NCBI GenBank assembly: GCA_041288095.1
Contig: JBGGMJ010000212.1
Span: 1-64,000 of the forward strand
Source of the DNA: Myxococcota bacterium
GTDB lineage: Bacteria; Myxococcota; XYA12-FULL-58-9; JALHOP01
DNA length: 64,000 nucleotides
Direction of reading: 5' to 3'
Below the pieces are notes generated by a model that was not told where the DNA came from, made no database searches, and saw only the letters and a program-made list of their open reading frames with translations. How positions within the stretch are numbered: the first letter of the stretch is position 1; each line of letters starts with the position of its first letter. This document shows positions 1 to 64,000 of this stretch, one piece after another. The position numbers and the translations under genes are program-made.

Positions 1-168
1 GACGCAGTAGGTACGAAGGCTCGTACATGCCTCGCTGAGATGGAGCTTTCTGCGCGCAACCTCCGCGAGATGCGCGATGACGTGGACACATTCGCCATGC
101 TCCCGCGCGGCGCAAGCCTTCAGGGACACCAAGAGCTCATCAGACGCTAAAGCGGACAAGTCGTTCAT
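1..168 (-). CDS. 5' part of a DUF222-like / HNH endonuclease-type protein (runs off the window edge)
   Basis: Not in the ORF track; my translation from ATG 168 is MNDLSALASDELLVSLKACAAREHGECVHVIAHLAEVARRKLHLSEACTSLRTYCV. This resembles the LSDxELL...HLxEVxxRxL...SLxxYC N-terminus of deltaproteobacterial HNH-associated proteins. AGGA lies upstream. Confidence 0.6.
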   Translation of the reverse strand, partial: MNDLSALASDELLVSLKACAAREHGECVHVIAHLAEVARRKLHLSEACTSLRTYCV

Positions 169-355
169 GACTCATCCTAACACGGGAAATTTTTGCCCCT
201 TTGCAGCCCCGTGGCGCCCCGCAAACGGCCGCGGATGCGAAAATCACGGAAGCCGCCGCGAAAACGTAACAGCGCGCACACCAACGCACGCCAAGGCCAT
301 TTCAGAGCACGTCGGAATCGCTAAGGCGCCAACACCGAAACACGACGTCAACACA

Positions 356-376
356 AAAGTGAAACGAAAGTGAAAC
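356..376. repeat. Direct repeat AAAGTGAAAC x2 (11-nt period)
   Basis: 356-365 and 367-376 are identical, in an A-rich intergenic region. Confidence 0.6.
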
Positions 377-584
377 CGCCGTCGTTTTTTCACACGCCCG
401 CGTACGCAAAATACGCGTTAACGCGCATTTCCAGGTCGTCCGCTATAGCGGCACGGTCCATTGCAAAGCACAACCCTCCGGCCCCGCGCAGCAAGCAGAC
501 TCCAAGGCAAACGCCCGCCCCCGGGTCTCCTCCACCCCCTCGGTGCAGATCCACCGAGGCCCCAAACAGCAGACGCTAAAACGG

Positions 585-630
585 CTCGCAAGTGACGACG
601 AAACGACGCACGAAACGACTCGCAAGTGAC
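585..630. repeat. Nested direct repeats CTCGCAAGTGAC x2 flanking ACGAAACGAC x2
   Basis: 585-596 = 619-630; 598-607 = 610-619. Confidence 0.6.
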
Positions 631-2291
631 TAGCTGCGCGCCAACCCGCCAGTCCAGCTCTTGATGCCAACATGGAAGTGCATGCGGTGTCCGCCGATCT
701 GGATCATGTTGAGCCCAAGCCCGCGGCCGTAGGTCACGAGGTCGGCGTTCGACGAATAGATGAACGCGATGCTGCTGGCGAAGGGCCGCATCGCGAGTAG
801 CTCTTGCTTGCGATGCTCGATCCAATCGGCACGCGTCTGCCCTTCCGCTTCGTCGGGATGCGTGAAGTCGAGCTCCATGCCTACCTGGTGGCCCGAGTGA
901 AACGGATGCGGGCCGCCCTCGCGCTTGCTGTTGTCGTTGGCAAGTACCTCGGAGTCGGGTCGGATGGTTCGCAGATTGCGAGCGAAGTCGATGACGAATT
1001 GGCGGGCGCGCTGCGTGCCCCAGCTCGTCACCGACGAACCGGGCGTGTGGTAGTTGCGCAGACCAATCGTGGGATCGGACTGCAGCTCACCCCAGCGCGG
1101 GCCATCGACCAGATGAGGCGTCTCCTCGGGCGTCCCGAAGAGCGAGCGCGTCATCATCGCGCCCGAGACCAGGGTGGCCGAGCCACCGGCGCGCTCGTGC
1201 AGTCCGCGATAGGAGGCATTGTAGAGCTGCACCGCGGCCTGCGTCGTGGCGTCGTACGTGCGCAGCCGGCGCTCATCGATGAAGAACCCACGCGCCAGCA
1301 ACGCCCGCTGCACGCGCTCGACATCCTCGGGCCGGTTGCGATGACCGGTGGGGCGGAGGACCCAGCGTTTGCGCACCCTCACCAACTTCTGCTCGGGAGC
1401 GACGGTGCTCTCGACGGTGGTTTGAGCGGGTGTGGCCCGGAGCGCCGGGTCGGCTTTCGGGGCGCGCGCTGCATTCCGTAATAGCGTACGCACCGCGGCG
1501 CGATCCGCGGCCCGGCTCGAATGCGCTTGCTCGGACGTTAGTTTGCCGGCGCGGACAGCACGCTCGATGAAATCCCTGTAGCCCTCGAACGCGTCCGCGT
1601 CCCAAGCTCCGGCGGCTCCGCGCGCGCCGGTGGCGAAGCCGAGAGCGCGAAGGTCGCGGCGGACGGAGGTGGCGTCGGCGGTCGAGAGCTGACCGGGGCT
1701 GGCAATGCGGCTCCGCTCCAACGGAGTGGCGACGACGCCGGGGCCCGCGAGGCCCGGGCCCGCGACCGGGGGCTCCGGCTGTTCTCTGGTCGACTCGAGC
1801 TCGCGCCGCCGGTACTCGTCGCACGCGGCTTGCCAGAGCTGGAATTGATAGCGGAGGTCCGGCTCTTCGACGTTCGGCTGGTCGACGAAGCGTCGTGCCC
1901 AGTCGGCATCGATGCCGGCCGCTTCGAGCTCGGCGGCGCGCCGCGTCTTCTGAGCCTCGGCGCGGTTGACGCCGGGTGGGATCCCCTCGATGTCGATGCC
2001 GTCGAGGAAGCGGTGCATCTCGGCGCGAAGCTCGCGGCAGGCGGCGCTACCGCAGGCCATGCGCGGCGCGGCGGCCGGACGCGCCACCGCGGCGGCTAGT
2101 GGGCTTTGGACCTCGACCCTGGTGGGGGTTGGCCGTGGCGGCTCGACGTGGTCGACGCCCGTGTTGAACGGCGAGCCGACGTGCGAGCCGACGTCGGTAC
2201 CCACCCCGCCGAGCGGATCCAGGTGCAGCGCCGCGCTATCGCGCGTCGTTCTTGGACTCGTAATGTCGAGAATGGGGTCGGCCAAAGACAC
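630..2291 (-). CDS. Peptidoglycan-binding domain(s) + MepA-like (LAS) murein endopeptidase, long N-terminal extension, no signal peptide
   Basis: DVERVQRALLARGF...YDATTQAAVQLYN (PG-binding-like); GGPHPFHSGHQVGMELDF and HRMHFHV zinc motifs; GGGAGG RBS before GTG. Confidence 0.75.
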   Translation of the reverse strand: MSLADPILDITSPRTTRDSAALHLDPLGGVGTDVGSHVGSPFNTGVDHVEPPRPTPTRVEVQSPLAAAVARPAAAPRMACGSAACRELRAEMHRFLDGIDIEGIPPGVNRAEAQKTRRAAELEAAGIDADWARRFVDQPNVEEPDLRYQFQLWQAACDEYRRRELESTREQPEPPVAGPGLAGPGVVATPLERSRIASPGQLSTADATSVRRDLRALGFATGARGAAGAWDADAFEGYRDFIERAVRAGKLTSEQAHSSRAADRAAVRTLLRNAARAPKADPALRATPAQTTVESTVAPEQKLVRVRKRWVLRPTGHRNRPEDVERVQRALLARGFFIDERRLRTYDATTQAAVQLYNASYRGLHERAGGSATLVSGAMMTRSLFGTPEETPHLVDGPRWGELQSDPTIGLRNYHTPGSSVTSWGTQRARQFVIDFARNLRTIRPDSEVLANDNSKREGGPHPFHSGHQVGMELDFTHPDEAEGQTRADWIEHRKQELLAMRPFASSIAFIYSSNADLVTYGRGLGLNMIQIGGHRMHFHVGIKSWTGGLARS

Positions 2292-2309
2292 GCCTCCCGA
2301 GAGGGAGAC

Positions 2310-2337
2310 TCATCGGCCGGAAGGCGCCTCGAGTTGC
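2310..2337 (-). promoter_or_regulatory. sigma28-like promoter GCAAC-N15-GCCGATGA
   Basis: Minus strand, 18 nt before the GTG at 2291; its TGA is the stop codon of the upstream HAD gene. Confidence 0.7.
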
Positions 2338-3212
2338 GTGCGACGTTTCTCCAGTAGTTCCGCGAGCTCCTGGGTCTCGACCCAGCGGGCCCCGTTGAAC
2401 ATGAACAGAGTCATGGTCCGGCACATGGCCTCGAGGTCCGCGCCAGCGTCCGCCATTTGCTCGATCAGCATGGGGAAGATCGCTGGGCCACGGCCGGTGC
2501 AGATGGAGAATTCGATGCCGTTGTCGAGCAGCCGCAGCAACAGAGCCATGGCATCGCCGTCGATGCCCTCACCGTGCATGGTCAGCGTGCCGTCGAAGTC
2601 GAACATCAGCGCCCGCGTCGTAGGCCGCCGTCCGGCCGCGCGGGCCGCCAAGATGTCGTCGACGATGCCGTTCGCGATCTCGACCGTGCCAGCGGCGAAG
2701 CGACCGCGCCCTCGGTTATCGACCTGCGGACAGGCCGGCTCGTCTTTGCCGACGTTGTACGAGTTTGGCCCGACGAGGTGTCTGTCGTTGCCCTCGGGAC
2801 CGGCCTTATCACCGAACTTCGCGATGGCGGCGGCCGGCACGGCGAGATGCGCTGCGTATTCGACCAGCGCGTGCCCCTTGTCGACGTTGCCCTCGCCGAT
2901 GAGCACCGCTCCGCCGGCGTCACAGACGTTGACGCCTAGGGCGGCAAGCTTGCCTTGGAGGTGCGCCAGGAGCCCCGTCTTGCCCTCCGAGCCGGGCGGG
3001 ATGAGGAAGCTGTACTGGAACACCCGCTCGGGATGCCGGCTCGAGCCGAAAGCCTCGCGCAACAGCCCTGGGCGTTCGGACTCGCGGTGGATGATCTTGG
3101 TGTCGAGCCAAGGATACTGGCCGGCCGCCGATTGGACGGCGCCCACCACCGCGTCGCACTGCTCGGGAGACAGCGCATGGCGGATAGCTCGGGCTTGGGC
3201 GTCGACGCGCAT
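2310..3212 (-). CDS. Circularly permuted HAD (Cof/PMM-like, IIB) phosphatase
   Basis: Motifs III/IV (VDKGHAL, FGDKAGPEGND) precede motifs I/II (LMFDFDGTLT, ICTGRG, FNGA). Confidence 0.75.
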   Translation of the reverse strand: MRVDAQARAIRHALSPEQCDAVVGAVQSAAGQYPWLDTKIIHRESERPGLLREAFGSSRHPERVFQYSFLIPPGSEGKTGLLAHLQGKLAALGVNVCDAGGAVLIGEGNVDKGHALVEYAAHLAVPAAAIAKFGDKAGPEGNDRHLVGPNSYNVGKDEPACPQVDNRGRGRFAAGTVEIANGIVDDILAARAAGRRPTTRALMFDFDGTLTMHGEGIDGDAMALLLRLLDNGIEFSICTGRGPAIFPMLIEQMADAGADLEAMCRTMTLFMFNGARWVETQELAELLEKRRTQLEAPSGR

Positions 3213-3221
3213 CGTGCCCGA

Positions 3222-3249
3222 ATATCGGCTGGTTGGCCGCGTCGGGTGC
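3222..3249 (-). promoter_or_regulatory. sigma28-like promoter GCACC-N15-GCCGATAT
   Basis: -10 box ends 9 nt before ATG 3212; no RBS. Confidence 0.6.
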
Positions 3250-3258
3250 GCGCGACCC

Positions 3259-4602
3259 TCAGGGAATGGTGAGGCTGTCGACGTGCATGTTGCCGGGCGC
3301 AGCTATGCCGGCGAACGACTGGGCGAAGACGATGACCGCGACCGAGCTCAGGTCGAAGCCGACAGCCATGCTTGCGACCGTCGAGAAGGTGTCGCAGGCG
3401 CCGCCCGCCGTTTCCCATGAGAGCGTGCCGCCGCTCTCGCGGAAGCGCCAGCAGCGGTGCTGGCTCGCGTTGTAAGGGATGTCCGCCAGCACGTTCGAGC
3501 CATTCTGTGCCACCAGCGCGATCAGTCTGTTATTACGGACAAGAAAGAACGCCTCATTGGTCCCGCTCAAGACCCGCAGGACGCTCTCCGTCGAGGTGCT
3601 GGGCGCGAGGACCTGGGTGACGCGAGCCGTGAGCGAACGGTTACGCAGATCGTAGCTGTTGCTCGAGTAGAGGCCGGCGCCACCCGCGACCATGGGCGCC
3701 GGCGACAGCACGATGTCCCCGGCCAATTCGGCGAGCGTCGAGCCGCCGGAGGTGAAGCTGCGATCCCAGAGGGGCCCGATGACGCCGTCATTGAAGTCGT
3801 CGCCGAGCCCGTCGATGGGACAGTTCGAGAGCGCTCCGGCCCCCGGCCCATTGAAATTGTCGACGCGGGCCTGCCCAGGCGACGGCGCCTCCCCACCATC
3901 GGCAACGAGCGCGATGTGCGCGAGGTCGGCCGGGAAGGTGAGTGAAAATGTCGCGAGCTGGTTCCAAGTCGCGCCGTCGGCGCTGACCTCGGCGGCGCCG
4001 TTCTGGGCGTCGAAGACCAACCGCCACCAACGGTGCGCGTCCGCGTCATACGGGACGCTCGTCAGCGCGGTGTAGTCGCCCGCAAAGGTGCCTTGCTCGA
4101 CGACGAGCGAACCCTGGCTTTGGCGCAGGTTCAGATACCCAACGCCATAGCGGATGAGACTCAGCATGAAAAACGCGGTGGTCGTGGTATCGACCATCTC
4201 GACGACCTCGAACGTGACTTGGCCGCCGGCCACCGCGAGCGCCTCGGCCGAGACGTAGCCGGCCGAGCCGTTACCGCCGGTGGGCATCAGGTTGAGCACG
4301 CCGCCGGTCTCGGTGATGACGGCGCTCGTCGCTTGCGGCGCCCAGCCGGGCCCGCGCACCGGATCATCGAAATCGTCGTTGAGACTCGTGAGCGACCCGC
4401 ACGCCGTGCCGCAGCCCTCGTCGACCAGGCCGTCGCAGTCATCGTCCGTCCCGTTGCCGCAGGTCTCACCGGCGAGACAGGGGTCGGCCTCGAGCGCGAG
4501 AGATGTGCTCTCGAAGCCACTACGGCTCATGCACCCCGCGAGGTGTGCGGCCGCTAACACGACGATCGCCGTCAGGTGTCCCGCTGGGCTGCGGGTAAAC
4601 AC
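3259..4602 (-). CDS. Lipoprotein with myxobacterial Cys/Asp metal-binding motif and two tandem beta-sandwich repeats
   Basis: Lipobox LAGC; ETCGNGTDDDCDGLVDEGC; duplicated DDFDD..GPGW / PYDADAHRWWR vs DDFND..GPLW / PYNASQHRCWR. Confidence 0.75.
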   Translation of the reverse strand: MFTRSPAGHLTAIVVLAAAHLAGCMSRSGFESTSLALEADPCLAGETCGNGTDDDCDGLVDEGCGTACGSLTSLNDDFDDPVRGPGWAPQATSAVITETGGVLNLMPTGGNGSAGYVSAEALAVAGGQVTFEVVEMVDTTTTAFFMLSLIRYGVGYLNLRQSQGSLVVEQGTFAGDYTALTSVPYDADAHRWWRLVFDAQNGAAEVSADGATWNQLATFSLTFPADLAHIALVADGGEAPSPGQARVDNFNGPGAGALSNCPIDGLGDDFNDGVIGPLWDRSFTSGGSTLAELAGDIVLSPAPMVAGGAGLYSSNSYDLRNRSLTARVTQVLAPSTSTESVLRVLSGTNEAFFLVRNNRLIALVAQNGSNVLADIPYNASQHRCWRFRESGGTLSWETAGGACDTFSTVASMAVGFDLSSVAVIVFAQSFAGIAAPGNMHVDSLTIP

Positions 4603-4627
4603 AACTTTCCTCCTCGCCGTCCGATAT
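4601..4627 (+). promoter_or_regulatory. sigma28-like promoter ACAACTTT-N11-TCCGATAT
   Basis: Same geometry as TAAAGTTT-N11-GCCGATAA; upstream of the S8-M14 pair. Confidence 0.6.
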
Positions 4628-4651
4628 CTCGCGAGTCCTACCCTACCCTAA

Positions 4652-4675
4652 CTCCAGGTTAGTCCGAACCTGGAG
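4652..4675 (+). promoter_or_regulatory. Perfect 9-bp hairpin in the 5' leader of the subtilase
   Basis: CTCCAGGTT-agtccg-AACCTGGAG. Confidence 0.55.
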
Positions 4676-4689
4676 CCTCAGAGAACATC

Positions 4690-6654
4690 ATGAAAATGTC
4701 TGGTCCCGACCGCTCCGGAATCCCCGGAGGCGGCAGCAGTGTTCCGTCTTCCACGCTCGTCCACCTCAACGGCGTGTCCGTCGATCCGCTCAAGGTCTCG
4801 GGCAAGCCAGGCTTCGCGCCGCCAGACGCTGCTTCGGGTCAGCACATCGTCCAGCTCACTCAGGCCACCGCGCCCGAATTCAAGGCGCAGATCGAGAAGG
4901 CCGGCGGCCGCATCGTCGGCTACTTCCCGGACAACGCCTACCTCGTGCGCATGCGCGGCGACACCGTCAAAGCGGTGAAGGCCCTGCCCTTCGTTCGCGC
5001 CACCATGGCCATGCCGCCCCAGTACAAGCTGGACGGCGAGTTCCGCGCCCGCATCGGCATCGTGCCGGACACCAATCCGAAGTCGGTCGTCATCTCGACC
5101 ACCGGCAACCAGTCGCTCGCCAAGGTCGCGACCGACATGCGGCAGCTGGGCTTCACCAACATCCGCATGGGCCACGACACCGTCGTCGCCGAGGGTACGC
5201 GCGGCATGATCGACCAGGCGTCGCTGCACGACGACGTCCTCTGGATCGGTCCGAACACCGAGGCCGGTTTCGACCTCGACAACATCCGCAAGCTCGGTGG
5301 CGCGGACTACGTCTCCGGCCTTGCCAACACCAGCGGCTTCCAGGGCCAGGGCATGAAGGCGCACATTCTCGAAGGCATCGAGAAGGGTCACCCCGGCTTC
5401 GCGGCTAGCGAGCACCGCCAAGCTCCCATCGTCGTCGGCGGCGCCGGCGCCGAAGAGAGTTCGAGCCACGGCACCAACACCGCCGGCGAAGTCTTCGGCA
5501 ACGGCGCTGGCAAGCCCGAGTGGAAGGGCAGCGTCCCGCATGCCCAGGCGCTCTACACCAACGCCAGCTACGTCATGAACGCTCCTCCCGGCAGCCGCGA
5601 AGCGAACAGCCGCTGGGCCGTCACCAAGGAGCTCGTCGAGAAGCACGACATCGACGGCCAGACGGCGTCGTGGGGCTACGCCACCAACTCGAAGTACGAC
5701 GAGCGCTCGCGCGAGCTCGACGGCATCATGGCGGACTTCGACCTCGTGGTGACGCAGAGCCAGAGCAACACCGGCAGTCCGCAATCGCGGCCGCAGGCAT
5801 GGGCGAAGAACGTCATCCCGGTGACGGCCCTCTATCACTTCGACAACGCGAAGTTCGAGGATGATCGCTGGAACGGCGGCTCGAGCACGCGCGACGGCGC
5901 CGACAAGCGCATTGGCCGCACGCTGCGCGGCTTCTACGACAAGATCGGCACCACCGCCGTCGGCGGTAAGTACACGGCCGAGTTCGGCGGCACCTCCGGG
6001 GCGACGCCGATGACGCAGGGTCTCCTGCAGTCGATGATGCAGATGTACAAGGAAGGCGTCTTCCAGAGCGCCCTCTTGAACCCGTCGTCGTTCCAGATGG
6101 GCAAGCGGGCTCGCGCCGCGACGACGGCCGCCTTGGCCATCGCCACCGCGCGTCAGATGCCGTTCGCCAGCCGCACCGCGGAGAACAACCGCTACCAGCA
6201 GGGCTGGGGCATGGTCGACCTGCAGAAGGTCTACGACATGCGCGGCAAGATGCTCATCGTCAACGAGGACATCGCCTTGAAGCCGCAACAGACCGCGAGC
6301 TTCACGGTCGACGTCGCCGAGGGCGAGCCCGAGCTGAAGATCTCGATGGTCTACAAGGACCCGCCGGGTCTGGTCTCCGCCGGCAAGGCGCAGGTCAACG
6401 ACGTCGACATCAAGGTCACCGCGCCGGACGGCACTGTGTACTGGGGTAACAACGGCCTCCTCGACGGCATGTACAGCAAGTCGGGCGGTGAGCCGGATCG
6501 TCTCGACACCGTCGAGAACGTCTTCGTCGAGAAGCCCAAGGCCGGTCAGTGGAAGATCGAAGTCATCGCGACCGCGATCAACCAGCCCATCAAGGAAGGC
6601 GGCGCTCTCGAAGTGCCCTTCGCCCTGGTCGCCGCCGGCGGACGCAAGGTCTAA
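4690..6654 (+). CDS. S8 subtilisin-like serine protease with C-terminal PPC/KP-43-like domain, no signal peptide
   Basis: SHGTNTAG (His), GGTSGATP (Ser), QQGWGMVDL, C-terminal NDVDIKVTAPDG...DTVENV. Confidence 0.9.
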   Translation: MKMSGPDRSGIPGGGSSVPSSTLVHLNGVSVDPLKVSGKPGFAPPDAASGQHIVQLTQATAPEFKAQIEKAGGRIVGYFPDNAYLVRMRGDTVKAVKALPFVRATMAMPPQYKLDGEFRARIGIVPDTNPKSVVISTTGNQSLAKVATDMRQLGFTNIRMGHDTVVAEGTRGMIDQASLHDDVLWIGPNTEAGFDLDNIRKLGGADYVSGLANTSGFQGQGMKAHILEGIEKGHPGFAASEHRQAPIVVGGAGAEESSSHGTNTAGEVFGNGAGKPEWKGSVPHAQALYTNASYVMNAPPGSREANSRWAVTKELVEKHDIDGQTASWGYATNSKYDERSRELDGIMADFDLVVTQSQSNTGSPQSRPQAWAKNVIPVTALYHFDNAKFEDDRWNGGSSTRDGADKRIGRTLRGFYDKIGTTAVGGKYTAEFGGTSGATPMTQGLLQSMMQMYKEGVFQSALLNPSSFQMGKRARAATTAALAIATARQMPFASRTAENNRYQQGWGMVDLQKVYDMRGKMLIVNEDIALKPQQTASFTVDVAEGEPELKISMVYKDPPGLVSAGKAQVNDVDIKVTAPDGTVYWGNNGLLDGMYSKSGGEPDRLDTVENVFVEKPKAGQWKIEVIATAINQPIKEGGALEVPFALVAAGGRKV

Positions 6655-6659
6655 GGAAC

Positions 6660-8042
6660 ATGAAAGTCACTCGGCAGGAAGACAAGCGCACAGTGTCCGC
6701 TTCGGCGGATACAACCAAGAAGTCCACCGCAGCGAAGGTGGTCAAGGGATTCGGATCGTTGGATGCCGTCGCGCTCGCGGCGGCCAAGAACGACTTCGTG
6801 CCCACCGACCTCCGGCGCGCTCCTCCCGCCGAGCTGCACAAGCGGCTGAACGTCGTCGCCCTGCGCGCGGCGTTGAAAGCAGAATCTGGTGTCGACGCGC
6901 CATCCATCGACCCGCGTTACTTCGACGTGACGCGGGCGGTGGAGCGCATCGACCAAATGGTCGCGAAGTATCCCGCCATCGCGAGCAAGGTCGATTTGTC
7001 GGCGCTTCCGGGCGCGGCCAAGACGCACGAAGGGCGCTCGATTTTCGCGCTCAAGCTCAGCGGCAAGCCGGTCGCGGGTGGCAAGCCCGCGGTGGTCATC
7101 GTGGCGCAGCACCACGCGCGCGAGCTCAACGCCGGTTACATCGCGCAGGCCGCGATGGAGCGCATTGCCTCGGGCTACGGCAAGGACCCCGCCCTCACCA
7201 AGCTCCTCGACGAGCGTGAGGTCTACGTCGTGCCGATCGTCAACGTCGACGGCGTCAACACGGTCTTCAGCGAGGAGCGCTACTGGCGCAAGAACAGGTC
7301 GACCAACAGCGACGGATCACGCGGTGTCGACATCAACCGCAACTATCCCTTTCTCTTCGGCGCTTGTGGCACCTCGGAGCAGGGCTCGTCGGAGGTCTAC
7401 AAGGGTCCGTCGGCGGCTAGCGAGCCGGAAGTCCGCACCATGATGGCGGTGCAACGCGAGCTACGGCCCGAGCTCTACATCGACTTCCACAACCACGGCA
7501 ACGAGGTGCTCGAGCTCTATCCACCGTGCGCTAAAGTGGACAGCGCCGTGAAAGCGATGGACGCGCACTATATCGAGCGCTTGGCCAAGCCCATGGGCTT
7601 CCACTCGCGCGCCCCTTCGGGCTCGGGCGAAGCGCCGCACTGGCACTGGAGCGAAGGTAGCCTCTCCTACCTCATCGAGGTCGGTAGCGCCTTCCAGCCG
7701 CGCGTCGAGGAGACCATCGAGGACGAGAAGAAGGTGTGGCAGGGATTGTCCGCCGCGCTCACCACCTGGGCTCCCGCCGCCCGTGGTCGCATCAGCAGCG
7801 CCGATGGCACGCCCATCCACGCCAAGCTCACGGTGAAGCAGCCGCTCTTCAACCACGGAGAGCACTCGGCGTCGCGCGCCTCCGACGGCCGCTTCAGCCT
7901 GTGGCTGCCAAAGGGCACCTGGGACGTCGAGGTGAGCGCCAAAGGCCACGTGTCCAAGGTGGTTCAAGTGAAGGTCGAGGCCTACGATCAAGCCATGACG
8001 CTCGACGTCAAGCTCGACCGAGCCGCCGACAAGGTCGCCTGA
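6660..8042 (+). CDS. M14 zinc carboxypeptidase (CPT-like) with C-terminal carboxypeptidase regulatory-like domain, no signal peptide
   Basis: HHARE, WRKNR, GVDINRNY, DFHNHG, IEVG; start re-called at ATG 6660 after AAGGAA. Confidence 0.9.
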   Translation: MKVTRQEDKRTVSASADTTKKSTAAKVVKGFGSLDAVALAAAKNDFVPTDLRRAPPAELHKRLNVVALRAALKAESGVDAPSIDPRYFDVTRAVERIDQMVAKYPAIASKVDLSALPGAAKTHEGRSIFALKLSGKPVAGGKPAVVIVAQHHARELNAGYIAQAAMERIASGYGKDPALTKLLDEREVYVVPIVNVDGVNTVFSEERYWRKNRSTNSDGSRGVDINRNYPFLFGACGTSEQGSSEVYKGPSAASEPEVRTMMAVQRELRPELYIDFHNHGNEVLELYPPCAKVDSAVKAMDAHYIERLAKPMGFHSRAPSGSGEAPHWHWSEGSLSYLIEVGSAFQPRVEETIEDEKKVWQGLSAALTTWAPAARGRISSADGTPIHAKLTVKQPLFNHGEHSASRASDGRFSLWLPKGTWDVEVSAKGHVSKVVQVKVEAYDQAMTLDVKLDRAADKVA

Positions 8043-8077
8043 TCGCCCTGACCTGCCGGCACTGCACTCTTTTAGGC

Positions 8078-8104
8078 GCAAGGTAGGCTCAGCGTTGCCG
8101 ATAC
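8078..8104 (+). promoter_or_regulatory. sigma28-like promoter GCAAG-N14-GCCGATAC
   Basis: -10 box ends 8 nt before in-frame GTG 8113. Confidence 0.7.
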
Positions 8105-8112
8105 GCTTCGCC

Positions 8113-9024
8113 GTGTCGGCCTTGCCTGGTCTCCCGGCTCCTCAGCGGTCCCCGTCCGCGGTGCACCTCGCCGAGGCGCGCCCGGCCGAAACCAAGCTCG
8201 CGTACCTGCCGCCGGCCAAACTAGACCTCCTCGAGGACCGCGCGGCCCACGACAAAGAGGTCACCGCCTCGCGTCGCCAGGCCTTTCGTCGCTCGGCGGT
8301 CGTTTGGCTAGGCGCCATGGTGGCGAGCGGGCTCGCCGGCTACGGCTTGGGTCTCGCCTTCGGCGGCATCTCCGGCTGGCTCAACGCCACCGGCGTCATC
8401 AACGACCCCAAGTTCCACGAAACGCTGAAGCGGATCTTCGACCCGACGTTGTTCGCGGTAGTCGGCATGTTCACGGCAGGCGTCGCCTCGTTCTTCAACG
8501 AGAACATCACTGGTCCGTTGCGGCCGTTGACCACGCGTTGGGTGATGAGCCGCAGCCCCGAGAAGGTGAAGCTCGACCCGGAGGTGCAGCGCGAGCTCAT
8601 TCATAGCTGGCAGGCCGAGCAGACCGTGGATGCGCGCGTCCTCGCCGGCCGCTGGAACGTCACCGAGATGTGCATGGCGTGGAAGCTCACCTTCCGCGAG
8701 GTAGCGCGCGCCATGCGCGCCGGCGACATCGAGGGCGCGGCGGCCTTCCTCGGCGGCGACCTCATCTCCTCAGAGACGCTGTGGTTCTGGGTCGTGCCGT
8801 CGAGCGACGCCATCTTCGATCTGGTGCGCAAGCCGATCTCGCCCTACCTGCGGAACGTGAGCGAAGCCGATCTGGCGCGTCTGAAGGAAGCGACCCTCGC
8901 CTATGTCCGTCAAAACAGACGAGAGATCGCGGACCCGGCGCGCCTCGGCATCGACGGCGCTTTGAGCGAATACTACGCGCCGGTCATCGATCAGCTTTTG
9001 AAGCGGGCACCCCGTGCGCCTTGA
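8113..9024 (+). CDS. Hypothetical protein with hydrophobic hairpin (one copy of an unknown domain)
   Basis: Two hydrophobic segments; FDPTLFAVVG and RAGDIEGAAAFLG shared with the next gene; start re-called from 8095. Confidence 0.7.
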   Translation: MSALPGLPAPQRSPSAVHLAEARPAETKLAYLPPAKLDLLEDRAAHDKEVTASRRQAFRRSAVVWLGAMVASGLAGYGLGLAFGGISGWLNATGVINDPKFHETLKRIFDPTLFAVVGMFTAGVASFFNENITGPLRPLTTRWVMSRSPEKVKLDPEVQRELIHSWQAEQTVDARVLAGRWNVTEMCMAWKLTFREVARAMRAGDIEGAAAFLGGDLISSETLWFWVVPSSDAIFDLVRKPISPYLRNVSEADLARLKEATLAYVRQNRREIADPARLGIDGALSEYYAPVIDQLLKRAPRAP

Positions 9025-9052
9025 GTGGCGGCCGCACGCCGCCGGCTCGACG

Positions 9053-10834
9053 ATGTTGCCGCTGGTCGCGCTGCCGGCGAGCGAAGCTCCGGCGGTCGAC
9101 GCCAAGCCACCGAAGAACCGCGCCGGCTTCTGGCGCTCGTTCGGCGCCTGGGCTGGGGTAGGCCTCTTCAGCGGCTTGCTCAACGTCGGCCTCAAGGCGG
9201 CGCTCGCGCCGCACATCCGCACTTCCTTCGACCCGCTGATCTGGCGTGTGAACAACACCGCGCAAGAGAGCCTCGGCGCCCGCTTCAATGACTCGTGGAG
9301 CAGCCCAGTGAAGGCTGCCGTCGCCCGGTGGATCGCTCCGCAAAACAAGACGGACACGACGCTCCAGGTGTTCGACGCCAAGCTCGCGGAGGAGTGCGTC
9401 GCATCATTTGTCCGCCGCAGTCAGGTCGACGACCGCGTGCGCGGCCAGACCGACGGCTTCTTCACCGGCTACCTGCGGATGACGCAGCTCGTCTGCGATG
9501 GCGTACGCGCTCGGCTCGAGGCCGGCGACATGCACGGAGCCGCCCGCCGGCTGGGCGCTACCATCGTCCGCGACCGGGTGTTGCGCTACGAGCTGACGCC
9601 GAGCCTCGAGAGCGTCCACGAGCTCGCCTACGCGCGGCTGCATCCCTATTTCGCGAAGCTCACCGTCCCCGAGCGCCAACGACTCGTCGCGATGACGCTC
9701 GCCGAGGCCGGGAAGCTCGCGACCGAGAGCGAGCGTGCCGCGGTCATCGAGCATGCACGGTCGATAGCGGAGGGCCTGACGCGTACCGCGACCTCCCACG
9801 CGCCCAAGCTTGCCGTCGGCAGCGGACCGCTGGTCGACATCGCCCGGCACGCAAACCGCGAGGAGCTCGCGGCGATGCTCGCCGGCAAAGGCGATAAGGC
9901 CGAGGCTTTGCGCGCCTATGTCGACGACCTGTTCATCAAAGGGGGTCCCGCCGGCGTTCTTGGCAAGCTCGGCGCCCAACGCGCCCGTGTCCGCTTGAGC
10001 AGAGCGGTCACGACCTCGCTCGTGGCTTTCGAGGAGAAGGTCGGCCGCCCCGCCACCCTGCAAGAGATCTGGAGCCTGGTCACCATCGCCATCGAGACAG
10101 GCGCGAGCTCGCGCATCGAATGGCAGGCCACCGCGGCCTCCGTCGCGGCCTTCGTCGCCGTCGGGGCGCTCGCGGCGATCCCCAAGTCCGCAATGACCAA
10201 CCTCGACCCGGCGGTCGCCGCCGCCATCGACCCGGTCGTCTTTACCGTCGTCGGCTTCTTCATGGGCGCCACGGGCAAGTTCTTCAAGGAGCGCCTCGAC
10301 GCCTATGGCCGCGCCGTGAGCTACAGCACACCGGACAAGCTGAGTCTCGGGAAAGCCGTCGAGCGCGACCTGCTCGATCACTTCCTGCGCGTCCTCACCA
10401 ACGACGGCCGCATCCAACCGGCCCGCCTCGCCCTCAACCAGCTCGAGCGCTTCCTGCACCTCTCGGTCATCGATGCCGAGGAGTCGTGGCGCGCGGGCGA
10501 CGAGGACGGTGCCGCCGAGTTTCTCTCGGGTGCGATGCAATACCTACGGCAAACACACTTCGCGTTCTCACCGCTAACGCGAGGCTTCGAGCTCGTCTGC
10601 ATGAAGCTCGGCCCGCACTTCGACGGGCTCGCGGACGTGCACGGGCTCCAAGAACGCGTGCTCGCGCATCTCCGCGCCACCGGCGCGGCCGAGGACGAGA
10701 TCCGGCGTTATTATCTGCCCTTCATCACGGTGCTGCTGACGCGAAACGTCGAGGCAACCTCGGCCCTGGTCGCGCCGATAATAGACAACGACGATGACGA
10801 TAAGCGGGGTACCGTCCGAGCTCAGACCACCTAG
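9053..10834 (+). CDS. Hypothetical membrane protein with two copies of the 8113 domain
   Basis: SFDPLIW...EAGDMHGAARRLG and IDPVVFTVVGFF...RAGDEDGAAEFLSG; start uncertain (9014 or 9053). Confidence 0.7.
   Translation: MLPLVALPASEAPAVDAKPPKNRAGFWRSFGAWAGVGLFSGLLNVGLKAALAPHIRTSFDPLIWRVNNTAQESLGARFNDSWSSPVKAAVARWIAPQNKTDTTLQVFDAKLAEECVASFVRRSQVDDRVRGQTDGFFTGYLRMTQLVCDGVRARLEAGDMHGAARRLGATIVRDRVLRYELTPSLESVHELAYARLHPYFAKLTVPERQRLVAMTLAEAGKLATESERAAVIEHARSIAEGLTRTATSHAPKLAVGSGPLVDIARHANREELAAMLAGKGDKAEALRAYVDDLFIKGGPAGVLGKLGAQRARVRLSRAVTTSLVAFEEKVGRPATLQEIWSLVTIAIETGASSRIEWQATAASVAAFVAVGALAAIPKSAMTNLDPAVAAAIDPVVFTVVGFFMGATGKFFKERLDAYGRAVSYSTPDKLSLGKAVERDLLDHFLRVLTNDGRIQPARLALNQLERFLHLSVIDAEESWRAGDEDGAAEFLSGAMQYLRQTHFAFSPLTRGFELVCMKLGPHFDGLADVHGLQERVLAHLRATGAAEDEIRRYYLPFITVLLTRNVEATSALVAPIIDNDDDDKRGTVRAQTT
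10754..10781 (+). promoter_or_regulatory. sigma28-like promoter GCAAC-N15-GCCGATAA
   Basis: Perfect FliA -10 box 12 nt before ATG 10794, inside the 3' end of the previous gene. Confidence 0.75.
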
Positions 10835-12080
10835 CGGCACCCGTGCCGGCATCCAGGCCACTGTCGAGGGTCTGGAGCGTGGTCGCGTTACCCAGCAGCA
10901 ACGCCCCCTCCCGGAGATCGCCCAGCGCCTGCTCGTCGATGCCCTGAACGAGCGCGCCGCTCGAGACGGTGCGCTCACCGACAAGGCAATCAGCGACGCC
11001 TGGCAAACCATTCGCCACTCCTTCCGCTTGGACCCGCGGCGCAAGGAGAGGACGCCAATCGGCCTGCAATCGTTCGGCTTCCTCGCGGCCCGCTATCTGG
11101 GCACGGGTGGCCCGGTCACCGCCGAGCGCTTGCGCGCCATCGATCGCCAGAATCAGGAGCCCATGCGCTTGGCCGCGGCGCCTCGGCTTTCATGGGGTAT
11201 CGGCGAGTCGAAGCACATCATCGACATCGCACGCGACGCGCTCGGGGCCAGTCGCGCTCTCGATTTTCTGACGCTTTGGGAGAGCTGGACCGGCACCTCC
11301 GTCGGTGACCGCGTGAGCCCGGACACCTCGACCCGTACGCAACAGCGGACATTCACGCGCATCGCTTGGAAGGACAAGCTCGACACCAAGGATATGCTCC
11401 GCGTCTTGCGCGGCGAGGTCCTCGTCATGGAGAACCCCCGCACCAAACAGCTCGACTTCGTGGCCCGCGAGCACAACACGCTCGACATCTTGCTGGCGGC
11501 GTGGTCACTCGGGCGCTCGATGCCGGACAAGATCCTGCATTTCGACCGACACTCCGACTACACGAACGACGTCGACGGAGCCGCCTTGGGGCCAAGGCAC
11601 CTCGCAGGCTTGCCGCAAGCAGCGGTCTGGTGGTCGCTCCTCGACGTCATCAAACGGCCAGACGGAGAAACGCCGCTCGCCGACCCCAATCGGGACGTGG
11701 CCTTCGTCACCCACTTGAGCCCCGAGGAGCGGGAGAGGAAGCTCACCGGCGCGCGCAACTCACCCCTGAAGCCCCGCGACACCAGATGGACCCGCGTCGC
11801 CGAGCACATCGGGTCCGCTCCAGCGGACTTCGTGTCCTACGACCTCGATCTCGTCATGCCGTCCGACCAGATGCGCGTCGGCCAGGAGATGTTACGCGAC
11901 CCCCGCTTCCAGGAAGCCATGCTGGCCGCGACGACACGGCTCTTCGTGGTCTCGCCGCAGTTCTCCGGAGGCGGCGATGAAGTTGACGCCCAGCACGCCA
12001 CGCACTCGCCCGCGACTTACACCCGCGTCCTCAACGTCATCCGCCGCGCCGGCGTCAGCGCGGATCGATCTTCGTCGTAG
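10794..12080 (+). CDS. Arginase/deacetylase-fold (UPF0489-like) metallohydrolase with N-terminal extension
   Basis: EHN, LHFDRHSD and SYDLDL motifs. Confidence 0.55.
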   Translation: MTISGVPSELRPPSGTRAGIQATVEGLERGRVTQQQRPLPEIAQRLLVDALNERAARDGALTDKAISDAWQTIRHSFRLDPRRKERTPIGLQSFGFLAARYLGTGGPVTAERLRAIDRQNQEPMRLAAAPRLSWGIGESKHIIDIARDALGASRALDFLTLWESWTGTSVGDRVSPDTSTRTQQRTFTRIAWKDKLDTKDMLRVLRGEVLVMENPRTKQLDFVAREHNTLDILLAAWSLGRSMPDKILHFDRHSDYTNDVDGAALGPRHLAGLPQAAVWWSLLDVIKRPDGETPLADPNRDVAFVTHLSPEERERKLTGARNSPLKPRDTRWTRVAEHIGSAPADFVSYDLDLVMPSDQMRVGQEMLRDPRFQEAMLAATTRLFVVSPQFSGGGDEVDAQHATHSPATYTRVLNVIRRAGVSADRSSS

Positions 12081-12897
12081 CGTCGAACGGAAAAGGAACG
12101 ACGCCGAACCCCGTGTCGACGTCCGTGTGCCCGCGCAAACGGACCGGTACCGCCTGCTTGCTCTGCAAGGTCTTCATCAGGGCGAGTCCCACCTGCAATG
12201 TCGACACGTCGGCGCTGAGCGTGCGCACCGAGGAACCGAAGATCTTCCCCGCCGCCGGCATGGTGCCCTTCAGCACTTCCTGGCCGGCAAGCGAGACGTC
12301 GTGGTTGAGCGCGCCAATGGCGAGAGGATGGCCGCCGTTGCTCTTCATCTCGACGTCCACATCGACGTGAATGCTGGTGAACGACGCGTTGCCCACGCGA
12401 ACGGCGACCGGCGTGATGCTCGGCGGCCGCAAGACCGGCAGCGCCCCGTCACGCTCGAACGGCAGCGCGATCGGTTGATCGGCGACCTTGATGTAGGCTG
12501 TGCCGGCGATCTTCCACGGCAGCTCGTCAGGAATGCCCTTCTTCGCGGTGAGCCGGTTCGCGATTTCGCTCCAGCGGACGACTGCGGGAATGATCAGTGT
12601 CGTCGTCTTGCCAGGCCCGAGGTCGAGCGCCTTGTCGACCTTGCCGTCGGCGAGGGTGACACCGTCGACCACGAGCTTCATGTCGTAGCCGTCGAGGCGT
12701 CCGCCGATGCGGTTCGGGTTCTTCACCGCGAAGGCGATGTCACAGTGCAAGGCGTCGAAGTCCACGGCGCGGTAGTTGACGGTGTCGAACTGCACCTCGG
12801 GCGGCTGAATGCCCGTGACCGCCGAGAGGCCTTGGAGAGCGGCGCAACCGGCGCCGATGAGACAAGCCGTCGACAGCAATAGCGAGAAGCGTTTCAT
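12055..12897 (-). CDS. LEA_2/WHy-domain lipoprotein (two domains)
   Basis: MKRFSLLLSTACLIGAGC lipobox; FAVKNPNRIG...YDMKLVVDG; start re-called (ORF track over-extends to 13326). Confidence 0.8.
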   Translation of the reverse strand: MKRFSLLLSTACLIGAGCAALQGLSAVTGIQPPEVQFDTVNYRAVDFDALHCDIAFAVKNPNRIGGRLDGYDMKLVVDGVTLADGKVDKALDLGPGKTTTLIIPAVVRWSEIANRLTAKKGIPDELPWKIAGTAYIKVADQPIALPFERDGALPVLRPPSITPVAVRVGNASFTSIHVDVDVEMKSNGGHPLAIGALNHDVSLAGQEVLKGTMPAAGKIFGSSVRTLSADVSTLQVGLALMKTLQSKQAVPVRLRGHTDVDTGFGVVPFPFDATTKIDPR

Positions 12898-12943
12898 GGA
12901 CGCTGACATCGCCGGTCCCACGACTCGGGTCAAACGCCGCTGA

Positions 12944-14818
12944 CTAGCGTGCCTCGGGCCCGCGTAAGGATTGCGCTTGCGGCCAGGTCTCGATCCAGCG
13001 CGACAGCGGCTTCCAGATGGCCTCCTGCGCGCGTAGCCGGCCGCTCGCGACGTGATGCTCCGGCCCGAAGGTGACGACGGGTTGGCCGTCACGCAGCACC
13101 GGACGGCCACGACGGTCTCGGCGAATGGTGTACTCGACGACGCCGTTCCTCGGATCACGTCTGTCACGCTCGAACTGTGCCTCGAGACGGCGCGCCGCGG
13201 CTCGCGAATGGATCGCCTCCATGATCTCCCCGTTAACCTCGGCCGACAGCAAATCCATGTTCGACGAGCCGATGAGCCCAACTTCACCGTCGGCAACCAA
13301 CGTCTTGGCGTGCATACGCTGATCACCGGTCAACACGAAGACGCGCAGATTGGGCACACGCGCCAGGAGCCGAGGCCACTCGCGCATGAAGAAGGCGGCG
13401 TACAAGGGGTTGTCGGCGGTGGTCGGGCTGTCGGTCAGGATGGTGATGCGCACGCCGCGGCGCCCCGCCGCGGCGAGGGCGCGCCGTACCCGTTCGCTGA
13501 GGACGATGTAGGGATTGGTGATGACGACACGGTCGCGCGCCGCGGCGAGGAGGCGCTCGATGCTGGGCTCGATCTGATCGAAGGCATGCGGGGCCGCGGC
13601 GTTCGAAGTACGGTCGAGCGCCTTCACGCGGGCGTCTTCCATGTTCGCGTCGATGCGGAAGCCACGGTTCGCGCCGGCGAGGTCGGCGTTGGCGGCGAGC
13701 TCGAGGGCGCGGCCATGGAGGTTGCCGAGGGCGAGCTCACCCACGTCCACGCGACGGCGGCGCAGATCTGCCCGCGCGGCCCGCACCATCTCGGCGGCGT
13801 AGTGCTCACGCACCGCCGGCTCCGTGCGCAACCGCTGCCGCATCGCCTGCGATAGCGGAGCGCGGTTCAGCCAGTGGTCCATCATGGCGGCGGCGCCCAG
13901 CAGCTCGGCCTCGCGCGACACCAAGTTGCCGTACATGTCGGGTGTGATCCGATGGTTCAGATCGTCTCGCTCCATCTCGACAGTGACGGCCCGGCGCAGT
14001 TGCGCGGCCGCTTCGGCGCCATCGACCACCACGTCGCTATCGCGGAACGGCATGCCCAAGTCGCGGCGCGAGCTGTAGTACTGGTGCCCGATGTTGCGGC
14101 CACCGGTGATACCGTAACGCTCGGTGACGAGGATCTTGTCGTGGTTGGCGGCGGCGAGCGCCAAGTCGCGCTCGGCGATGACTCGTGGAACCTTGCGGTA
14201 GTACGGATTGTAGACCGAGACGTTGGCGCCGGCCGCGACCAACTCTTGCAAGTAGTCCTGGCCGCGCAGACTCGAGGTGAAGCCGGTGCGGCCGAAGCTA
14301 TCTCCGGCCGCGTCGACGACGGCGTTCACCGGGATGTCGTTGCGGCGGTGACGCAGCAGCTGCCCCAGAAAGGCGTGCCCGAAGACGTCGCGGTCGAGGA
14401 TGAAGTAGCTCACGTCGACGCGGCTTCGAGCCGAGCCCAGCACGTGCCAAGTCGCGAGCCAGGCCTCGTTGTTGTCGTGCAGAGCGCGGACCCTGGCATC
14501 CACGCCTCGTCCCGGGAGGGCATCGAACGCGCGCGCAATCGAGCTGCGCGGGCGTGGTGCGTCGCGGCCCGGCTCCACCGGCGGCGCAAGCCCGGTCACC
14601 GCCGCGGGAGCCACCCCGCGGGCGGCACGTTCGGTCTCACGGGGCGGGGCCGGCGCGCGCGCGTCTGGCGGCACCGGAGTCGGGATCGGGGCCGTAAGGG
14701 GAGTTTCCACCGTTTCGGCGGCGCGCGGGGGTGCCTTCGCCGGGACCTGGAGTCTCGGCGCAGAGGTGCCTTCCGGATGGCGATACAATCCGGACCACAG
14801 CGGGCGCTCTTGTGACAC
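12944..14818 (-). CDS. Phospholipase D family (cardiolipin synthase-like) with Pro-rich N-terminal extension, no signal peptide
   Basis: NHDKILVTE...GGRNIG and MHAKTLVAD...GSSNMD motifs. Confidence 0.9.
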   Translation of the reverse strand: MSQERPLWSGLYRHPEGTSAPRLQVPAKAPPRAAETVETPLTAPIPTPVPPDARAPAPPRETERAARGVAPAAVTGLAPPVEPGRDAPRPRSSIARAFDALPGRGVDARVRALHDNNEAWLATWHVLGSARSRVDVSYFILDRDVFGHAFLGQLLRHRRNDIPVNAVVDAAGDSFGRTGFTSSLRGQDYLQELVAAGANVSVYNPYYRKVPRVIAERDLALAAANHDKILVTERYGITGGRNIGHQYYSSRRDLGMPFRDSDVVVDGAEAAAQLRRAVTVEMERDDLNHRITPDMYGNLVSREAELLGAAAMMDHWLNRAPLSQAMRQRLRTEPAVREHYAAEMVRAARADLRRRRVDVGELALGNLHGRALELAANADLAGANRGFRIDANMEDARVKALDRTSNAAAPHAFDQIEPSIERLLAAARDRVVITNPYIVLSERVRRALAAAGRRGVRITILTDSPTTADNPLYAAFFMREWPRLLARVPNLRVFVLTGDQRMHAKTLVADGEVGLIGSSNMDLLSAEVNGEIMEAIHSRAAARRLEAQFERDRRDPRNGVVEYTIRRDRRGRPVLRDGQPVVTFGPEHHVASGRLRAQEAIWKPLSRWIETWPQAQSLRGPEAR

Positions 14819-14824
14819 GAACCG

Positions 14825-14852
14825 TCATCGGCAGAAGTCGGTCCCTAGTTGT
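14825..14852 (-). promoter_or_regulatory. sigma28-like promoter ACAAC-N15-GCCGATGA
   Basis: -10 box ends 6 nt before GTG 14818. Confidence 0.7.
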
Positions 14853-14882
14853 CGAGACCGACCCGGGAGACGTGCCAATTGG

Positions 14883-15272
14883 TCACTCGAAGGTGACACC
14901 CTTCATACGAACGTCGTCACAGATGGTGTTGTAGTCCGAGGTCAGCTCGGTCCCCGCCGCGAGATCGAAGCCCGCGTGATCGTGGCCGAACGCGATGGCA
15001 TCGGAGATCGTCGACGGCTCGTCCGAGTGGTTGAAATGCCTCGCGTTGTCGCCGCACAGCACCCAGAGCTTCGAAGAGTCGCTGTAGGTCGAATACATGC
15101 GCAGGAAGCGCTGGGTGCGCTCGGGAAGACTCTTGAACTCGTCCTCCGAGTAGATGCGATCGATGCGCGAATCGAAGCGCCAAACGAGCTGGCCTTTGCG
15201 CACTGGCTCGAGGAGGAACACCCCGATGCCATGAATCGGGCTCATCCTGAGCTCGGTGTCGACCATCATCAT
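14883..15272 (-). CDS. SET domain protein
   Basis: SPIHGIGVF, ARHFNHSDEP, GTELTSDY. Confidence 0.9.
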   Translation of the reverse strand: MMMVDTELRMSPIHGIGVFLLEPVRKGQLVWRFDSRIDRIYSEDEFKSLPERTQRFLRMYSTYSDSSKLWVLCGDNARHFNHSDEPSTISDAIAFGHDHAGFDLAAGTELTSDYNTICDDVRMKGVTFE

Positions 15273-15436
15273 GCGAACAACCTCACCCTCCGAAAACCCC
15301 CCGCGGAAACGCGGGGACAGTATTCCGACGCGGACATAGCGGCAACTGTTACCTCCAGCTCACGCGTGCGCAATGCCGGTGTGACCCGCGGCTCACACTC
15401 GGTCCCTAGATCCGCCGATTCTCGGGCAAGTACGCG

Positions 15437-15452
15437 CGGCACGGCCGTTGCT
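15437..15452 (+). promoter_or_regulatory. sigma54 -24/-12 promoter
   Basis: CGGCACG-GCCG-TTGCT, exact GG-N10-GC spacing, about 30 nt before ATG 15482. Confidence 0.75.
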
Positions 15453-15481
15453 CTAGTCCTCCTGTCATGCCGGGAGGCTCC

Positions 15482-17713
15482 ATGCGCACCGTCGTCCTCG
15501 CAACCTTCATTGGGATCGGTCTCGCCGCGACCGCCTGCAGCGGTCTCATCGGCGATTCGCACCAGTCGCCGGGCGACGACGACGACCTCGACGGCGACGA
15601 GCTGCCCTTAGGCTGCGACATCAACATCACCCTCGCGCGCAACGGCTGCACCCAATCCGGGTGTCACGGCCGCAGATACGAAGGCAACCTCGACCTTGCG
15701 TCCGCCGGTCTCGCCGAGCGCTTGATCAACGTCCGCTCACAGACCACCGCCTGCGCCGGCGAGCTGCTCATCGACCCCGCGGCGCCCGAAAACAGCCTCA
15801 TCCTGAAGGCCACCAATCCAGCGGCCCATCTCATCGCCGGCTCCGTGTGCACCGAGCGCATGCCGATGGACGGCGAGCCGATGTCCGCCGAAGACCTCGC
15901 CTGTCTCAACAGCTGGGTCCTGGAGGTCATCGAGGACTGGGGGGGTGAGCCCATCGAGCCGTTCGTGCCGTCACCGCCGGAATCGTACGCGGCGATGGTC
16001 AAGACCCTGCTCAGCGGCGAAGTGCTCACCGCCAGCGAGATTGCCGACATCAACGCCAATCCGGAGAACCTCCGCCCGGCGGTCGCTGGTTGGTTGAACA
16101 CCGCGGGCTTCGACGCCATGCTCGGCGAATTCCTGTCCAACTCCTTGCAGTCACGCCTCGAGACGCGGCGCCTCCAGGAATTCTTCGGCGTCCGCGGCAA
16201 TCGCATTGTGCGCGCCAACGGGACCAAGCTCGTGGCCGCCGTCGACACCTCCGTGGTCACCACGGCGCGCGACCTCATCGACGGTGGCAAACCGTTCAAC
16301 GAAATCCTGACGACCAACCGCTGGTACGTTAACACCGCGCTCCTGACCGTCATCGCGTACCTCGACCGCACGCTAGCCGACCGCACCCTCGTGGCCAACC
16401 GCCATACGGTGACGCGCGGCACCGCGGTGCTGCCAATCGCAACCTCCGTCGCCACCAAGAACTGGGTCTTTCCGCAGCAACCCACCGATTGCAACGTCAC
16501 GGTGCTCAACGAAGAGGCTCTGCTCGCGGCGTTCATGGGCACCTTGAGCTGCAACCCCATCATCAACTTGGACGAAACCAACGCTCCGCTAAAAGCGACG
16601 GACTTCACCGATTGGCGGTACGTCACCTTCACGACCGGCACCAACCCCGTCCCTTGGTATGACGTCCCGAGGGTGCGCGCGGCGACGACCTGGGTCGTGC
16701 GCAACCCGCGCGTCGGCTTCTTCACCCAGCCCGGCTTCCTCGCCAACTGGATGACCAACGACGACAACAGCTACCGCGTTCTCATCAACCAGACTCTCAT
16801 CGCGGCTCTCGATGCGACATTCTCCGCCGCCGATCCGACCCCAGAGTTGCTCGCCTCACAGGTCGATGACGAGCACGCCGTCCCCGGCACTCAGTGCTAC
16901 GGCTGCCACCGCCTCATGGACCCGATGCGCGGCTATTTCTCCTCGACCACGGACACGAGCTACGCCTACCAGAACACGCCTACCCCGGCTGCCTTCGCGT
17001 TCTTCGGCAAGCGCAAGAACGGCGGAGGTATCGAGAGCTTCGCCGACAGCATCGCGACGCATCCGCGGTTCGCGCTCGCCTGGACGCAAAAACTCTGCAT
17101 GTTCGCGACGACGAAGCGCTGCGATGAATCGGATCCCGAGGTGAAGCGCGTCGCCGAGGTTTTCAAGAACAGCGGCTTCGACTTCAAGGACCTGGTCGTC
17201 GAGCTCTTCACCTCTCCCATCGTCACACGGACGGAGCCCATTCAAACCTTCGAGGTCGCGGCGCCGTTCGTCAGCGTTACGCGCCGTGCCCAGCTCTGTC
17301 TGCTCCTGAAGACCCGCACTGGGGTGCCCACGATCTGCGCCAACGCCAACGTCAACAGGGCGCTCACCCAGGTCTCGGTCGACACGTTCGCGCGCGGCGA
17401 GGTCGACTTCGTGCTCGCGGGAGATACGTCATCGTTCCACATGGCCGCGGCGCAGCGGCTTTGCATGGCACTCGCGCCGCTCGCGGTCACGGCCAGCTCG
17501 CGCTTCAATCCAACCGACGGCGCGGTCATCGAGAAGGTGGTCACGGACTTCATGGGGCTACCGGTGGGACACAGCCGCCATGACCTCTCGGTGACCGCGC
17601 TCGAGGATCACGTGGCGGCCGCCGTCACCGCCGGCGCCAACAACACAGAGGCCGTGCGTTCGGCGTTCGTCGCCGCCTGCCTGTCGACCGATGTTTTAGC
17701 TCTAGGAATGTGA
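15482..17713 (+). CDS. Lipoprotein with c-type haem motifs, DUF1585/DUF1588-like family
   Basis: Lipobox ATAC; CTQSGCH...RMP...W and CYGCHRLMDP; GGGAGG RBS. Confidence 0.7.
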   Translation: MRTVVLATFIGIGLAATACSGLIGDSHQSPGDDDDLDGDELPLGCDINITLARNGCTQSGCHGRRYEGNLDLASAGLAERLINVRSQTTACAGELLIDPAAPENSLILKATNPAAHLIAGSVCTERMPMDGEPMSAEDLACLNSWVLEVIEDWGGEPIEPFVPSPPESYAAMVKTLLSGEVLTASEIADINANPENLRPAVAGWLNTAGFDAMLGEFLSNSLQSRLETRRLQEFFGVRGNRIVRANGTKLVAAVDTSVVTTARDLIDGGKPFNEILTTNRWYVNTALLTVIAYLDRTLADRTLVANRHTVTRGTAVLPIATSVATKNWVFPQQPTDCNVTVLNEEALLAAFMGTLSCNPIINLDETNAPLKATDFTDWRYVTFTTGTNPVPWYDVPRVRAATTWVVRNPRVGFFTQPGFLANWMTNDDNSYRVLINQTLIAALDATFSAADPTPELLASQVDDEHAVPGTQCYGCHRLMDPMRGYFSSTTDTSYAYQNTPTPAAFAFFGKRKNGGGIESFADSIATHPRFALAWTQKLCMFATTKRCDESDPEVKRVAEVFKNSGFDFKDLVVELFTSPIVTRTEPIQTFEVAAPFVSVTRRAQLCLLLKTRTGVPTICANANVNRALTQVSVDTFARGEVDFVLAGDTSSFHMAAAQRLCMALAPLAVTASSRFNPTDGAVIEKVVTDFMGLPVGHSRHDLSVTALEDHVAAAVTAGANNTEAVRSAFVAACLSTDVLALGM

Positions 17714-17720
17714 GGCGAGC

Positions 17721-19052
17721 ATGCACCGTCGTGATTTGCTGAAGAGTGCTCTGGCTGGATCGGGTCTCTGGGCGCTGCGCGCCGCGGCGGTGGGCTTGCC
17801 CCTATCGTTCGTGCGGCAACCGACCGCTTTCGCGGCCGATGCCTGCGCGCCAGCGATGCTCACGGACCCCAGGGCGCCCGACTTTCTCATCATGTCGCTC
17901 GGGCCCGGCGGCGACCCGTTGAACGCCAACTGCCCAGGGGCGTACGTGACCGGCGCCAACAACAACACCAACATCGAGATGCAGGCCACCGACTTCAACC
18001 TCGGGAGCTTTGCGACCCGCGCCGCCGCGCCGTGGGCGACCCTGCCGACCGCGATGGCGGCACGCACCGCGTTCGTTCACAACCGCACCGGTGCCATCGG
18101 TCACAACCAGTTCGGCGCGGTGACCCGCTTGTTCGGCGCCGTGAAGAACGGCGACGGTCGCGGCGAGGAGTGTCTGCCCTCGGCCCTCGCGCTCGAGACC
18201 GCGGCCGCGCTCGGCAGCATCCAAGCCGAGCCGGTGGCGCTGTCGACCGCGCCACTCACGGTGCGCGGCGTGCCCGTGCAGATGTTCAAGCCGAGCGGCT
18301 TGCTCTCACTCTTCCAACCGCAAGAGTCGACCATCGGAGATCTCGCCGGCCTGCGCGACCAGACCGTCGACATCCTCCACGCGCGGCTCAAGGCTGGTGG
18401 GACCCCCGCGCAGAAGAGGTTCCTCGACCGTTACGTGCTCGGCCGCACCCAGGCACGCGCGCTCGGCGACTGCCTGGGCTCGCTGCTAGCGGAGCTACCG
18501 GTGGTCGCGGGTCAGAGCGACGGCGCGGCCGATCAGGTGCTGACCGCTATCGCGCTCTTCAAGCTCAACGTCACACCGGCGGTCACCATCACCATCCCGT
18601 ACGGGGGCGACAATCACAACGACCCGGATCTCGCGAACGAGATGAATCAAACCATCGCCGGCGTAAACGCGCTCAAATACATGTGGGCGAAGATCACCGA
18701 GTACGGCATGGCGGACAGAGTCACCTACGCCAACCTCAATACGTTCGGCCGCACCTTGAAGCGGGTGGGCGATGGCCGGTCGCACAATCAAGAACATCAC
18801 GTCATGACGATCATCGGTCGCCGGGCCAACGGGGGTGTCTACGGTGGCATCGCGCAGGGGACGCGCGACTTCGGCGCCACCGCCATCGACTCGGCGAGCG
18901 GCGCTTCGAGACCCACGGCCGACATACCGGCGGAGGAAACGCTGCAGGGGGCGGCGAAGACTCTGGCGGCGGCCGTGGGCCTCTCGAGCGAGCGCATCGG
19001 CGTCCGCATCAACGGCGGTCGCGTCATCACGGCGGCGGTCACCACGACTTGA
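17721..19052 (+). CDS. Tat-exported DUF1501/DUF1552-like protein
   Basis: MHRRDLLK Tat motif; DNH, NTFGRT, GRSHN; usual partner of the upstream family. Confidence 0.7.
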   Translation: MHRRDLLKSALAGSGLWALRAAAVGLPLSFVRQPTAFAADACAPAMLTDPRAPDFLIMSLGPGGDPLNANCPGAYVTGANNNTNIEMQATDFNLGSFATRAAAPWATLPTAMAARTAFVHNRTGAIGHNQFGAVTRLFGAVKNGDGRGEECLPSALALETAAALGSIQAEPVALSTAPLTVRGVPVQMFKPSGLLSLFQPQESTIGDLAGLRDQTVDILHARLKAGGTPAQKRFLDRYVLGRTQARALGDCLGSLLAELPVVAGQSDGAADQVLTAIALFKLNVTPAVTITIPYGGDNHNDPDLANEMNQTIAGVNALKYMWAKITEYGMADRVTYANLNTFGRTLKRVGDGRSHNQEHHVMTIIGRRANGGVYGGIAQGTRDFGATAIDSASGASRPTADIPAEETLQGAAKTLAAAVGLSSERIGVRINGGRVITAAVTTT

Positions 19053-19058
19053 CGCGCA

Positions 19059-20366
19059 TCAGGCTTTCGCGAGCCCGTGCTTTTTCAGGAGCTCGTGCAA
19101 ATGACGTCGCGACAAGCCCGCTTCGCGCGCCGCCGCCGAGATGTTGCCGTCGTGCTTCGCCATGAGGTCGCGCACGTAGCCCGCTTCGAAGGCGTCGACG
19201 AGCTTCTCCTTGGCTTCCTTGTACGGCAGCCCGTCGTCGCTCTCGGGCTTGCCACGGGTGTTCGTGGGCTCCCCTGCTTCACCGAGCACGACGATGCGAT
19301 GGACGGCATTGCGGAGCTCGCGGACGTTACCGGGCCAGGGGTTCGCCGCGAGGCTGCGCATGGTCGTCTCGGAGAGCGCGCTCGGGGCGCCGAACGTCGC
19401 CGCGAAATGGCGGGCCAGAGCGGGCACGTCGTCGGCCCGCTCGCGCAGCGGCGGAATGGTGAGCGGCACGATAGCGAGGCGATAGTAGAGGTCGGCGCGG
19501 AAGGTACCGCGCTGGATGCTGTCGTGCAGATCACGGTGCGTGGCGGCGATGACGCGCACATCCACGGCGCGGTAGTCGTTGCTGCCGACGCGCTTCACCT
19601 CGCCGCGCTCGAGCACACGCAAGAGGCGTGTCTGAGTGTCGGGAGGCAGCTCGCCGATTTCGTCGAGGAACAAAGTGCCACCGTCAGCGTCCTCGAAGAC
19701 ACCCCGGCGGTCGGCATGGGCGCCGGTGAAAGCTCCCTTCAAGTGACCAAAGAGCTCGCTCTCTACCAGCTCGCGCGGCACCGAAGCGCAGTCGAAGACG
19801 ACGAACGGTTTGTTCGCGCGCTGGCCATGCTCGTGAATGGCGCGGGCCACCAGCTCCTTACCGGTGCCGGTCTCGGCGAGAACGAGGACGGTGACATCAC
19901 TGGACTCGATGCGCCGCAGCAGCGCGAACATGTGGCGCATGCTCTCGCTCGTGCCGATGAGCCCGCCGTAGCTCTTGGCGGCGAGGTCCGCCGCGGCGGT
20001 CAACGGCAGGAGCTCGAGGGTCGTGTTGCCCAGCTGCACGTGCGCGCCATAAGGCAAGACGGCCTCGACGACCCGGTTCCCCATGACGAAGGAGCCGTTG
20101 CTGCTCCCGAGGTCCTTGACGCCGATGCCGTGCGGCACGACGCGAATTTCGAGGTGCCGCCGCGATACGCGTTTGTCCACGAGGTGGAGGTCGCAGCTCG
20201 AGGAGGAACCCACGAGGGCGGTGCCGCGCGGCAGCTCGAGGTGCTTGCCGAGGTCCTTTGGGTCGCCATGCAGGACCCGCAGGTGGCAGCCAACAGGGGC
20301 TGTATTGGGCTCGGTATCCTGGCGCTCGGTCACCCAATCGCTTGTTTGGTCACGGCCAGGGGACAT
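19059..20366 (-). CDS. FHA domain + sigma54 enhancer-binding AAA+ protein + HTH
   Basis: VSRRH/DLGSSNG (FHA), ETGTGKE, GAFTGA, FLDEIGE, WPGNVREL, NISAAAR. Confidence 0.95.
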   Translation of the reverse strand: MSPGRDQTSDWVTERQDTEPNTAPVGCHLRVLHGDPKDLGKHLELPRGTALVGSSSSCDLHLVDKRVSRRHLEIRVVPHGIGVKDLGSSNGSFVMGNRVVEAVLPYGAHVQLGNTTLELLPLTAAADLAAKSYGGLIGTSESMRHMFALLRRIESSDVTVLVLAETGTGKELVARAIHEHGQRANKPFVVFDCASVPRELVESELFGHLKGAFTGAHADRRGVFEDADGGTLFLDEIGELPPDTQTRLLRVLERGEVKRVGSNDYRAVDVRVIAATHRDLHDSIQRGTFRADLYYRLAIVPLTIPPLRERADDVPALARHFAATFGAPSALSETTMRSLAANPWPGNVRELRNAVHRIVVLGEAGEPTNTRGKPESDDGLPYKEAKEKLVDAFEAGYVRDLMAKHDGNISAAAREAGLSRRHLHELLKKHGLAKA

Positions 20367-20407
20367 GCGAGGCGTAGTCTATATCGTCATGGTAGCCTTG
20401 AGCTACG

Positions 20408-21895
20408 GTGGCAGCGTCCCTGACTACAGTCGGCCGATACGAGCTCGTGCGACGCCTTGCGGGGGGTGGCATGGGCGAGGTCTTCGCCGCGCGCATCCTC
20501 GGCGCCGAGGGCTTCGTCAAAGACGTCGCCTTGAAGCGCATCTACCCGCACCTCGCCGGTAGCCAAAAGCACCGCCAGCTGTTCGTCCGCGAAGCGAAAA
20601 TCGTTGCTCAGCTCAGCCACCCGAACATCGTGCAAGTGCTCGAGCTCGGTAACGACGGCGACGATCTCTTCATGGCGATGGAGTTCGTCTCCGGCATCAC
20701 CCTGTCCCAGGTGCTGCGCCGTTTCAACGATGAAGGCCGCAAGCTGCCCTTCCAGATCGTGGTCGCCATCGCCAACGATTTGCTCGAAGCCCTGGCCTAC
20801 GCCCACGACTACAACGATGCGAGTCTCGGCATCCGGGGTATCATCCACGCGGACGTGTCGCCGCAGAACGTCATGCTCACGCAGCAGGGTCGGGCCAAGC
20901 TCTGCGATTTCGGGGTCGCGAAGCTCTTGCGCTTCGCGAACCAAGAAGCGACGCAGCGCGAGCGTTGGGGCAAGGTCGCGTACATGGCGCCCGAAGCCGT
21001 CAACGACACGGGCCTCGACGCGCGCTCCGACATCTATGCCGTCGCCATCATGATGTTCGAGGCGATCAGCGGTCAGCGCGTGTTCTCGGCGAACAACGCA
21101 GGAGAGCTCGCACGCGCGGTCGTGCGGGGCGAACGGCCGTCATTCTATGCGGTGGCCACCGACACCCCCGTCGAGATCGCGGCGGTGATCGAGCGCGGCT
21201 GTGCCGTCGATCCAGCCATGCGTTTCCACAGCGCCGCCGCGATGCGCCGTGCCCTCCTCGACGCCGCGGGCACCGAATCGATCGAGGACTCGCGCCAGTG
21301 GCTCAGCGGCATGGTCGCCGACTCCGTGAGCAAGGATACCTCGCACGAGGGCACGCACAGCAGCCAGCCGACCGCGCTCACGTCGAGCGACACCTCGGTC
21401 GACCGTCCGTCACAGCGGACTTGGAAGCGTGCCGCGCTGGGAGCGACGGCGGGTGCCTTGCTGGCGACCATCGTCACCATGGTCGGACTCATGATGATGC
21501 AAGGCGGCAACGCCCCCGACCCGGAAGCTCCGATCCTCGAGCGCGTGCCGCCCGAGCCACTGCCCGTGCCCGACAATCCGCTAGCCGACGCCACGCCGGT
21601 CGACCAGGTACCTCGCGATGAAGGCGATGCGCACCGTCCTGCCCCGCGCCGGGCAGCGAAGACCACGCCGAAGACGAGCACGCAGAAGCCCGCGCTGCTG
21701 ACGCTGAACTCGGTGCCGTGGGCGTACGTCGTGCTCGATGGCCAGCGTCTTCCAAAGCCCACACCACTGTTCGACTACGCGCTCGAGCCGGGCCAGCACA
21801 CCATCCAACTGCGCGCCGCCAACGGTAAGACGCAGAGCTTGTCGCTCAATCTCCAGCCCGGCGAGGTCGTTCGCCGCGTGGTGCGTCTCGAATGA
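20408..21895 (+). CDS. Hanks-type Ser/Thr protein kinase with TM segment and C-terminal PEGA-like domain
   Basis: GGGMGEV, VALK, HADVSPQN, DFG, YMAPE. Confidence 0.95.
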   Translation: MAASLTTVGRYELVRRLAGGGMGEVFAARILGAEGFVKDVALKRIYPHLAGSQKHRQLFVREAKIVAQLSHPNIVQVLELGNDGDDLFMAMEFVSGITLSQVLRRFNDEGRKLPFQIVVAIANDLLEALAYAHDYNDASLGIRGIIHADVSPQNVMLTQQGRAKLCDFGVAKLLRFANQEATQRERWGKVAYMAPEAVNDTGLDARSDIYAVAIMMFEAISGQRVFSANNAGELARAVVRGERPSFYAVATDTPVEIAAVIERGCAVDPAMRFHSAAAMRRALLDAAGTESIEDSRQWLSGMVADSVSKDTSHEGTHSSQPTALTSSDTSVDRPSQRTWKRAALGATAGALLATIVTMVGLMMMQGGNAPDPEAPILERVPPEPLPVPDNPLADATPVDQVPRDEGDAHRPAPRRAAKTTPKTSTQKPALLTLNSVPWAYVVLDGQRLPKPTPLFDYALEPGQHTIQLRAANGKTQSLSLNLQPGEVVRRVVRLE

Positions 21896-24561
21896 GCGCG
21901 CGCGCTCTCATCACGCTCGCGGTGGTGCTCACCGCCTGCAGCGCCGACGGCCTGGTACCCGACACCTGCCAAGAAGACGACGAGTGTCCCTTCGAGCAGT
22001 GCTGCGTTCAGGGCGCCTGTGTCGACCCCGGCCCGGTGGGCAGCTGCGCCACGGCCGCCATCGCGAACAGCAGCCTGGTGGTCACTCCTTCGACCGTCGT
22101 CGCCGGCTCGGACGCCGACGTACGCATCACCGTGCGCGACATTCATGGTCGTCCGATCGCGGGTGCGACCGCCGAGGTGTTGATTTCTAGCGATTGTCTC
22201 GGCTGTGACAGCATCGTCAGCGGCAGCTGGCGTACCGACGCCGCGGGCAACATCGCCGCGGTGTTCCGCTCGACGGGCGCCGGCGCCAAGGAGCTCAGGC
22301 TTTTCGTCGGCAGCGCCGCATCTCCGACGACCATCATCAACGTGATTCCGGACGTCGCGGTCAGCGTCGGCTTCACGGGCGCCATAGCGGACACCCGCGT
22401 CGACTCGCCTCTCGGTGGCGTGGCGGTGACGCGCCTCGACGTCTACGGCAACCCCGGAGCGCTACCCGAGGTCGACCGCGGGCCAACGGCGGTCGAGATT
22501 CAGCTGGATGCGAACCCCGCGGGTCTCGTCCTGGTGGACGCCGGCCGCGCCGCCCTCGCACCGGAGAGCCGCCGCTTCGTCTTGTCGCAGCCCAGTGTGC
22601 CGGTCGAGGGCCTGTACGTGAACCAGGTCTCGCACGGCCTGCGCCTCACGGCGTTCGACGCGAGCACCGAGCCGGCACTCGCTGCCTCGCAATCGAATGC
22701 CTTCGACATCACCGCGCCGCACGTGACCTCCGACATCGCCGCCGTGCTCAGCGGCTCGCCGGCGTCGCCGGTCACCCTCGAGTGGGCCGTGACTCCCGAC
22801 GTGCCCGTCTCACTGCGCGAGAGCGGTGCCGCGCCCAGCCGCGTCACATCGCCGCATCTCTTCTATCCGACCTTCTCCGGAGAGCTCGCCAGCGTGACAC
22901 ACGTCCGCATCCAGCCCGAGATGGTGGCGCCCGCGCTCGATGTCGAGGTGACGAAGCTGGGGACCGCCCGCACCTCGTTCATTCCTTCGCAACGCGCCGG
23001 CTCGCAGGTGAACATCACCGATATCAAGCGCCTCGGCGGTGGCGATCTCGTGGTCGCCGGCACCTTCACTTTCGACATGATCCTGGGCGAGCGGTCCGAC
23101 GGCAGTCTCGCGCTGGTCAGCGCCGTCATCACGACCGGCCTCGAAGGCTTCATCGCGCGTCTCGATCCAACGGGGCGAGAGCTGCGCTGGGTCGTCATCT
23201 ACTACGCGCAAGCCACGAACAACCGCGGTGTCAACGTCAGCATCAGAGACATCGACGTAGGTGGCGGCACCATCACCGCCCTCGCCGAGTTCAGTGGCGC
23301 CGCCGCCGGCTGGCGCTTCGACGGCCCCCCGAACGCCGCTTTCCCCGACGGCCGGCCACGACAATGCACCATGGGCACTCCCTCGACCGACACCGCTATA
23401 ACGACAGCCGTCGCGCGCATCGATCCCGCCACGGGAGACGTCGATTGGTGCGCGGGCCTGCACGACCCCGACGCCGCGACCGGCACGGTGTCGGACGTCC
23501 GCGCCGGCGCCGCCGCGGTCATCGGCAACGCGCACTACGTCGCGGTGCGCGTCACCGACACGTTCCGTGTTTATCGCGGAACCGTCGCCGACGGAGCACA
23601 GCCGGTGAAGCTCGTGGATGGGGCCGGCGCCGGGAACCCCGTGGTGCTGGTCGTGCCCACCACCGAGAGCGGCTGCACGCCCGGGGTGACTTCGCTCGTG
23701 CCCTTGAGTAACGGCGCGCTCGACGGCGAGTGGAACGTCGCGACGACGGGCATCTCGTTCGACCCGACCGTCCTCTTCAGGGACGCCGACGGCCAAGGCT
23801 TCGTGCTCGGCGGTCAGGCCTGCAGCAACGGCGTCAACGACATCCAGATTGGCGGCACGACCAGCGTCGACACCGCTGGCATCGACAGCACGCTATTGCG
23901 GGTCGACACACCACTCGACCACGAAATCTCGCCAGGGGGAACGATGCGCCTCGTCTGGCACAGTGACGCCGACAGCACCGACCGCTTGTTCGACGCGGAC
24001 CGTTTCCTCGATGACATCGTCATCCTCGGCGACTTCACGAGCACCCTGCCATTCGGCGGCGGCACGCTCGGCTTGGTGAGCTCCTCCACGACCGCGTACG
24101 TCGCTCGTCTCGACCGCCTCGCCGGCGAGATCGCCTGGTACAGCAGGATTGGCTCATCGACCACGGCCGCCTCGGGCCAGGGAATCTCGGTGAGCGGCGA
24201 CCGGATCGTCATTGCCGTGCAATCGTCGGATGACCTGACCATCGTCGACTCATTGCACACGGCGTTCGACATGAACGACGCGCAGCCGGACCCGGTCGGT
24301 CTCCTGGCCGAGCTCGACAACGACGGAGAGGTGCGCTGGTCCAGCCCCTTCCTGGGCACCACGCGAACCAGCCGCCCGCTTGCGCTTCCAGGCGGCTCGG
24401 TCTTGCTCGGCGCCAATGGCTTGCAAGGCTCGATCGTCCTCGGGCCTCTCGATGCGCAGCCGGCGCGTCAGGCCAATCAGCGCGGCGGCCGTCAAGAGCC
24501 GGTGCTCGTGATCTACACGCCCTATGATTTCGCCGTGCGCGATATCCTGCGGCAGCCCTAG
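21892..24561 (+). CDS. Large lipoprotein: Cys-rich N-terminus, Ig-like domain, beta-propeller-like C-terminus
   Basis: Lipobox LTAC; CQEDDECPFEQCC; TVRDIHGRPIAG; repeated G.F...FIARLD...W motifs. Confidence 0.7.
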   Translation: MSARALITLAVVLTACSADGLVPDTCQEDDECPFEQCCVQGACVDPGPVGSCATAAIANSSLVVTPSTVVAGSDADVRITVRDIHGRPIAGATAEVLISSDCLGCDSIVSGSWRTDAAGNIAAVFRSTGAGAKELRLFVGSAASPTTIINVIPDVAVSVGFTGAIADTRVDSPLGGVAVTRLDVYGNPGALPEVDRGPTAVEIQLDANPAGLVLVDAGRAALAPESRRFVLSQPSVPVEGLYVNQVSHGLRLTAFDASTEPALAASQSNAFDITAPHVTSDIAAVLSGSPASPVTLEWAVTPDVPVSLRESGAAPSRVTSPHLFYPTFSGELASVTHVRIQPEMVAPALDVEVTKLGTARTSFIPSQRAGSQVNITDIKRLGGGDLVVAGTFTFDMILGERSDGSLALVSAVITTGLEGFIARLDPTGRELRWVVIYYAQATNNRGVNVSIRDIDVGGGTITALAEFSGAAAGWRFDGPPNAAFPDGRPRQCTMGTPSTDTAITTAVARIDPATGDVDWCAGLHDPDAATGTVSDVRAGAAAVIGNAHYVAVRVTDTFRVYRGTVADGAQPVKLVDGAGAGNPVVLVVPTTESGCTPGVTSLVPLSNGALDGEWNVATTGISFDPTVLFRDADGQGFVLGGQACSNGVNDIQIGGTTSVDTAGIDSTLLRVDTPLDHEISPGGTMRLVWHSDADSTDRLFDADRFLDDIVILGDFTSTLPFGGGTLGLVSSSTTAYVARLDRLAGEIAWYSRIGSSTTAASGQGISVSGDRIVIAVQSSDDLTIVDSLHTAFDMNDAQPDPVGLLAELDNDGEVRWSSPFLGTTRTSRPLALPGGSVLLGANGLQGSIVLGPLDAQPARQANQRGGRQEPVLVIYTPYDFAVRDILRQP

Positions 24562-25658
24562 GGCAGGGTCGCGTTCACGGCGACCTTGTCGGTGTCGCTG
24601 GTCGCCGCCACGATGCCGACCACGGCGCCCGTCACGACGACGCCTGCGGCTGTCCAGAACCACCAACGCTTCCACACCGGCGGCGGCGGCTGTGCTTGCT
24701 CCTCGAGACGGTGCAGCTCGACGAGCTCGGAGCGAATGCGCTCGTTCCCGAGGCTCGGGTTCGAGGCTTCGAGGGTCACGGGGCCGCGGATGTCCTTGAA
24801 CGGCTTGCGGCTCACCATCGCCTGCATGACGGCGCCTTCGCGATCGACGAGCACGACATCGTCGGCTTCCTGCAACGTCATCACCAAGCGCACGTCGCCG
24901 AGCTGGCCTTCGCGCCAGGAAGCGCGGAGGCGTTCGGCGGTGGTCGGCACCAGGCTCAGGTCGACGTTCGTGGTCTCGCGCGCCTTGGCGGTGATGACGA
25001 CGTCACGGCGGATGCCGTTCGCTTCGGCGCTCACGAAGTGACGGCCGGGAGGGACGCGCATGTCGCACGGACCGTTGCACGTCCGCTTGTCGACCCGGAC
25101 CACGGCCTTCGCTTCGACGCGGATGGTCGCCGTAGGCTCGGCGCCGCCGCAGGTTCGTCGCAGCTCCTCGACGACATGCGGAGGATAGACGGTGGCTTTG
25201 GGGTGCCACTTCGGGTCGAGGGCGCACACGGCTTCCAGATAACCGCGCGCCGCCGTCGTATCGTGGCGTTCGATGGCCACCCAAGCGAGGAGCATCTGGG
25301 CTTCGACGGCGGTGGGCAAATCGCGCTCGGTGCGCGGCGACGCCTCGATGTCGCCCATCAGCGTGCGCAACACCTGCACCGCGCGGTCGACGTCCAGCGC
25401 GTCGAAGGCGGCGCGGCCGGCGGCGAGCGTGGCTCGACGCTGGGTACCTTCGTCGGGGTTGCATGGAGGCGCGTCACCGATGAGGCGCCATGACGCGACA
25501 CCCATGTTCGAGAGCTCGGGTACCAAGCGGCTGGTGACCCCAGCGAGCTCGCTGTCGACGCACGTCTGTACCACCGCGACGGTGCCGGGCTCGTCGGCGG
25601 CCGACGCGGATGCAGCCGCGAGCATGAGAACCGCAAGAAAAAGCGTGCTAGAACGCAC
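24558..25658 (-). CDS. Secreted TPR-like/PEGA-like protein with C-terminal membrane anchor
   Basis: Signal peptide; VPPGRHFV; PVWKRWWFWTAAGVVV. Confidence 0.7.
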   Translation of the reverse strand: MRSSTLFLAVLMLAAASASAADEPGTVAVVQTCVDSELAGVTSRLVPELSNMGVASWRLIGDAPPCNPDEGTQRRATLAAGRAAFDALDVDRAVQVLRTLMGDIEASPRTERDLPTAVEAQMLLAWVAIERHDTTAARGYLEAVCALDPKWHPKATVYPPHVVEELRRTCGGAEPTATIRVEAKAVVRVDKRTCNGPCDMRVPPGRHFVSAEANGIRRDVVITAKARETTNVDLSLVPTTAERLRASWREGQLGDVRLVMTLQEADDVVLVDREGAVMQAMVSRKPFKDIRGPVTLEASNPSLGNERIRSELVELHRLEEQAQPPPPVWKRWWFWTAAGVVVTGAVVGIVAATSDTDKVAVNATLP

Positions 25659-25661
25659 GCC

Positions 25662-26099
25662 ATGGTTCTAGACCCACGGCGGGCGGGGCGCCATCTTCTC
25701 CTCTTGGCGTTATGCGGCGCCGCTTGCGGCGGCGATGTGAGCTTGCGTCTCGGTTTCGTGCTGCCGGAGGGCAGCACCGCCCTCTCCGGCACCGCCACCG
25801 TCGACCTGTGGGCGACACGCTCGAGCACGCGGATCGCCTTCGTCACGGCGGTCTATGCGCCCGGTGTCGTGCTCGCCCTCGACGACATCGACAAGGAAGG
25901 CCCCGACTTGAGCTTGTTTCTCACGGCACGCAACGCCGAGGGCGCGGCGACCGCCTACGGCGAGCTGGGCCCGGCGGCAACGTCCTCGATAGCGGACGCA
26001 GGCGAGGTCTGTTGCTTGACGATGTGCGTTTGCACCGATGCTTACCGCCAAGCCGAGACCTGCGATTGTGGCTCGACCGGCTGCGAGACGTGCGACTGA
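25662..26099 (+). CDS. Small lipoprotein with Cys-rich C-terminus
   Basis: LLLLALCGAAC lipobox; VCCLTMCVC...CDCGSTGCETCD. Confidence 0.55.
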   Translation: MVLDPRRAGRHLLLLALCGAACGGDVSLRLGFVLPEGSTALSGTATVDLWATRSSTRIAFVTAVYAPGVVLALDDIDKEGPDLSLFLTARNAEGAATAYGELGPAATSSIADAGEVCCLTMCVCTDAYRQAETCDCGSTGCETCD

Positions 26100-26148
26100 G
26101 CTCCGCCGATGGCCGCGGCGTCTTCGGCCTGCTCGAAGGAACCGCGTC

Positions 26149-26472
26149 CTAGCGCGACTCGTTCGACGCCTCCGCCTCGGCGGACACAGGCTCCCGCGTG
26201 AAGTCGGTCGTGTCCATCGGCAAGCCATAGGCCGCGTCGATCCACGCGTCATCGGCGCTCGCCATGGTGCGCCGCTCGTCCTTGATGGGCACGGCTTCGC
26301 TGGCCAGAAGACGCTGCCGCTCCCAGTGGGCCCGCGCGTCGTCTTCGACGGCCACGCGTTCCTCGGGTGTCAGAATAGGCTCGTACGCCCGCCGAGCTTG
26401 CTCCGCCACCATGACCGCGACAGCGCACAGGAAAAACACCACCACGCCCAGAAAGGCGACGTTCTTACGCAT
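26149..26472 (-). CDS. Small membrane-anchored hypothetical protein
   Basis: MRKNVAFLGVVVFFLCAVAVMV; start re-called. Confidence 0.55.
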   Translation of the reverse strand: MRKNVAFLGVVVFFLCAVAVMVAEQARRAYEPILTPEERVAVEDDARAHWERQRLLASEAVPIKDERRTMASADDAWIDAAYGLPMDTTDFTREPVSAEAEASNESR

Positions 26473-26546
26473 GACACTCCCCCGCCCCCAAAAGGTGCTA
26501 ACGTCCGCGGCCGGCCGCAACCGGGGCCACGACACCCGGACCACGC

Positions 26547-27386
26547 ATGATCGTTCATCTCATCGACGGCACGTACGAGCTCTTCAGGCACTTCTACGGC
26601 TTGCGCAGCTTCAACAAGGGCAAGGACCAGCCCTTCGGCGCGGTGGTCGGCGTGCTCAACACGGTGCTCGGGATGATCGAGCAGGGTGAGCCTTACGTCG
26701 GTGTCGCGACCGACCACGTCATCGAGTCGTTTCGAAATGACCTTTGGCCCGGCTACAAGACGGGCGCCGGCATCGACCGCGCCCTCTGGTCACAGTTTCA
26801 TCCGCTGGAAGACGCGCTGGCGGACATGGGCGTTGCTGTGTGGCCGATGAAAGAGCTCGAGGCCGACGACGCTCTCGCTTCGGCGGCGCACGTGGCGAGT
26901 CTCGATGCCCGCGTCGAGAAGGTGTGCATCTGGACTCCCGACAAGGACCTGGCGCAGTGCGTTCGCGATAGCAGAGTCGTGCAGGTCGACCGCAAGTCGA
27001 AGGAGATTCGTGACGCTGACGGTGTCCGAGCCAAGTTCGGCGTCGACCCCGAGCGCATCCCCGATTACCTCGCCCTCGTAGGCGACACCGCGGATGGCTA
27101 TCCGGGCATTGCCGGCATCGGCGCCAAGACAGCGGCGCGGCTGGTCGCCAAGCACGGCGCCATCGAGGATTTCCCGCCCGAGGTGTTGAAGGACCGCAGC
27201 GCCGACGCCTTGCTGTTCAAGAAGCTCGCGACCCTGCGCGAGGATGCGAAGTTGTTCGAAAGCGTCGACCAGCTCCGCTGGCGCGGACCGACCGAGGCGT
27301 TCCCGAAGGCGGCCATGAAGCTCGGCTCCGAGGCGTTGCTGACACGCGCGCGCAAGGCCGCCGCGATGCTAGACTCGAAACCATGA
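26547..27386 (+). CDS. 5'-3' exonuclease / flap endonuclease (Pol I N-terminal-like)
   Basis: HLIDG, EADDALAS, TPDKDLAQ, LVGDTADGYPGIAGIGAKTA. Confidence 0.95.
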   Translation: MIVHLIDGTYELFRHFYGLRSFNKGKDQPFGAVVGVLNTVLGMIEQGEPYVGVATDHVIESFRNDLWPGYKTGAGIDRALWSQFHPLEDALADMGVAVWPMKELEADDALASAAHVASLDARVEKVCIWTPDKDLAQCVRDSRVVQVDRKSKEIRDADGVRAKFGVDPERIPDYLALVGDTADGYPGIAGIGAKTAARLVAKHGAIEDFPPEVLKDRSADALLFKKLATLREDAKLFESVDQLRWRGPTEAFPKAAMKLGSEALLTRARKAAAMLDSKP

Positions 27387-28291
27387 TCGCCCTCGCACTC
27401 ATCGTGGTCGCCGCGACCGATCCCGCTTTCGCCGCGAGTGACGCCACCGCCAAGGCCATCGACAGCATGGAGGGCAAGCTCGTGGTCTACGGCGTCAGCG
27501 CTGGGCAGGAGCATTCGCTAGAGGGCAGCTCGGGCGAAGCCTTCGCTGACAAGGACGGCCGCGTCCGCAAGATCGCGATGACCTTCTACGGCGAGACCTA
27601 CCGGGCCCTGCTCGCCGTGTATGTCCGCGACGGCGTCCCGTTCCTCGCCGAGCGGCGGACTGGACTCTATCGCGGAGGGCTCACCGACCCCGCGATCGGT
27701 CACACTGACGTCGAGCGCGTGTATCTCGACGGCGACAAGGTGCTTGGCGCGGTCGACGGTGAAGGCAAGCCGCTGGCGCCGGCCGGCAGTGAGACCCTGG
27801 TGAAGCTGGTACAAGGAGTCGCCAAGCCCATCATCGAGTGCATCGCCAAGGCGAAGGGCGCCGCGGCTAGCTGCGAGTCCGTGGCGGAGCTACGCGACAC
27901 TCAGCCTTTCGACAGCGATCCGCGAATCGCGCTCATCAAGCGTGAATTCGAACGCACGCAAAAGGAGCGCCCATCTTACAAGAAGCGCGACGTCAGCAAC
28001 GCCAACTGGGAGATGACAGGCAGCGCCTACGCCAACGCGGCAGGTGAGCTGCGCTTCGCTTCAATCAGAGCCGGTGGCGCACGCGTCGACTTCTATTACG
28101 CGGGGAAAGACCTATTGTTCAGCCTGCGCAAGGACAGCGCCGGCGAGGTCCGCGTCTACTATGACGCCGACAAGCCGATTCGCATCCTCGACACCAAGAA
28201 CAAGCGTGTGCGCGTCAACCAGACGAGCTACGCGACGCACGTCCAGCCCATCATCGAATATGCGACGTTGCTGCGCGAACCCACCCCTTGA
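27383..28291 (+). CDS. Secreted hypothetical protein
   Basis: N-terminal hydrophobic segment; overlaps upstream stop. Confidence 0.6.
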   Translation: MIALALIVVAATDPAFAASDATAKAIDSMEGKLVVYGVSAGQEHSLEGSSGEAFADKDGRVRKIAMTFYGETYRALLAVYVRDGVPFLAERRTGLYRGGLTDPAIGHTDVERVYLDGDKVLGAVDGEGKPLAPAGSETLVKLVQGVAKPIIECIAKAKGAAASCESVAELRDTQPFDSDPRIALIKREFERTQKERPSYKKRDVSNANWEMTGSAYANAAGELRFASIRAGGARVDFYYAGKDLLFSLRKDSAGEVRVYYDADKPIRILDTKNKRVRVNQTSYATHVQPIIEYATLLREPTP

Positions 28292-28316
28292 TATGTCGGT
28301 CCCAACAGGAGCTCAC

Positions 28317-28784
28317 ATGAGGACGCGACGCGATTTCATCACCACGACCGGGGCCGCTGTCGCCGCCGCTTCTTTTCTTGCCGCCGGCGATGCAAAAGCC
28401 GCGGCTGCCGCGACGCCGCCGGGGAAGGACGCAAAGGACCTCCACACCGACGTGGTCGAGTCCGCTTCAGCGTGCATCCGCGCCGGCGAGCTATGCGTCG
28501 CCCATTGCACCGAAGAGCTCGCCAAGGGCAACACGTCGATGGCGAGCTGCAACAAGCGCGTCCACGAGATGCTGGCGATGACCCGAGCGATGCAGACGCT
28601 CGCCGCCAGCAAGTCCGAGTTCGCCAAGCGTCACGCGGCCGTGTGCGCCGACGTGTGCAAAGCCTGCGCTGCCGCCTGCCTCGAGCACAAAGAGCACTGG
28701 GGCCACGGTATGCACATGGCTTGCAAAGCTTGTTACGACGCGTGCGTCGCCTGCGAGCAGAGCTGCCGCAAGCTCGCGGCCTAG
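28317..28784 (+). CDS. Tat-exported four-helix-bundle copper storage protein (Csp1-like)
   Basis: MRTRRDFI Tat motif; many CxxxC/CxxC; H/M-rich HWGHGMHM; AGGAG RBS. Confidence 0.9.
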   Translation: MRTRRDFITTTGAAVAAASFLAAGDAKAAAAATPPGKDAKDLHTDVVESASACIRAGELCVAHCTEELAKGNTSMASCNKRVHEMLAMTRAMQTLAASKSEFAKRHAAVCADVCKACAAACLEHKEHWGHGMHMACKACYDACVACEQSCRKLAA

Positions 28785-28809
28785 CAACTTACGGAAGCAC
28801 TTCGATAAG

Positions 28810-29100
28810 TTACCGGCGTACCCAGGCCTCGCAGATCGCCTGGGCTTCCCAGCGACGCGACGCGCGCCGCACGTCGTGCAGCTCACCCGCGTAGATGGCC
28901 ACGGCGTACCAACAGCAGCGCCCGTTGGCCTTGGCGGCGCGATGTACCTCGAAGCGCACGCAGGCGTCCGCGTAGATGACCGTGACGTCGCAAGGCGCCG
29001 GTCGCCCCGCTCCGCCGACGAGCAGCTTCAACGTCGCCCGCAACCGTGGACGCGGTGCCCGAGCCTCTTGTCTGCGTGCCAGAGCTGATTGTCGCGCCAT
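28810..29100 (-). CDS. Small hypothetical protein
   Basis: MARQSALARR...; GAGGGGGG RBS-like; fills the gap. Confidence 0.4.
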   Translation of the reverse strand: MARQSALARRQEARAPRPRLRATLKLLVGGAGRPAPCDVTVIYADACVRFEVHRAAKANGRCCWYAVAIYAGELHDVRRASRRWEAQAICEAWVRR

Positions 29101-29160
29101 CGAGCCCCCCTCGATCATAGTGTAAGCAAGGGGTCCGACAGTTTTTCCGTGGGAGCGCCG

Positions 29161-29814
29161 GTGCGTCACATCTTGCTGGTCATCGCGTACATTTCGCTCG
29201 CCGCCTGCGACAGCGCCTACTACGGATTCTGGGACAAGCTCGGCGTCCAGAAGCGCGACATCATGGTCAAGCGTGTCGAGTCCGCCCGCGACGCCGAGAA
29301 GGACGCGCAGGAGCAGTTCAAGAGCGCGCTCGATCACTTCCGCGCGGTCGTGAACATCGAGGGTGGCGAGCTCGAGAAGCGCTACGACGCGCTGCAAGGC
29401 CAATACGACAAAAGCGAAGAGCGCGCCAAAGCGGTCACCAAGCGCGTCGACGACGTGCACAACGTCGCCGAGGACCTGTTCAAGGAGTGGCAGGACGAGC
29501 TCGGCCAGTACCAAAGCGGCGAGCTAAGGGCCGCGAGCGCCAAACAGATGAAGGCGACGCGCCAGCGCTACGACGTCTTCATGAAGCAGATGCGCGAAGC
29601 CGAAAAAGTGATGCACCCCGTGCTCGCCAAGTTCCACGACCAGGTGCTGTTCCTGAAGCACAACCTGAACGCTCAAGCGGTCGGGTCGCTCAGGAACGAG
29701 CATCAGCGCATCGAGACCGACGTCGCCAAGCTCATCGAAGAGATGGAGGCGGCCATCAAGCACGCCGACGGGTTCGTGGAGACCTTGAAGGCGGACAGCC
29801 CGCCGAACGCCTAG
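29161..29814 (+). CDS. DUF2959 family lipoprotein
   Basis: LAAC-DSAYY..W.KLGVQKRDIMV; DQVLFLKHNLNAQAV. Confidence 0.9.
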   Translation: MRHILLVIAYISLAACDSAYYGFWDKLGVQKRDIMVKRVESARDAEKDAQEQFKSALDHFRAVVNIEGGELEKRYDALQGQYDKSEERAKAVTKRVDDVHNVAEDLFKEWQDELGQYQSGELRAASAKQMKATRQRYDVFMKQMREAEKVMHPVLAKFHDQVLFLKHNLNAQAVGSLRNEHQRIETDVAKLIEEMEAAIKHADGFVETLKADSPPNA

Positions 29815-29829
29815 CCCAATGCGCGCGCC

Positions 29830-30297
29830 TCAGCGCCCCGCGCCCGACAGATCGATCTTGAGAACGTCGCTCGCGAACTTGCCCATGCGGGCAACGACCT
29901 TGTCCATGGCGGGCTTGGCGCTCTTGCCGAGACGGTTTGCTTCCTCTTCGAGCTTCTCGCGACAGCTCAGGTCGTAACAGACGTGGACGCCGGCGAGCTT
30001 CTTGGCGTTCACCTTGGCGGTGAGCATCCCGGCTCGCACCGACGGGCCGGCGCTGTGGCACCAGTCGCACATGTTGGGGACCTGGGGCCCCGCGCCGTTC
30101 GTGGCGAAGACGATGCCGGTAGGAGCGTCCCCCGCCGCCGCGAACACCAGGAAGACCTTGCCACCCGAAGGGTGCACCCAGGCCGTATAGCCGCGCACGA
30201 TCAGCGGAAAAGCCATGCCGGAGGCGAGCTCCACCTGCGACCTGTCCTTGGGACGGAAGGCCGCGAGCAAGTCGTCCTCGGAGTCCAACTTGAACAT
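29830..30297 (-). CDS. FBP C-terminal (FusB-like treble-clef zinc finger) domain protein
   Basis: YTAWVHP, MCDWCH, GVHVCYDLSC. Confidence 0.8.
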   Translation of the reverse strand: MFKLDSEDDLLAAFRPKDRSQVELASGMAFPLIVRGYTAWVHPSGGKVFLVFAAAGDAPTGIVFATNGAGPQVPNMCDWCHSAGPSVRAGMLTAKVNAKKLAGVHVCYDLSCREKLEEEANRLGKSAKPAMDKVVARMGKFASDVLKIDLSGAGR

Positions 30298-30344
30298 GTC
30301 TCTATCGTGTCATTTGGCGGCGCGCCTCGCCAGCGAGCGTTGGG

Positions 30345-30878
30345 TCAGCGCGATTTCTTGCCGCCGCTCGGCTTGGCGAGGCCGGCGAGACCGGCCTGCA
30401 GAGCGTCGGGGGCGCCGGTCAGGCTCTTCTGATCCATGTCCTTGATCTTCGGAAGCGGCCGTCCGGTTTTGCGGACGACTTCCTCGCGCCGCGTCTCGCT
30501 GACACGCGCATAGTGCGATTGGACGACCACCGCCGAGCTGCGCGAGTCCTCGGCGGCCATGCGCACGAGCTCGAGGCCCTTCTTGGTCGCCTCGTCCATG
30601 GCTTCGGCGTCGCCTTGGTTCGGCACCAGCTTCTCGAGCACCGTGGCGAGCGTCCCCCACTGACCGCTGCGGATGACGCGCGCGAGCTGCGACGGCACCT
30701 GTTTGAGCACGGCCAAGTCGTTGACCCGGCCCTTGACGCCGGTGACGCCCTGCCAAGCACGGATGGCTCTTCGGCCGAGCTCGCGCGGCAGGCCCTCGCC
30801 GTCGATGATCTCTTGCAGCGCCTCGAGGTCTTCCTCGCTCAGAGGCGGCGGCGCTTTTGGATTGGCGGGTGTCTTCAC
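30345..30878 (-). CDS. Hypothetical helical protein
   Basis: Plausible composition, co-oriented with neighbours. Confidence 0.55.
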   Translation of the reverse strand: MKTPANPKAPPPLSEEDLEALQEIIDGEGLPRELGRRAIRAWQGVTGVKGRVNDLAVLKQVPSQLARVIRSGQWGTLATVLEKLVPNQGDAEAMDEATKKGLELVRMAAEDSRSSAVVVQSHYARVSETRREEVVRKTGRPLPKIKDMDQKSLTGAPDALQAGLAGLAKPSGGKKSR

Positions 30879-30896
30879 CAGGGCAACGACCCTAGC

Positions 30897-33800
30897 TCAA
30901 TCCAGGCGGTAGTGGAACGTCACTCCCACCGCGTCGGTCGTCAGGCTCGCTCCCGCGGTGCTTTGCCCATTGGTGGCCCTAGGGGTGATGGCCGCGGTGA
31001 TGCGTCGCTCGGCGCCAACCTGGAGGCGATCGAGCCGCCCGTTGACCCCGAAGGTCGCCGCCGACACCGTCGCTCGCCAGTGGCCCGGCGCGACCATCGT
31101 CGCCTGGACGTCGGTCCACCTGTCGACGTTCCACACCCAGGTGGTCACGTCGGTCACGGCCACTCCGTGGTCGTCGCTCGTGGCGGTGCCGTACCAATCG
31201 AGGTCGAAGTCGGCCAGCGAAAAGCCCGCGGTCTCGATGCTCTCGCCGATCGGCATGGAGAGGATGTGCGCCGGCCGATCGGCGGCACCCGAGTAAGTGA
31301 CGGTGTAGGAGCCGTCACCGGGGAGGATGACGGTCTGCGCCAAGCCATCGTCGTAACCCGCGACCAGGCCAGCGAGCGGTTGCACCGCCGGCATGGGCTC
31401 GCTAGGCAGCGACAACGGCGGCTGCGCCTGCCAGCCCGCGGCCCCATGATATTGGAACGTGGTGCGCGGCGTGAGGCTCCCCATCGAGCCAGGCGTGCCA
31501 CCACCGACCCAGCTGAAGGCGTTGCGGTGGCTGTCGAAGATGGCCGCCGAATAGACGATGAAGCTGGTGCCCGGCAAGGCGTCGCTCAGCGTGAAACCAC
31601 CACCGCTAAAGCGGTGCAGGAACGCCGGCGACAGTGGCGTCGTGCTACCGACGATGCTGTAGAGCTCACCTGGCGCGCCGCCGTAGACCATGACGCTGCC
31701 GATGTGCGAGCCGCAGCTCGCGCAGACCGAGGTCCACGAGGTGCCGTTGAAACGCCACACGCCGAGGATGTCGGCGTTCGAGCCGTCACGACCTCCCGCG
31801 AAGGTAGCGTTCACGCCGTCGGAAGCGATGCTGTAAGACGAGGCGGGAAGAGGTAGACCGCACGACGCCGCGCCAACACATCGAAACTGCCAGCCGGCCG
31901 GCTCGAGAGTGCGCGTGCTGCTGCCGTCGAAGAACACCAGGCGAGCGCCCGCGGCGTAGCTCGAACGCACCAGGGCACCGACAGCGCCGACCGTCGGGTA
32001 ATCGGGCTCCGTCCACTCGACTCCGTTCCAGCGGACATCGCCATCGGCGCTCTCACCGAAGAGACTCGCGTGGACGGGATCGTAACCGAGCGCCACCAGG
32101 TCGCGCTGGCCGACACCGCGCCGCCGCCTCCAGGTTTGGCCGTCCCAATCCCATTGCGAGTCCGTCTCGGAAGGTGGTGTTCCTGGACCGCAGATGGGCT
32201 GGTGACCACCGAACATCGTGACCTGACGGCGGCGCGGGTCATACGCCATCCCGCGCAACATCGCGCCGGGCAGGCCCGACGGGTCGCTGCGCAACGTCCA
32301 GGCACTACCGTCCCAGGTCCAGGTGTCGAAGCGGAACGACGAGCTGCAGACGACCGCGGTGCCGCCATAGAGGACGACCTCGTCATGCGCTCCGTCGTAG
32401 GTCATCGAGGCCCCCGCGCGTGGCGGCGGCGTCGAGGCGCAGCCGACACAGCGACGGAGCCAACGCGTACCGTCCCACGACCAGGTCTGCGACTCCGTCG
32501 TGCTGGCCGTGAGCAGGAGCACTTCGTTCAGGTGTGGATCGAAAGTCGCCGTGGGCAAAATGCCGGGGTCCGGTCCGTTGCCGGCCACCGGATCGTTGCA
32601 CGCCGCGTCGGTGCACTTCGCGGTCCAGGCATTGCCGTCCCACTCCCACACGTAGAGCGCCTTGTCGGGCTCACTCGGCTCCACGACCTGACCACCAACG
32701 AGGACGACGACGCGGCGGTTGGGGTCGCTCGCCAAGGCGAAGCGCTGCCGCCGGCGCGGACTCGCGTCGACACAGGAGGTCGCGGTGCAAACACGTCGCC
32801 ACTGCGCGCCGTTCCACAGCCAGGTCCTGTTGTATTGGCCGGCCCCACCGAGGCCGCCGCCGTAGTACAGGATCGCATCGCTGGCGAGGTCATACGCGAG
32901 CCTTACACCGTTCATGTCGAGCGCCGGAGCCGGCGACGGATTGATGGTGCGCAAGCCGACGTTATCGAGCAGCGCCATCTCCCCGGTCAGCGCCACGAGC
33001 TGTCCGAGGCGGGGGTGCGTCGCCGCCGGTGGTTCGAGCGCGCTGACGGCCGGGGCCGCCGGGATGTCGCTGGTCAACCAGGTGAAGCCGCCGGTGGTCG
33101 CAACGACCGCCGCGTCGATGGTCGCGACATCGGCCCCATCGGCAGGCGAGTCGACGATATCGCCCAGCAGCGGGGGAAACGTGTCGGTGAGCGTGAAGGC
33201 GTTGGGGTTCCCCTCTTCGCCCGCGAAGGCGATGTCGAGCACGCCATCGCGGACACGGGAGACCTGCAAGCCCGCGGTCGAGACGTCGAGATCCGAGGCG
33301 TTCCCGGCATCATCGACCGCGGCGATATAAACACGTTGGCGGTCGAGGCTGCCGAGGTCGAGCGCAAACGCTCCTGTCGCATCGGCGGTGCCGACCGCCA
33401 AAGCGTACGACGAGAAGCGGCAGGTCGCGCTCGCGCAAGCGGGCAAGCTGGCCTGAGGATAGGCAACGACGCGCGCGCCGGCTTCGACACCGGAGGCGAC
33501 ACCGACCACCGCGGTCGAGGGCAGCGCCGGCGTCGTCGACACCCTGGCCCACGGAGCGCGCCTAAGGCTGATGACGCCGGGCTGGTCGACCGCCGGAGGC
33601 GCCGGCGGCACGCTGTCGATCACGAAGCCGCGCGGGGTCGCATCACCGGCGAGAGCGAGGGTCACGTCCGAGACGTTACCGGCCGCGTCGGTGAGCGTGG
33701 CGATGACGTCGTAGGTGCCGTCGACGAGATCGCCGGCGACCCAGACGCGATCGAACGCGAAGACGGTCGCTGACAGTTGCTCCATTGGCAAAGTCAGCGC

Positions 33801-34433
33801 GCTGCCAAATGCCAAGGTGGGCGCTTGCGGCAAGCGCTCGTCGACCGCGAAGCTCACCTGGACGCGCGTGCCGCCGCTGATGGCGCTCACCTCCGCGAGG
33901 GGATTGGTGGCGCGGTCGGGCGTGAGCTCGAGCAGCGTGCTGCCGTCGATGATCGTCGCCGGTGTGAAATCGATGACGATGCTGGGCAGGATGACGGTGT
34001 TGGTGTTGCCGACGAGGTCGAGGATCTCGGCCGTGGTCGTCTGCGCGCCCTCGGTTTCGTCGCCAGCGGTGGTGTACGCGAAAACGTACAAAGGGGTATC
34101 AGCAGCGGTCGCCGCGACCCGCGTGAAGGCGCGCACCGCGCCGTTGCTCGTGAACCTGACCACCGGGTCGATGAGCAATGGCTCGCTCACCGTCATCGTC
34201 AGGGTGATCGTGCGCCCCGCCCCCACGGCATCGGCATCGTATGCGGCGTCGACGACCACGGGCGCGGTGGAGTCGTCGCTCGACGACGGCACGCAGAGCC
34301 TTGCGTTGTTGCAGTGGAAGCCGTCCGGACAGGCGCCGTTCTCGCAGGTCACGAGGACGTTCTCGGGCAACGCCAGGTCGACCGAGCAAGCGCAGAGCAA
34401 TACGGCAGCGACGAGGACGACGCGGCGGGCCAT
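30897..34433 (-). CDS. Large surface lipoprotein with Ig-like domains and Kelch-type repeats
   Basis: MARRVVLVAAVLLCAC lipobox; DAAGN Ig motifs; repeated YD....LYGG....TWxWDG..W. Confidence 0.8.
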   Translation of the reverse strand: MARRVVLVAAVLLCACSVDLALPENVLVTCENGACPDGFHCNNARLCVPSSSDDSTAPVVVDAAYDADAVGAGRTITLTMTVSEPLLIDPVVRFTSNGAVRAFTRVAATAADTPLYVFAYTTAGDETEGAQTTTAEILDLVGNTNTVILPSIVIDFTPATIIDGSTLLELTPDRATNPLAEVSAISGGTRVQVSFAVDERLPQAPTLAFGSALTLPMEQLSATVFAFDRVWVAGDLVDGTYDVIATLTDAAGNVSDVTLALAGDATPRGFVIDSVPPAPPAVDQPGVISLRRAPWARVSTTPALPSTAVVGVASGVEAGARVVAYPQASLPACASATCRFSSYALAVGTADATGAFALDLGSLDRQRVYIAAVDDAGNASDLDVSTAGLQVSRVRDGVLDIAFAGEEGNPNAFTLTDTFPPLLGDIVDSPADGADVATIDAAVVATTGGFTWLTSDIPAAPAVSALEPPAATHPRLGQLVALTGEMALLDNVGLRTINPSPAPALDMNGVRLAYDLASDAILYYGGGLGGAGQYNRTWLWNGAQWRRVCTATSCVDASPRRRQRFALASDPNRRVVVLVGGQVVEPSEPDKALYVWEWDGNAWTAKCTDAACNDPVAGNGPDPGILPTATFDPHLNEVLLLTASTTESQTWSWDGTRWLRRCVGCASTPPPRAGASMTYDGAHDEVVLYGGTAVVCSSSFRFDTWTWDGSAWTLRSDPSGLPGAMLRGMAYDPRRRQVTMFGGHQPICGPGTPPSETDSQWDWDGQTWRRRRGVGQRDLVALGYDPVHASLFGESADGDVRWNGVEWTEPDYPTVGAVGALVRSSYAAGARLVFFDGSSTRTLEPAGWQFRCVGAASCGLPLPASSYSIASDGVNATFAGGRDGSNADILGVWRFNGTSWTSVCASCGSHIGSVMVYGGAPGELYSIVGSTTPLSPAFLHRFSGGGFTLSDALPGTSFIVYSAAIFDSHRNAFSWVGGGTPGSMGSLTPRTTFQYHGAAGWQAQPPLSLPSEPMPAVQPLAGLVAGYDDGLAQTVILPGDGSYTVTYSGAADRPAHILSMPIGESIETAGFSLADFDLDWYGTATSDDHGVAVTDVTTWVWNVDRWTDVQATMVAPGHWRATVSAATFGVNGRLDRLQVGAERRITAAITPRATNGQSTAGASLTTDAVGVTFHYRLD

Positions 34434-34469
34434 GGGGTCCCGCGAGTCTACCCGACACCCGCGATGGAA

Positions 34470-34497
34470 GCGACGCGCTCTCACCAGGAGCCGATAA
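34470..34497 (+). promoter_or_regulatory. sigma28-like promoter GCGAC-N15-GCCGATAA
   Basis: Perfect -10 box 9 nt before ATG 34507. Confidence 0.7.
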
Positions 34498-34506
34498 GGG
34501 CCCGCT

Positions 34507-35916
34507 ATGAAAGTCTGGCTGGGCCCTACCCCCACCTCATTCCGCGCCCAAAGCCCGGCGAACGCACGTCCCGCCGAGCCATCGATCCGGCGTCAATCCG
34601 CGCGCGCGTGGCCTGATGGGCCGACGAAGCCGGCTCAGGCCTTTGCACGCCGCCGGCCTGACGGGGCGAGCTACCTCGACGCCGCCAAAGTCGCCGAGCT
34701 CTTCGGCGAGCTGGCGCCGCGTCTACCGGCGGAGCTCGCGAAGTCTCTCGAAACACCGCGTATCGATCCACGTTGGTGGGCATGTCCGGCGCCGAAGACC
34801 ATCGCCACGGTCATAGGCACGGACGCATTCAGCAGCGGCAAGTCGCCGTGGCTCCTCGCCTCGCGGGCGGCGTTACCCGAGGGATTGCCGGACGACCTGC
34901 GGAGCTACCTCACCCCCGTGCCCGAGGGGCAGCATTGGCGGTCGGGTTACTTTCCCGTTTTAGCGGACGGGAGGCAAAGCATGGGCGCCTTCGTCGCGCT
35001 CCTGCCGCCGAGCTTCGACGCGGCGAACCCCGCGAAGTCGATCGAGCGTATCGTGCTCACCATCGGCAGCGGCGACAACCGCGCACGCAGCGCCCTCGGT
35101 GAGCTTGCCGGCTACGCGGCGCCCGGCACCCTCTTCGTCTCGGTCGATATGCAGGCGCTCTCGGTCGGCATGAAGTCCCCCGAGAGCCCAGGTCAGATCG
35201 CCTTGCAGCAAGGCGTCGCCTACGTGCGACGCACCTTGGGTCTTACGGACGCGGTCCCGCAGTACCTCGCCGGCTTCTCGGCGGGCGGCGCCGCCGCCTT
35301 GGTCCAAGCCTTCCAGAGCTTCCCTGGCCTCAAGGGCGCCGCCGCCCTCGCGCCGGTGATCATGCAGTGGAACGTTCACACGCGAAAGTCGCCGGTGCCC
35401 GTGACCATCCCCGAGGAAGCGCCCGGCGATCACTTTGCCCGCACCGCCGCGAACGGCCAGCCGGCAATCGAACGCACCTTCACGGTCGCGAGCAATGTCG
35501 TTCGCGCTTACACCAGCGAAGAAGACTTCGCGGAGCTCAGCCCACAGCGTCATCTCGCGCGTGGCGAGATGCCGAAGGTGCCGCTCCTCATCACCGGCGG
35601 CACCGCCGACCTCATCGCCCAGCCGGTGGTGTCCTCCGCCGCGGAGCTTGCTTCGTTCAACAAGGGGCTCACGATTCCCGTGGTCTTTGGTCCCTCCGAC
35701 GACCAGGCCGGCCGCGTCATCAACATCGAAGGTTTCGCGCGCGCCTTGAGCACACAACCAGGCGTCGCGGTGGTCACGTTGCGCGATGTCGGCCACCAGA
35801 TCGCGGCGCCCGTGAAGCGCCCAGACGGCGCCAGCTGGAACATGGATATGCGCGACCTGATGCTGCGCTTCTTCAAAGGCCTCGAGGCCGCGCGAAGCAA
35901 CACCAGCACCGTATAG
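34507..35916 (+). CDS. Alpha/beta hydrolase with N-terminal extension, no signal peptide
   Basis: GFSAGG nucleophile elbow, GGTAD, DVGH. Confidence 0.75.
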   Translation: MKVWLGPTPTSFRAQSPANARPAEPSIRRQSARAWPDGPTKPAQAFARRRPDGASYLDAAKVAELFGELAPRLPAELAKSLETPRIDPRWWACPAPKTIATVIGTDAFSSGKSPWLLASRAALPEGLPDDLRSYLTPVPEGQHWRSGYFPVLADGRQSMGAFVALLPPSFDAANPAKSIERIVLTIGSGDNRARSALGELAGYAAPGTLFVSVDMQALSVGMKSPESPGQIALQQGVAYVRRTLGLTDAVPQYLAGFSAGGAAALVQAFQSFPGLKGAAALAPVIMQWNVHTRKSPVPVTIPEEAPGDHFARTAANGQPAIERTFTVASNVVRAYTSEEDFAELSPQRHLARGEMPKVPLLITGGTADLIAQPVVSSAAELASFNKGLTIPVVFGPSDDQAGRVINIEGFARALSTQPGVAVVTLRDVGHQIAAPVKRPDGASWNMDMRDLMLRFFKGLEAARSNTSTV

Positions 35917-35923
35917 CCGATAC
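35897..35923 (+). promoter_or_regulatory. sigma28-like promoter GCAAC-N14-GCCGATAC
   Basis: Overlaps the stop of the previous gene; 30 nt before ATG 35954. Confidence 0.75.
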
Positions 35924-35953
35924 ACGGGACCCACCCTCTCTGGGCCCCAATCC

Positions 35954-37618
35954 ATGACATCCACCACCGATTCGACTCGCCGCGGCACCGGCGTTCGAGG
36001 CACTCCCTCGGGCGCAGCCCCCGTTCCCACCAAGCAACCCGACCCGAAGAGCATCACTCCGATGCAAGCCGGCAAGGGCTTCAGGGTGGTCTCGGACCCC
36101 TCGACCTGGTTGCCCGTCAAAACGGACATCCTCGACAGCAAGGGCGAGGTCGTCGGCCACCGCCAGATCCGTGACCGCTCGCTGCTCGGCCGAGAAGCCG
36201 GCTTCGACCGCATCATCGATTTCGCGCCGGGCACGCCGGTGCAGCGCATCTACCTCGACGAGACCCCACGCACCGACGCCATCGAGACGCCGAGCTGGCC
36301 GGGCTCCGAGGTCCGGACACTGGTCGCGCAAGGCCCGTCGAAGAACCGCATCGATCTAACCATCGTCGGCGACGGCTACACCGAAGCCGAGAAGGACAAG
36401 TTCTTCCTCGACGCCAAGCGCATCACCGAGGAGCTCTTCGGCCACGACACCTTCAAGTCGTACTTGCCACTGTTCAACGTCCACGCCGTATTCGTGCCCT
36501 CGAAACAGAGCGGCATCGGCGACGGACGCTCGAAAGACACCGCGCTCGGCTGCTACCGCCATCCGCAGCATCGCCAGGCGGTCATGCCCGGCAACTCGTC
36601 CGCCGCGAAGCGCGCCACGCAGCTGGCGCCCGACGTCGACTATCCGATCATCGTCGCCAACGATAAGTTCTACGGCGGCCTCGGCGGCACCTTCGCAGTC
36701 ACGACCTCGGCGCCGCTCAACATCACGACGGTGTTGCGTCACGAGCTGGGGCACAACTTCGGCCGCGTCGGTGAAGAGTACGACGGCGGCCAGGTTTATG
36801 ACGGCGCGAACCACAGCTCGTCGTCGTCGAACGTGCCGTGGCAGCACTTCGTCAAAGGCCAGACACCGGTGCACAGCGCCAAGCTCCTGCACATCTCGGC
36901 CCCCTGGAAGAACCTCGGCGGCGGCGAGTGGCAGACCAGCGTCACCGTGCCGGACAACGCCAAGAGCACGCTGCTCGACTTCTCGAGCTTGGGCTTCGAC
37001 AAGAAGGAAGACGTCGAGCTCCTCGTCGACGGCAAGTCAGTGCCCTACGACGGCAAGTTCAACTACGACCGCAACTTCTACAAGGTGAAGCTCGAGCTCG
37101 CGCCCGGCCGCCACACCATCACGTTCAAGGACCGGGCTGGCGACGGCAACAACATCCTGTCGCGCCTCGCGGTGTACGGCTTGCCGGAGACCTTCCCGAG
37201 CGACCGCGCCACCGTCGGCGCCTTCCAGAGCTATCGCGAAGGCGGCGGCAGCGGCGGCTTCCGTCCCACCGAGTCGGATTGCTTGATGCGCGACATGCAG
37301 CTCACGCATTTCTGCCCGGCCTGCCAGGAGAACATGTGGCGTAACTTCCTGAAGGAAGTGAGCCTCATCGACGGCGTCGAACGCAATAACGGAATGGTGA
37401 CCGCGAAGCTCGTGCCTTTGGGTGACGAGCGCTTGAAGGTCGAGTGGATCGATCCGACCGGAAAGTCACGGCCGGAGCTCGCGGGCAAACGCGAGTGGCA
37501 GCCGGTGGCAGGCGACGTCGGCAAGTGGAAGCTGCAGGTGCGGTTCGTGTCCGAGGAAGTGAAAGATCCGAAGCAGGCTGCTTGGACCGTTCACGAGGCG
37601 CCGTTCGAGATCGCGTAG
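35954..37618 (+). CDS. M64 (IgA-peptidase-like) metallopeptidase, no signal peptide
   Basis: NRIDLTIVGDGYT, HELGHNFGRVGEEY, CLMR...FCPAC. Confidence 0.9.
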   Translation: MTSTTDSTRRGTGVRGTPSGAAPVPTKQPDPKSITPMQAGKGFRVVSDPSTWLPVKTDILDSKGEVVGHRQIRDRSLLGREAGFDRIIDFAPGTPVQRIYLDETPRTDAIETPSWPGSEVRTLVAQGPSKNRIDLTIVGDGYTEAEKDKFFLDAKRITEELFGHDTFKSYLPLFNVHAVFVPSKQSGIGDGRSKDTALGCYRHPQHRQAVMPGNSSAAKRATQLAPDVDYPIIVANDKFYGGLGGTFAVTTSAPLNITTVLRHELGHNFGRVGEEYDGGQVYDGANHSSSSSNVPWQHFVKGQTPVHSAKLLHISAPWKNLGGGEWQTSVTVPDNAKSTLLDFSSLGFDKKEDVELLVDGKSVPYDGKFNYDRNFYKVKLELAPGRHTITFKDRAGDGNNILSRLAVYGLPETFPSDRATVGAFQSYREGGGSGGFRPTESDCLMRDMQLTHFCPACQENMWRNFLKEVSLIDGVERNNGMVTAKLVPLGDERLKVEWIDPTGKSRPELAGKREWQPVAGDVGKWKLQVRFVSEEVKDPKQAAWTVHEAPFEIA

Positions 37619-37619
37619 A

Positions 37620-38480
37620 CTAGACGGCGGGTGGCGGATCGGGATCGAGGTGCCGCGCTCGCGCCTCCTTCGCCTTCTCGACTAGCTTCAAATGGTACTG
37701 GTGCTGAATCGCCAGCGACACGCCCACTAGCGCCGCGTTCGCCAGCGTGCCCGCGACCGGAAACACGATGCGGGCAAAATCCGAAACCGTATGCGCGACA
37801 GCGACCAGCTTCATCGAAGCTGGCGTCGTCTTGCTCGCCAGCACTTTCTCCATCCACCGCAATGACGATAGCGCGATCAACCCACCCACGACCGGGATCG
37901 CGTACGAGCATCCGAGCACGATGTACTGAGCCACCTGCCCCGTGACGCCGGTGCCCATCATCCCGGCGATCGCCGCCGCGGTCCCGCTGCCGACGAGGAA
38001 CACCAAGTCCGACGCGTGAACCTTCGCCTCGACCGTGTACGAAACCGCTTCGTGCGCCTTGCGGTCGACGGCATCCCCGGTAGCCGCAAGCCCAAAGAGC
38101 CGCAGATCGATCGGCAGGCCGCCCCCGGTCACCCGCGTGTTCAACGCCGGCCCCTGGAGCTCGATGCGCAGCCACTTCAGCAGCCACCTGCGCCACAAGA
38201 CGCTCTCGAGGTTCGTATTGCCGTCGAAGTCGACGACCTGAATCAGCTCGATGCCCGTGTTGGGGCGGATGGTGTGCAGCTCGGAAAATGTGATCCCGAC
38301 AGTCACTCCGCCAAGCCGGGCGCTGCCGTCCAAGAACGGCCTCTCGTGCGTTACCCGGCTCGATGAGAAAGGGCCCGGGGCGTGCTTGTGCGGCTGGACC
38401 AAGCCGACGAGCGAATCCATGCAAGCCGCGACCTTACGCTGGAACGCAGGGAAGATCGGGTCGCGCTTGGGGATAAGCAC
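37620..38480 (-). CDS. Hypothetical membrane protein
   Basis: Several hydrophobic segments in the C-terminal half. Confidence 0.55.
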   Translation of the reverse strand: MLIPKRDPIFPAFQRKVAACMDSLVGLVQPHKHAPGPFSSSRVTHERPFLDGSARLGGVTVGITFSELHTIRPNTGIELIQVVDFDGNTNLESVLWRRWLLKWLRIELQGPALNTRVTGGGLPIDLRLFGLAATGDAVDRKAHEAVSYTVEAKVHASDLVFLVGSGTAAAIAGMMGTGVTGQVAQYIVLGCSYAIPVVGGLIALSSLRWMEKVLASKTTPASMKLVAVAHTVSDFARIVFPVAGTLANAALVGVSLAIQHQYHLKLVEKAKEARARHLDPDPPPAV

Positions 38481-38541
38481 GATGTCGAGTATCCGCAGGA
38501 AAATATCGGGAGTTGCGTACGCCGCTACCGAACCCGCGGCA

Positions 38542-38994
38542 CTAGCCCTCCAACCAGGTAAACTCCGCCGTCCGCGCCATCGTCAGCCATTCCCGCTGCA
38601 GCTCCTCCGGTGGCACGCGGGGCTTACGCGCCGCCAGATCGAGCCACAAGATGACGCTCTCGACGACGGCGCAGACCGTCTTGTCGCTATCGCGCACGAT
38701 CGTGTTGCGAACGCGCATCTTGCGCGCATCACGCGTCGACGCCGCGAGCTCGATGCGGACCTCGAAAGGCTCGAGTAGCCGCAGCTCCTTCTTGTAGGTC
38801 AGCTTGTCCTCGACCACGACCGGCCCGAAGCCTTGCGCGCGGAAGGTGTCGATGGTGAAGCCGCGGTCCGCGAGAAACGACATGCGGCAGTCCTCGGCGG
38901 CTCCCAGATACGCGGCGTTGCGCATGTGCTGGTTGAAGTCCATGTCCGGCCAGCGGGCAAAGAGGCGCAAAGAGAATGGGTTCGCTTCACTCAT
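38542..38994 (-). CDS. Acyl-CoA thioesterase (4HBT hotdog)
   Basis: RWPDMDFNQHMRNAAY; start re-called. Confidence 0.9.
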   Translation of the reverse strand: MSEANPFSLRLFARWPDMDFNQHMRNAAYLGAAEDCRMSFLADRGFTIDTFRAQGFGPVVVEDKLTYKKELRLLEPFEVRIELAASTRDARKMRVRNTIVRDSDKTVCAVVESVILWLDLAARKPRVPPEELQREWLTMARTAEFTWLEG

Positions 38995-39068
38995 GCACCC
39001 GCATTTAGCAAACCCGTGGGGGGTCGAGCACGCCGCCGTGTCGGAGCGAGTCACCCGCGCCTTTTGAC

Positions 39069-39095
39069 GAAACTTTGGCGGGCCATAGCCGACGT
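39069..39095 (+). promoter_or_regulatory. sigma28-like promoter GAAACTTT-N11-GCCGACGT
   Basis: Correct spacing, degenerate -10; 22 nt before ATG 39118. Confidence 0.5.
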
Positions 39096-39117
39096 ACTCC
39101 GGCGAGGAGATCGCCCC

Positions 39118-41343
39118 ATGGACACCCGCCTCCGCCGCTCCCATACCCACCGCCACTACCTCTCTTCCGCGCCGCACCAAGGCGGTATCCAGCAGGCGGC
39201 GACCCGGCACTTCTACGATCACACAGCGGCCAAGCAGGCCTCGCATAGCCGCCATTTCCCCGACGCGACCTTTGGCCATCTCAGCAAGCGGCCGATTCCC
39301 GGCGTCAGCGCCGCTCTCGCCCAGAACCCGGCGAGCGAGCTGGCTCTGCACGGCGCGAGCCTGGCGTTCGCTCCCGAGCCGCCGAAGAAGCCGGCCATCG
39401 GCAAATGGGGCTTCGATACCGACGGCATGGACCTCGCCGTCAAAGCCGGCGACGACTTCAACCGTCACGCCAACGGCATTGCCCTCGACAAGACCGAGAT
39501 CCCGGCCGACGCCAACTCGATGGGCGCCTTCATCCGCTTGCGCGACCTGTCGACCCAGCGCACCCGCGACATCGTCGAGTCCCTCGCAAAAGCCGAGAGC
39601 TCCGAGGGCAGCGGCGAGCGCAAGGTACGCGACCTCTACGGCAGCTTCATGGACGTCAAAACCATCGAGGCCGCCGGTGTGAAGCCCTTGGCGCCCGAGC
39701 TCGAGCTCATCGCCGGCATCAAGAGCTCGCAAGACATCGCCCGCGTCATGGCGCAGCTGTCACGCACCGGCGCCACCCCCTTCGGCTTGTCCATCGGCCC
39801 CGACAGCAAGAAGCCTACCGAATACATCGCCGGCTTCTCGCAAGGTGGCCTGGGCCTCCCCGACCGCGACTTCTACCTCGAGAAAGACCCGCGCAGCGTC
39901 GAGCTCCAGGGCAAATACAAGCAGCACATCGCCAACATGTTGAAGCTCGCCGGGGTCGCTGACGCCGACACCCGCGCGCAGAAGATCTACGACCTCGAGC
40001 ACAAGATGGCCGAGGTCCACTGGTCGAACGTCGACTCGCGCGACGCCGAGAAGACCTACAACAAATGGACGCGCGCCGACTTCGACAAGCTCGCGCCCGG
40101 CGTCGACTGGAACGCCTACCTGGGTGGCATCGGCGTCGGCAAAGAGAGCCACTTCATCGTCGGCCAACCGTCCGCGATCGCGGGCATGGCGAAGCTCGTT
40201 GCCGCCGAGTCGGTCGACACCTGGCGCGACTACCTCACCTTCCACCTCATCAAGGGTGGCGCGCCGCTGCTCCCCAAGGCCTTCGTCGACGAAGACTTCG
40301 CCTTCTCCGGGAAGATCCTCGCCGGCAAGCCCGAGCAAGGCGAGCGCTGGAAGCGCGGCGTGGCGTTGACCTCGAACGCTCTCGCTGACGTGATCGCGCA
40401 GCACTACGTCGCCAAGCACTTCACGCCCGAGACCAAGGCGCGCATGGAGAAGATCGTCAAGGACGTGGTCGCCGCCATGGACGCGCGCCTCGACGAGGTG
40501 CCGTGGATGGCCAAGGAGACCCGGAAGAAAGCCAAGGAGAAGCTCGCGTCCTTCAAGGCGATGATCGGCTACCCCGACACCTGGCGCGACTACGGCAAGC
40601 TCACCATCGAGCCGGGCCAGGCCTACGCCAACATGCAGCGTGTCGCCGAGGGCGAGCACCAGCGCAACCTCGACAAGCTCGGCCAGCCGATCAATCGCGG
40701 CGAGTGGTTCATGACGCCGATGACCGTGAACGCCTACGCGGATCCGAGCGTCAACGTCATCTGCTTCCCCGCGGCGATCTTGCAGCCGCCGTTCTTCGAT
40801 CCCAACGCCGACGACGCGGTGAACTACGGCGCCATCGGCGCGGTCATCGGTCACGAGATCGGCCACCACTTCGACGATCAAGGGCGCAAGTACGACGCCG
40901 AGGGCCGTCTGACCGACTGGTGGCTGCCGTCGGACGTGAAGAACTTCAAGGCGATCACCGACAAGGTGGTGGCGCAGTACGGCGCCTTCGAGCCGTTGCC
41001 CGGCGTCAAAGTCAACGGCGAGCTGACCCTGGGCGAGAACATCGGCGACCTCACTGGTCTCGATCTCGCCTACGATGCGTATCGCGCGTCGCTCAACGGG
41101 AAACCGGCCCCGATCATCGACGGCACCACCGGCGGCCAGCGCTTCTTCCTGGGCTTCGCGCAGGTATGGCGCACCAAATACCGCGAGAAGGCGCTACGCA
41201 ACCTCCTCGCCACCGACCCGCACTCGCCGGGCATGGTGCGCGCCGGCAGCGTCCGCAACAGCGACGCCTGGTACGGTGCCTTCGGCGTCGAGCCGGGTGA
41301 CAAGATGTACCTGCCGCCCGAGCAGCGCCTGCACGTCTGGTGA
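39118..41343 (+). CDS. M13 neprilysin/PepO-like metallopeptidase with His-rich N-terminal extension
   Basis: VNAY, HEIGHHFD, GENIGD, DPHSP; AGGAGA RBS; start re-called. Confidence 0.95.
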   Translation: MDTRLRRSHTHRHYLSSAPHQGGIQQAATRHFYDHTAAKQASHSRHFPDATFGHLSKRPIPGVSAALAQNPASELALHGASLAFAPEPPKKPAIGKWGFDTDGMDLAVKAGDDFNRHANGIALDKTEIPADANSMGAFIRLRDLSTQRTRDIVESLAKAESSEGSGERKVRDLYGSFMDVKTIEAAGVKPLAPELELIAGIKSSQDIARVMAQLSRTGATPFGLSIGPDSKKPTEYIAGFSQGGLGLPDRDFYLEKDPRSVELQGKYKQHIANMLKLAGVADADTRAQKIYDLEHKMAEVHWSNVDSRDAEKTYNKWTRADFDKLAPGVDWNAYLGGIGVGKESHFIVGQPSAIAGMAKLVAAESVDTWRDYLTFHLIKGGAPLLPKAFVDEDFAFSGKILAGKPEQGERWKRGVALTSNALADVIAQHYVAKHFTPETKARMEKIVKDVVAAMDARLDEVPWMAKETRKKAKEKLASFKAMIGYPDTWRDYGKLTIEPGQAYANMQRVAEGEHQRNLDKLGQPINRGEWFMTPMTVNAYADPSVNVICFPAAILQPPFFDPNADDAVNYGAIGAVIGHEIGHHFDDQGRKYDAEGRLTDWWLPSDVKNFKAITDKVVAQYGAFEPLPGVKVNGELTLGENIGDLTGLDLAYDAYRASLNGKPAPIIDGTTGGQRFFLGFAQVWRTKYREKALRNLLATDPHSPGMVRAGSVRNSDAWYGAFGVEPGDKMYLPPEQRLHVW

Positions 41344-41391
41344 CGCACAGCAGCGTGTGCCGTGAGGGCACAGCGTCTCCGAGCGTGTGTC

Positions 41392-41399
41392 GCCGATAA
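41392..41399 (+). promoter_or_regulatory. sigma28-like -10 box GCCGATAA (no clear -35)
   Basis: Perfect -10, 36 nt before ATG 41436. Confidence 0.5.
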
Positions 41400-41435
41400 G
41401 CTCGGCTCACACCGCCGCGTAAATTGGAGACCTCT

Positions 41436-41822
41436 ATGACCTCGGAAATCAACTTCACTGGCCGCAGCGCACCGCGTGGCATCGTCGCCCCCGGACCGCG
41501 CGTCCAGCTCGGCATCAAGCAGGGCGATAGCTTTCAGATTCGCCCCGGCGAGCCGCTCTACGTGTTCGTCCCACTGACCGTTGGCACGAATTTCAGCTTT
41601 GCACAGATGGAGAAGAGCGCTTTCTCCATCGGTCCGTCGCAGATGCCGCCAGGAGTCGGCACCCCCCGGATCGCGGGCGAGTGGTTCCAGATTTCAATGA
41701 CGCCCGGCGTCCGCGAAGGCACGCGCGAAGAAGTGCGCCTGCAGACGAAGGCCACCCCGGAGGCCGTCGCGCACACGGCGCTGACGTTCACGCTGGTCAC
41801 CGGCGGTCGCCGCTTCTACTAG
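41436..41822 (+). CDS. Small hypothetical beta-rich protein
   Basis: GGAGA RBS; MTSEINFTGRSAPRG. Confidence 0.6.
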   Translation: MTSEINFTGRSAPRGIVAPGPRVQLGIKQGDSFQIRPGEPLYVFVPLTVGTNFSFAQMEKSAFSIGPSQMPPGVGTPRIAGEWFQISMTPGVREGTREEVRLQTKATPEAVAHTALTFTLVTGGRRFY

Positions 41823-41826
41823 AGCG

Positions 41827-42366
41827 TTAGACCCTGGGCGCGGCGAGCTGTAGGGCCGCGCCATTCGCCGGGCGACCATAACGCTGGGCGAAAGCGAGCG
41901 CGCGCGTGAGGTCTGGGGTGCGCAACGAGCCCTGCTGACCCGGCGCGTTCTCCGGACAACCGGCGTTGATCCAGCGCGCGATCTCGTCGATCTGATCATC
42001 CGGCAGGTACGGACCACCCGACGGCATACGCGCGAACATGTCACCGTCGGCGCGCAGGTAGCGAATGATGTAGGTCTCTTCGGCGCGTCCGTTTCCGCGG
42101 AGGCTCTCGTCGATGAGCGGGAAGCGCATGTCGCCGAGCTCGACCGCGGCGCTCAGCAGCTCGTCGCGGGTGCCCCACTTGAAGCTCGGGCCGTGCACTT
42201 CGAGGTGCGGTTCGCGCTGCTGGTCGGTGTGCCAGGCGGAGATGGCGCCATCGAGGATCTGCTTGACGCGCGCGAAGCCGGGGACCGGGCCGGGCGGCGT
42301 GGCTGTCGCGGGAGCCGCCTGCGCGACTTGGACGCCGGTGCTTTGAATGCGGTCGATAGGCTGCAT
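41827..42366 (-). CDS. Hypothetical protein with cytochrome-c-like C-terminal motif but no CxxCH
   Basis: RMPSGGPYLPDDQIDEIARWINAGCP; GGAG RBS; start re-called. Confidence 0.65.
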   Translation of the reverse strand: MQPIDRIQSTGVQVAQAAPATATPPGPVPGFARVKQILDGAISAWHTDQQREPHLEVHGPSFKWGTRDELLSAAVELGDMRFPLIDESLRGNGRAEETYIIRYLRADGDMFARMPSGGPYLPDDQIDEIARWINAGCPENAPGQQGSLRTPDLTRALAFAQRYGRPANGAALQLAAPRV

Positions 42367-42419
42367 GAACGGACTCCAGATGAAGGCCGAAAAACGGTAA
42401 AAATGTAGGGAGCGCCTAA

Positions 42420-42446
42420 TCATCGGCGCATGGGCCCGCCTGGTGC
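42420..42446 (-). promoter_or_regulatory. sigma28-like promoter GCACC-N14-GCCGATGA
   Basis: Left member of a divergent pair. Confidence 0.65.
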
Positions 42447-42502
42447 GCGGGAACCGCGATCCGTGCCACCTAGGTTACAGCTCCAGCGTCGGTCACAATT
42501 CC

Positions 42503-42530
42503 GCGACGAACCGGCAACGTTTGCCGATGA
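42503..42530 (+). promoter_or_regulatory. sigma28-like promoter GCGAC-N15-GCCGATGA
   Basis: Right member of a divergent pair, upstream of the four-gene operon. Confidence 0.65.
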
Positions 42531-42622
42531 ATTGACCCGCTAGCGGCTTCCCCATCCAGTCGCCGGTCCTCACCCACAACTCAAGGCCACGCCGCATCAA
42601 GCGATGAGCTCGAGAGGTTCAC

Positions 42623-43999
42623 GTGTCTTCACAGCTTCAAGTCAATTTCGACAATCCAGATGTTCAGGCCCGTGTCACCGCCATGCGCGGCGAAGCCCTG
42701 GAATCCGGTGTCACGGAAGGGGAATTTGACGAGGCGCTGGGTCGCGCCAATCAGGTCGACGGTGACCGCGACCTCTTCAGCGATACCGACCTCGGCCACC
42801 TCGAGGAGGCGCTTCAAAACACCCGCCAGGCCATCGCGCTCCGGCCACCGCGCAGGGGGTTCGCGCCCCAAGCGCCGCGCCAAAGCCTCACCGAGAAGCT
42901 CGAGGAGAACCTCGAGACCAACCGCCGCACCGCCGCCACCGCTCAGCAAGCCGGCAACGGCCTGTCGGTCGATCTCGTTCGCGGCGCGGCTCCCGCCGAG
43001 CCCGTTCGTACCCCGCCGCCGGCGGCTACCGAGCATCGCCTGCTCTCGGCCAACGGCGTCACCCGCACGACCTACTGGGGTCGCGTGTCGCCCGACGGCA
43101 CCGTGTTCGCCATCGGCAGCAACCGCGGCGTCAGCGCCTTCGACATTCGCGAAGGTCAAAGCAACGCGGTGCACTTCCGCCAGGGCTCGTTCGACCCGAC
43201 GTTCACCAACGACGCGCTCATCTTCCAGGGCGGCGGTACGTGGCGCGCCTCGATGGATTGGCTGCGCAACAACCCCCCGGAGGAAGTGAACGGCGAGGTC
43301 CCGGGGCACGTGCAGCGCATCGGCTCGCTCGCCCTCTATCAGGACGTCGCCGCCGACGGCGCCCGCGGCATCGCGCTCGACGGCCACATGTGGACCCCCG
43401 ACTCTGGCCCCAGCAAGCGTGACCCGCGAATCACCGGCTCGAAGACCGCGAGCGTCCGCTTCCATCACCTGGACTCGTTGGCCGGCGCCACCGCGCCGCA
43501 AAACGTGCAGACGGTCTCGACGCCATTCCACAGCGGCTTCCAGCTTTCGAACGACGGTAGTCACGTCGTGTCGATGATCGCGAACCCCGACGCACCGACC
43601 CAGCAGGTCGGCTACGCCATTTACCGCGTGTCGCGCCGCGATAGCGGAGAGGTCGATCTCACGCCGGTGCGCGCCGTCTCGGGCCTGCGCGGCGGCAAGC
43701 CGAAGATGGGCGGTGACTTCGTCGCCTTCCACCACGCCGTGACCGCCGAGGACTTCGCCTCGTACGGGTTCGCTTCCGCGGACGACCCGGCGTTCCAGGA
43801 GCTGCTGCGCCAGGGCACGGCCGACATCTACGTTTACAACATGCGGGACAACACCGTGCGCCGGGCCACCAACGCCGGCGCCGGCAACCTCGCCTGGTTC
43901 CCGTCGTTCAGCCAGGACGCGCAAGGCAACTACCGCGTCCACTACTTACAACTCAACGCCGACGGCTCGCGCCGCATCATGTCGGCCCCGGTGAACTAA
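42623..43999 (+). CDS. TolB-like beta-propeller protein, paralog A
   Basis: VSPDG..FAIGSNR, DIYVYN....RRAT....AWFPSFS; GAGAGG RBS. Confidence 0.7.
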   Translation: MSSQLQVNFDNPDVQARVTAMRGEALESGVTEGEFDEALGRANQVDGDRDLFSDTDLGHLEEALQNTRQAIALRPPRRGFAPQAPRQSLTEKLEENLETNRRTAATAQQAGNGLSVDLVRGAAPAEPVRTPPPAATEHRLLSANGVTRTTYWGRVSPDGTVFAIGSNRGVSAFDIREGQSNAVHFRQGSFDPTFTNDALIFQGGGTWRASMDWLRNNPPEEVNGEVPGHVQRIGSLALYQDVAADGARGIALDGHMWTPDSGPSKRDPRITGSKTASVRFHHLDSLAGATAPQNVQTVSTPFHSGFQLSNDGSHVVSMIANPDAPTQQVGYAIYRVSRRDSGEVDLTPVRAVSGLRGGKPKMGGDFVAFHHAVTAEDFASYGFASADDPAFQELLRQGTADIYVYNMRDNTVRRATNAGAGNLAWFPSFSQDAQGNYRVHYLQLNADGSRRIMSAPVN

Positions 44000-45339
44000 T
44001 GACCACCATGCAACCCGTAGGCAGCAACACCGTCGTCGCCCGCATCAACGAGGAGCCACCCGTCGGTGGCACCGGGCCGTACAACCCGAACCCGCCGTTC
44101 GCACCCGGCCAGATCGCGAGCGCTCCGGCGCCGAAGTGGACGCCGATCATGCAGCGCCCCGCCGCGGAGCTCGGGCTGCAAGCACCGGCTCAGCGCAGCG
44201 TGCGCGATAGCGTACAGACCATCGCCGCGGCCGCCGCGGGCCCGAGCGACGCTTTGCCGATCAACGTGCAGAGCAGCCGGCCCTACCCCGAGCTCGGCGT
44301 CAGCGTGCAGACGCTCGCCAGCGGTCTGAACTCGGTGTGGAGCATGGCGTACGCCCCGAACGGCGACGTCTACTTCACCGAGCGTCCGGGCCGCGTGCGC
44401 CTGATCCGCGACGGCGTCGTCCAGCCGGAGCCGGTGATGAGCCTCCAGGTCGGCGGTGGCGAAGGTGGCCTCTTGGGCATGGCCCTCGACCCGAACTTCG
44501 CGCAGAACCGCAATGCTTACCTGTACTACACGGCTTCGGGAAACCGTGAGAACCGCGTGGTCCGCGTCACTCTCGGCGCCGATGGCCGCAGCGCTGGCCC
44601 CGAGACCGTGCTGGTGTCCGGCATTCCCGCCGCGGGCAACCACAACGGCGGTCGCATCGCCTTCGGTCCCGACGGCAAGCTCTACATCACCACTGGTGAT
44701 GCGGGCCGCGCTCAGAATTCGCAGTCGCTTGGCTCGCTCGCCGGCAAGATCTTGCGCGTCAACAGCGATGGCACCGCCCCCAGCGACAACCCGTTCGTAG
44801 GCCGCGAAGGCGCCGACGCGCGCATCTGGAGCTACGGCCATCGCAATCCGCAGGGGCTCGGCTGGAACAGCCGTGGCGATCTGGTGGCGAGCGAGTTCGG
44901 ATCGTCGGCGAACGACGAGATCAATCTGATCCGGCCCGGCAGCAACTACGGCTGGCCGAACGCCGAAGGCGATAGCCACGCTCCGCCCTTCACGCCGCCG
45001 CTCGCGCACGCCGGCCGCGGTCCGAGCTGGGCGCCATCGGGCAGCACCTTTTTGACCAGCGACAAGATTCCGCAATGGCGGAACAACTATTTCATGTCGA
45101 TGCTCGGCTTCAGCGCCGGCGCCGCTCGCGGCGTGCAGCGCTTCGAGATCGACGAGAACAACGTCGTGCGTCGCCAGCAGAACCTGTTCCGCGACGACTT
45201 CGGTCGCGTGCGCAGCGTGAGCCAGGGTCCCGACGGCTATCTCTACATGACGACAAGCAATCTCGACGGCCGTGGCCCACGGCTGCCGGAAGGCGATCGG
45301 ATCCTCCGCATCGTCCCGCTCGAGCGCGCTTCGAACTAA
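43999..45339 (+). CDS. PQQ-dependent sugar dehydrogenase (GSDH family), no signal peptide
   Basis: TERPGR, GEGGLLG, HNGGRIAFGPDGKLY, GHRNPQG, GRVR. Confidence 0.9.
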   Translation: MTTMQPVGSNTVVARINEEPPVGGTGPYNPNPPFAPGQIASAPAPKWTPIMQRPAAELGLQAPAQRSVRDSVQTIAAAAAGPSDALPINVQSSRPYPELGVSVQTLASGLNSVWSMAYAPNGDVYFTERPGRVRLIRDGVVQPEPVMSLQVGGGEGGLLGMALDPNFAQNRNAYLYYTASGNRENRVVRVTLGADGRSAGPETVLVSGIPAAGNHNGGRIAFGPDGKLYITTGDAGRAQNSQSLGSLAGKILRVNSDGTAPSDNPFVGREGADARIWSYGHRNPQGLGWNSRGDLVASEFGSSANDEINLIRPGSNYGWPNAEGDSHAPPFTPPLAHAGRGPSWAPSGSTFLTSDKIPQWRNNYFMSMLGFSAGAARGVQRFEIDENNVVRRQQNLFRDDFGRVRSVSQGPDGYLYMTTSNLDGRGPRLPEGDRILRIVPLERASN

Positions 45340-45370
45340 TCCATTCAGTATAATCCACTAGGAGTGTCCC

Positions 45371-46762
45371 GTGTCCGCCATCGATCAATTGACCTTCGAC
45401 AGCAGCGTAGTTCGTGACCGTGTTCGCGCCATGCGCAATGAAGCAGTAACCGCCGGCGTCGAGCCCGGTGAGTTCGACGAGGCCCTCGGCCGCGCCAACG
45501 TCATCGACGGCGACCGCGACCGTTTCAGCGAGATCGACCTCGGTACGCTCGAGCAAGCCGTCGGCGATCGCCGCCGCGACATGTCGCTGCGCCCCGGCTT
45601 CGGCCCCGGCCTGTCGTTGCCGTCGACCGCGCAAATCATCGACCGCAACCTCGAGCAGACCCGCCGCGACGCGGCGCTCGCGACCACCCTCCCCGGCCTC
45701 ACCGCCGACATCGTCGCGACGGCTCAGCCGGCGCAGCCGACCTTCGGCGCCGCGCAGGCAGGCACCGAGCTGCGTAACCTCGCGGCCAACGGCATCACCA
45801 GCACCTCGTACTGGGGTCGCGTGTCGCCGAACGGCGAGATGTTCGCCATCGGCAGCAACCGCGGCGTGTCGCTCGTCGACCTGCGCCCCGGCCAGAGCAA
45901 CGCCGTCCACTTCCGTCAGGGCTCGTATGACCCGACGTTCGGCGACGACGCGCTCTACTTCCAAGGTGGCGGCACCTGGCGCGTCGGCATGGACTGGCTG
46001 CGCAACAACCCGCCCGAGAACGTGACCGGCGAAGTCCCCGGTGGCGTGCAGCGCGTCACTTCGCTCGCGCTCTACCAAGACGTCATGGGCAGCGACCGTA
46101 ATGGCTACGCTCTCGACGGCCACCTCTGGGCCGGCGATGCGGCGCCCAGCACGCGTGACCCGCGCGTCAGTGGCTCGGCCACCGCGAGCGTCCGCGTGCA
46201 CTCGTTGAACGGTCTCGCGACCGGCACCGATCGCAACACGCAGACCATCGCGACGCCGTTCCACAGCGGCTGGCAGATGTCGCACGACGGCCGGCACATG
46301 GTGTCGCAGATCGTCGATCCGGCGAACCCGAACACCCAGCGGGGCTACGCCATCTACGGTGTCAGCCGTAGCGACAGCGGCGCGGTCGAGCTGAGCCCGG
46401 TGCGTCTCGTGTCGGGTCTGCAAGGCGGCAAGCCGAAGATGGGCGGCGACTACCTCGCCTACCACCACGCGGTCACGGCGGCGGACTTCGCGCACTACGG
46501 GTTCGCTTCGGCCGAAGACCCGGCGTTCCAGGACCTCCTGCGCCGCGGCACCGCCGACATCTATCTGTACAACATCCGTGACAACACGGTCCGTCGCGCC
46601 ACCAACGCCGGCCCGGGCAATCTCGCCTGGTTCCCGTCGTTCGCGACCAACGCCGACGGCACGCTGCGCGTGGTCTACCTGCAGCGCAACACCGACGGCA
46701 GCAACCGCGTGATGTCGATCAACGCGGACGCCCCGGCGCCAGCGTCGGCTCCGGCCCAGTAA
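45371..46762 (+). CDS. TolB-like beta-propeller protein, paralog B
   Basis: Colinear with and highly similar to 42623-43999; AGGAG RBS. Confidence 0.7.
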   Translation: MSAIDQLTFDSSVVRDRVRAMRNEAVTAGVEPGEFDEALGRANVIDGDRDRFSEIDLGTLEQAVGDRRRDMSLRPGFGPGLSLPSTAQIIDRNLEQTRRDAALATTLPGLTADIVATAQPAQPTFGAAQAGTELRNLAANGITSTSYWGRVSPNGEMFAIGSNRGVSLVDLRPGQSNAVHFRQGSYDPTFGDDALYFQGGGTWRVGMDWLRNNPPENVTGEVPGGVQRVTSLALYQDVMGSDRNGYALDGHLWAGDAAPSTRDPRVSGSATASVRVHSLNGLATGTDRNTQTIATPFHSGWQMSHDGRHMVSQIVDPANPNTQRGYAIYGVSRSDSGAVELSPVRLVSGLQGGKPKMGGDYLAYHHAVTAADFAHYGFASAEDPAFQDLLRRGTADIYLYNIRDNTVRRATNAGPGNLAWFPSFATNADGTLRVVYLQRNTDGSNRVMSINADAPAPASAPAQ

Positions 46763-46763
46763 G

Positions 46764-48827
46764 ATGATGGTCGAGGCGGTCAACCGTCTCTTTGCTCGCC
46801 TCGGCCTTTCCAGTGCGCCGAGCGAACCGGCTTTGCCGCCGTTTCGTCCGGAAGATATTTGCACCTCCGATCCGGAGCGCCGCGTCCCACCGAGCTTCCT
46901 CGGTGAGGCGCGGCCTTCGGCCGTCGCCCACCATCACGGCATCGCACCGGCGCCACGCGTAGCGGCTCCGCTATCGCGTCCCACCACCTGGACGCCCCAG
47001 CAGTACGAGCGCTTCGCGGCACGGGTCCGCGAGTATCTCGCGCAAAACGACACCCTCCTGCCGCATCATGCCGCTTGGCACGAGGTGAACGGCCCCGGCG
47101 GCTCGCGCGGCCCCGGCTCGGGCACCGCTTTCTTGCAGATGCATCACGAGATGATCGTCGACATGGAGCGCTTCATCCGCGCCTCGGGGCGCGACCTCGA
47201 TCTGGTGCCGCTGGTCGAATGGCGGCCGACGCAGGAGGTGCCGCCGCAGCTCGGTAACGTCGAACGCTACTCGACCACCCCGAACGTGCGCACGCCGTCG
47301 TGGCTCACGAGCGAGGGTGGCACGGAGCGCGCGCCGATCTTCGGTTACACCCGCCTCGCCGACTTCAAGAGCCTCGACGAGCTCGGTCGCGCCTTTGGCA
47401 GCGGCCCGCCGGACAATCTCGGCTACCACGGCGCCGGCCACGCTGGAGTCGGCGGCGTCATGTGGAGTCGCCGCGCGCCCGTCGATCCGGTCTTCTGGCT
47501 GTGGCACCGCCACATCGACAACATCGTCGAGACCTGGCTTGCGACCGAAAACGGCCGCGCCTGGGCGGCGACCGACGAAGGCCGCGCCTGGCGTGAGGCG
47601 ACTGGCCACCATCACCACGCGGCGCCGGGCGACAAGGTTCACGAGCGCACCGAAGCGCTGCTGCGTATGCGCGCCGCCAACGCCGCCGACTACGAGAGCT
47701 ACATGTCGGGCTCGTCCTTCGACCCGCCCGTGAACGCCTGGCCCGCCGACGCGCTGCCGATCAACGTCCAGAGCTCCGAGCGCATGAACCATCTCGGCGT
47801 CACGGTGCAGACGCTCGCAAGCGATCTGCGCGTGCCGTGGGGCATGGCCTTCGCGCCGAACGGCGACGTCTACTTCACCGAGCGCGGTGGCCGCGTTCGC
47901 GTCATCCGCGACGGCGTCGTGCAGTCACAGCCCGTCCTCACCATCCCGGTCGGGGGCGGCGAAGGTGGCCTGCTCGGCATCGCGCTCGATCCGGATTTCG
48001 CGCGCAACAACCTCGCCTATCTTTACTACACGACACCCGGCTCGACCGAGAACCGCGTCGTGCGCGTGCCGCTCGCGGGCCCCAACGTCGGCCAGCAGTC
48101 GGTCATCGTCTCGGGCATCCCGGCCTCCGGCATCCATAACGGCGGACGCATCGCCTTCGGCCCCGACGGCAAGCTCTACATCACCACCGGCGACGCGGCG
48201 CGCTCGAACAGCGCCCAGGACCTGCGCTCGCTCGGCGGCAAGATCTTGCGCGTCAACAGAGACGGCTCCGCTCCCGCGGACAACCCCTTCGTGGGTCGTG
48301 CCGATGCCGACGCGCGCATCTGGACCTACGGCCACCGCAACCCGCAGGGTCTATCCTGGAACAGCCGTGGCGAGCTGATCGCCAGCGAGCTCGGCGGCGC
48401 CTCGCAGGACGAGATCAATCTCATTCGTCCCGGCAGCAACTATGGCTGGCCCGAGGCCCAGGGCGACTCGCACCGCCCGCCGTTCACGGCACCGCTGGCT
48501 CATGCCGGCCGCAACCCGAGCTGGGCCCCATCGGGCGGCACGTTCCTCACCAGCGGCAAGATCCCGCAGTGGCAGGACCGCTATTTCATGGCGATGCTCG
48601 GCTTTGGCCCTGGCGCCGCGCGCGGCCTGCGGATGTTCGAGCTCGACGAGAACAACCAGGTGCGCAACCAGACCGTGTTGTTCCGTGACGTCTACGGCCG
48701 CGTTCGCAACGTCATGCAGGGCCCCGACGGTTATCTCTACGTAACCACCAGCAACCATGATGGTCGCGGCGAGCCCGGACGCGGCGATGATCAGATCCTG
48801 CGCATCGTCCCGAGCACGGCGCGCTGA
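46764..48827 (+). CDS. Tyrosinase-like type-3 copper domain fused to a PQQ-dependent sugar dehydrogenase
   Basis: HHAAWH...FLQMHH and YHGAGH...DPVFWLWHRHID, then a GSDH domain closely similar to 43999. Confidence 0.85.
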   Translation: MMVEAVNRLFARLGLSSAPSEPALPPFRPEDICTSDPERRVPPSFLGEARPSAVAHHHGIAPAPRVAAPLSRPTTWTPQQYERFAARVREYLAQNDTLLPHHAAWHEVNGPGGSRGPGSGTAFLQMHHEMIVDMERFIRASGRDLDLVPLVEWRPTQEVPPQLGNVERYSTTPNVRTPSWLTSEGGTERAPIFGYTRLADFKSLDELGRAFGSGPPDNLGYHGAGHAGVGGVMWSRRAPVDPVFWLWHRHIDNIVETWLATENGRAWAATDEGRAWREATGHHHHAAPGDKVHERTEALLRMRAANAADYESYMSGSSFDPPVNAWPADALPINVQSSERMNHLGVTVQTLASDLRVPWGMAFAPNGDVYFTERGGRVRVIRDGVVQSQPVLTIPVGGGEGGLLGIALDPDFARNNLAYLYYTTPGSTENRVVRVPLAGPNVGQQSVIVSGIPASGIHNGGRIAFGPDGKLYITTGDAARSNSAQDLRSLGGKILRVNRDGSAPADNPFVGRADADARIWTYGHRNPQGLSWNSRGELIASELGGASQDEINLIRPGSNYGWPEAQGDSHRPPFTAPLAHAGRNPSWAPSGGTFLTSGKIPQWQDRYFMAMLGFGPGAARGLRMFELDENNQVRNQTVLFRDVYGRVRNVMQGPDGYLYVTTSNHDGRGEPGRGDDQILRIVPSTAR

Positions 48828-48830
48828 CCG

Positions 48831-49700
48831 TCAACGAAGCCGCTCGAGCTTCTCCTTGAACGCGACGCAGGGATCCGGTCGCGGGACCGGCGCCGTCGTC
48901 CAGACGACGTCGTAGCCCGCGGTCATCGCGCCATCCTCGACGAAGCCAATCGAGAGGACCTGGTCCGGCGACACGCCCGGCGCATGAGCGGCATGGAACG
49001 CCGCACCGTGAGCGCGGCTCGCATGCTCGCCACCGGCGATGAGCACGGCGCCGTCGCGCGTCGCCGAGGCCAACATGCGCTGCGCGAGATGCGCATCGCG
49101 GAGCTCTTGCGCCGAGGCCATGACCTTCACGGACGCGTCGTCGGCGTAGCCACAGTGGCCCTTGCGCACGTTGTCCTCGATCACGGACCGCCCCGCCGCG
49201 TCGAGCGAGGCGGTGAAGCCGAAGGCAGCGGGCGTCTCGCCCTTCTTGCTCGCGGCCATCAACGCCTCGCGACCGATGTTGCCGCCAACGATGGGCAGAC
49301 GACCGGTCATGGCGATGCGCACCAGCGGCTCGTACATCGCGTAGCTAGGCCAGCCTCGCTGCTCCCAACCGACCGCTTCACCGAAGGTCGCGGGGTCGCG
49401 CTGCTGGAGGATGACGGGCGTCTGATCGACCTCGAGCATCTCGAAGACGAGCGCCGGTCTGCGGCCCGCCGCGACCAGGGCCTGCAAGACCTCGGCCTGC
49501 AAGGCGTGGTGCCGGGGGTTGTCGTGCAGCTCGCCGAGAAAGACGAAGCGCGCCTGGCGCGCTGCCGCGAACACGGACTCCGGCCCCGTGGCTGCTCCGC
49601 GCATCACGATGCTCTCGCCCGGCGGCGCGGCGGCGACCGAAGCTTTCCGCTGTGGCGTACACGCCCCGAGCAGCACCACCAAGAGCGCAAGAGCTCGCAT
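48831..49700 (-). CDS. ChaN-family lipoprotein
   Basis: LLGAC lipobox; FLGELHDNPRHH, LVFEM, QELRD..LA, LIAGGEH; start re-called. Confidence 0.85.
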   Translation of the reverse strand: MRALALLVVLLGACTPQRKASVAAAPPGESIVMRGAATGPESVFAAARQARFVFLGELHDNPRHHALQAEVLQALVAAGRRPALVFEMLEVDQTPVILQQRDPATFGEAVGWEQRGWPSYAMYEPLVRIAMTGRLPIVGGNIGREALMAASKKGETPAAFGFTASLDAAGRSVIEDNVRKGHCGYADDASVKVMASAQELRDAHLAQRMLASATRDGAVLIAGGEHASRAHGAAFHAAHAPGVSPDQVLSIGFVEDGAMTAGYDVVWTTAPVPRPDPCVAFKEKLERLR

Positions 49701-50224
49701 CAGAATGACCACTCGAGACCAATGCCCGAAACGAACGTGTTCATCCCTCCGACGGCGCCGGCGATACGCAGGGTCGCAGCGACGTGTTTGCTCAGGGGCA
49801 AGCCGACGAGCGCGTGTCCCGCTCCGTTCAAGCCACGCCGGGCACCGTCGACATTCTGAGCGACCGTGTAGCCGACACCGAGCCCGCCCTCGAGGATGAC
49901 CGGACCGTGCCAACGATAAACCACCAAGGCGTCGGCGAGACCGCCTCGCCCACCCTTCGACGTGTTGATCATGGCGCCGTCGAGCCGCAGACCAAAGCGG
50001 TGCGTGCGTCCCCACATGATGCCGGTGCCGATGCCGAACGCGACCCCCGAAAATCCCGAGCTGCAGTCATTTTCGACCAGGCGGCCATCCACCGTGAGCA
50101 CGACGGTCTGGCAGGGAATCGTCGTCCCGATGACGCCGTAACCTGCCCCGACGCCGAAGACGAAATGCGCCTGAGGGCCGCGGCCATCGATGTGTCCGGC
50201 CACCGCCAAGCCAGCGATGAGCAA
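49700..50224 (-). CDS. Putative outer-membrane beta-barrel protein
   Basis: Alternating Gly/aromatic strands, C-terminal GLEWSF. Confidence 0.55.
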   Translation of the reverse strand: MLIAGLAVAGHIDGRGPQAHFVFGVGAGYGVIGTTIPCQTVVLTVDGRLVENDCSSGFSGVAFGIGTGIMWGRTHRFGLRLDGAMINTSKGGRGGLADALVVYRWHGPVILEGGLGVGYTVAQNVDGARRGLNGAGHALVGLPLSKHVAATLRIAGAVGGMNTFVSGIGLEWSF

Positions 50225-50454
50225 CGCAGGTGAAACGATGGCAAAACCTCAGGTGTTGGTCTGACACACACCGCCCAGCGCCGCCACCTCGCCACCCGCT
50301 GGAACCGGCGAAGTCTCGAGCATTTAGCCAAGCCCCCTCGCGCCCACCTAAAAAAAGCTGCGAACACACATCGCAAACGTCTCCAAGTCGGTGATAACTT
50401 TCGGGTCCGGTCCCCCGACCCCCCCAAATGGTTATCCCCCAGGAGAGTTTGTCA

Positions 50455-51537
50455 ATGCGGGTAGCAGCCCAAGCTGTCGTAGCAGCAGTGTGTCTAGTCA
50501 TGTCCTCGGCGTGCGGTTTGTTCGCTGGCGCGGTCAGTAACGCCACGGCTCAGGACATCAGCGCCGACTTGTTTCCCCCAGCCGAGCTCGGTGGCGAGCC
50601 GGTTCAGCCGCTGCAGTTCCAAGCACTCGCTTCGGACGGCACGCCGACCTACGGCTTGCCCGACGAGGCCGACACCAGCGCTTGGGGTCCGGTGATCTAC
50701 GCGCACATCCGCGCGCTCGACTCGGGTGATAGCGAAGGCGTCTTCGAAGTTCAGGTGGCGTCCTTCACCCAGGAGACGGCGCAGAACCTGCTCTTCACCG
50801 TCGCCGTCAGCTCGCGCGACGGTCGCGTCTTCGCGATGGAAGGCCAGACCGGCGAGACCAATCCGACGAGCTGCTCGTTCGTCGTCGCCTCGGGCAGCAA
50901 CGGCTCGACCCTCGGCAGCCGCATCACCACCTGTCTCGTCGACTGGGTGCGCGGCAACGGCATTCCGGCGCAGCTCGACTACGACGTCGCGGTCACTACC
51001 ACCAGCCAGCCTGGTCAGCAGGTCTCGGGCCTGCCGTTCGCGCACGAGCACACGGAGACCTTGGTCGCCAAGCGCCAGCTCGAGCAGGAATGCTTCGAGC
51101 GCAACCTGAGCTTGGGGGCCGGCGTCCTCGACAACATCGACTACATCGAGCTCCGGGATCTGAGCGTCGAAGGCAACGCGACGGTGAGCGTCAACGTTCA
51201 GGTGCAGGCTTGGGCGCAAGTGTTGCCGGCCATCCCGCTGACTCCGGGCACCAGCGTCACCATGAACGCCGCGGTTCCCGCGAACACGCCGCGCTCGTAC
51301 CGCTTCGACGGCAAGAACGAGACCGCCAACGACTTCAACGCGCAATTCACGCCGGCGATGGGCGGCTGGATGTACAAGACCCTCGACCTCGCGATCGAAG
51401 GCGCGGTGTTGGCCCGCGAAGGCGCCCCGCACAAGGCGGTGGTCGGCTGTTACACGGTCTACGGCGACGCGCCGCGCACCGGCACCATCACGTTCGTCAT
51501 CAAGGGCGAAGCTGCGTTCACCACCGAGGCTCACTGA
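50455..51537 (+). CDS. Hypothetical lipoprotein
   Basis: AGGAGA RBS; VCLVMSSAC lipobox. Confidence 0.7.
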   Translation: MRVAAQAVVAAVCLVMSSACGLFAGAVSNATAQDISADLFPPAELGGEPVQPLQFQALASDGTPTYGLPDEADTSAWGPVIYAHIRALDSGDSEGVFEVQVASFTQETAQNLLFTVAVSSRDGRVFAMEGQTGETNPTSCSFVVASGSNGSTLGSRITTCLVDWVRGNGIPAQLDYDVAVTTTSQPGQQVSGLPFAHEHTETLVAKRQLEQECFERNLSLGAGVLDNIDYIELRDLSVEGNATVSVNVQVQAWAQVLPAIPLTPGTSVTMNAAVPANTPRSYRFDGKNETANDFNAQFTPAMGGWMYKTLDLAIEGAVLAREGAPHKAVVGCYTVYGDAPRTGTITFVIKGEAAFTTEAH

Positions 51538-51580
51538 GCCTCGTCCGCTAAAAACGACACCATTTCTGGAGATTAACGTG

Positions 51581-52318
51581 ATGCGAATGATTCGTGCGGC
51601 TTTGGCTATTTCGACGATGATGTGGGCGGGAGTCGCCCAAGCTCAGGACACCAGCGACGTGCCGCCGGCCGAGACACCGGCCACCACGTCGTCGGCGACG
51701 GTGGAGACGGCGGAGAGCGCACCGGTGACCCCGGCGGCGGACCCGGCGCCCGCGGAGAGCCAACCCATGAGCACCACCATGACGGTGGAGCAAGCACCGA
51801 TGCCCAGCCGTGGCATCGAGCGCGGCAATTGGTACGTGGGCATCGGTCTCGGCGTCGGTGGCTCGAGCCTCGCCGATGACGCCATCGGCGGCGGTCTCGC
51901 CGGCATGACGAGCTTCCGAGCCGGCGCCATCATCGCCGACCGCTTGCTCGTCGGCGGCCAGATGTCGCTCGCCGGCCAGTTCAACAAGTGGGCGGCGATG
52001 GAGCCGACCGGCTCGGCGCTGTCGTCTGTCATGGCGGAGGGCATGTACTTCCCGATGGCGGACTTGCCGCTCAACGTCGCGGCTGGTTTTGGCTGGGGCT
52101 CGGCCCTCAAGGTCGGCCGCCTCGCCGACAACGGAGACAGCCCTCGGGTCGTCACCCAGAGCGGCAACGGTGTCGCCTGGATGACCGCTGTTGGCTGGGA
52201 CTTCTTCGCGGGCGAAGGGTTCAACCTAGGCCTGCAGGCGCGCTACGACGGCACGCACTCCGGCAACATCGGCGCGAGCCACGCAGGCACCATGAATCTC
52301 TGGTTCAACTTCTACTAG
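51581..52318 (+). CDS. Outer-membrane beta-barrel protein
   Basis: Signal peptide AQA; amphipathic strands; C-terminal LWFNFY. Confidence 0.75.
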   Translation: MRMIRAALAISTMMWAGVAQAQDTSDVPPAETPATTSSATVETAESAPVTPAADPAPAESQPMSTTMTVEQAPMPSRGIERGNWYVGIGLGVGGSSLADDAIGGGLAGMTSFRAGAIIADRLLVGGQMSLAGQFNKWAAMEPTGSALSSVMAEGMYFPMADLPLNVAAGFGWGSALKVGRLADNGDSPRVVTQSGNGVAWMTAVGWDFFAGEGFNLGLQARYDGTHSGNIGASHAGTMNLWFNFY

Positions 52319-52333
52319 AATGTAATGACCGGC

Positions 52334-52364
52334 GCCGCCCGCGACTTTTTGGGTCGCGGGCGGC
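52334..52364. terminator. Perfect 12-bp GC hairpin after the OMP gene (terminator or mRNA stabiliser)
   Basis: GCCGCCCGCGAC-tttttgg-GTCGCGGGCGGC; no clear U-tract. Confidence 0.5.
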
Positions 52365-52409
52365 TCGGACAGCCTCCCTTTCCGCCGCCGGTCTTGTAAA
52401 AAGACCGCC

Positions 52410-53576
52410 ATGACTTCGTCCCCAGTTCGGCTCGATACCGTCGAGCGGCTGGCCGTCCATGCACCTCCCACAGCGCGCGCCCACTTGCCGGCTCTCACAG
52501 CGGCGCGCTTCATCGCCGCGTTCCAGGTGCTGCTCTTCCACTGCACCAACTGGTCGACGTGGTTGCCTTCGCCGGTGCGAACGTTCGCCTCGACCGGCTA
52601 CATCGCCGTCGCCTTCTTCTTCATCCTCTCCGGTTTCATCCTGACCTACACCTACTGGTCACCGATGCGCGCCGGCCTGCGCCTCGGGGTGTTCTACAAG
52701 GCGCGCTTCGCCCGCATCTACCCGATGTACATGGCCGCCCTGCTGCTGGCGTTGCCGTTTTACGCGAAAGCGGTCATGCACGGGCACGGTGGCGCGGCGC
52801 GCGGCATCCGCGACGCGTTGCTCACCGTGAGTCTCCTACAGGCACACGTACCGAGCGCGGCGCTCACCTGGAATCCGCCGGCGTGGTCCTTGTCGACGGA
52901 AGCGTTCTTCTATTTCTGCTTCCCGTTCGTCTTGCCGGTGCTGCTGCGCGGCTCGATGCTGCGCGCCTGGCTCACCGCTGTCGTCGCGGTCATCGTCGCG
53001 GTGGCCCTGCCGATAGCGTACCTCGCGATCAATCCCGACGGCATCGGCAGCCCCGATTTCGAGGCGAGCGCGACCTGGCTCAACCTGCTGCGCTATCACC
53101 CGCTCGCGCGTTTCGCCGAGTTCCTCTTGGGCATGTGCGTGGCTCGCGCCTATCTCGACCAACCATCGCTGCGCACACCACGCGCGGCCATGCTGCTGAC
53201 GGCAACCTCACTCGCGACGCTGGCTGGGCTGCTCGCTTTCGCGGACCATATTCCCTACGTACTCTTGCACAACGGACTACTCGCGCCGGCGTTCGCCGCC
53301 CTGGTGCTCGGGCTCGCGACGACCACCGCCATCTCGAAGCCTTTACAACGTCGTTGGCTCGTCACGCTCGGCGAGGCCAGCTACGGGCTATACATCCTGC
53401 ACATCCCGCTCTTCATGGCCGCGGGCGCGGTGGCTCGCAAGATCACCGAAGACGGCGACAAGAGCGGCTGGTTCACGCTGGCATTCATCGCCTTCGCGAT
53501 AGCGATCTCGGCCGTCGCCTACCGCATGGTCGAAGTGCCGGCGCGCCGCTTTCTGCTCAAGCGTTCCGTCAGGTAG
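52410..53576 (+). CDS. Acyltransferase family 3 (OafA-like) membrane protein
   Basis: RFIAA..VLLFH, FFFILSGF, RFARIYP, WSLSTEAFFY, GEASYGLYILH. Confidence 0.92.
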   Translation: MTSSPVRLDTVERLAVHAPPTARAHLPALTAARFIAAFQVLLFHCTNWSTWLPSPVRTFASTGYIAVAFFFILSGFILTYTYWSPMRAGLRLGVFYKARFARIYPMYMAALLLALPFYAKAVMHGHGGAARGIRDALLTVSLLQAHVPSAALTWNPPAWSLSTEAFFYFCFPFVLPVLLRGSMLRAWLTAVVAVIVAVALPIAYLAINPDGIGSPDFEASATWLNLLRYHPLARFAEFLLGMCVARAYLDQPSLRTPRAAMLLTATSLATLAGLLAFADHIPYVLLHNGLLAPAFAALVLGLATTTAISKPLQRRWLVTLGEASYGLYILHIPLFMAAGAVARKITEDGDKSGWFTLAFIAFAIAISAVAYRMVEVPARRFLLKRSVR

Positions 53577-55209
53577 GCTGGGCGTCGCGCTCGCGAACGC
53601 GCACCCGATGCACGGCGTCTGCTAGTGCTCGTGCGTCTTCCTCGCGGATCCGCGCGGCGAAAACGGCGCGCAGACGAACGACGCTGATGGCGTTGTAGCC
53701 GCCCTGGCCGTTGCTCAAATACGTGCGCAAGACCGCCAGTTGCTCGTCACGCGTAAGCTCGGAGAGGCGACGTAGCCTGCCGTCGGCGCTCAAGAGGGCT
53801 TGGTAGGCGGCCGGGTGCTGCTCGCGCAGGTCGTGAGTAAGGAAGAGCTCATCGGCCGCGACCGCATAGCCTATGCGCTCGAACAGACGGTCCCCGGCGT
53901 AAGCACCGTCGCCGAGTATCGCACGCACCTGCTCGGTCATGTACCCCAGCGCGAGGCGAGGGTTGACCATCTGGTCCAAGGCGATGGCGCTCGCCGAAAA
54001 AGGCTGCGATTGCGTCGTGAGGTCCAGCATCGCGAAGCGCCAAGAAGGCGAATAGCGCTGCACCGCGAGCACGGACTCCAGAGCCAGCTCGCCTTCGCGG
54101 ACATTGCGGCGCTGTCCCAGGGAAGCCGCATAGAAGCCGCTCTGGGTCCGAACGATGTCACGGAAGTGCGCGTAGGCGACGTGTTGATAGACCTCGATCG
54201 GATAATCACCGGCGGCGCGCTCACGTAGGAAGCGAGCGTGCGTCGCGGGCGCCGATGCGACCTGCGCGAGTAACCGATCATAGGCGGTGTCCAGGTCGGC
54301 GCGGTGCGCTTCGCGCAGGCCACGCAGCTGAATCGCGTCGGTGTTTGTGAGCGGATTGACGCGGCCTTCCGTGCCTGGCCGAACACCGAACTTCCAGGTC
54401 TCGGCGAACCGCAGCACCCGCTGGCGCAGGAAGACATCGTCGATGACGACGCCATCGGGCCCCATCGCGAAGTGGCCAGGGAACTCACGCTGGAAGAATC
54501 CCGCGTAGTAGCTGTCGACGCCGTTCATCACCGGCGTCGTGTAGATCCAGCGAACGTCGCGCGGCGGCAGATTGAAGAACGACACGCGGTCGCTCTCACT
54601 TTGCTCGCGGGCGGTGGCTTGCAGATCGAACGTGTGGGGCGAGTTCGGGAAGATGATTGGCCGCACTGTCATGCCGTGGCGCGTTCGCAGGTCGCCCAAG
54701 AACTGGGCGTCCGAGAGAGCCGCCGCTAAAGCGTACACACCCGCCTCATCGGTAACGCGCTCCGGGACCGGAGTCGCCGCGCTGCCGTTGCCGAAGTGGT
54801 GGCGAAACGCGTCCAGCCTCTCCTGCAGCGCCGGGTAGTAGGCGCCCTGCTCGTAGGGCCGCGAGACGTAGTGGTCGTAGACCATGAAAACGAGGTCGCG
54901 ATAGGCGCGCAGCGGCGAGCCGCGCTCGTTCATACGGGCGTTGTCAGCGGCCCAGGGGCGGTAGTCCAGCAGATAGGCCGGGCTGCGCAGGAGCTCGGGA
55001 TCCATGCTCAGCGCCGGGGCGCTCTCGCCCGGGCCCCCCGGCACGGCAAGCTCGAGCTGCGGGTTCGGCACCCCCTGCACTCTGAGGATGTGCGGTCTCG
55101 AGCTCATGCCGGTGCGAGGTGCAAGGACGGGTGCCGAGCGCGCTGGCGCGGCATATTCAGGCGCGACAGGGGCGGCGCGGCCAACGGCTTCGATTGCAGG
55201 AACTGTCAT
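53569..55209 (-). CDS. Hypothetical soluble protein with Ala/Pro-rich N-terminal extension
   Basis: Long ORF with plausible composition; start re-called at MTVPAIEAVG. Confidence 0.7.
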   Translation of the reverse strand: MTVPAIEAVGRAAPVAPEYAAPARSAPVLAPRTGMSSRPHILRVQGVPNPQLELAVPGGPGESAPALSMDPELLRSPAYLLDYRPWAADNARMNERGSPLRAYRDLVFMVYDHYVSRPYEQGAYYPALQERLDAFRHHFGNGSAATPVPERVTDEAGVYALAAALSDAQFLGDLRTRHGMTVRPIIFPNSPHTFDLQATAREQSESDRVSFFNLPPRDVRWIYTTPVMNGVDSYYAGFFQREFPGHFAMGPDGVVIDDVFLRQRVLRFAETWKFGVRPGTEGRVNPLTNTDAIQLRGLREAHRADLDTAYDRLLAQVASAPATHARFLRERAAGDYPIEVYQHVAYAHFRDIVRTQSGFYAASLGQRRNVREGELALESVLAVQRYSPSWRFAMLDLTTQSQPFSASAIALDQMVNPRLALGYMTEQVRAILGDGAYAGDRLFERIGYAVAADELFLTHDLREQHPAAYQALLSADGRLRRLSELTRDEQLAVLRTYLSNGQGGYNAISVVRLRAVFAARIREEDARALADAVHRVRVRERDAQPT

Positions 55210-55256
55210 GAAACGTAGCCCTCGCCCTTTTCCTCGTTGGAGGCTCTTCGCTTCCA

Positions 55257-55283
55257 TCATCGGCCATCCGTGGCCCGGGTTGC
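55257..55283 (-). promoter_or_regulatory. sigma28-like promoter GCAAC-N14-GCCGATGA
   Basis: 47 nt before ATG 55209. Confidence 0.75.
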
Positions 55284-55308
55284 GGGAAACGTCGCGCGGC
55301 CCTAGCTA

Positions 55309-56448
55309 ATGGCCATGGACCGAGCTCCCCGACTCATCGCCCTTACGGCTCTCGCAACAGTAACGCTCTTGTCAGCGCATCTCGACGCGGCCGCTCAGCG
55401 CACCATCAAGACGAAAGACGGCCCCATCCACGCCACCCGCGTTGCCGGAGGGCTCGCCCACCCATGGGGCATCGCTTTCCTTCCGGACGGTCGGATGCTG
55501 GTCACCGAACGCCCGGGTCGCCTACGCCTCATCGATGGAAACGGCGCCGTGAGTCCGCCTTTGCGCGGCACTCCCAACGTGGTGGTCACGGATCAGGGCG
55601 GCCTGCTCGACGTCGCGCTGAGCCCGTCCTTCAAAGCGGACCGCTTCGTGTACCTGACGTATGCCGAGCCCGGCGAAGGCGGCGCTTCGACCGCGGTGGC
55701 CCGCGGCACTCTGTCCGCCAAAGAAAACTCCATCGAGGGTCTCGCGGTCATCTTCCGTCAGACACCTAAGGTCGAGGGCCCGAACCATTGGGGCTCGCGC
55801 ATGGTCTTCGCGAAGGACGGCAAGCTCTTCGTCACCTTGGGTGAGCGCTTCAAGTTCGACCCCGCGCAAGACACACGGACGACCTTCGGCGCCATCGTGC
55901 GCATCGCCGCGGACGGTAGCGCTCCCATAGACAACCCCTTCTTCGGTAAGAAGGACACACGCCCGGAGATCTGGAGCCACGGGCATCGCAACGTCCAAGG
56001 GGCGGCGATTCACCCCACGACCGGCGTCCTTTGGGCCCACGAGTTCGGTCCGCGCGGTGGTGACGAGCTCAACATCATCAAAGCCGGCAAGAACTACGGC
56101 TGGCCACTCGTCAGTTGGGGAAAACACTATGACCTCCGCGACATCCCCGATCCGCCGACCCGCCCCGACCTCGAACCGCCCGTGAAGTACTGGGACCCGG
56201 TCATCTCGCCATCCGGGATGACCTTCTACACCGGCGATCTCTTTCCGAAATGGCGCGGCAATCTCCTCATTGGCGGCTTGTCCGCCGAAGCGGTGGTGCG
56301 CCTCGGCCTCGACGGCGACAAGGTCGTCGCCGAGGAGCGCATCGGCATGGGCGAGCGCGTCAGAGCGGTCGCGCAGGCTCCGGACGGGTCCATCGTCGTC
56401 CTCACCGACGATGACGACGACGGCGCAGTCATTCGTCTCACCCCGTAG
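55309..56448 (+). CDS. PQQ-dependent aldose sugar dehydrogenase (YliI-like) with Sec signal peptide
   Basis: Signal ending AAA; LVTERPGRL, QGGLLDV, HWGSR, GHRNVQG. Confidence 0.92.
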   Translation: MAMDRAPRLIALTALATVTLLSAHLDAAAQRTIKTKDGPIHATRVAGGLAHPWGIAFLPDGRMLVTERPGRLRLIDGNGAVSPPLRGTPNVVVTDQGGLLDVALSPSFKADRFVYLTYAEPGEGGASTAVARGTLSAKENSIEGLAVIFRQTPKVEGPNHWGSRMVFAKDGKLFVTLGERFKFDPAQDTRTTFGAIVRIAADGSAPIDNPFFGKKDTRPEIWSHGHRNVQGAAIHPTTGVLWAHEFGPRGGDELNIIKAGKNYGWPLVSWGKHYDLRDIPDPPTRPDLEPPVKYWDPVISPSGMTFYTGDLFPKWRGNLLIGGLSAEAVVRLGLDGDKVVAEERIGMGERVRAVAQAPDGSIVVLTDDDDDGAVIRLTP

Positions 56449-56517
56449 CCGCCGCTCATTCCGCAGTTGCGTCCGCAGCGCCGGAGTGTAACCCTCCCAA
56501 CAACGAGGAGGGGTCCC

Positions 56518-56829
56518 ATGGCTATCGTCGAACGCCGTGACACCGACGAGATGGTCGGTCACATCATGCAGCAGGAAGCGCAGCGTAAACTGTGGTTCAT
56601 GCTGACGCTCGTTGGCTTCATCGTGACGACCGTCATCCTCTTCATGACCGCCGCGCCCGGTGGCGCCGACCTCGTCTTTTCCCTCGTCCTGAACGGCGGC
56701 TTCGCCGTTGCCATGATCCTCTTCTATCGATCGCGCGTACGCGGCAAGGACCGCATCGGGATGGTCATGCCGACGATGCTCGCGGTGCTGAGCACCGTCC
56801 TCGTCTGGGTTCTATCGCGCAAGTTCTAG
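56518..56829 (+). CDS. Small three-TM membrane protein
   Basis: GAGGAGG RBS; three hydrophobic helices. Confidence 0.7.
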   Translation: MAIVERRDTDEMVGHIMQQEAQRKLWFMLTLVGFIVTTVILFMTAAPGGADLVFSLVLNGGFAVAMILFYRSRVRGKDRIGMVMPTMLAVLSTVLVWVLSRKF

Positions 56830-59800
56830 CTACGGCGCGATGTAGAAGGCTTGCACGACGCCGAGCGTGTCGAGCGCCACGTCGACGAAGCCCGGCCGCG
56901 TGACGAAGCGCGGTCCGGTGCCAGTCGCGAGGTCCCCGTCCGCGTCAGCGGGCACCGTCTCCCAGGTCGTGATCGGCCGAATGACCGGCCGGCCGTTGCG
57001 CAGCGGCAGCACCTCGTCACCGCGCGCGTCCTGGAAAAGCGGATCGTCCGGCCAGTCGCTGGCGCGGACCCAATCCGTGGCACGGACGTAGACGACGACG
57101 GGGCGAGCGCCCCCGCCGGTGATCGGCACCGCCGACAAGGCAGGCATGACCGGCATGGTCACGACGACACCGCGCGGCGTCGCCGGATCGTCGAGCGACA
57201 AGCCACGGGCCACCGGGGTGCCGAGCTTGTGAACGATCCGGTAACGGACATCGTCCTGCGTGTCGGCGCCCAAGGCCACGTCGCCCGAGAACGCGATGGC
57301 TCGCGATAGCGGACGGAGCTTCGCGTTCGTGGCCTGCGGCAATAGCGAAGCTCGCGCCTCGCTCATGAAGTCGCGCTGCTCGCCGGGCTGCCTGGGCTCG
57401 AGGTCGCCGTAGAAGCGGGTCATCAAGCGCTGGACCTTGGGCGTGCCGAAACGGTCGGCGGCGAAGTCGGCGCCGGGCCCCAAGACGTTGCCGGGCGGCA
57501 GCGCGCGCGACCACGCGCCGAACGAGCTGATGCGATTGCCCAGAGCGACGCCCACCGTCTCCTGGAGCTCACTCGCGATGAACAGGTCGTTCACACCGTC
57601 GCGGTTCGAGTCGGCGAGACGAATCATGCGCCCTTCGCTCAGCGTGCCGACGTCACCCCAAGCCGAAAAGAACCCGGTTGCCTTGCCCTGGTCGGCAAGT
57701 CCGCTCGCCACCCAAACCCGGCGCGCGGCACCGGCACCAACCAGCGCGACGATATCGGAGATGCCGTCGTGATTGACGTCGGCGGCATGAATCGAGTTGG
57801 GCTGTCCGCCCCCGAGGACCGGTGACGTGCCCGGTATCGCCGAGAGCGCGCACGGCCCGAAGGTGATCCCGTACGTACGAATCTGGGTGTTGCCGCCGGC
57901 GGAGAGACCGAACGCCAGGTCCTGGAGGCCGTCGTCGTTGAAGTCCGCGACCGCTATGGCGGTGTGGACGGCGTTGACCACCAAGGGCGCGGCGCAGGCT
58001 CGCGAGAAAGTCCCGGTCGGCGCGCCGCCGCTCACGTTGGCTGTCAGAATCTCGATGTTGCTGTTGGCGCCGTTGTTGGCCGTCACCACCAGGTCGAGCA
58101 CACCGTCGTTGTTGATGTCCGCGGGCACGACTGCCATGAGCGACGCCAGGCCGGTGGTGATTGTCTCGTCGGCGTAGGAGCCCTGCCAGACGCCCCCGAC
58201 GATCACGGGATGATGGATACGGACATCGGGACCGCTGATCTCGATGAGCTCCGCCGGCCCGTCGCGGTTCAAGTCGAACGCATCCATGCGGAAGCTGAAC
58301 AAGAAGTCGACCGCGGCGCTCGTGAGCACGGCGCGCGGCTGCAACCCGAAGGTTCCGGCACCTTGGCCGAGCTCGCCGAGCAGCACCCACTCGCGCTGCT
58401 GCAGGTCACCGTCATGCGTCACCCCGTCGAGGAGACCGTCGCCATTCAAGTCGGCGATGAAGGGGGCGCGCAGCCCTCCTGAAATGTTCGCGTCGAAGAA
58501 ACCGACGCCGGCTAGGCGCAAGCCGCCCGTCGCGTGCGTGAGGTCGGCGGTCGCCTGGAACACGAACGCGGCGTCGCTCTGCCTGTCGAGCCAAAGCGCG
58601 TCGAGCAAGCCGTCGCTGTCGACATCGGCGACCTCGAAGGCGTTGACGATGGCGCTGCCCGAAACCGTGTTGGGCGTGCCGAAAGCTCCGCTCCCCGCCG
58701 CTGGTGCCGGCTGCGGCGACAGATAGAGCACGTCGTCGCAGCCGCGACGCGCCACTACGATCTCGGAGCGTCCGTCCCCGGTCACATCCGCTGTTGCGTG
58801 CGACAACGGCGACGTGGTGAGGCAGCTGCTCACATCGATGGTCGATAGACGCTGCATTACCGGCGACGCGCCCGGAATCAATCGATCGATGCCGAGCACC
58901 TCCTGGTCGGTGGACGTCACGAGGTCTTGACGCCCGTCGCCGTTGACGTCGCCAAAGCGGACGGTACGCGGACGGCCTTCGATGGCGGTGCCATTCACGC
59001 GCGCGAAGTCGCGCGTCGAGCTTCCCAAGAGCAGACCCGTGCGGCCGTTCTGCGCGAGCTCTGTCGCAGTGGCACCAAGGTCCGCGAAAGCATCCCCGTT
59101 GGCGTTGCCGCTGGCGAGCACCACGCCCTCTTCCTGGTCCACGACGGCATCGTCATCGACGGTGTAACGCAAGGCCGTGACCTGCACCGGCGTGCCGAGT
59201 CGTGGTCCTCCCGCGACCGAGGCTTGTCCGAACCAGACCATGATCGGCGCGAGCAGAGTCGGCGCCGCCGATGCCGTTGCGAGATCCGCGAAGCCGTCGC
59301 CGTCGAAGTCGCCGGCGGCGAGCTCGAAGATGTCGGTGGGCAGCCCGTAGGCGTTGGTGTCGAGCGTGAACGCTCCGGCGCCGTTGCCCAGGTAGAGACG
59401 CACCTCCTCGAAGTCGTTGATGACGAAGTCGATGTCGCCGTCGCCGTCGAAGTCGCCGGCGGTGATGTCTCTGTCCGGCGACGCGGGGCTGGTGACGTTG
59501 GTCCCCGCGAGGAGCGTCGAGGCCGGGGTGACGGCGCCGGGCACGCCGCGAAACGGACGAACCGTGGTACCGTCGACGCGGATCAAGAGGTCATCGGCTC
59601 CGTCGGCGTTGAAGCGCGTGACCGCCATCCTCGGCCTGTCGTTCGCAACGGCGATGACACCAAACCCGCCCAGCCCGGTCGACGAACCGAGCCGAAGCAC
59701 CAGTTGCGTGCCGTTGAAGTAGGCGGCGTCCGCGAACCCGTCGGCGTTGAAGTCGCCCATCGCGACGGGGTCGATGACGCCCGCGAGCCCCTGGATGTCC

Positions 59801-61125
59801 TGCGTGAAGCCGGCGAGATTTCCAACAACCATCCCCATCCGGCCGGACACCGCGCCCAGTGTCGCCGGCAGCGGTGGATTCAAGCCGTCGCTTGCTTGAA
59901 TGCGCAAGCGCACCAGATCGGGCTGGGCGTTGCCGATGTCGGCCACCGAGTCCCAGCGGAAGATGTGCACGATGCCCCGTCCCTCGGCGGTAGTTAGATC
60001 GTAGCGGCCGTGGCTCAGCTCGTCGGGATATTCGCTGCAAGGCGCCCAGAGGAGCTCATCGTCCATCGCGTATTCGACGGTGATGTCGACCAAGTCGGCC
60101 TCGGCGTCCGACACTCGATACTCGACGCTGATCGCGCCCGAGATGCCGTCGATCAAGCCACCTTGCGCGAAGATGCCCTGCACGATCGGAGCCGTCTGGT
60201 TGTCGACCGACAGGGTCACGACCGACCATGCTCCGTAATCGCGGACGCCGTCGATCTCGTCGTAGGCACGCATGCGCAAACCCACCGCTGTCTCCGTGCG
60301 CGCGCCGATGCCGCCGACGAGGAGAGGTGCCTCGCTATCCCACACCAAGACGTTCTCGCGCCCGTCGCTCTCGAGGTCCGCGACGACACCGACGCGCAAC
60401 CGCGCATCCCGCCAGACATCTAGGTCGTCGAGACGGTACTGGATTTCCACGTTCGCGGGATCGAACGCGGTGTCGGTCACACGGAACTCTACCGGGATGT
60501 CGCCGCGGAACGTGCGGGTGTCGAGCAGGACCTCGGTGGCTGGCGCGTCGTTGCCCGCGCCCACGATGCTGGTCGTGAAAGTCTGTCCGGCGAGAGCGGG
60601 CGAGCCGTCGTCCGTAGGGGTCGCGCGCGCCGCGAAGGTCGGCGTGTAGGCCACGACGTCGACGTCGCCGACCTCGTCACCATCGGTGTCTGCTTGCCGC
60701 ACCGTGAGGCCACAGCCCCCGGTGGCCTCGTTCACGAGATCGAGCAGGACGCGATAGTCCACGCCGTCGCTCGACGCGGAAAGGTCGTTGACCCCGTTCG
60801 CCGTGGAAGCAAGGCACCAAATGCTCTGATCGCGTGAGTATTCGACGGCGAGGGACACGCGGTCGTCGCCGAAAGGCGCGGCGTTGGCGTCCCGCACCGT
60901 GATATCGAGCTCGACCTCGCGCGTCACGCGCTCGATGTCCGCGATAGCGACACCGGGCGCGAGGTTCCCTTGACCCTCGGCGCAGCTATTGGTCACCGGA
61001 TTGCAGCGCGACCCTTCGGGACAATCGTCATCATCGGCACAGGTGACGATGACGCCTTCGGGAATTCCCAGGTCGACGGAGCACGACGCCAAGAGCAAAG
61101 CGGGTAAGCAATGACGGAAGCGCAT
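56830..61125 (-). CDS. Large FG-GAP/VCBS-repeat surface lipoprotein
   Basis: LLASC lipobox; many GDFDGDG..D repeats. Confidence 0.88.
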   Translation of the reverse strand: MRFRHCLPALLLASCSVDLGIPEGVIVTCADDDDCPEGSRCNPVTNSCAEGQGNLAPGVAIADIERVTREVELDITVRDANAAPFGDDRVSLAVEYSRDQSIWCLASTANGVNDLSASSDGVDYRVLLDLVNEATGGCGLTVRQADTDGDEVGDVDVVAYTPTFAARATPTDDGSPALAGQTFTTSIVGAGNDAPATEVLLDTRTFRGDIPVEFRVTDTAFDPANVEIQYRLDDLDVWRDARLRVGVVADLESDGRENVLVWDSEAPLLVGGIGARTETAVGLRMRAYDEIDGVRDYGAWSVVTLSVDNQTAPIVQGIFAQGGLIDGISGAISVEYRVSDAEADLVDITVEYAMDDELLWAPCSEYPDELSHGRYDLTTAEGRGIVHIFRWDSVADIGNAQPDLVRLRIQASDGLNPPLPATLGAVSGRMGMVVGNLAGFTQDIQGLAGVIDPVAMGDFNADGFADAAYFNGTQLVLRLGSSTGLGGFGVIAVANDRPRMAVTRFNADGADDLLIRVDGTTVRPFRGVPGAVTPASTLLAGTNVTSPASPDRDITAGDFDGDGDIDFVINDFEEVRLYLGNGAGAFTLDTNAYGLPTDIFELAAGDFDGDGFADLATASAAPTLLAPIMVWFGQASVAGGPRLGTPVQVTALRYTVDDDAVVDQEEGVVLASGNANGDAFADLGATATELAQNGRTGLLLGSSTRDFARVNGTAIEGRPRTVRFGDVNGDGRQDLVTSTDQEVLGIDRLIPGASPVMQRLSTIDVSSCLTTSPLSHATADVTGDGRSEIVVARRGCDDVLYLSPQPAPAAGSGAFGTPNTVSGSAIVNAFEVADVDSDGLLDALWLDRQSDAAFVFQATADLTHATGGLRLAGVGFFDANISGGLRAPFIADLNGDGLLDGVTHDGDLQQREWVLLGELGQGAGTFGLQPRAVLTSAAVDFLFSFRMDAFDLNRDGPAELIEISGPDVRIHHPVIVGGVWQGSYADETITTGLASLMAVVPADINNDGVLDLVVTANNGANSNIEILTANVSGGAPTGTFSRACAAPLVVNAVHTAIAVADFNDDGLQDLAFGLSAGGNTQIRTYGITFGPCALSAIPGTSPVLGGGQPNSIHAADVNHDGISDIVALVGAGAARRVWVASGLADQGKATGFFSAWGDVGTLSEGRMIRLADSNRDGVNDLFIASELQETVGVALGNRISSFGAWSRALPPGNVLGPGADFAADRFGTPKVQRLMTRFYGDLEPRQPGEQRDFMSEARASLLPQATNAKLRPLSRAIAFSGDVALGADTQDDVRYRIVHKLGTPVARGLSLDDPATPRGVVVTMPVMPALSAVPITGGGARPVVVYVRATDWVRASDWPDDPLFQDARGDEVLPLRNGRPVIRPITTWETVPADADGDLATGTGPRFVTRPGFVDVALDTLGVVQAFYIAP

Positions 61126-61161
61126 TCTCCCGCCTTTTTACCCTCAAACCGGGGAGCAGGC

Positions 61162-61809
61162 CTATGACCGCGTGAACACCACGTGGGTCGCCTTTTCGGT
61201 GGCAGCGTGCTCGCTCACGCGATAGCCGAGCTTCGGCAGATCGATACCTCGCAAGAGGTGCTCACCCTTGCCCAAGACGACCGGTGACACGACGAGGTGG
61301 AGCTCATCGATGGCGCCCGCCTCCAGGTAATGGCGAACGGTCGCGACTCCTCCACCGACGCGAATGTCTTTCGCGCCCGCCGCCTCCTTCGCTCGCCGCA
61401 TGGCCTCATCCGGTCCGCCCGTCACGAAGTGGAACGTCGTGCCACCCTTCATCTCGAACGACTTGCGCGCATGGTGCGTGAGCACGAAGACCGGCACGTG
61501 GTACGGCGGTTCCTCGCCCCACCAACCTTGCCACGACTCATCGGGCCACGGTCCGCGCACGGGGCCGAACATGTTGCGGCCGAGGATCCAAGCGCCGAGG
61601 CCCGCCATGCTGCGCTTCGCAAAGTCGTCGTCGACCCCGGTCGTTCCCTCGTCGCGCCCACCAAACATGGTGTGGAAGGTCCGGGTCGTGACCATCCAGC
61701 CATGGAGCTGTTCGCCGCGCTCTCCCATTGGCTTGTCCAAGGTCTGGCTCGAGCCGGCGCCATAGCCGTCGAGCGAGATGGTGAAAGCGTTCACACGTAC
61801 TTTGCTCAT
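61162..61809 (-). CDS. Dihydrofolate reductase / RibD C-terminal family protein
   Basis: ISLDGY, ILGRNMF, VFVLTH, GGGVAT, IDELHL. Confidence 0.92.
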   Translation of the reverse strand: MSKVRVNAFTISLDGYGAGSSQTLDKPMGERGEQLHGWMVTTRTFHTMFGGRDEGTTGVDDDFAKRSMAGLGAWILGRNMFGPVRGPWPDESWQGWWGEEPPYHVPVFVLTHHARKSFEMKGGTTFHFVTGGPDEAMRRAKEAAGAKDIRVGGGVATVRHYLEAGAIDELHLVVSPVVLGKGEHLLRGIDLPKLGYRVSEHAATEKATHVVFTRS

Positions 61810-61848
61810 GCGGACTCCTCGTAGTGCCAGCGTGGCTCAGGGCCCCGC

Positions 61849-61875
61849 GAAACGGGCCCCCTTACCCCGCGATAA
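61849..61875 (+). promoter_or_regulatory. sigma28-like promoter GAAAC-N14-CGCGATAA
   Basis: Degenerate -10, 8 nt before ATG 61884. Confidence 0.5.
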
Positions 61876-61883
61876 CCGGTTCC

Positions 61884-62465
61884 ATGAACCAGGCAATCGC
61901 GACTCCAACCGGCCAGGGTATCGCCCTCGCGGGGCTAGCGACCGAACATCTGCCAGCGACCGTACCGCCGGGTCCCGGCGAGCCGCTTCCTCCGCCAAAA
62001 CCTTCGTGGCTGCAAGACGTCATGGCGAGCGACGCCGGCGTCGGCCTCAAGCGTTGGATGAACGGCATTGGCGCGGGCCTCGGGTACATCGCACCGGCCG
62101 CCATGGTCCTCGGTAGCGCCTACTACACGAGCCACATGCCCGGCAGCTACAGCGACGTCGCCACGGCAGCCGCGGTCGTAAGCATCGGTGGCAGTGTCTT
62201 ACAGGCCGTCTATCAGGGTTGGGACGGCGACGGCGCCATCGATACCTATCGCAAAGCGCAACACCCGAACCCGCGTTGGGCGAGCTTCCGCGATGTCATG
62301 GGCTACTTCGCGCTCCCGGCGATTGTCGCGAGCACCCTCGTCGGCGCCTTCGTCAGTCCAGGCCTAGGCATCGCCGCGGGTACCATCACGGCGCTCGGCG
62401 GCATGAGTCTCGCCCTGACGACGCACTTCTACAGGATAGAGAAGTACGGCAGCCGCGACCTCTAG
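61884..62465 (+). CDS. Hypothetical protein with Pro-rich N-terminus and 3-4 Gly/Ala-rich hydrophobic segments
   Basis: Start re-called at MNQAIATP. Confidence 0.65.
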   Translation: MNQAIATPTGQGIALAGLATEHLPATVPPGPGEPLPPPKPSWLQDVMASDAGVGLKRWMNGIGAGLGYIAPAAMVLGSAYYTSHMPGSYSDVATAAAVVSIGGSVLQAVYQGWDGDGAIDTYRKAQHPNPRWASFRDVMGYFALPAIVASTLVGAFVSPGLGIAAGTITALGGMSLALTTHFYRIEKYGSRDL

Positions 62466-63484
62466 ACGGGCGGCGGATTGCGCTCGGCGAAGTCCGTGCG
62501 TTGGTGCCAGTACGGGTAGATCGGTGTCACGGCGCTCGCTTCGTCGAGACGCTTCACCTGCTCGGCGCTGAGCGACCAGCCGATGCATGCGAGGTTCTGC
62601 TCGAGCTGTTCCGCGGTGCGTGCGCCGATGATCACCGACGACACGGTGGGGCGCTGTAACACCCAGTTGAGCGCGACCTGCGCGACCGACTTGCCGGTCT
62701 CCTTGGCGAGCACATCGAGCACGTCGACGATCTTGTAGACGTGCTCGTTGGGCACTGGGGGCCCCACCGTCTTGTGCAAGCGACTCTCCGCCGGCAGCGG
62801 CTGGCCACGGCGCAGTTTGCCGCCCAGCCTTCCCCAACCGAGCGGGCTCCACACCATCGTGCCGACCCCTTGGTCGAGCCCGAGCGGCATGAGCTCCCAT
62901 TCGAATTCGCGGCTGATGAGCGAGTAGTAAGCTTGGTGCGCCGCGTAGCGCGGCCAGCCATATCTGTCCGCGATAGCAAGCGACTTCATGAGGTGCCAGC
63001 CCGAGAAGTTCGAGCACGCGACGTAGCGGACCTTGCCGCTGGTCACCAGCGCGTCGAGCGCCTTCAAGACCTCTTCGATGGGCGTCTGCGCATCGAAGCC
63101 GTGGAGGTGGTAGATGTCGATGAAGTCGGTGCCGAGCCGCTTGAGCGAAGCCTCGCAGGCGCTGACGAGATGGTAGCGCGATGAGCCCAAGTCATTCGGG
63201 CCATCACCCATCTTGAAAGTCGCTTTGGTCGAGATGATGGCGTTCGGGCGGCGCTTGCCGAGGGCCTTGCCCAAGATCTCCTCCGCGAGCCCGCGCGAGT
63301 AGACGTCGGCGGTGTCGAAGAAGTTGCAGCCTACCTCGAAGCACATGTCGATGAGGCGCGTGGCCTCGGCGACATCGCTAGCGCCCCACGCCTTGAAGAA
63401 CTCGTTACCACCACCGAAGGTCGCGGTGCCGAAGCAGAGCGCCGGCACCTTGAGACCCGAATTGCCTAACCGACGAAAATCCAT
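62462..63484 (-). CDS. Aldo/keto reductase
   Basis: MDFRRLGNSGLKV, FDTADVY, STK, SLKRLGTDFIDIY, WSPL; start re-called. Confidence 0.95.
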   Translation of the reverse strand: MDFRRLGNSGLKVPALCFGTATFGGGNEFFKAWGASDVAEATRLIDMCFEVGCNFFDTADVYSRGLAEEILGKALGKRRPNAIISTKATFKMGDGPNDLGSSRYHLVSACEASLKRLGTDFIDIYHLHGFDAQTPIEEVLKALDALVTSGKVRYVACSNFSGWHLMKSLAIADRYGWPRYAAHQAYYSLISREFEWELMPLGLDQGVGTMVWSPLGWGRLGGKLRRGQPLPAESRLHKTVGPPVPNEHVYKIVDVLDVLAKETGKSVAQVALNWVLQRPTVSSVIIGARTAEQLEQNLACIGWSLSAEQVKRLDEASAVTPIYPYWHQRTDFAERNPPPV

Positions 63485-63653
63485 GGCGCCGTGAAAGCGC
63501 GGTTTGCGATCGCGCGCAAGAGGTCGCGGAGCAGGCATGCGACGTGCGCGCGACGCCCGCGCCAAGGAGGGCAAATCGCACATGCGCGACAGCGGAGTGT
63601 GGCGCTCCGCATCACCGCGACCGCCGGAATGGCCAATCTCGAGCAGTCGCGCG

Positions 63654-63669
63654 CGGCGCGGTGCTTGCA
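63654..63669 (+). promoter_or_regulatory. sigma54 -24/-12 promoter
   Basis: CGGCGCG-GTGC-TTGCA, GG-N10-GC, 30 nt before ATG 63699. Confidence 0.6.
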
Positions 63670-63698
63670 CACGCCCTTCGCAAACTGGAGGGTTTTAC

Positions 63699-63989
63699 AT
63701 GGGAGCTTTTGATCCACTGTTTCGCGGTAGGCGTCGTAGCTTCGGCCGTCGGGCCGCGCCCGGCATGATGATGGGCGGCGGCAAGATTGGCAGCTTGGTC
63801 GGCCTCGCTGGTCTGGGGTACGCCGCGTATCGGTTCTTGCAGACCGAGCGTGGCCGCGCCGTGCAGAGCAACGTCGTCGAGCACGTCCGCAACTTCGGAG
63901 AGCGCGTCCGCGCGCAATCCGAGGACCTCGGCACGCGCTGGTCCAAGTCGAAGTCAGGCGCGAGCGACCTCGGCGAAACACAGCTCTAG
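63699..63989 (+). CDS. Small membrane-associated hypothetical protein
   Basis: GGAGG RBS; LVGLAGLGYAAYRF. Confidence 0.65.
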   Translation: MGAFDPLFRGRRRSFGRRAAPGMMMGGGKIGSLVGLAGLGYAAYRFLQTERGRAVQSNVVEHVRNFGERVRAQSEDLGTRWSKSKSGASDLGETQL

Positions 63990-64000
63990 GACCGCTAGGG

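What the first reader, a model, noticed from the sequence alone, without database searches (positions are those of the whole stretch)
630..62465. The motif-marked genes look like a type III/flagellar-exported lytic effector arsenal
Seen: the motif-driven genes and their operon partners lack Sec, Tat and lipobox signals. Most start with disordered S/T/P/G/A-rich extensions, e.g. MKMSGPDRSGIPGGGSSVPSS, MKVTRQEDKRTVSASADTTKKS, MTISGVPSELRPPSG, MTSTTDSTRRGTGVRGTPSG, MQPIDRIQSTGVQVAQAAP and MTVPAIEAVGRAAPVAP. Their cargo could attack wall (MepA-like), membrane (PLD, alpha/beta hydrolase, hairpin proteins) and protein (S8, M14, M64, M13). I found no such motif before the signal-peptide genes. Internal control: the GSDH at 55309 has a signal and no motif, while those at 43999 and 46764 have no signal and sit in a motif-led operon. 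Established: type III signals are uncleaved disordered N-termini; Campylobacter exports sigma28-coexpressed non-flagellar proteins through the flagellum; Myxococcus uses an atypical T3SS in prey lysis. Inference: a predation secretome coupled to a flagellar-type export gate. No apparatus gene is in this window.
Basis: partly seen in the sequence, partly recalled or inferred. Interest (0 to 1): 0.9.

Follow-up and report, generated by a model that had tools for sequence, protein, structure and literature searches.

The report
Signal-less lytic enzymes behind sigma-28 promoters
An uncultured, predator-like bacterium drives about twenty genes from one shared flagellar-type promoter; most encode wall-, membrane- and protein-degrading enzymes that have lost their usual export signal, so they probably leave the cell by a route not yet identified.

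Summary
The observation largely holds. Fourteen transcription units (20 genes) carry a conserved promoter, GCAAC-N15/16-GCCGAT(A/G)A, with the same layout as the Bdellovibrio attack-phase FliA promoter. It is about 4-fold over-represented, sits upstream in sense orientation, and is kept at orthologous sites in three related MAGs. None of the 14 first genes has a Sec, Tat or lipoprotein signal, against 15 of 28 other genes (p = 5e-4). No signal-bearing gene has the motif.

For three families (S8, M14, M64) the nearest homologs outside this lineage carry classical signal peptides. Here a short, conserved hydrophilic leader takes that place.

Three other partners are membrane proteins.

The type III or flagellar export idea stays untested. 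No apparatus gene lies in the window or in the relatives' flanks, and the genome could not be scanned. Crude tests did not set the leaders apart from cytoplasmic N-termini. Bdellovibrio M64 homologs combine the same promoter type with a Sec signal.

Best reading: a sigma-28-type regulon of prey-directed enzymes retargeted to a Sec-independent route, with a T3S-type gate as the leading but unproven candidate.

The parts
2311..2337 (-). promoter-like site GCAAC-N16-CCGATG, 25 nt before the start at 2291
   Evidence: 0 mismatches
630..2291 (-). 553-aa protein with no signal; weak PG_binding_1 and M74/LAS-type endopeptidase match (HxxxxxxD at 468, HxH at 538)
   Evidence: only 14 relatives among 1.8e9 representatives
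3223..3249 (-). promoter-like site GCACC-N16-CCGATA, 16 nt before the start at 3212
2310..3212 (-). 300-aa protein with no signal; HAD-like stretch at residues 203-277
4601..4626 (+). promoter-like site ACAAC-N15-CCGATA, 69 nt before the start at 4690
4690..6654 (+). S8 subtilase (654 aa). A 22-aa hydrophilic leader sits where homologs have a signal peptide; triad D195/H260/S436
6660..8042 (+). M14 carboxypeptidase with CarboxypepD_reg domain, no signal; operon partner of the S8 gene
8078..8103 (+). promoter-like site GCAAG-N15-CCGATA
8110..9024 (+). protein with a two-segment membrane hairpin. The start is placed at GTG 8110 because the promoter lies inside the longest ORF
   Evidence: paralog of the next gene
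9053..10834 (+). paralogous hairpin membrane protein (start 9014 or 9053); operon partner
10754..10780 (+). promoter-like site GCAAC-N16-CCGATA, 19 nt before the start at 10794
10794..12080 (+). 428-aa protein of unknown family, no signal
14826..14852 (-). promoter-like site ACAAC-N16-CCGATG, 13 nt before the start at 14818 (leaderless-like); conserved in L002
12944..14818 (-). PLD-family protein (624 aa) with a Pro-rich N-terminus and no signal
12055..12909 (-). 284-aa lipoprotein with two LEA_2 domains, 34 nt downstream of the PLD gene. Likely co-transcribed; the exception to the rule and a candidate immunity protein
34470..34496 (+). promoter-like site GCGAC-N16-CCGATA, 16 nt before the start at 34507; conserved in L002 and L003
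34507..35916 (+). 469-aa protein with no signal; GFSAG nucleophile-elbow motif, with only weak family support for an alpha/beta hydrolase
35897..35922 (+). promoter-like site GCAAC-N15-CCGATA, 37 nt before the start at 35954; conserved in L001-L003
35954..37618 (+). M64 metallopeptidase (HELGH) with a conserved hydrophilic leader in place of the signal peptide
38490..38516 (-). promoter-like site GCAAC-N16-CGGATA, 15 nt before the start at 38480; conserved in L001 and L002
37620..38480 (-). 286-aa protein with three C-terminal membrane segments
39069..39094 (+). variant promoter-like site GAAAC-N15-CCGACG (2 mismatches), conserved in L001 and L002
39118..41343 (+). M13 (PepO-type) metallopeptidase with a ~100-aa His-rich, non-hydrophobic N-terminal region and no signal
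41373..41398 (+). promoter-like site with a perfect GCCGATAA -10 and a poor -35; the -10 is conserved in L002
41436..41822 (+). 128-aa basic protein (pI 10.1), unknown family, no signal
42421..42446 (-). promoter-like site GCACC-N15-CCGATG; conserved in L001-L003
41827..42366 (-). 179-aa protein, unknown family, no signal
42503..42529 (+). promoter-like site GCGAC-N16-CCGATG, 99 nt before the start at 42623; site and leader conserved in L001-L003
42623..43999 (+). 458-aa protein with no signal; TolB/PD40-like propeller, as a lead only
43999..45339 (+). GSDH-family propeller with no signal; domain starts at residue 111
45371..46762 (+). paralog of 42623-43999 (64% identity), no signal
46764..48827 (+). 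tyrosinase-domain plus GSDH fusion, no signal
55258..55283 (-). promoter-like site GCAAC-N15-CCGATG, 54 nt before the start at 55209
53569..55209 (-). 546-aa protein, unknown family, no signal

Best explanation
The window comes from an uncultured, 67% G+C bacterium whose nearest public relatives are MAGs labelled Myxococcota or Bdellovibrionales.

Fourteen transcription units (20 genes) are read from a sigma-28/FliA-type promoter, GCAAC-N15/16-GCCGAT(A/G)A. This is the layout that marks the attack-phase regulon of Bdellovibrio.

The products are mostly hydrolases and propeller enzymes of families that normally leave the cytoplasm through Sec. In this lineage the signal peptide has been swapped for a short, conserved, hydrophilic leader. 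The set is best read as a co-regulated arsenal of prey-directed enzymes that leave the cytoplasm by a Sec/Tat-independent route.

Shown: the promoter class, its conservation, the absence of signals, and the signal-to-leader swap.
Inferred: export itself, prey as the target, and the machine. A type III-type gate (flagellar or needle-less) is the leading candidate but is unproven.
For: Promoter:
- It is over-represented and correctly placed. Scores per gene are bimodal.
- The -10 is GCCGAT(A/G), with G at -1 in 13 of 14 sites.
- Sites are conserved at orthologous positions in L001-L003 while the flanking bases drift.
- Bdellovibrio attack-phase promoters read TTAAG-N16-CCGATA in 92 of 140 cases and drive proteases and surface proteins (PMC3627812, passages).

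Start codons are sound:
- Promoters lie 13-25 nt before six of them.
- Starts and leaders are conserved in relatives.
- Differences in the first 20 codons fall 44/42/89 on codon positions 1/2/3.
- No hydrophobic stretch follows within ~120 residues.

Signal swap:
- S8: the own clade (P0126-P0132 and P0135, 57-100% identity) is signal-less. 99 of all 120 hits score as signal-bearing, and the signal ends where the window's leader ends.
- M14: 0 of 9 clade members carry a signal against 100 of the other 111.
- M64: the signal-less window clade (8 rows, support 99) is nested among 13 signal-bearing rows. A second signal-less clade lies elsewhere in the tree.

Other points:
- Catalytic motifs are intact.
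- G+C and GC3 match the rest of the window, so the genes are native.
- 0 of 14 first genes against 15 of 28 other genes carry signals.
Against: - No secretion apparatus, sigma-28 gene or chaperone lies in the window or in the flanks of L001-L003.
- Export is inferred, not shown.
- The M13 protein's best curated match is lactococcal PepO, which by recall lacks a signal peptide.
- A large signal-less M64 clade in other phyla has no such promoter. Signal-less members can therefore exist without it.
- Three motif-linked proteins are membrane proteins that Sec/YidC could insert, and one partner is a lipoprotein.
- The leaders are only modestly richer in S/T/P and poorer in Leu than cytoplasmic N-termini. 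A charge-hydropathy test does not separate them: 5 of 16 against 3 of 9.
- Fourteen promoters in 64 kb suggest a broad life-stage programme rather than a dedicated effector regulon.
- The -35 (GCAAC) differs from the textbook TAAA, and an ECF-type sigma factor is not excluded.
Confidence: 0.55

Rival explanations
1. One reading: the leaders are type III signals, and the enzymes leave through a flagellar or needle-less T3S-type export gate that is co-expressed through sigma-28.
For: - The N-termini are uncleaved-looking and non-hydrophobic, and they replace Sec signals.
- The first ~20 residues are at least as conserved as the catalytic body: M64 and PLD leaders are 90% identical against 81-88% overall.
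- The promoter is sigma-28-type.
- By established flagellar biology (recalled), sigma-28 becomes active when the gate accepts late substrates.
- Campylobacter jejuni exports non-flagellar proteins this way, with an N-terminal signal (PMC5223770 and PMC2764114, abstracts in the search listing).
- The Myxococcus needle-less T3SS* is needed for prey lysis, with local peptidoglycan degradation, and its effectors are unknown (PMC12075869 and PMC12428579, passages).
- Some uncultured Myxococcota encode flagella and a partial T3SS (preprint 10.1101/2021.07.06.451402, passages).
Against: - No apparatus or chaperone gene was seen.
- The genome is unscanned.
- 0 of 17 leaders meet the recalled Pseudomonas syringae effector rules, and disorder was not shown.
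- Bdellovibrio sp. MAG loci L062 and L064 pair the same promoter type with a Sec signal on the M64 homolog.
- Cofactor enzymes such as tyrosinase and GSDH are unusual type III cargo.
- Co-occurrence of Kil and T3SS* is reported as restricted to one myxobacterial suborder (PMC12428579).
Confidence: 0.25
2. The enzymes are cargo of another contact-dependent injector (T6SS, extracellular contractile system, Tad/Kil-like pilus, or an undescribed machine) that loads proteins in the cytoplasm.
For: - Loss of Sec signals is what any cytoplasm-loaded system requires.
- A PLD followed by a lipoprotein resembles, by recall, Tle5-Tli5 effector-immunity pairs of T6SS.
- Peptidoglycan endopeptidase-like and GxSxG proteins are typical interbacterial effector activities.
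Against: - There is no VgrG, Hcp, PAAR, MIX/FIX or contractile-sheath family in the 20 motif-linked proteins checked, the adjacent thioesterase checked with them, or their neighbours.
- Only one candidate immunity gene was found among 14 units.
- The conserved N-terminal leaders have no known role in T6SS loading.
Confidence: 0.15
3. There is no dedicated exporter. The enzymes accumulate in the cytoplasm during one life stage and are released by lysis of a fraction of cells or in vesicles.
For: - All signals are absent, and there is no apparatus nearby.
- The high promoter density suggests a global stage-specific programme.
- By recall, Myxococcus spore protein S lacks a signal peptide and reaches spores after cell lysis.
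Against: - It does not explain why the first ~20 residues are conserved.
- It does not explain why signal peptides were replaced rather than simply kept.
- Active proteases, a PLD and a wall endopeptidase stored in the cytoplasm would need inhibitors, and none was recognised.
Confidence: 0.1
4. The proteins are not exported. They act inside the cell in a sigma-28-controlled stage, for example turnover of the cell's own proteins, lipids and wall precursors during a non-growing phase.
For: - Absence of signals is the default for cytoplasmic proteins.
- PepO-type M13 and some M14 enzymes are cytoplasmic in other bacteria (recalled; for the PepO match).
- A large signal-less M64 clade exists in other phyla.
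Against: - Outside homologs of the S8, M14 and nearest M64 proteins are signal-bearing.
- The domains are typical of extracytoplasmic proteins: PPC, CarboxypepD_reg, PG_binding_1, GSDH and a TolB-like propeller.
- The signal-bearing GSDH paralog in the same window shows the family is exported here too.
Confidence: 0.15
5. Annotation artefact: in a high-G+C genome the longest ORF overshoots the true start, and real signal peptides lie further downstream.
For: Long ORF overshoot is real here. The stop-to-stop frames of several signal-bearing genes (for example 30897-34592) and of 8095 run upstream of the true start.
Against: - No hydrophobic segment occurs within the first ~120 residues of the soluble motif-led proteins.
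- Promoters sit directly before the called starts.
- Starts, ribosome-binding-like sequences and leaders are conserved in relatives.
- In the S8 and M64 alignments the conserved mature part begins right after the leader.
Confidence: 0.02

Closest known systems
FliA (sigma-28) attack-phase regulon of Bdellovibrio bacteriovorus
   Same: The promoter is bipartite with the same spacing and the same -10 (TTAAG-N16-CCGATA there, GCAAC-N15/16-GCCGATA/G here). It drives many non-flagellar genes, including proteases (PMC3627812). M64 homologs are common in Bdellovibrionota, and two of them carry this promoter type.
   Different: In Bdellovibrio, secretion of the tested reporter needed a Sec signal (PMC12622784, passages), and the M64 homologs keep their signal. 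Here none of the 14 motif-led first genes carries a signal. The -35 differs, and neither a fliA gene nor flagellar genes have been seen for this lineage.
HrpL/hrp-box regulons of type III effectors in plant-associated Pseudomonas and Erwinia (recalled, not checked in a call)
   Same: Scattered effector genes share a bipartite alternative-sigma promoter (GGAACC-N15/16-CCAC type) and lack Sec signals.
   Different: The sigma family and box sequence differ. There the apparatus and the secretion are demonstrated; here neither is.
Sigma-28-dependent non-flagellar proteins exported by the flagellar T3SS in Campylobacter jejuni (and, by recall, Yersinia phospholipase YplA)
   Same: Non-flagellar proteins with N-terminal export information leave through the flagellar gate (PMC5223770 and PMC2764114, abstracts in the search listing). 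YplA gives a precedent for a lipolytic enzyme.
   Different: Those cases involve a handful of proteins. Here there are 14 units in 64 kb, many encoding large multi-domain enzymes, and flagella are not shown for this organism.
Kil (Tad-like) plus needle-less T3SS* predation machinery of Myxococcus xanthus and Bradymonabacteria
   Same: Contact-dependent prey lysis needs a T3S-type gate whose effectors are unknown. Lysis involves local peptidoglycan degradation (PMC12075869, PMC12428579 and PMC11509652, passages). The window encodes signal-less wall-, lipid- and protein-degrading enzymes.
   Different: No kil or T3SS* gene is in the window. No sigma-28-type promoter is reported for that system in the passages read. 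The lineage is not a cultured myxobacterium.
T6SS phospholipase D effectors with periplasmic immunity lipoproteins (Tle5/Tli5; recalled)
   Same: A signal-less PLD-family protein is followed directly by a lipoprotein gene.
   Different: There is no T6SS gene or adaptor nearby. The lipoprotein is a LEA_2 protein with no shown link to PLD, and binding was not tested because the job was lost.

Membership tests
sigma-28/FliA-dependent promoters | -10 element GCCGATAA | tested here: met
   GCCGAT(A/G): C, G and A invariant in 14 of 14 sites, G at -1 in 13 of 14, A at +6 in 8 of 14
sigma-28/FliA-dependent promoters | -35 element (TAAA, or TTAAG in Bdellovibrio) 15-16 nt upstream | tested here: inconclusive
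   The spacing of 15-16 nt is met. The sequence is GCAAC or a variant, sharing only the central A(A) with TTAAG. An ECF-type sigma is not excluded.
sigma-28/FliA-dependent promoters | placed upstream of genes in sense orientation, beyond chance, and conserved in relatives | tested here: met
sigma-28/FliA-dependent promoters | a fliA-family sigma factor in the genome, and transcription starts just downstream of the -10 | not testable with these tools
   Only a 64-kb window and 58 kb of relatives' DNA were available; there are no transcript data.
type III (injectisome or flagellar) substrates | a T3S export apparatus encoded in the genome | not testable with these tools
   None in the window or in L001-L003.
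type III (injectisome or flagellar) substrates | uncleaved, non-hydrophobic, disordered N-terminal signal | tested here: inconclusive
   Non-hydrophobic: yes. The composition shift is small. Charge-hydropathy gives 5 of 16 against 3 of 9 in controls. The structure job never finished.
type III (injectisome or flagellar) substrates | small acidic chaperone genes beside effector genes (common, not universal) | tested here: not met
   The only small motif-linked protein (41436-41822) has pI 10.1. No chaperone family was found.
type III (injectisome or flagellar) substrates | secretion that depends on the apparatus | not testable with these tools
   This needs an experiment.
Sec/Tat/lipoprotein-exported proteins | N-terminal signal peptide, twin-arginine signal or lipobox | tested here: not met
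   Absent in 19 of 20 motif-linked proteins, present in 15 of 28 others. Judged by heuristic, not SignalP.
T6SS effector-immunity modules | linkage to vgrG/hcp/PAAR or MIX/FIX markers | tested here: not met
   No such family in Pfam or NCBIfam scans.
T6SS effector-immunity modules | adjacent immunity gene with an export signal | tested here: inconclusive
   Only the LEA_2 lipoprotein after the PLD gene qualifies, and binding is untested.
peptidase S8 | Asp/His/Ser triad and family profile | tested here: met
   D195, H260 and S436 are invariant in 40 sequences. The window protein is below the Pfam cut-off (17.4 against 21.8 bits), but most of its listed homologs carry PF00082.
peptidases M64, M13, M14 | family profile above cut-off and zinc-binding motif | tested here: met
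   Pfam E-values 2e-35, 3e-116 and 3e-44; motifs HELGH, HEIGH with ENIGD, and HARE.
phospholipase D superfamily | two HKD motifs | tested here: inconclusive
   Two PLDc_2 stretches, but only one strict HxKxxxxD, at residue 503.

The most novel reading that the evidence does not exclude
A whole lineage of uncultured predator-like Myxococcota/Bdellovibrionota has moved families of Sec-secreted hydrolases (S8, M14, M64 and others) onto a T3S-type export gate by swapping the signal peptide for a short conserved leader, and has put them under a sigma-28-type promoter. If so, these would be the first identified substrates of a predatory type III-like system (flagellar or needle-less), and the promoter plus leader would allow genome-wide discovery of the lytic arsenal.
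Probability: 0.25. Interest if true: 0.85.

Novelty: new variant of a known kind. Interest (0 to 1): 0.62.

Why it matters
Contact-dependent bacterial predators need a type III-like gate to lyse prey, but the passages I read name no effector.

This window offers a concrete, testable candidate set. The genes share one promoter. They are enzymes with obvious lytic potential. They are marked by a lineage-specific swap of the Sec signal for a conserved leader.

Even if the exporter is something else, repeated and independent loss of signal peptides in three protease families is a clear evolutionary signature of retargeting. It also extends the Bdellovibrio idea of sigma-28 as a life-stage master regulator to a high-G+C lineage.

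In my four topical literature searches I found no paper describing signal-less hydrolases behind such promoters. Those searches cover only the held library.

Tried and rejected
Leads that gave nothing:
- Exact GCCGATAA alone is not significant: 3 sites against 0.85 expected, and 5 of 100 shuffles reach 3. CCGATR is too common in coding DNA. The bipartite pattern was needed.
- All-against-all BLAST of 19 motif-linked proteins found no shared N- or C-terminal module, only three paralog pairs.
- The NCBIfam scan of 20 proteins found no secretion-system, effector or chaperone family.
- PDB sequence searches for 34507, 10794 and 630 gave nothing usable.
- The Atlas gave only a sub-threshold TolB/PD40 lead for 42623 (0.86) and nothing for 53569.
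- Pfam on the four N-terminal regions found no propeptide or other domain, so I do not call the S8 N-region an I9 propeptide.
- Rfam and tRNA scans of the window found nothing.
- Folding the conserved 5' leader of the 42623 operon gave no covariation.
- The listing of cluster members gave no organism names.
- G+C and GC3 do not differ between motif genes and the rest.

Tests that did not discriminate:
- The recalled Pseudomonas syringae effector rules (0 of 17 motif-led against 0 of 9 controls).
- The recalled charge-hydropathy boundary.

Jobs without a result:
- The structure prediction of the S8 protein on alignment A2 had not finished at the last poll. No result, no verdict.
- The complex prediction of the PLD with the LEA_2 lipoprotein was accepted once, then lost on the remote machine. 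The queue was full on every other try. No verdict.

Caveat on the 80-locus signal call: the script is rough. At least L027, L031, L036, L054 and L069 were scored signal-less although a hydrophobic N-terminus is visible. L010 was probably scored signal-bearing through an over-extended start.

Full report
WHAT THE WINDOW IS
The window is 65-69% G+C throughout. I called genes by third-position G+C and annotated them with Pfam and NCBIfam.

The content looks like the Myxococcota/Bdellovibrionota radiation. It includes an FHA-sigma-54 activator, a Ser/Thr kinase, many acidic Cys-rich lipoproteins, and DUF1585/DUF1800-type proteins.

The window's S8 protein is recorded on a contig of 74,414 nt. The closest public relatives of the M64 locus are three MAG contigs, at 88, 83 and 81% protein identity:
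- L001, titled Myxococcota bacterium.
- L002, titled uncultured Bdellovibrionales, on a 1.29-Mb contig.
- L003, titled Myxococcota bacterium.

Gene order around the locus is largely shared with all three.

THE MOTIF
The finding does not spell out its motif. Reading 200 nt upstream of every gene and aligning the recurring CCGAT sites gives GCAAC-N15/16-GCCGAT(A/G)A.

- In 14 sites, C, G and A of the -10 are invariant, and G at -1 occurs 13 times.
- With at most one mismatch, the pattern occurs 23 times against 5.3 +/- 2.2 (max 10) in 100 Markov shuffles.
- Twelve of the 23 lie within 130 nt upstream, in sense, of a gene, although such positions make up 4.5% of the search space.
- Per gene, the best upstream score is bimodal. 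Fourteen genes score 0-2 mismatches and almost all the rest score 3-5.
- The one other gene at 2 mismatches, the aldo-keto reductase at 63670(-), lacks the CGAT core, and I did not count it.
- The two counted sites with 2 mismatches (M13 and 41436) are conserved in relatives.
- For M64, M13, PLD, 34507, 37620, 41436, 41827 and 42623, the sites are kept at the orthologous position in L001-L003 while neighbouring bases change.

The layout equals the Bdellovibrio attack-phase promoter. That promoter reads TTAAG-N16-CCGATA in 92 of 140 mapped promoters, is assigned to FliA, and drives proteases and surface proteins as well as flagellar genes (PMC3627812, passages).

The -35 differs from the textbook sequence, so an ECF-type sigma factor cannot be excluded.

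SIGNALS
I read the first 130 residues of every stop-to-stop frame together with all candidate starts. I scanned for membrane segments and rechecked unclear regions. SignalP was not available.

Of 48 genes, 16 have a Sec, lipoprotein or Tat signal:
- 0 of the 14 motif-led first genes.
- 1 of 6 downstream operon partners.
- 15 of 28 remaining genes.

Fisher's test gives p = 4.6e-4 both for 0/14 against 15/28 and for 1/20 against 15/28.

It lies at 12055-12909(-) and encodes a 284-aa lipoprotein with two LEA_2 domains (E 1.5e-21). Its GC3 is 0.85, and it starts 34 nt after the PLD stop. The overlapping plus-strand ORF 11977-12882 has GC3 0.65 and is spurious.

Three motif-linked proteins (8110-9024, 9053-10834, 37620-38480) have internal membrane segments. 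They may simply be inner-membrane proteins.

ARE THE STARTS RIGHT?
Yes, as far as sequence can tell.
- Six promoters end 13-25 nt before the called start, which leaves no room for a longer protein and suggests leaderless or near-leaderless mRNAs.
- Start codons, ribosome-binding-like sequences and the first residues are conserved in relatives.
- In 13 pairwise comparisons of the first 20 codons of seven genes, differences fall 44/42/89 on codon positions 1/2/3. The M13 pairs are inflated by an indel.
- The M64 and PLD leaders are 90% identical between genomes against 81-88% for the whole proteins.
- No hydrophobic stretch follows further in.

THE KEY COMPARISON: HOMOLOGS ELSEWHERE
S8 (4690):
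- The window's own clade (P0126-P0132 and P0135, 57-100% identity) starts with a hydrophilic leader.
- 99 of all 120 listed hits score as signal-bearing.
- The non-scoring hits outside the clade that I looked at were mostly records starting within the mature part.
- In alignment A2, the homologs' signal peptide ends exactly where the window's 22-residue leader ends and the shared region begins.
- The triad D195/H260/S436 is invariant.

M14 (6660):
- 0 of 9 clade members score as signal-bearing. One of them, P0268, is a partial record.
- 100 of the other 111 do.

M64 (35954):
- The clade P0002-P0008 is signal-less.
- The next relatives, Bdellovibrionales MAG proteins at 53-57% identity, have a classical signal directly before the conserved start.
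- I built a tree of 54 rows: the window plus 53 of the 120 hits (P0002-P0022 and every third hit from P0025, with those under 470 aa dropped).
- It nests the window clade (8 rows, support 99) inside a 22-row group (support 100). That group's other full-length members are signal-bearing.
- A second signal-less clade of 26 rows, from Eremiobacterota/Vulcanimicrobiota-type records, lies in the other half of the tree.
- The tree is unrooted, but two independent losses of the signal is the simplest reading.

Three unrelated families thus show the same lineage-specific swap.

WHAT THIS DOES AND DOES NOT SAY ABOUT TYPE III EXPORT
In favour:
- The leaders are N-terminal, non-hydrophobic and conserved.
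- The promoter is of the class that, in flagellated bacteria, fires when the flagellar gate takes late substrates (recalled).
- Campylobacter exports non-flagellar proteins that way (abstracts only).
- In Myxococcus a needle-less T3SS* is required for prey lysis, with local peptidoglycan degradation, and its effectors are unknown (passages).
- Bradymonabacteria also encode such a system (passages).
- Some uncultured Myxococcota encode flagella and a partial T3SS (preprint, passages).

Against, or missing:
- There is no apparatus, sigma or chaperone gene in the window or in the 58 kb of L001-L003.
- In the first 50 residues the leaders have S+T 14.6% against 10%, Pro 11.4% against 6.4%, and Leu 5.3% against 9.8% in nine cytoplasmic controls. 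This is a small shift.
- A charge-hydropathy test does not separate the two groups.
- Across 80 M64 loci, CCGATA within 160 nt upstream occurs only in L001-L003 (signal-less) and in two Bdellovibrio sp. MAG loci, L062 and L064. In L064 it sits in a CTAAC-N16-CCGATA arrangement. The proteins of both loci have a Sec signal.
- The promoter class therefore does not in itself mean Sec-independent export.
- In Bdellovibrio, reporter secretion needed a Sec signal (PMC12622784, passages).
- Fourteen promoters in 64 kb also fit a broad life-stage programme better than a narrow effector regulon.

OTHER ROUTES
- T6SS or another injector. This fits the loss of signals and the PLD-lipoprotein pair, but no marker gene is present.
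- Release by lysis or vesicles. This would not explain the conserved leaders.
- A purely cytoplasmic role. This is hard to square with signal-bearing outside homologs and with domains such as PG_binding_1, PPC, CarboxypepD_reg, GSDH and a TolB-like propeller. It cannot be excluded for some members, such as the PepO-type M13.

VERDICT
It has one exception and some over-stated annotations. The mechanism offered is plausible and interesting but untested.

My estimates:
- About 0.55 that this is a sigma-28-type regulon of enzymes exported by a Sec-independent route.
- About 0.25 that the route is a type III-type gate.

It is a new variant of known kinds: the Bdellovibrio FliA regulon, and promoter-marked effector regulons.

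Two jobs gave no result: the fold of the S8 protein and the PLD/LEA_2 complex.

Noticed in passing
window 12055-12909 (-): An unlisted 284-aa lipoprotein gene with two LEA_2 domains lies 34 nt downstream of the signal-less PLD gene. The overlapping + ORF 11977-12882 is spurious (GC3 0.65). It may be an immunity partner of the PLD.
   Followed up: partly
window starts at 14818-, 38480-, 34507+, 3212-, 10794+, 8110+: The first base of the -10 hexamer lies only 12-19 nt before the start codon. These transcripts would be leaderless or nearly so. The arrangement is kept in L002 for the PLD, 34507 and 37620 orthologs.
   Followed up: partly
L062 and L064 (Bdellovibrio sp. MAGs), about 28 nt upstream of the M64 homolog start at 9809: A CCGATA box precedes an M64 gene that has a classical signal peptide. 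In L064 it fits a FliA-type CTAAC-N16-CCGATA pattern. Among the 80 loci, only these two loci and L001-L003 have CCGATA within 160 nt upstream.
   Followed up: partly
proteins P0025-P0120; loci L006-L015, L018, L052: A large second clade of M64 peptidases in Eremiobacterota/Vulcanimicrobiota-type records also lacks signal peptides. Many begin with a Cys/His-rich N-terminus (MC..HHHH). Their location and function are unexplained.
   Followed up: no
window 30897-34436 (-); L002 15803-20053 (+): The 1212-aa Cys-rich lipoprotein of the window is absent from the syntenic regions of L001-L003. L002 instead has a 1416-aa Ig/LamG/EGF lipoprotein at another point of the locus. Large surface lipoproteins seem to be the variable part of this region.
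   Followed up: partly
window 42530-42622 (+) and orthologous leaders in L001-L003: The ~95-nt 5' leader of the 42623 operon has conserved blocks, including a palindromic CCGCTAGCGG just after the -10. There is no Rfam match and no covariation in four sequences.
   Followed up: partly
window 28317-28784 (+), 25494-26099 (+), 26149-26472 (-): Three small genes are easily missed among overlapping ORFs: a Tat-signal Cys-rich helical protein, a lipoprotein-like ORF, and a small N-terminally anchored protein. None has the motif.
   Followed up: partly
whole window: Sec lipoproteins here are strongly acidic (pI 4.2-4.9). The motif-led proteins are mostly neutral to basic (pI up to 10.2).
   Followed up: no
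window 8110-9024 and 9053-10834 (+): Two paralogous proteins carry Gly/Ala-rich two-segment hydrophobic hairpins after a hydrophilic N-terminus. The moderate hydrophobicity recalls membrane proteins delivered by secretion systems, but ordinary inner-membrane insertion is just as possible.
   Followed up: no
window 1-630: An open-ended ORF lies on the minus strand (1-168). It is followed by about 460 nt without convincing coding potential, downstream of the gene at 630-2291.
   Followed up: no

Follow-up and report, generated by a model that had tools for sequence, protein, structure and literature searches.

Ahead of genes scattered through the genome of an uncultured soil myxobacterium there recur pairs of boxes, CAAC and, 14 or 15 nt downstream, GCCGATAA, which are, as predicted from sequence, real promoters. 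With a probability that we would put at roughly 0.7, they form the promoter class of an alternative sigma related to sigma-28 (FliA/WhiG family), most likely the one, here termed sigma(b), encoded in a type III secretion cluster, and in the host genus this class has come to include many promoters. The stretch of DNA analysed, the window, comprises 64,000 nt (GCA_041288095.1 JBGGMJ010000212.1:1-64000) of a genome examined as 5.85 Mb and about 90% complete. An initial annotation of the window had proposed that a sigma-28-family factor with a shifted -35 drives a large non-flagellar regulon. That reading is supported and can be made more specific, as the cGCAAC-N14/15-GCCGATAA motif would be read by an alternative sigma of that family which we infer to be the secretion-linked paralogue.

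How far does the motif extend, and how much of it would be expected by chance? A two-block matrix, trained on the host genome itself so that site counts vary with the threshold, gave 204 sites genome-wide at a minimum of 20 bits and 478 at a minimum of 16 bits, and among the latter roughly 100–140 would be expected by chance. The comparison with shuffled and coding background that the initial annotation had advised reveals enrichment: at the 16-bit threshold 3970 upstream windows hold 234 sense and 109 antisense matches, as against 12 in shuffled and about 9–12 in coding sequence. CCGATAA is the most enriched upstream 7-mer genome-wide (93 observed vs 12.2 expected, 27 on the antisense strand), and of 2029 non-coding instances of CCGAT[AG], 102 have a CAAC that starts at -19 and 47 one that starts at -20, the counts at 22 further offsets being 3–15 apiece. 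The exact CAAC-N14/15-GCCGAT[AG] occurs at 123 sites genome-wide (82 with N14, 41 with N15), and CAAC-N14/15-GCCGATA at 80 vs 3 in the reversed control. The downstream half, with matrix frequencies of G.80, C.86, C.97, G.99, A.98, T.88, A.77 and A.52, is the sigma-28 -10 element GCCGATAA, as had been claimed for it, and the N14/N15 spacer agrees with the sigma-28 distance of ~15 nt from -35 tetramer to octamer. The upstream half is (a/g)CGCAAC and not the sigma-28 TAAA(GTTT); TAAA-N15-17-CGAT[AG]A is present 11 times in the host genome vs 5 in the reversed-genome control.

A search for sigma-28-family genes and a flgM homologue, also advised earlier, yielded two sigma-28-like genes in the host, that for sigma(b), a 294-aa protein (C92:35188-36072(-)), and that for sigma(c) (C127:21744-22571), to which a FlgM gene is adjacent. 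The best NCBIfam family for both is TIGR02479 (sigma(b) 163.7–164.4 bits, sigma(c) 166.4), each score being under the curated cut-off of 189.6 bits, and among proteins of solved structure FliA and WhiG are their best relatives. With residues described in passages of the Pseudomonas sigma-28 structure paper (PMC12784957) as reference, the contacts to the extended -10 and -10 elements are found in sigma(b): R80, R82, D87, R97 and R104 have their counterparts in R132, R134, D139, R149 and R156, and Y76 has become F128, with the aromatic retained. R132, D139 and R142 do not vary among 10 sigma(b) relatives, in which R149 and R156 reach at least 90% conservation. The -35 contacts differ, the region 4.2 recognition helix being SKSWTSRLHAR vs the canonical SESRVSQLHSQ; S224 is kept as S271, Q228 is R275, and W272 is in place of R next to the S224 counterpart. 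This SKSW..R pattern is invariant throughout the sigma(b) clade, and in the tree sigma(b) and its relatives split from the canonical clade with support of 100/100. The shifted -35 has a candidate reader in the genome, a sigma-28-family protein with -10-reading residues kept and its -35-reading helix changed. Its domain 2/3 retains the residues for reading the extended -10 element GCCGA, and the changed region 4.2 helix is proposed to dock on a GC-rich CGCAAC instead of TAAA.

Might one of the other sigma-28-like paralogues, sigma(c) with its FlgM or a canonical flagellar FliA, be the reader? We regard this as quite unlikely. All three have the -10 contact pattern R..R..D...R, sister species have a canonical FliA in their flagellar cluster, which the 90%-complete host assembly may simply lack, and sigma(c), at 59–92% identity, was found only in the host genus and genome G005, where motif counts are highest (74–112 and 40 respectively). 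However, sigma(c) and canonical FliA both have the canonical -35 helix (S...Q), genomes G015 and G017 have 42–43 exact sites and no sigma(c), and the motif is kept at the sigma(b) locus of many genomes where sigma(c) was not found, G015, G019, G014, G009 and G004 among them, as well as in records from Myxococcus and Archangium. In sister species the flagellin genes have instead the canonical TAAAGGTT-N11-GGCGATGA promoter, seen as cT[AC]AAGGT-N11-GnCGATG, and the -35 of those in G001, G002, G003 and G005 is of TAAAGGTT/TCAAGGTT type rather than CGCAAC. That TAAA-type promoters are on these genes and not on the motif-bearing ones fits the non-canonical -35 first suggested from the window.

The sigma(b) gene is flanked by type III secretion genes and by those for a TPR protein and a 159-aa protein. 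The conserved operon order is needle-like protein, small TPR chaperone-like protein, 159-aa protein, sigma(b), then SctI-like and SctJ, and a cultured Myxococcus record has the same order (TPR, ORF, sigma, SctI-like, SctJ, SctL, SctN). In 49 loci across Myxococcota, 524 kb in all, 69 sites of at least 16 bits are on the sigma strand vs 5 on the opposite strand. They cluster 1.0–2.6 kb upstream of the sigma gene, at the operon head, in 28 of the 49 loci, the other 21 heads having no site at the threshold used, and again at +0.3 to +1.3 kb in 26 of 49, though some of the downstream sites in Myxococcaceae/Archangium are in the sigma gene or a 3′ coding end and so may be kept for coding reasons. 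Examples are Myxococcus sp. (24.9 bits) and Archangium lansingense (24.6 bits), and in G005 a 27.7-bit site is 118 nt ahead of the TPR gene. SctI-like genes adjoining the sigma gene have a site of at least 12 bits within 330 nt in 31 of 52 cases, with none at that level in 21. In the host a site precedes the SctI-like operon (C92:24300(-), 18.7 bits) and another, of 17.1 bits, is 388 nt ahead of the FHIPEP gene; no site of at least 16 bits is within 600 nt of the host sigma(b) gene itself, the nearest operon-head site has only 16.1 bits, and the -10 element ahead of the TPR gene is poor. What is found, then, is a sigma gene inside a secretion cluster with the box before apparatus genes, and the motif at the head of the sigma gene's own operon across the phylum favours the sigma-28-family reading; at that operon head it would give positive feedback, and it is also found before the SctI-like gene. 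Despite a sigma(b) orthologue, some genomes have no excess of the exact pattern (site count vs control: G006 6 vs 4, G012 10 vs 4, G040 7 vs 3, G007 0 vs 2).

A shade less likely still is that the motif is an ECF-sigma promoter with AAC-N16/17-CGA geometry. Many ECF promoters, such as those of Bacillus sigma-W/X/M, have AAC at -35 and CGT at -10, the CAAC core and the spacing agree with such geometry, and the host genome has 36 sigma-70-family genes of which most, about 30, are ECF. Yet the -10 is an 8-base GCCGATAA with every position informative, a sigma-28 signature and not a short CGT-type element, and across the phylum it is the sigma(b) operon that the motif tracks. ECF sigmas are usually autoregulated, and none of the 36 sigma-family genes has a site of at least 16 bits within 600 nt upstream, the best ahead of an ECF gene having 15.5 bits, 289 nt upstream.

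The behaviour of the sites is that of promoters. A long, high-GC3 ORF starts within 300 nt downstream of 374 of the 478 sites of at least 16 bits, and start codons peak 15–17 nt past the first G of the box, with 48 at +15 to +17. In the fliC promoter of Pseudomonas, as given in passages of PMC12784957, the box is at -15 to -8, so that +15 from the first G corresponds to the predicted transcription start and the peak implies leaderless mRNAs; many promoters of the class would start transcription at, or a few bases from, the start codon. When six window sites were compared with sister species (11 comparisons), the -35 pentamer was identical at 54 of 55 positions, the -10 octamer at 82 of 88, the spacer at 81 of 159 and the flanks at 134 of 220 and 144 of 220, and by these identities both boxes are under selection while the spacer drifts. 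That the boxes are a transcription-factor binding site or a dispersed repeat is very improbable, for although about a fifth of the sites of at least 16 bits lack a gene start within 300 nt, the sites are strictly oriented toward genes at a fixed distance from the start codon, the motif is asymmetric and non-palindromic with two conserved blocks and a free 14–15 nt spacer, which is sigma geometry, and the flanks are not conserved as those of a mobile repeat would be.

In the window, GCCGATR alone is a weak signal (70 copies vs 27.1 expected), mostly GCC-GAT-G codons within genes. A strong signal comes from the composite motif, with 7 copies of CAAC-N14/15-GCCGAT vs 0.33 expected (0 of 100 shuffles reaching 7) and 16 of the relaxed C[AG][AC]C-N14/15-GCCGAT vs 4.12 (0 of 100 shuffles). 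All 14 sites of the initial annotation are present at the coordinates and on the strands it gave, 11 with an exact GCCGAT[AG] and three with a near match, each with an xCAAC-like pentamer 14 or 15 nt ahead of the box, and, as it also held, no target in the window is flagellar. Start-codon distances below are counted from the first G of the -10 box. The highest-scoring predicted promoter, GCAAC-N15-GCCGATAA at 10754..10781(+) with 25.5 bits, is before orphan gene 10794-12080 (ATG +20), followed by GCAAC-N14-GCCGATAC at 35897..35923(+) (24.5 bits; before M64 peptidase gene 35954-37618 and conserved in G002 and G003) and GCAAC-N14-GCCGATGA at 55257..55283(-) (22.6 bits; before orphan gene 53569-55209). 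GCAAC-N15-GCCGATGA at 2310..2337(-), 22.0 bits, precedes orphan gene 630-2291, which has no Pfam family and a GTG start 26 nt past the first G with GGGAGG ahead of it. ACAAC-N14-TCCGATAT at 4601..4627(+), 21.4 bits, its near-match box at 4620, is before orphan gene 4690-6654. A good site absent from the earlier list, GCAAC-N15-GCGGATAC at 38489..38516(-), brings the total to 15; it has 21.3 bits, is before orphan gene 37620-38480 (GTG +16) and is conserved in G001 and G002. Predicted promoters of intermediate score are ACAAC-N15-GCCGATGA at 14825..14852(-) (20.2 bits; before PLD-like gene 12944-14818, GTG +14), GCAAG-N14-GCCGATAC at 8078..8104(+) (19.1 bits; for the orphan gene ending at 9024, with an in-frame GTG at 8113, +16, of leaderless type), GCGAC-N15-GCCGATAA at 34470..34497(+) (19.0 bits; before orphan gene 34507-35916, ATG +17, the boxes kept and the spacer changed in G002) and GCACC-N15-GCCGATAT at 3222..3249(-) (17.7 bits; before HAD-like hydrolase gene 2310-3212, ATG +17, leaderless type). 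Two more are divergent, GCACC-N14-GCCGATGA at 42420..42446(-) (18.9 bits; upstream of orphan gene 41827-42366, with the two boxes retained by G001, G002 and G003) and GCGAC-N15-GCCGATGA at 42503..42530(+) (16.5 bits; upstream of gene 42623-43999 and likewise retained by G001 and G002). Weak candidates are GAAAC-N14-GCCGACGT at 39069..39095(+), near-match box at 39088, whose 13.9 bits are in the chance range (before an M13 peptidase gene with ATG at 39118 and GAGGAG ahead of it), and GAAAC-N14-CGCGATAA at 61849..61875(+), near-match box at 61868, also 13.9 bits, with ATG 61884 of the orphan gene ending at 62465 at +16. The candidate GCGTC-N14-GCCGATAA at 41373..41399(+), 13.1 bits, has a poor -35 and a -10 box conserved in G002, and is before small orphan gene 41436-41822. 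Two matches that had not been listed are intragenic: GCAAC-N14-GCCGATGC at 17816..17842(+), 17.2 bits, within gene 17721-19052, is either an internal promoter, a sign that the start of this gene is wrongly placed (ATG 17856 is at +21) or a chance match, and ACAAC-N15-GCCGATGC at 48280..48307(+), 18.8 bits, within gene 46764-48827, is probably chance or a silent internal site.

In the host genus the class would have spread to roughly 200–350 promoters. Most targets are orphans that lack a Sec signal; a hydrophobic N-terminus is present in 27 of 233 (11.6%) vs 33% of all called genes, and P, Q, S and T are abundant at the N-termini. A bolder and rather doubtful proposal is that all genes under control of the myxobacterial type III-like system's regulon are identified by the box, most of the ~200–350 genes encoding exported substrates or effectors. 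The products, largely orphans and hydrolases with no Sec signal and with N-termini rich in Ser/Thr/Pro/Gln, would be exported to kill or digest prey, and the conserved 159-aa neighbour would, FlgM-like, provide the putative coupling of sigma activity to secretion. If this were true, effectors of the system could be found throughout a genome by means of the box. With sigma(b) as reader of a promoter class, the boxes precede several hundred genes, mostly of unknown function, which could be the long-sought cargo, and a cluster-encoded sigma-28 paralogue with a recognisable box is a direct, cheap handle on the system: any myxobacterial genome can be scanned for a list of co-regulated genes testable for secretion. 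A sigma family can, it would seem, re-tune the helix that reads the -35 and leave the part that reads the -10 as it was, allowing flagellar and secretory sigma-28-type regulons to coexist in one lineage without cross-talk, and a regulon of only a few promoters may expand to include hundreds within a single genus.

How does this compare with known systems? M. xanthus, of the same phylum, has a needle-less type III system, T3SS*, with the gene set of the host, i.e., SctJ, SctL, SctN, SctQ, SctRST, SctV and LcrH-like TPR chaperones, and prey lysis by myxobacteria requires such a system, according to passages of PMC10433427, PMC10849154 and PMC10196010. M. xanthus has two such clusters. The same passages state that the effectors are unknown and mention no sigma-factor regulation, the word ‘sigma’ occurring 0 times in PMC10433427 and PMC10196010. 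Late flagellar promoters of FliA/sigma-28 in E. coli and Pseudomonas aeruginosa (PMC12784957, in part) have the same -10 GCCGATAA and similar -35 spacing, and sigma(b) is likewise a group-3 sigma without region 1 in which the -10-contact residues are conserved. The host -35, however, is CGCAAC and not TAAA(G), with R for Q228 in sigma(b), which also scores below the curated family cut-off; it is encoded in a type III secretion cluster that is not flagellar, with no FlgM gene next to its own, and the motif's targets are not flagellar, in a regulon roughly ten times larger. WhiG of actinobacteria and sigma-28 of Chlamydia are the sigma-28-family comparators (abstracts of PMC8325347 and PMC10597470). 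As is proposed for sigma(b), both combine membership of that family with a non-flagellar programme. The programmes are sporulation or pili and late developmental genes; at -35 these sigmas still use the canonical TAAA, RsiG/c-di-GMP or other partners control them and, to our knowledge, they are not encoded in a secretion-system operon. Alternative sigmas that are encoded with a type III secretion system are HrpL, of the hrp box in plant-pathogenic Pseudomonas, and BtrS of Bordetella, whose box is before both apparatus and dispersed effector genes and so is usable for finding effectors. The host arrangement works alike in having a dedicated sigma with the secretion system, secretion of its targets being only putative, but HrpL and BtrS belong to the ECF sigmas (group 4) and have other boxes, whereas sigma(b) is a group-3 relative of sigma-28.

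The 14 sites that the initial annotation had listed in the window, and had read as a non-flagellar sigma-28-like regulon with a shifted -35 element, were all found as described, and a two-block matrix scoring CAAC-type -35 and GCCGAT-type -10 elements together (in bits) adds a 15th good site that the list lacked, at 38489-38516 on the minus strand, as well as two intragenic matches. Positional enrichment over background, proposed at the same time as a check, is found for the composite: CAAC-N14/15-GCCGAT occurs seven times in the window where 0.33 would be expected, a count that none of 100 shuffles reaches, and the relaxed C[AG][AC]C-N14/15-GCCGAT occurs 16 times against 4.12. GCCGATR alone occurs 70 times against 27 expected; the -10 heptamer by itself is no convincing signal, and genome-wide CCGATGA recurs with the three-base period typical of coding DNA. 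Few regions are as dense in the motif as the window, which has seven sites per 30 kb, the mean being 1.8.

How far does the class extend beyond the window? The assembly, whose contig C212 contains the window, comprises 5.85 Mb in 212 contigs (66% G+C, ~90% complete), and its genes were called crudely, by GC3, for genome-wide counts. CCGATAA is the top enriched 7-mer in the regions from -120 to +30 (93 observed, 12.2 expected, 27 antisense), and 146 of its 246 copies are non-coding, though non-coding sequence makes up 20% of the genome. Among 2029 non-coding copies of CCGAT[AG], 102 have a CAAC beginning at -19 and 47 have one at -20, other offsets having 3-15, and the exact composite sites genome-wide number 123 (82 with N14, 41 with N15). 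A fixed-spacing matrix blurred the two spacings and unlimited iteration of the two-block matrix gave upward drift, and the latter was therefore frozen after a single strict refinement round. At 16 bits or more it finds, in 3970 upstream windows, 234 sense matches, 109 antisense matches, many of which serve divergent genes, 12 in shuffled sequence and ~9-12 in coding windows. The whole genome has 478 sites at that threshold, of which 204 reach at least 20 bits; scaled controls give ~100-140 chance matches at 16 bits and fewer than ~16 at 20 bits, and the number of genuine sites is therefore estimated at 200-350. Tandem heptamer repeats of GCCGATA/GCCGATG (C12:403(-), C107:1642(+), C64:132, C67:13252 and C69:10162 of this genome), preceded in two cases by an identical ~28-nt sequence, resemble a dispersed repeat element that has nothing to do with the promoters.

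The sites are placed as promoters should be. From 374 of the 478 a long high-GC3 ORF starts within 300 nt downstream on the same strand, the majority of these starts being no more than 80 nt away. When six window sites were aligned with the orthologous regions of three sister species, identity was 54/55 in the -35 pentamer and 82/88 in the -10 octamer, against only 81/159 in the spacer and 134/220 and 144/220 in the 20-nt flanks. The boxes are a real, conserved promoter class. Genome-wide, 48 sites have a start codon exactly 15-17 nt past the first G of the box, an arrangement that 7 of the 15 sites in the window share. The box occupies -15 to -8 in the Pseudomonas sigma-28 open-complex structure, as given in the available part of PMC12784957, and +15 from the first G is therefore the transcription start; by analogy with that complex, genes with start codons at +15 to +17 would give leaderless mRNAs.

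Which sigma factor would read such a promoter? A housekeeping role is ruled out, the motif being on only ~6-8% of genes. M. xanthus SigF (MXAN_0785) is probably not the sigma of the secretion cluster considered below, as it lies outside two published secretion clusters (partial texts of PMC9548883 and PMC10196010). The 36 sigma-70-family genes here are one RpoD, two RpoD-like, one RpoH, ~30 ECF and two that match FliA/WhiG best, which bears out the expectation that a sigma-28-family gene would be present; none of the 36 has a good motif site directly upstream. The genus has three sigma-28-like lineages, (a) true FliA, (b) and (c). Lineage (a), above the curated cut-off, is in sister species G001 and in two further genomes, G005 and G016, and in G001 its gene order is FlhF, FlhG, FliA, rod protein. 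Flagellin genes of G001, G002, G003 and G005 have cT[AC]AAGGT-N11-GnCGATG, the canonical sigma-28 layout; TAAA-type sites in this genome are at background (11 versus 5 in the control), and no FliA of lineage (a), no flagellin gene and no flagellar cluster was found in this ~90%-complete assembly. To our knowledge, myxobacteria are generally considered non-flagellated; a flagellar cluster with canonical sigma-28 promoters, containing FlhF, FlhG, FliA, a rod protein and two flagellins, is nonetheless seen in contig C2 of G001 (loci L065, L249 and L254), and also in G002, G003 and G005.

The remaining two are paralogues. Outside this genus, sigma(c) (C127:21744-22571) turned up in G005 alone, apart from weak relatives in two more genomes. 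An 80-aa FlgM lies directly after it (C127:21744-22853 for the pair), so that the anticipated flgM homologue also exists; no flagellar genes were seen near the pair and no regulon was recognised for it. Sigma(b), a 294-aa protein (C92:35188-36072(-)), has orthologues of 56-99% identity in 19 of 21 genomes of the same order and in three of other families, and the labels on its best 80 relatives are all Myxococcota, Myxococcales, Polyangia, Archangium, Myxococcus or old delta-proteobacterial. A planctomycete origin, suggested by a DUF1585/PSD2 match, is rejected on account of these labels, which mark the organism as a myxobacterium. In a tree, (b) and its distant relatives split from (a) plus (c) with support of 100/100. 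Sigma(b) was aligned to the Pseudomonas FliA chain and compared with the contacts described in the accessible portion of PMC12784957. It retains R80, R82, D87, R97 and R104 (Pseudomonas numbering) and has F for Y76, which is, as judged from the alignment, the predicted machinery for reading GCCGA. Region 4.2 has R in place of the base-reading Q228 and a W after S224; its helix SKSWTSRLHAR is kept by all of clade (b), the canonical S-R-V-x-Q being that of clades (a) and (c). The pattern fits a promoter with the same -10 and an altered -35.

The motif is also found at the sigma(b) locus itself. It stands ahead of an SctI-like gene at 18.7 bits in this genome and, at 12 bits or more, at 31 of 52 loci across the phylum, many with 20-27 bits. 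In 49 full-flank loci (524 kb, including two cultured-strain records, from Myxococcus sp. and Archangium lansingense) there are, at 16 bits or more, 69 sites on the sigma strand versus 5 opposite, with a cluster at the operon head, 1.0-2.6 kb upstream of the sigma gene, in 28 of 49 loci and a second just past the gene in 26 of 49. These counts have to be read with several others. At about 40% of loci no site reaches the thresholds used (12 bits for the SctI-like set, 16 bits for the 49 loci), part of the sites downstream of the sigma gene overlap coding sequence, and this genome's own operon-head site has 16.1 bits only, the region ahead of the TPR gene being degenerate. In four genomes that have sigma(b) the exact pattern is not in excess, and the motif-richest genomes also carry sigma(c). 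G005, with 40 exact sites and a 27.7-bit site before its TPR gene, is not an instance of the motif without sigma(b); that appearance is an assembly artefact, its contig C83 ending ~45 codons into the gene. In seven Myxococcaceae loci (L141, L143, L151, L156, L157, L165 and L173) the coding region of the sigma gene contains a conserved motif-like sequence, GGCAAC-N14/15-GACGATGATGT, ~+333 to +465 from the gene start, which is an internal promoter or else a coincidence of the coding sequence.

Sigma(b) ends a conserved block of a 185-aa protein, a 138-aa TPR protein, a 159-aa protein and the sigma, followed in most genomes by the SctI-like gene (a weak PF17001 match of 17-25 bits, under the cut-off), SctJ, a FliG-like gene, SctL and SctN. 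In this genome an efflux operon is inserted, and the secretion cluster, at C92:600-24182, encodes the SctI-like protein, a 292-aa YscJ/FliF-family protein, FliG-like and FliH/SctL proteins, the type III secretion ATPase, YscO-like and FliK-like proteins, FliM/N, FliP, FliQ and FliR; the FHIPEP gene is on a separate contig, C31. The cluster also encodes, at C92:10570-13679(-), an HD-domain protein and one of 779 aa that has DUF4781 and a region faintly like RelA/SpoT. The 159-aa protein (C92:36185-36664(-), L031:10186-10665) has no family, and its gene immediately precedes that of the sigma in at least 17 genomes; its nearest Protein Atlas clusters are from Myxococcota and Acidobacteriota, with a YopR/PscH family cluster at 0.77, within the chance range. 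It is a candidate anti-sigma or secreted regulator. The 185-aa protein, first in the operon (C92:37386-37943(-), L031:11387-11944), has a needle-protein-like C-terminus and scores 0.90 to a Protein Atlas cluster with T3SS_needle_F in 11% of members; the Protein Atlas results for both proteins are leads only.

The targets are mostly without a family. Of the 15 target genes in the window 11 belong to no Pfam family, versus 10 of 24 non-targets, and outside it 45 of the 60 top-scoring targets (the best 60 of 191 at 19 bits or more) have none at 1e-6; the matched ones among those 60 include two subtilases, a GH3 glycosidase, a serpin, an adenosine deaminase, hydrolases and a Ser/Thr kinase. The window also has three glucose/sorbosone dehydrogenase paralogues, one fused to a tyrosinase-like domain (43999-45339, 46764-48827 and 55309-56448), and, at 19059-21895, a sigma-54 activator with an FHA domain that is divergent from a Ser/Thr protein kinase gene. 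A hydrophobic 10-mer in the first 45 residues is found in 27 of 233 targets (11.6%) versus 33% of all called genes, and in 19% of the 47 leaderless targets, whose starts are best defined; start-codon errors could contribute to the scarcity of signal peptides. In the first 30 residues P (1.41x), Q (1.34x), S (1.24x) and T (1.19x) are raised and aromatics depleted. Enzymes of the M64, M13, subtilase and GH3 types are usually secreted via Sec; here they are without signal peptides. Signal-less, P/Q/S/T-rich targets would fit export by a type III-like machine.

The -10-contact residues kept, the changed region 4.2 and the motif at the sigma(b) locus together support the proposal of a sigma-28-family factor with a shifted -35. 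The promoter class very probably belongs to the secretion-cluster sigma-28 paralogue with changed -35 specificity, binding and transcription starts being what we infer from sequence, and has grown to hundreds of promoters within this genus. No prior description of sigma(b) or its box was found in the literature examined, which excludes Thiery et al. 2022 and Konovalova et al. 2010. In the accessible sections of PMC10433427, PMC10849154 and PMC10196010, M. xanthus T3SS* has no needle and no secretin, is required for prey lysis with effectors given as unknown, and is not accompanied by mention of a sigma factor; the needle-like C-terminus of the 185-aa protein contrasts with that needle-less description. 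The promoter class has a testable link, potentially a valuable one, to whatever cargo the myxobacterial type III-like system carries. Among known systems the motif works like a FliA promoter, the difference being the re-tuned -35 element, and its arrangement would functionally resemble that of HrpL and the hrp box.
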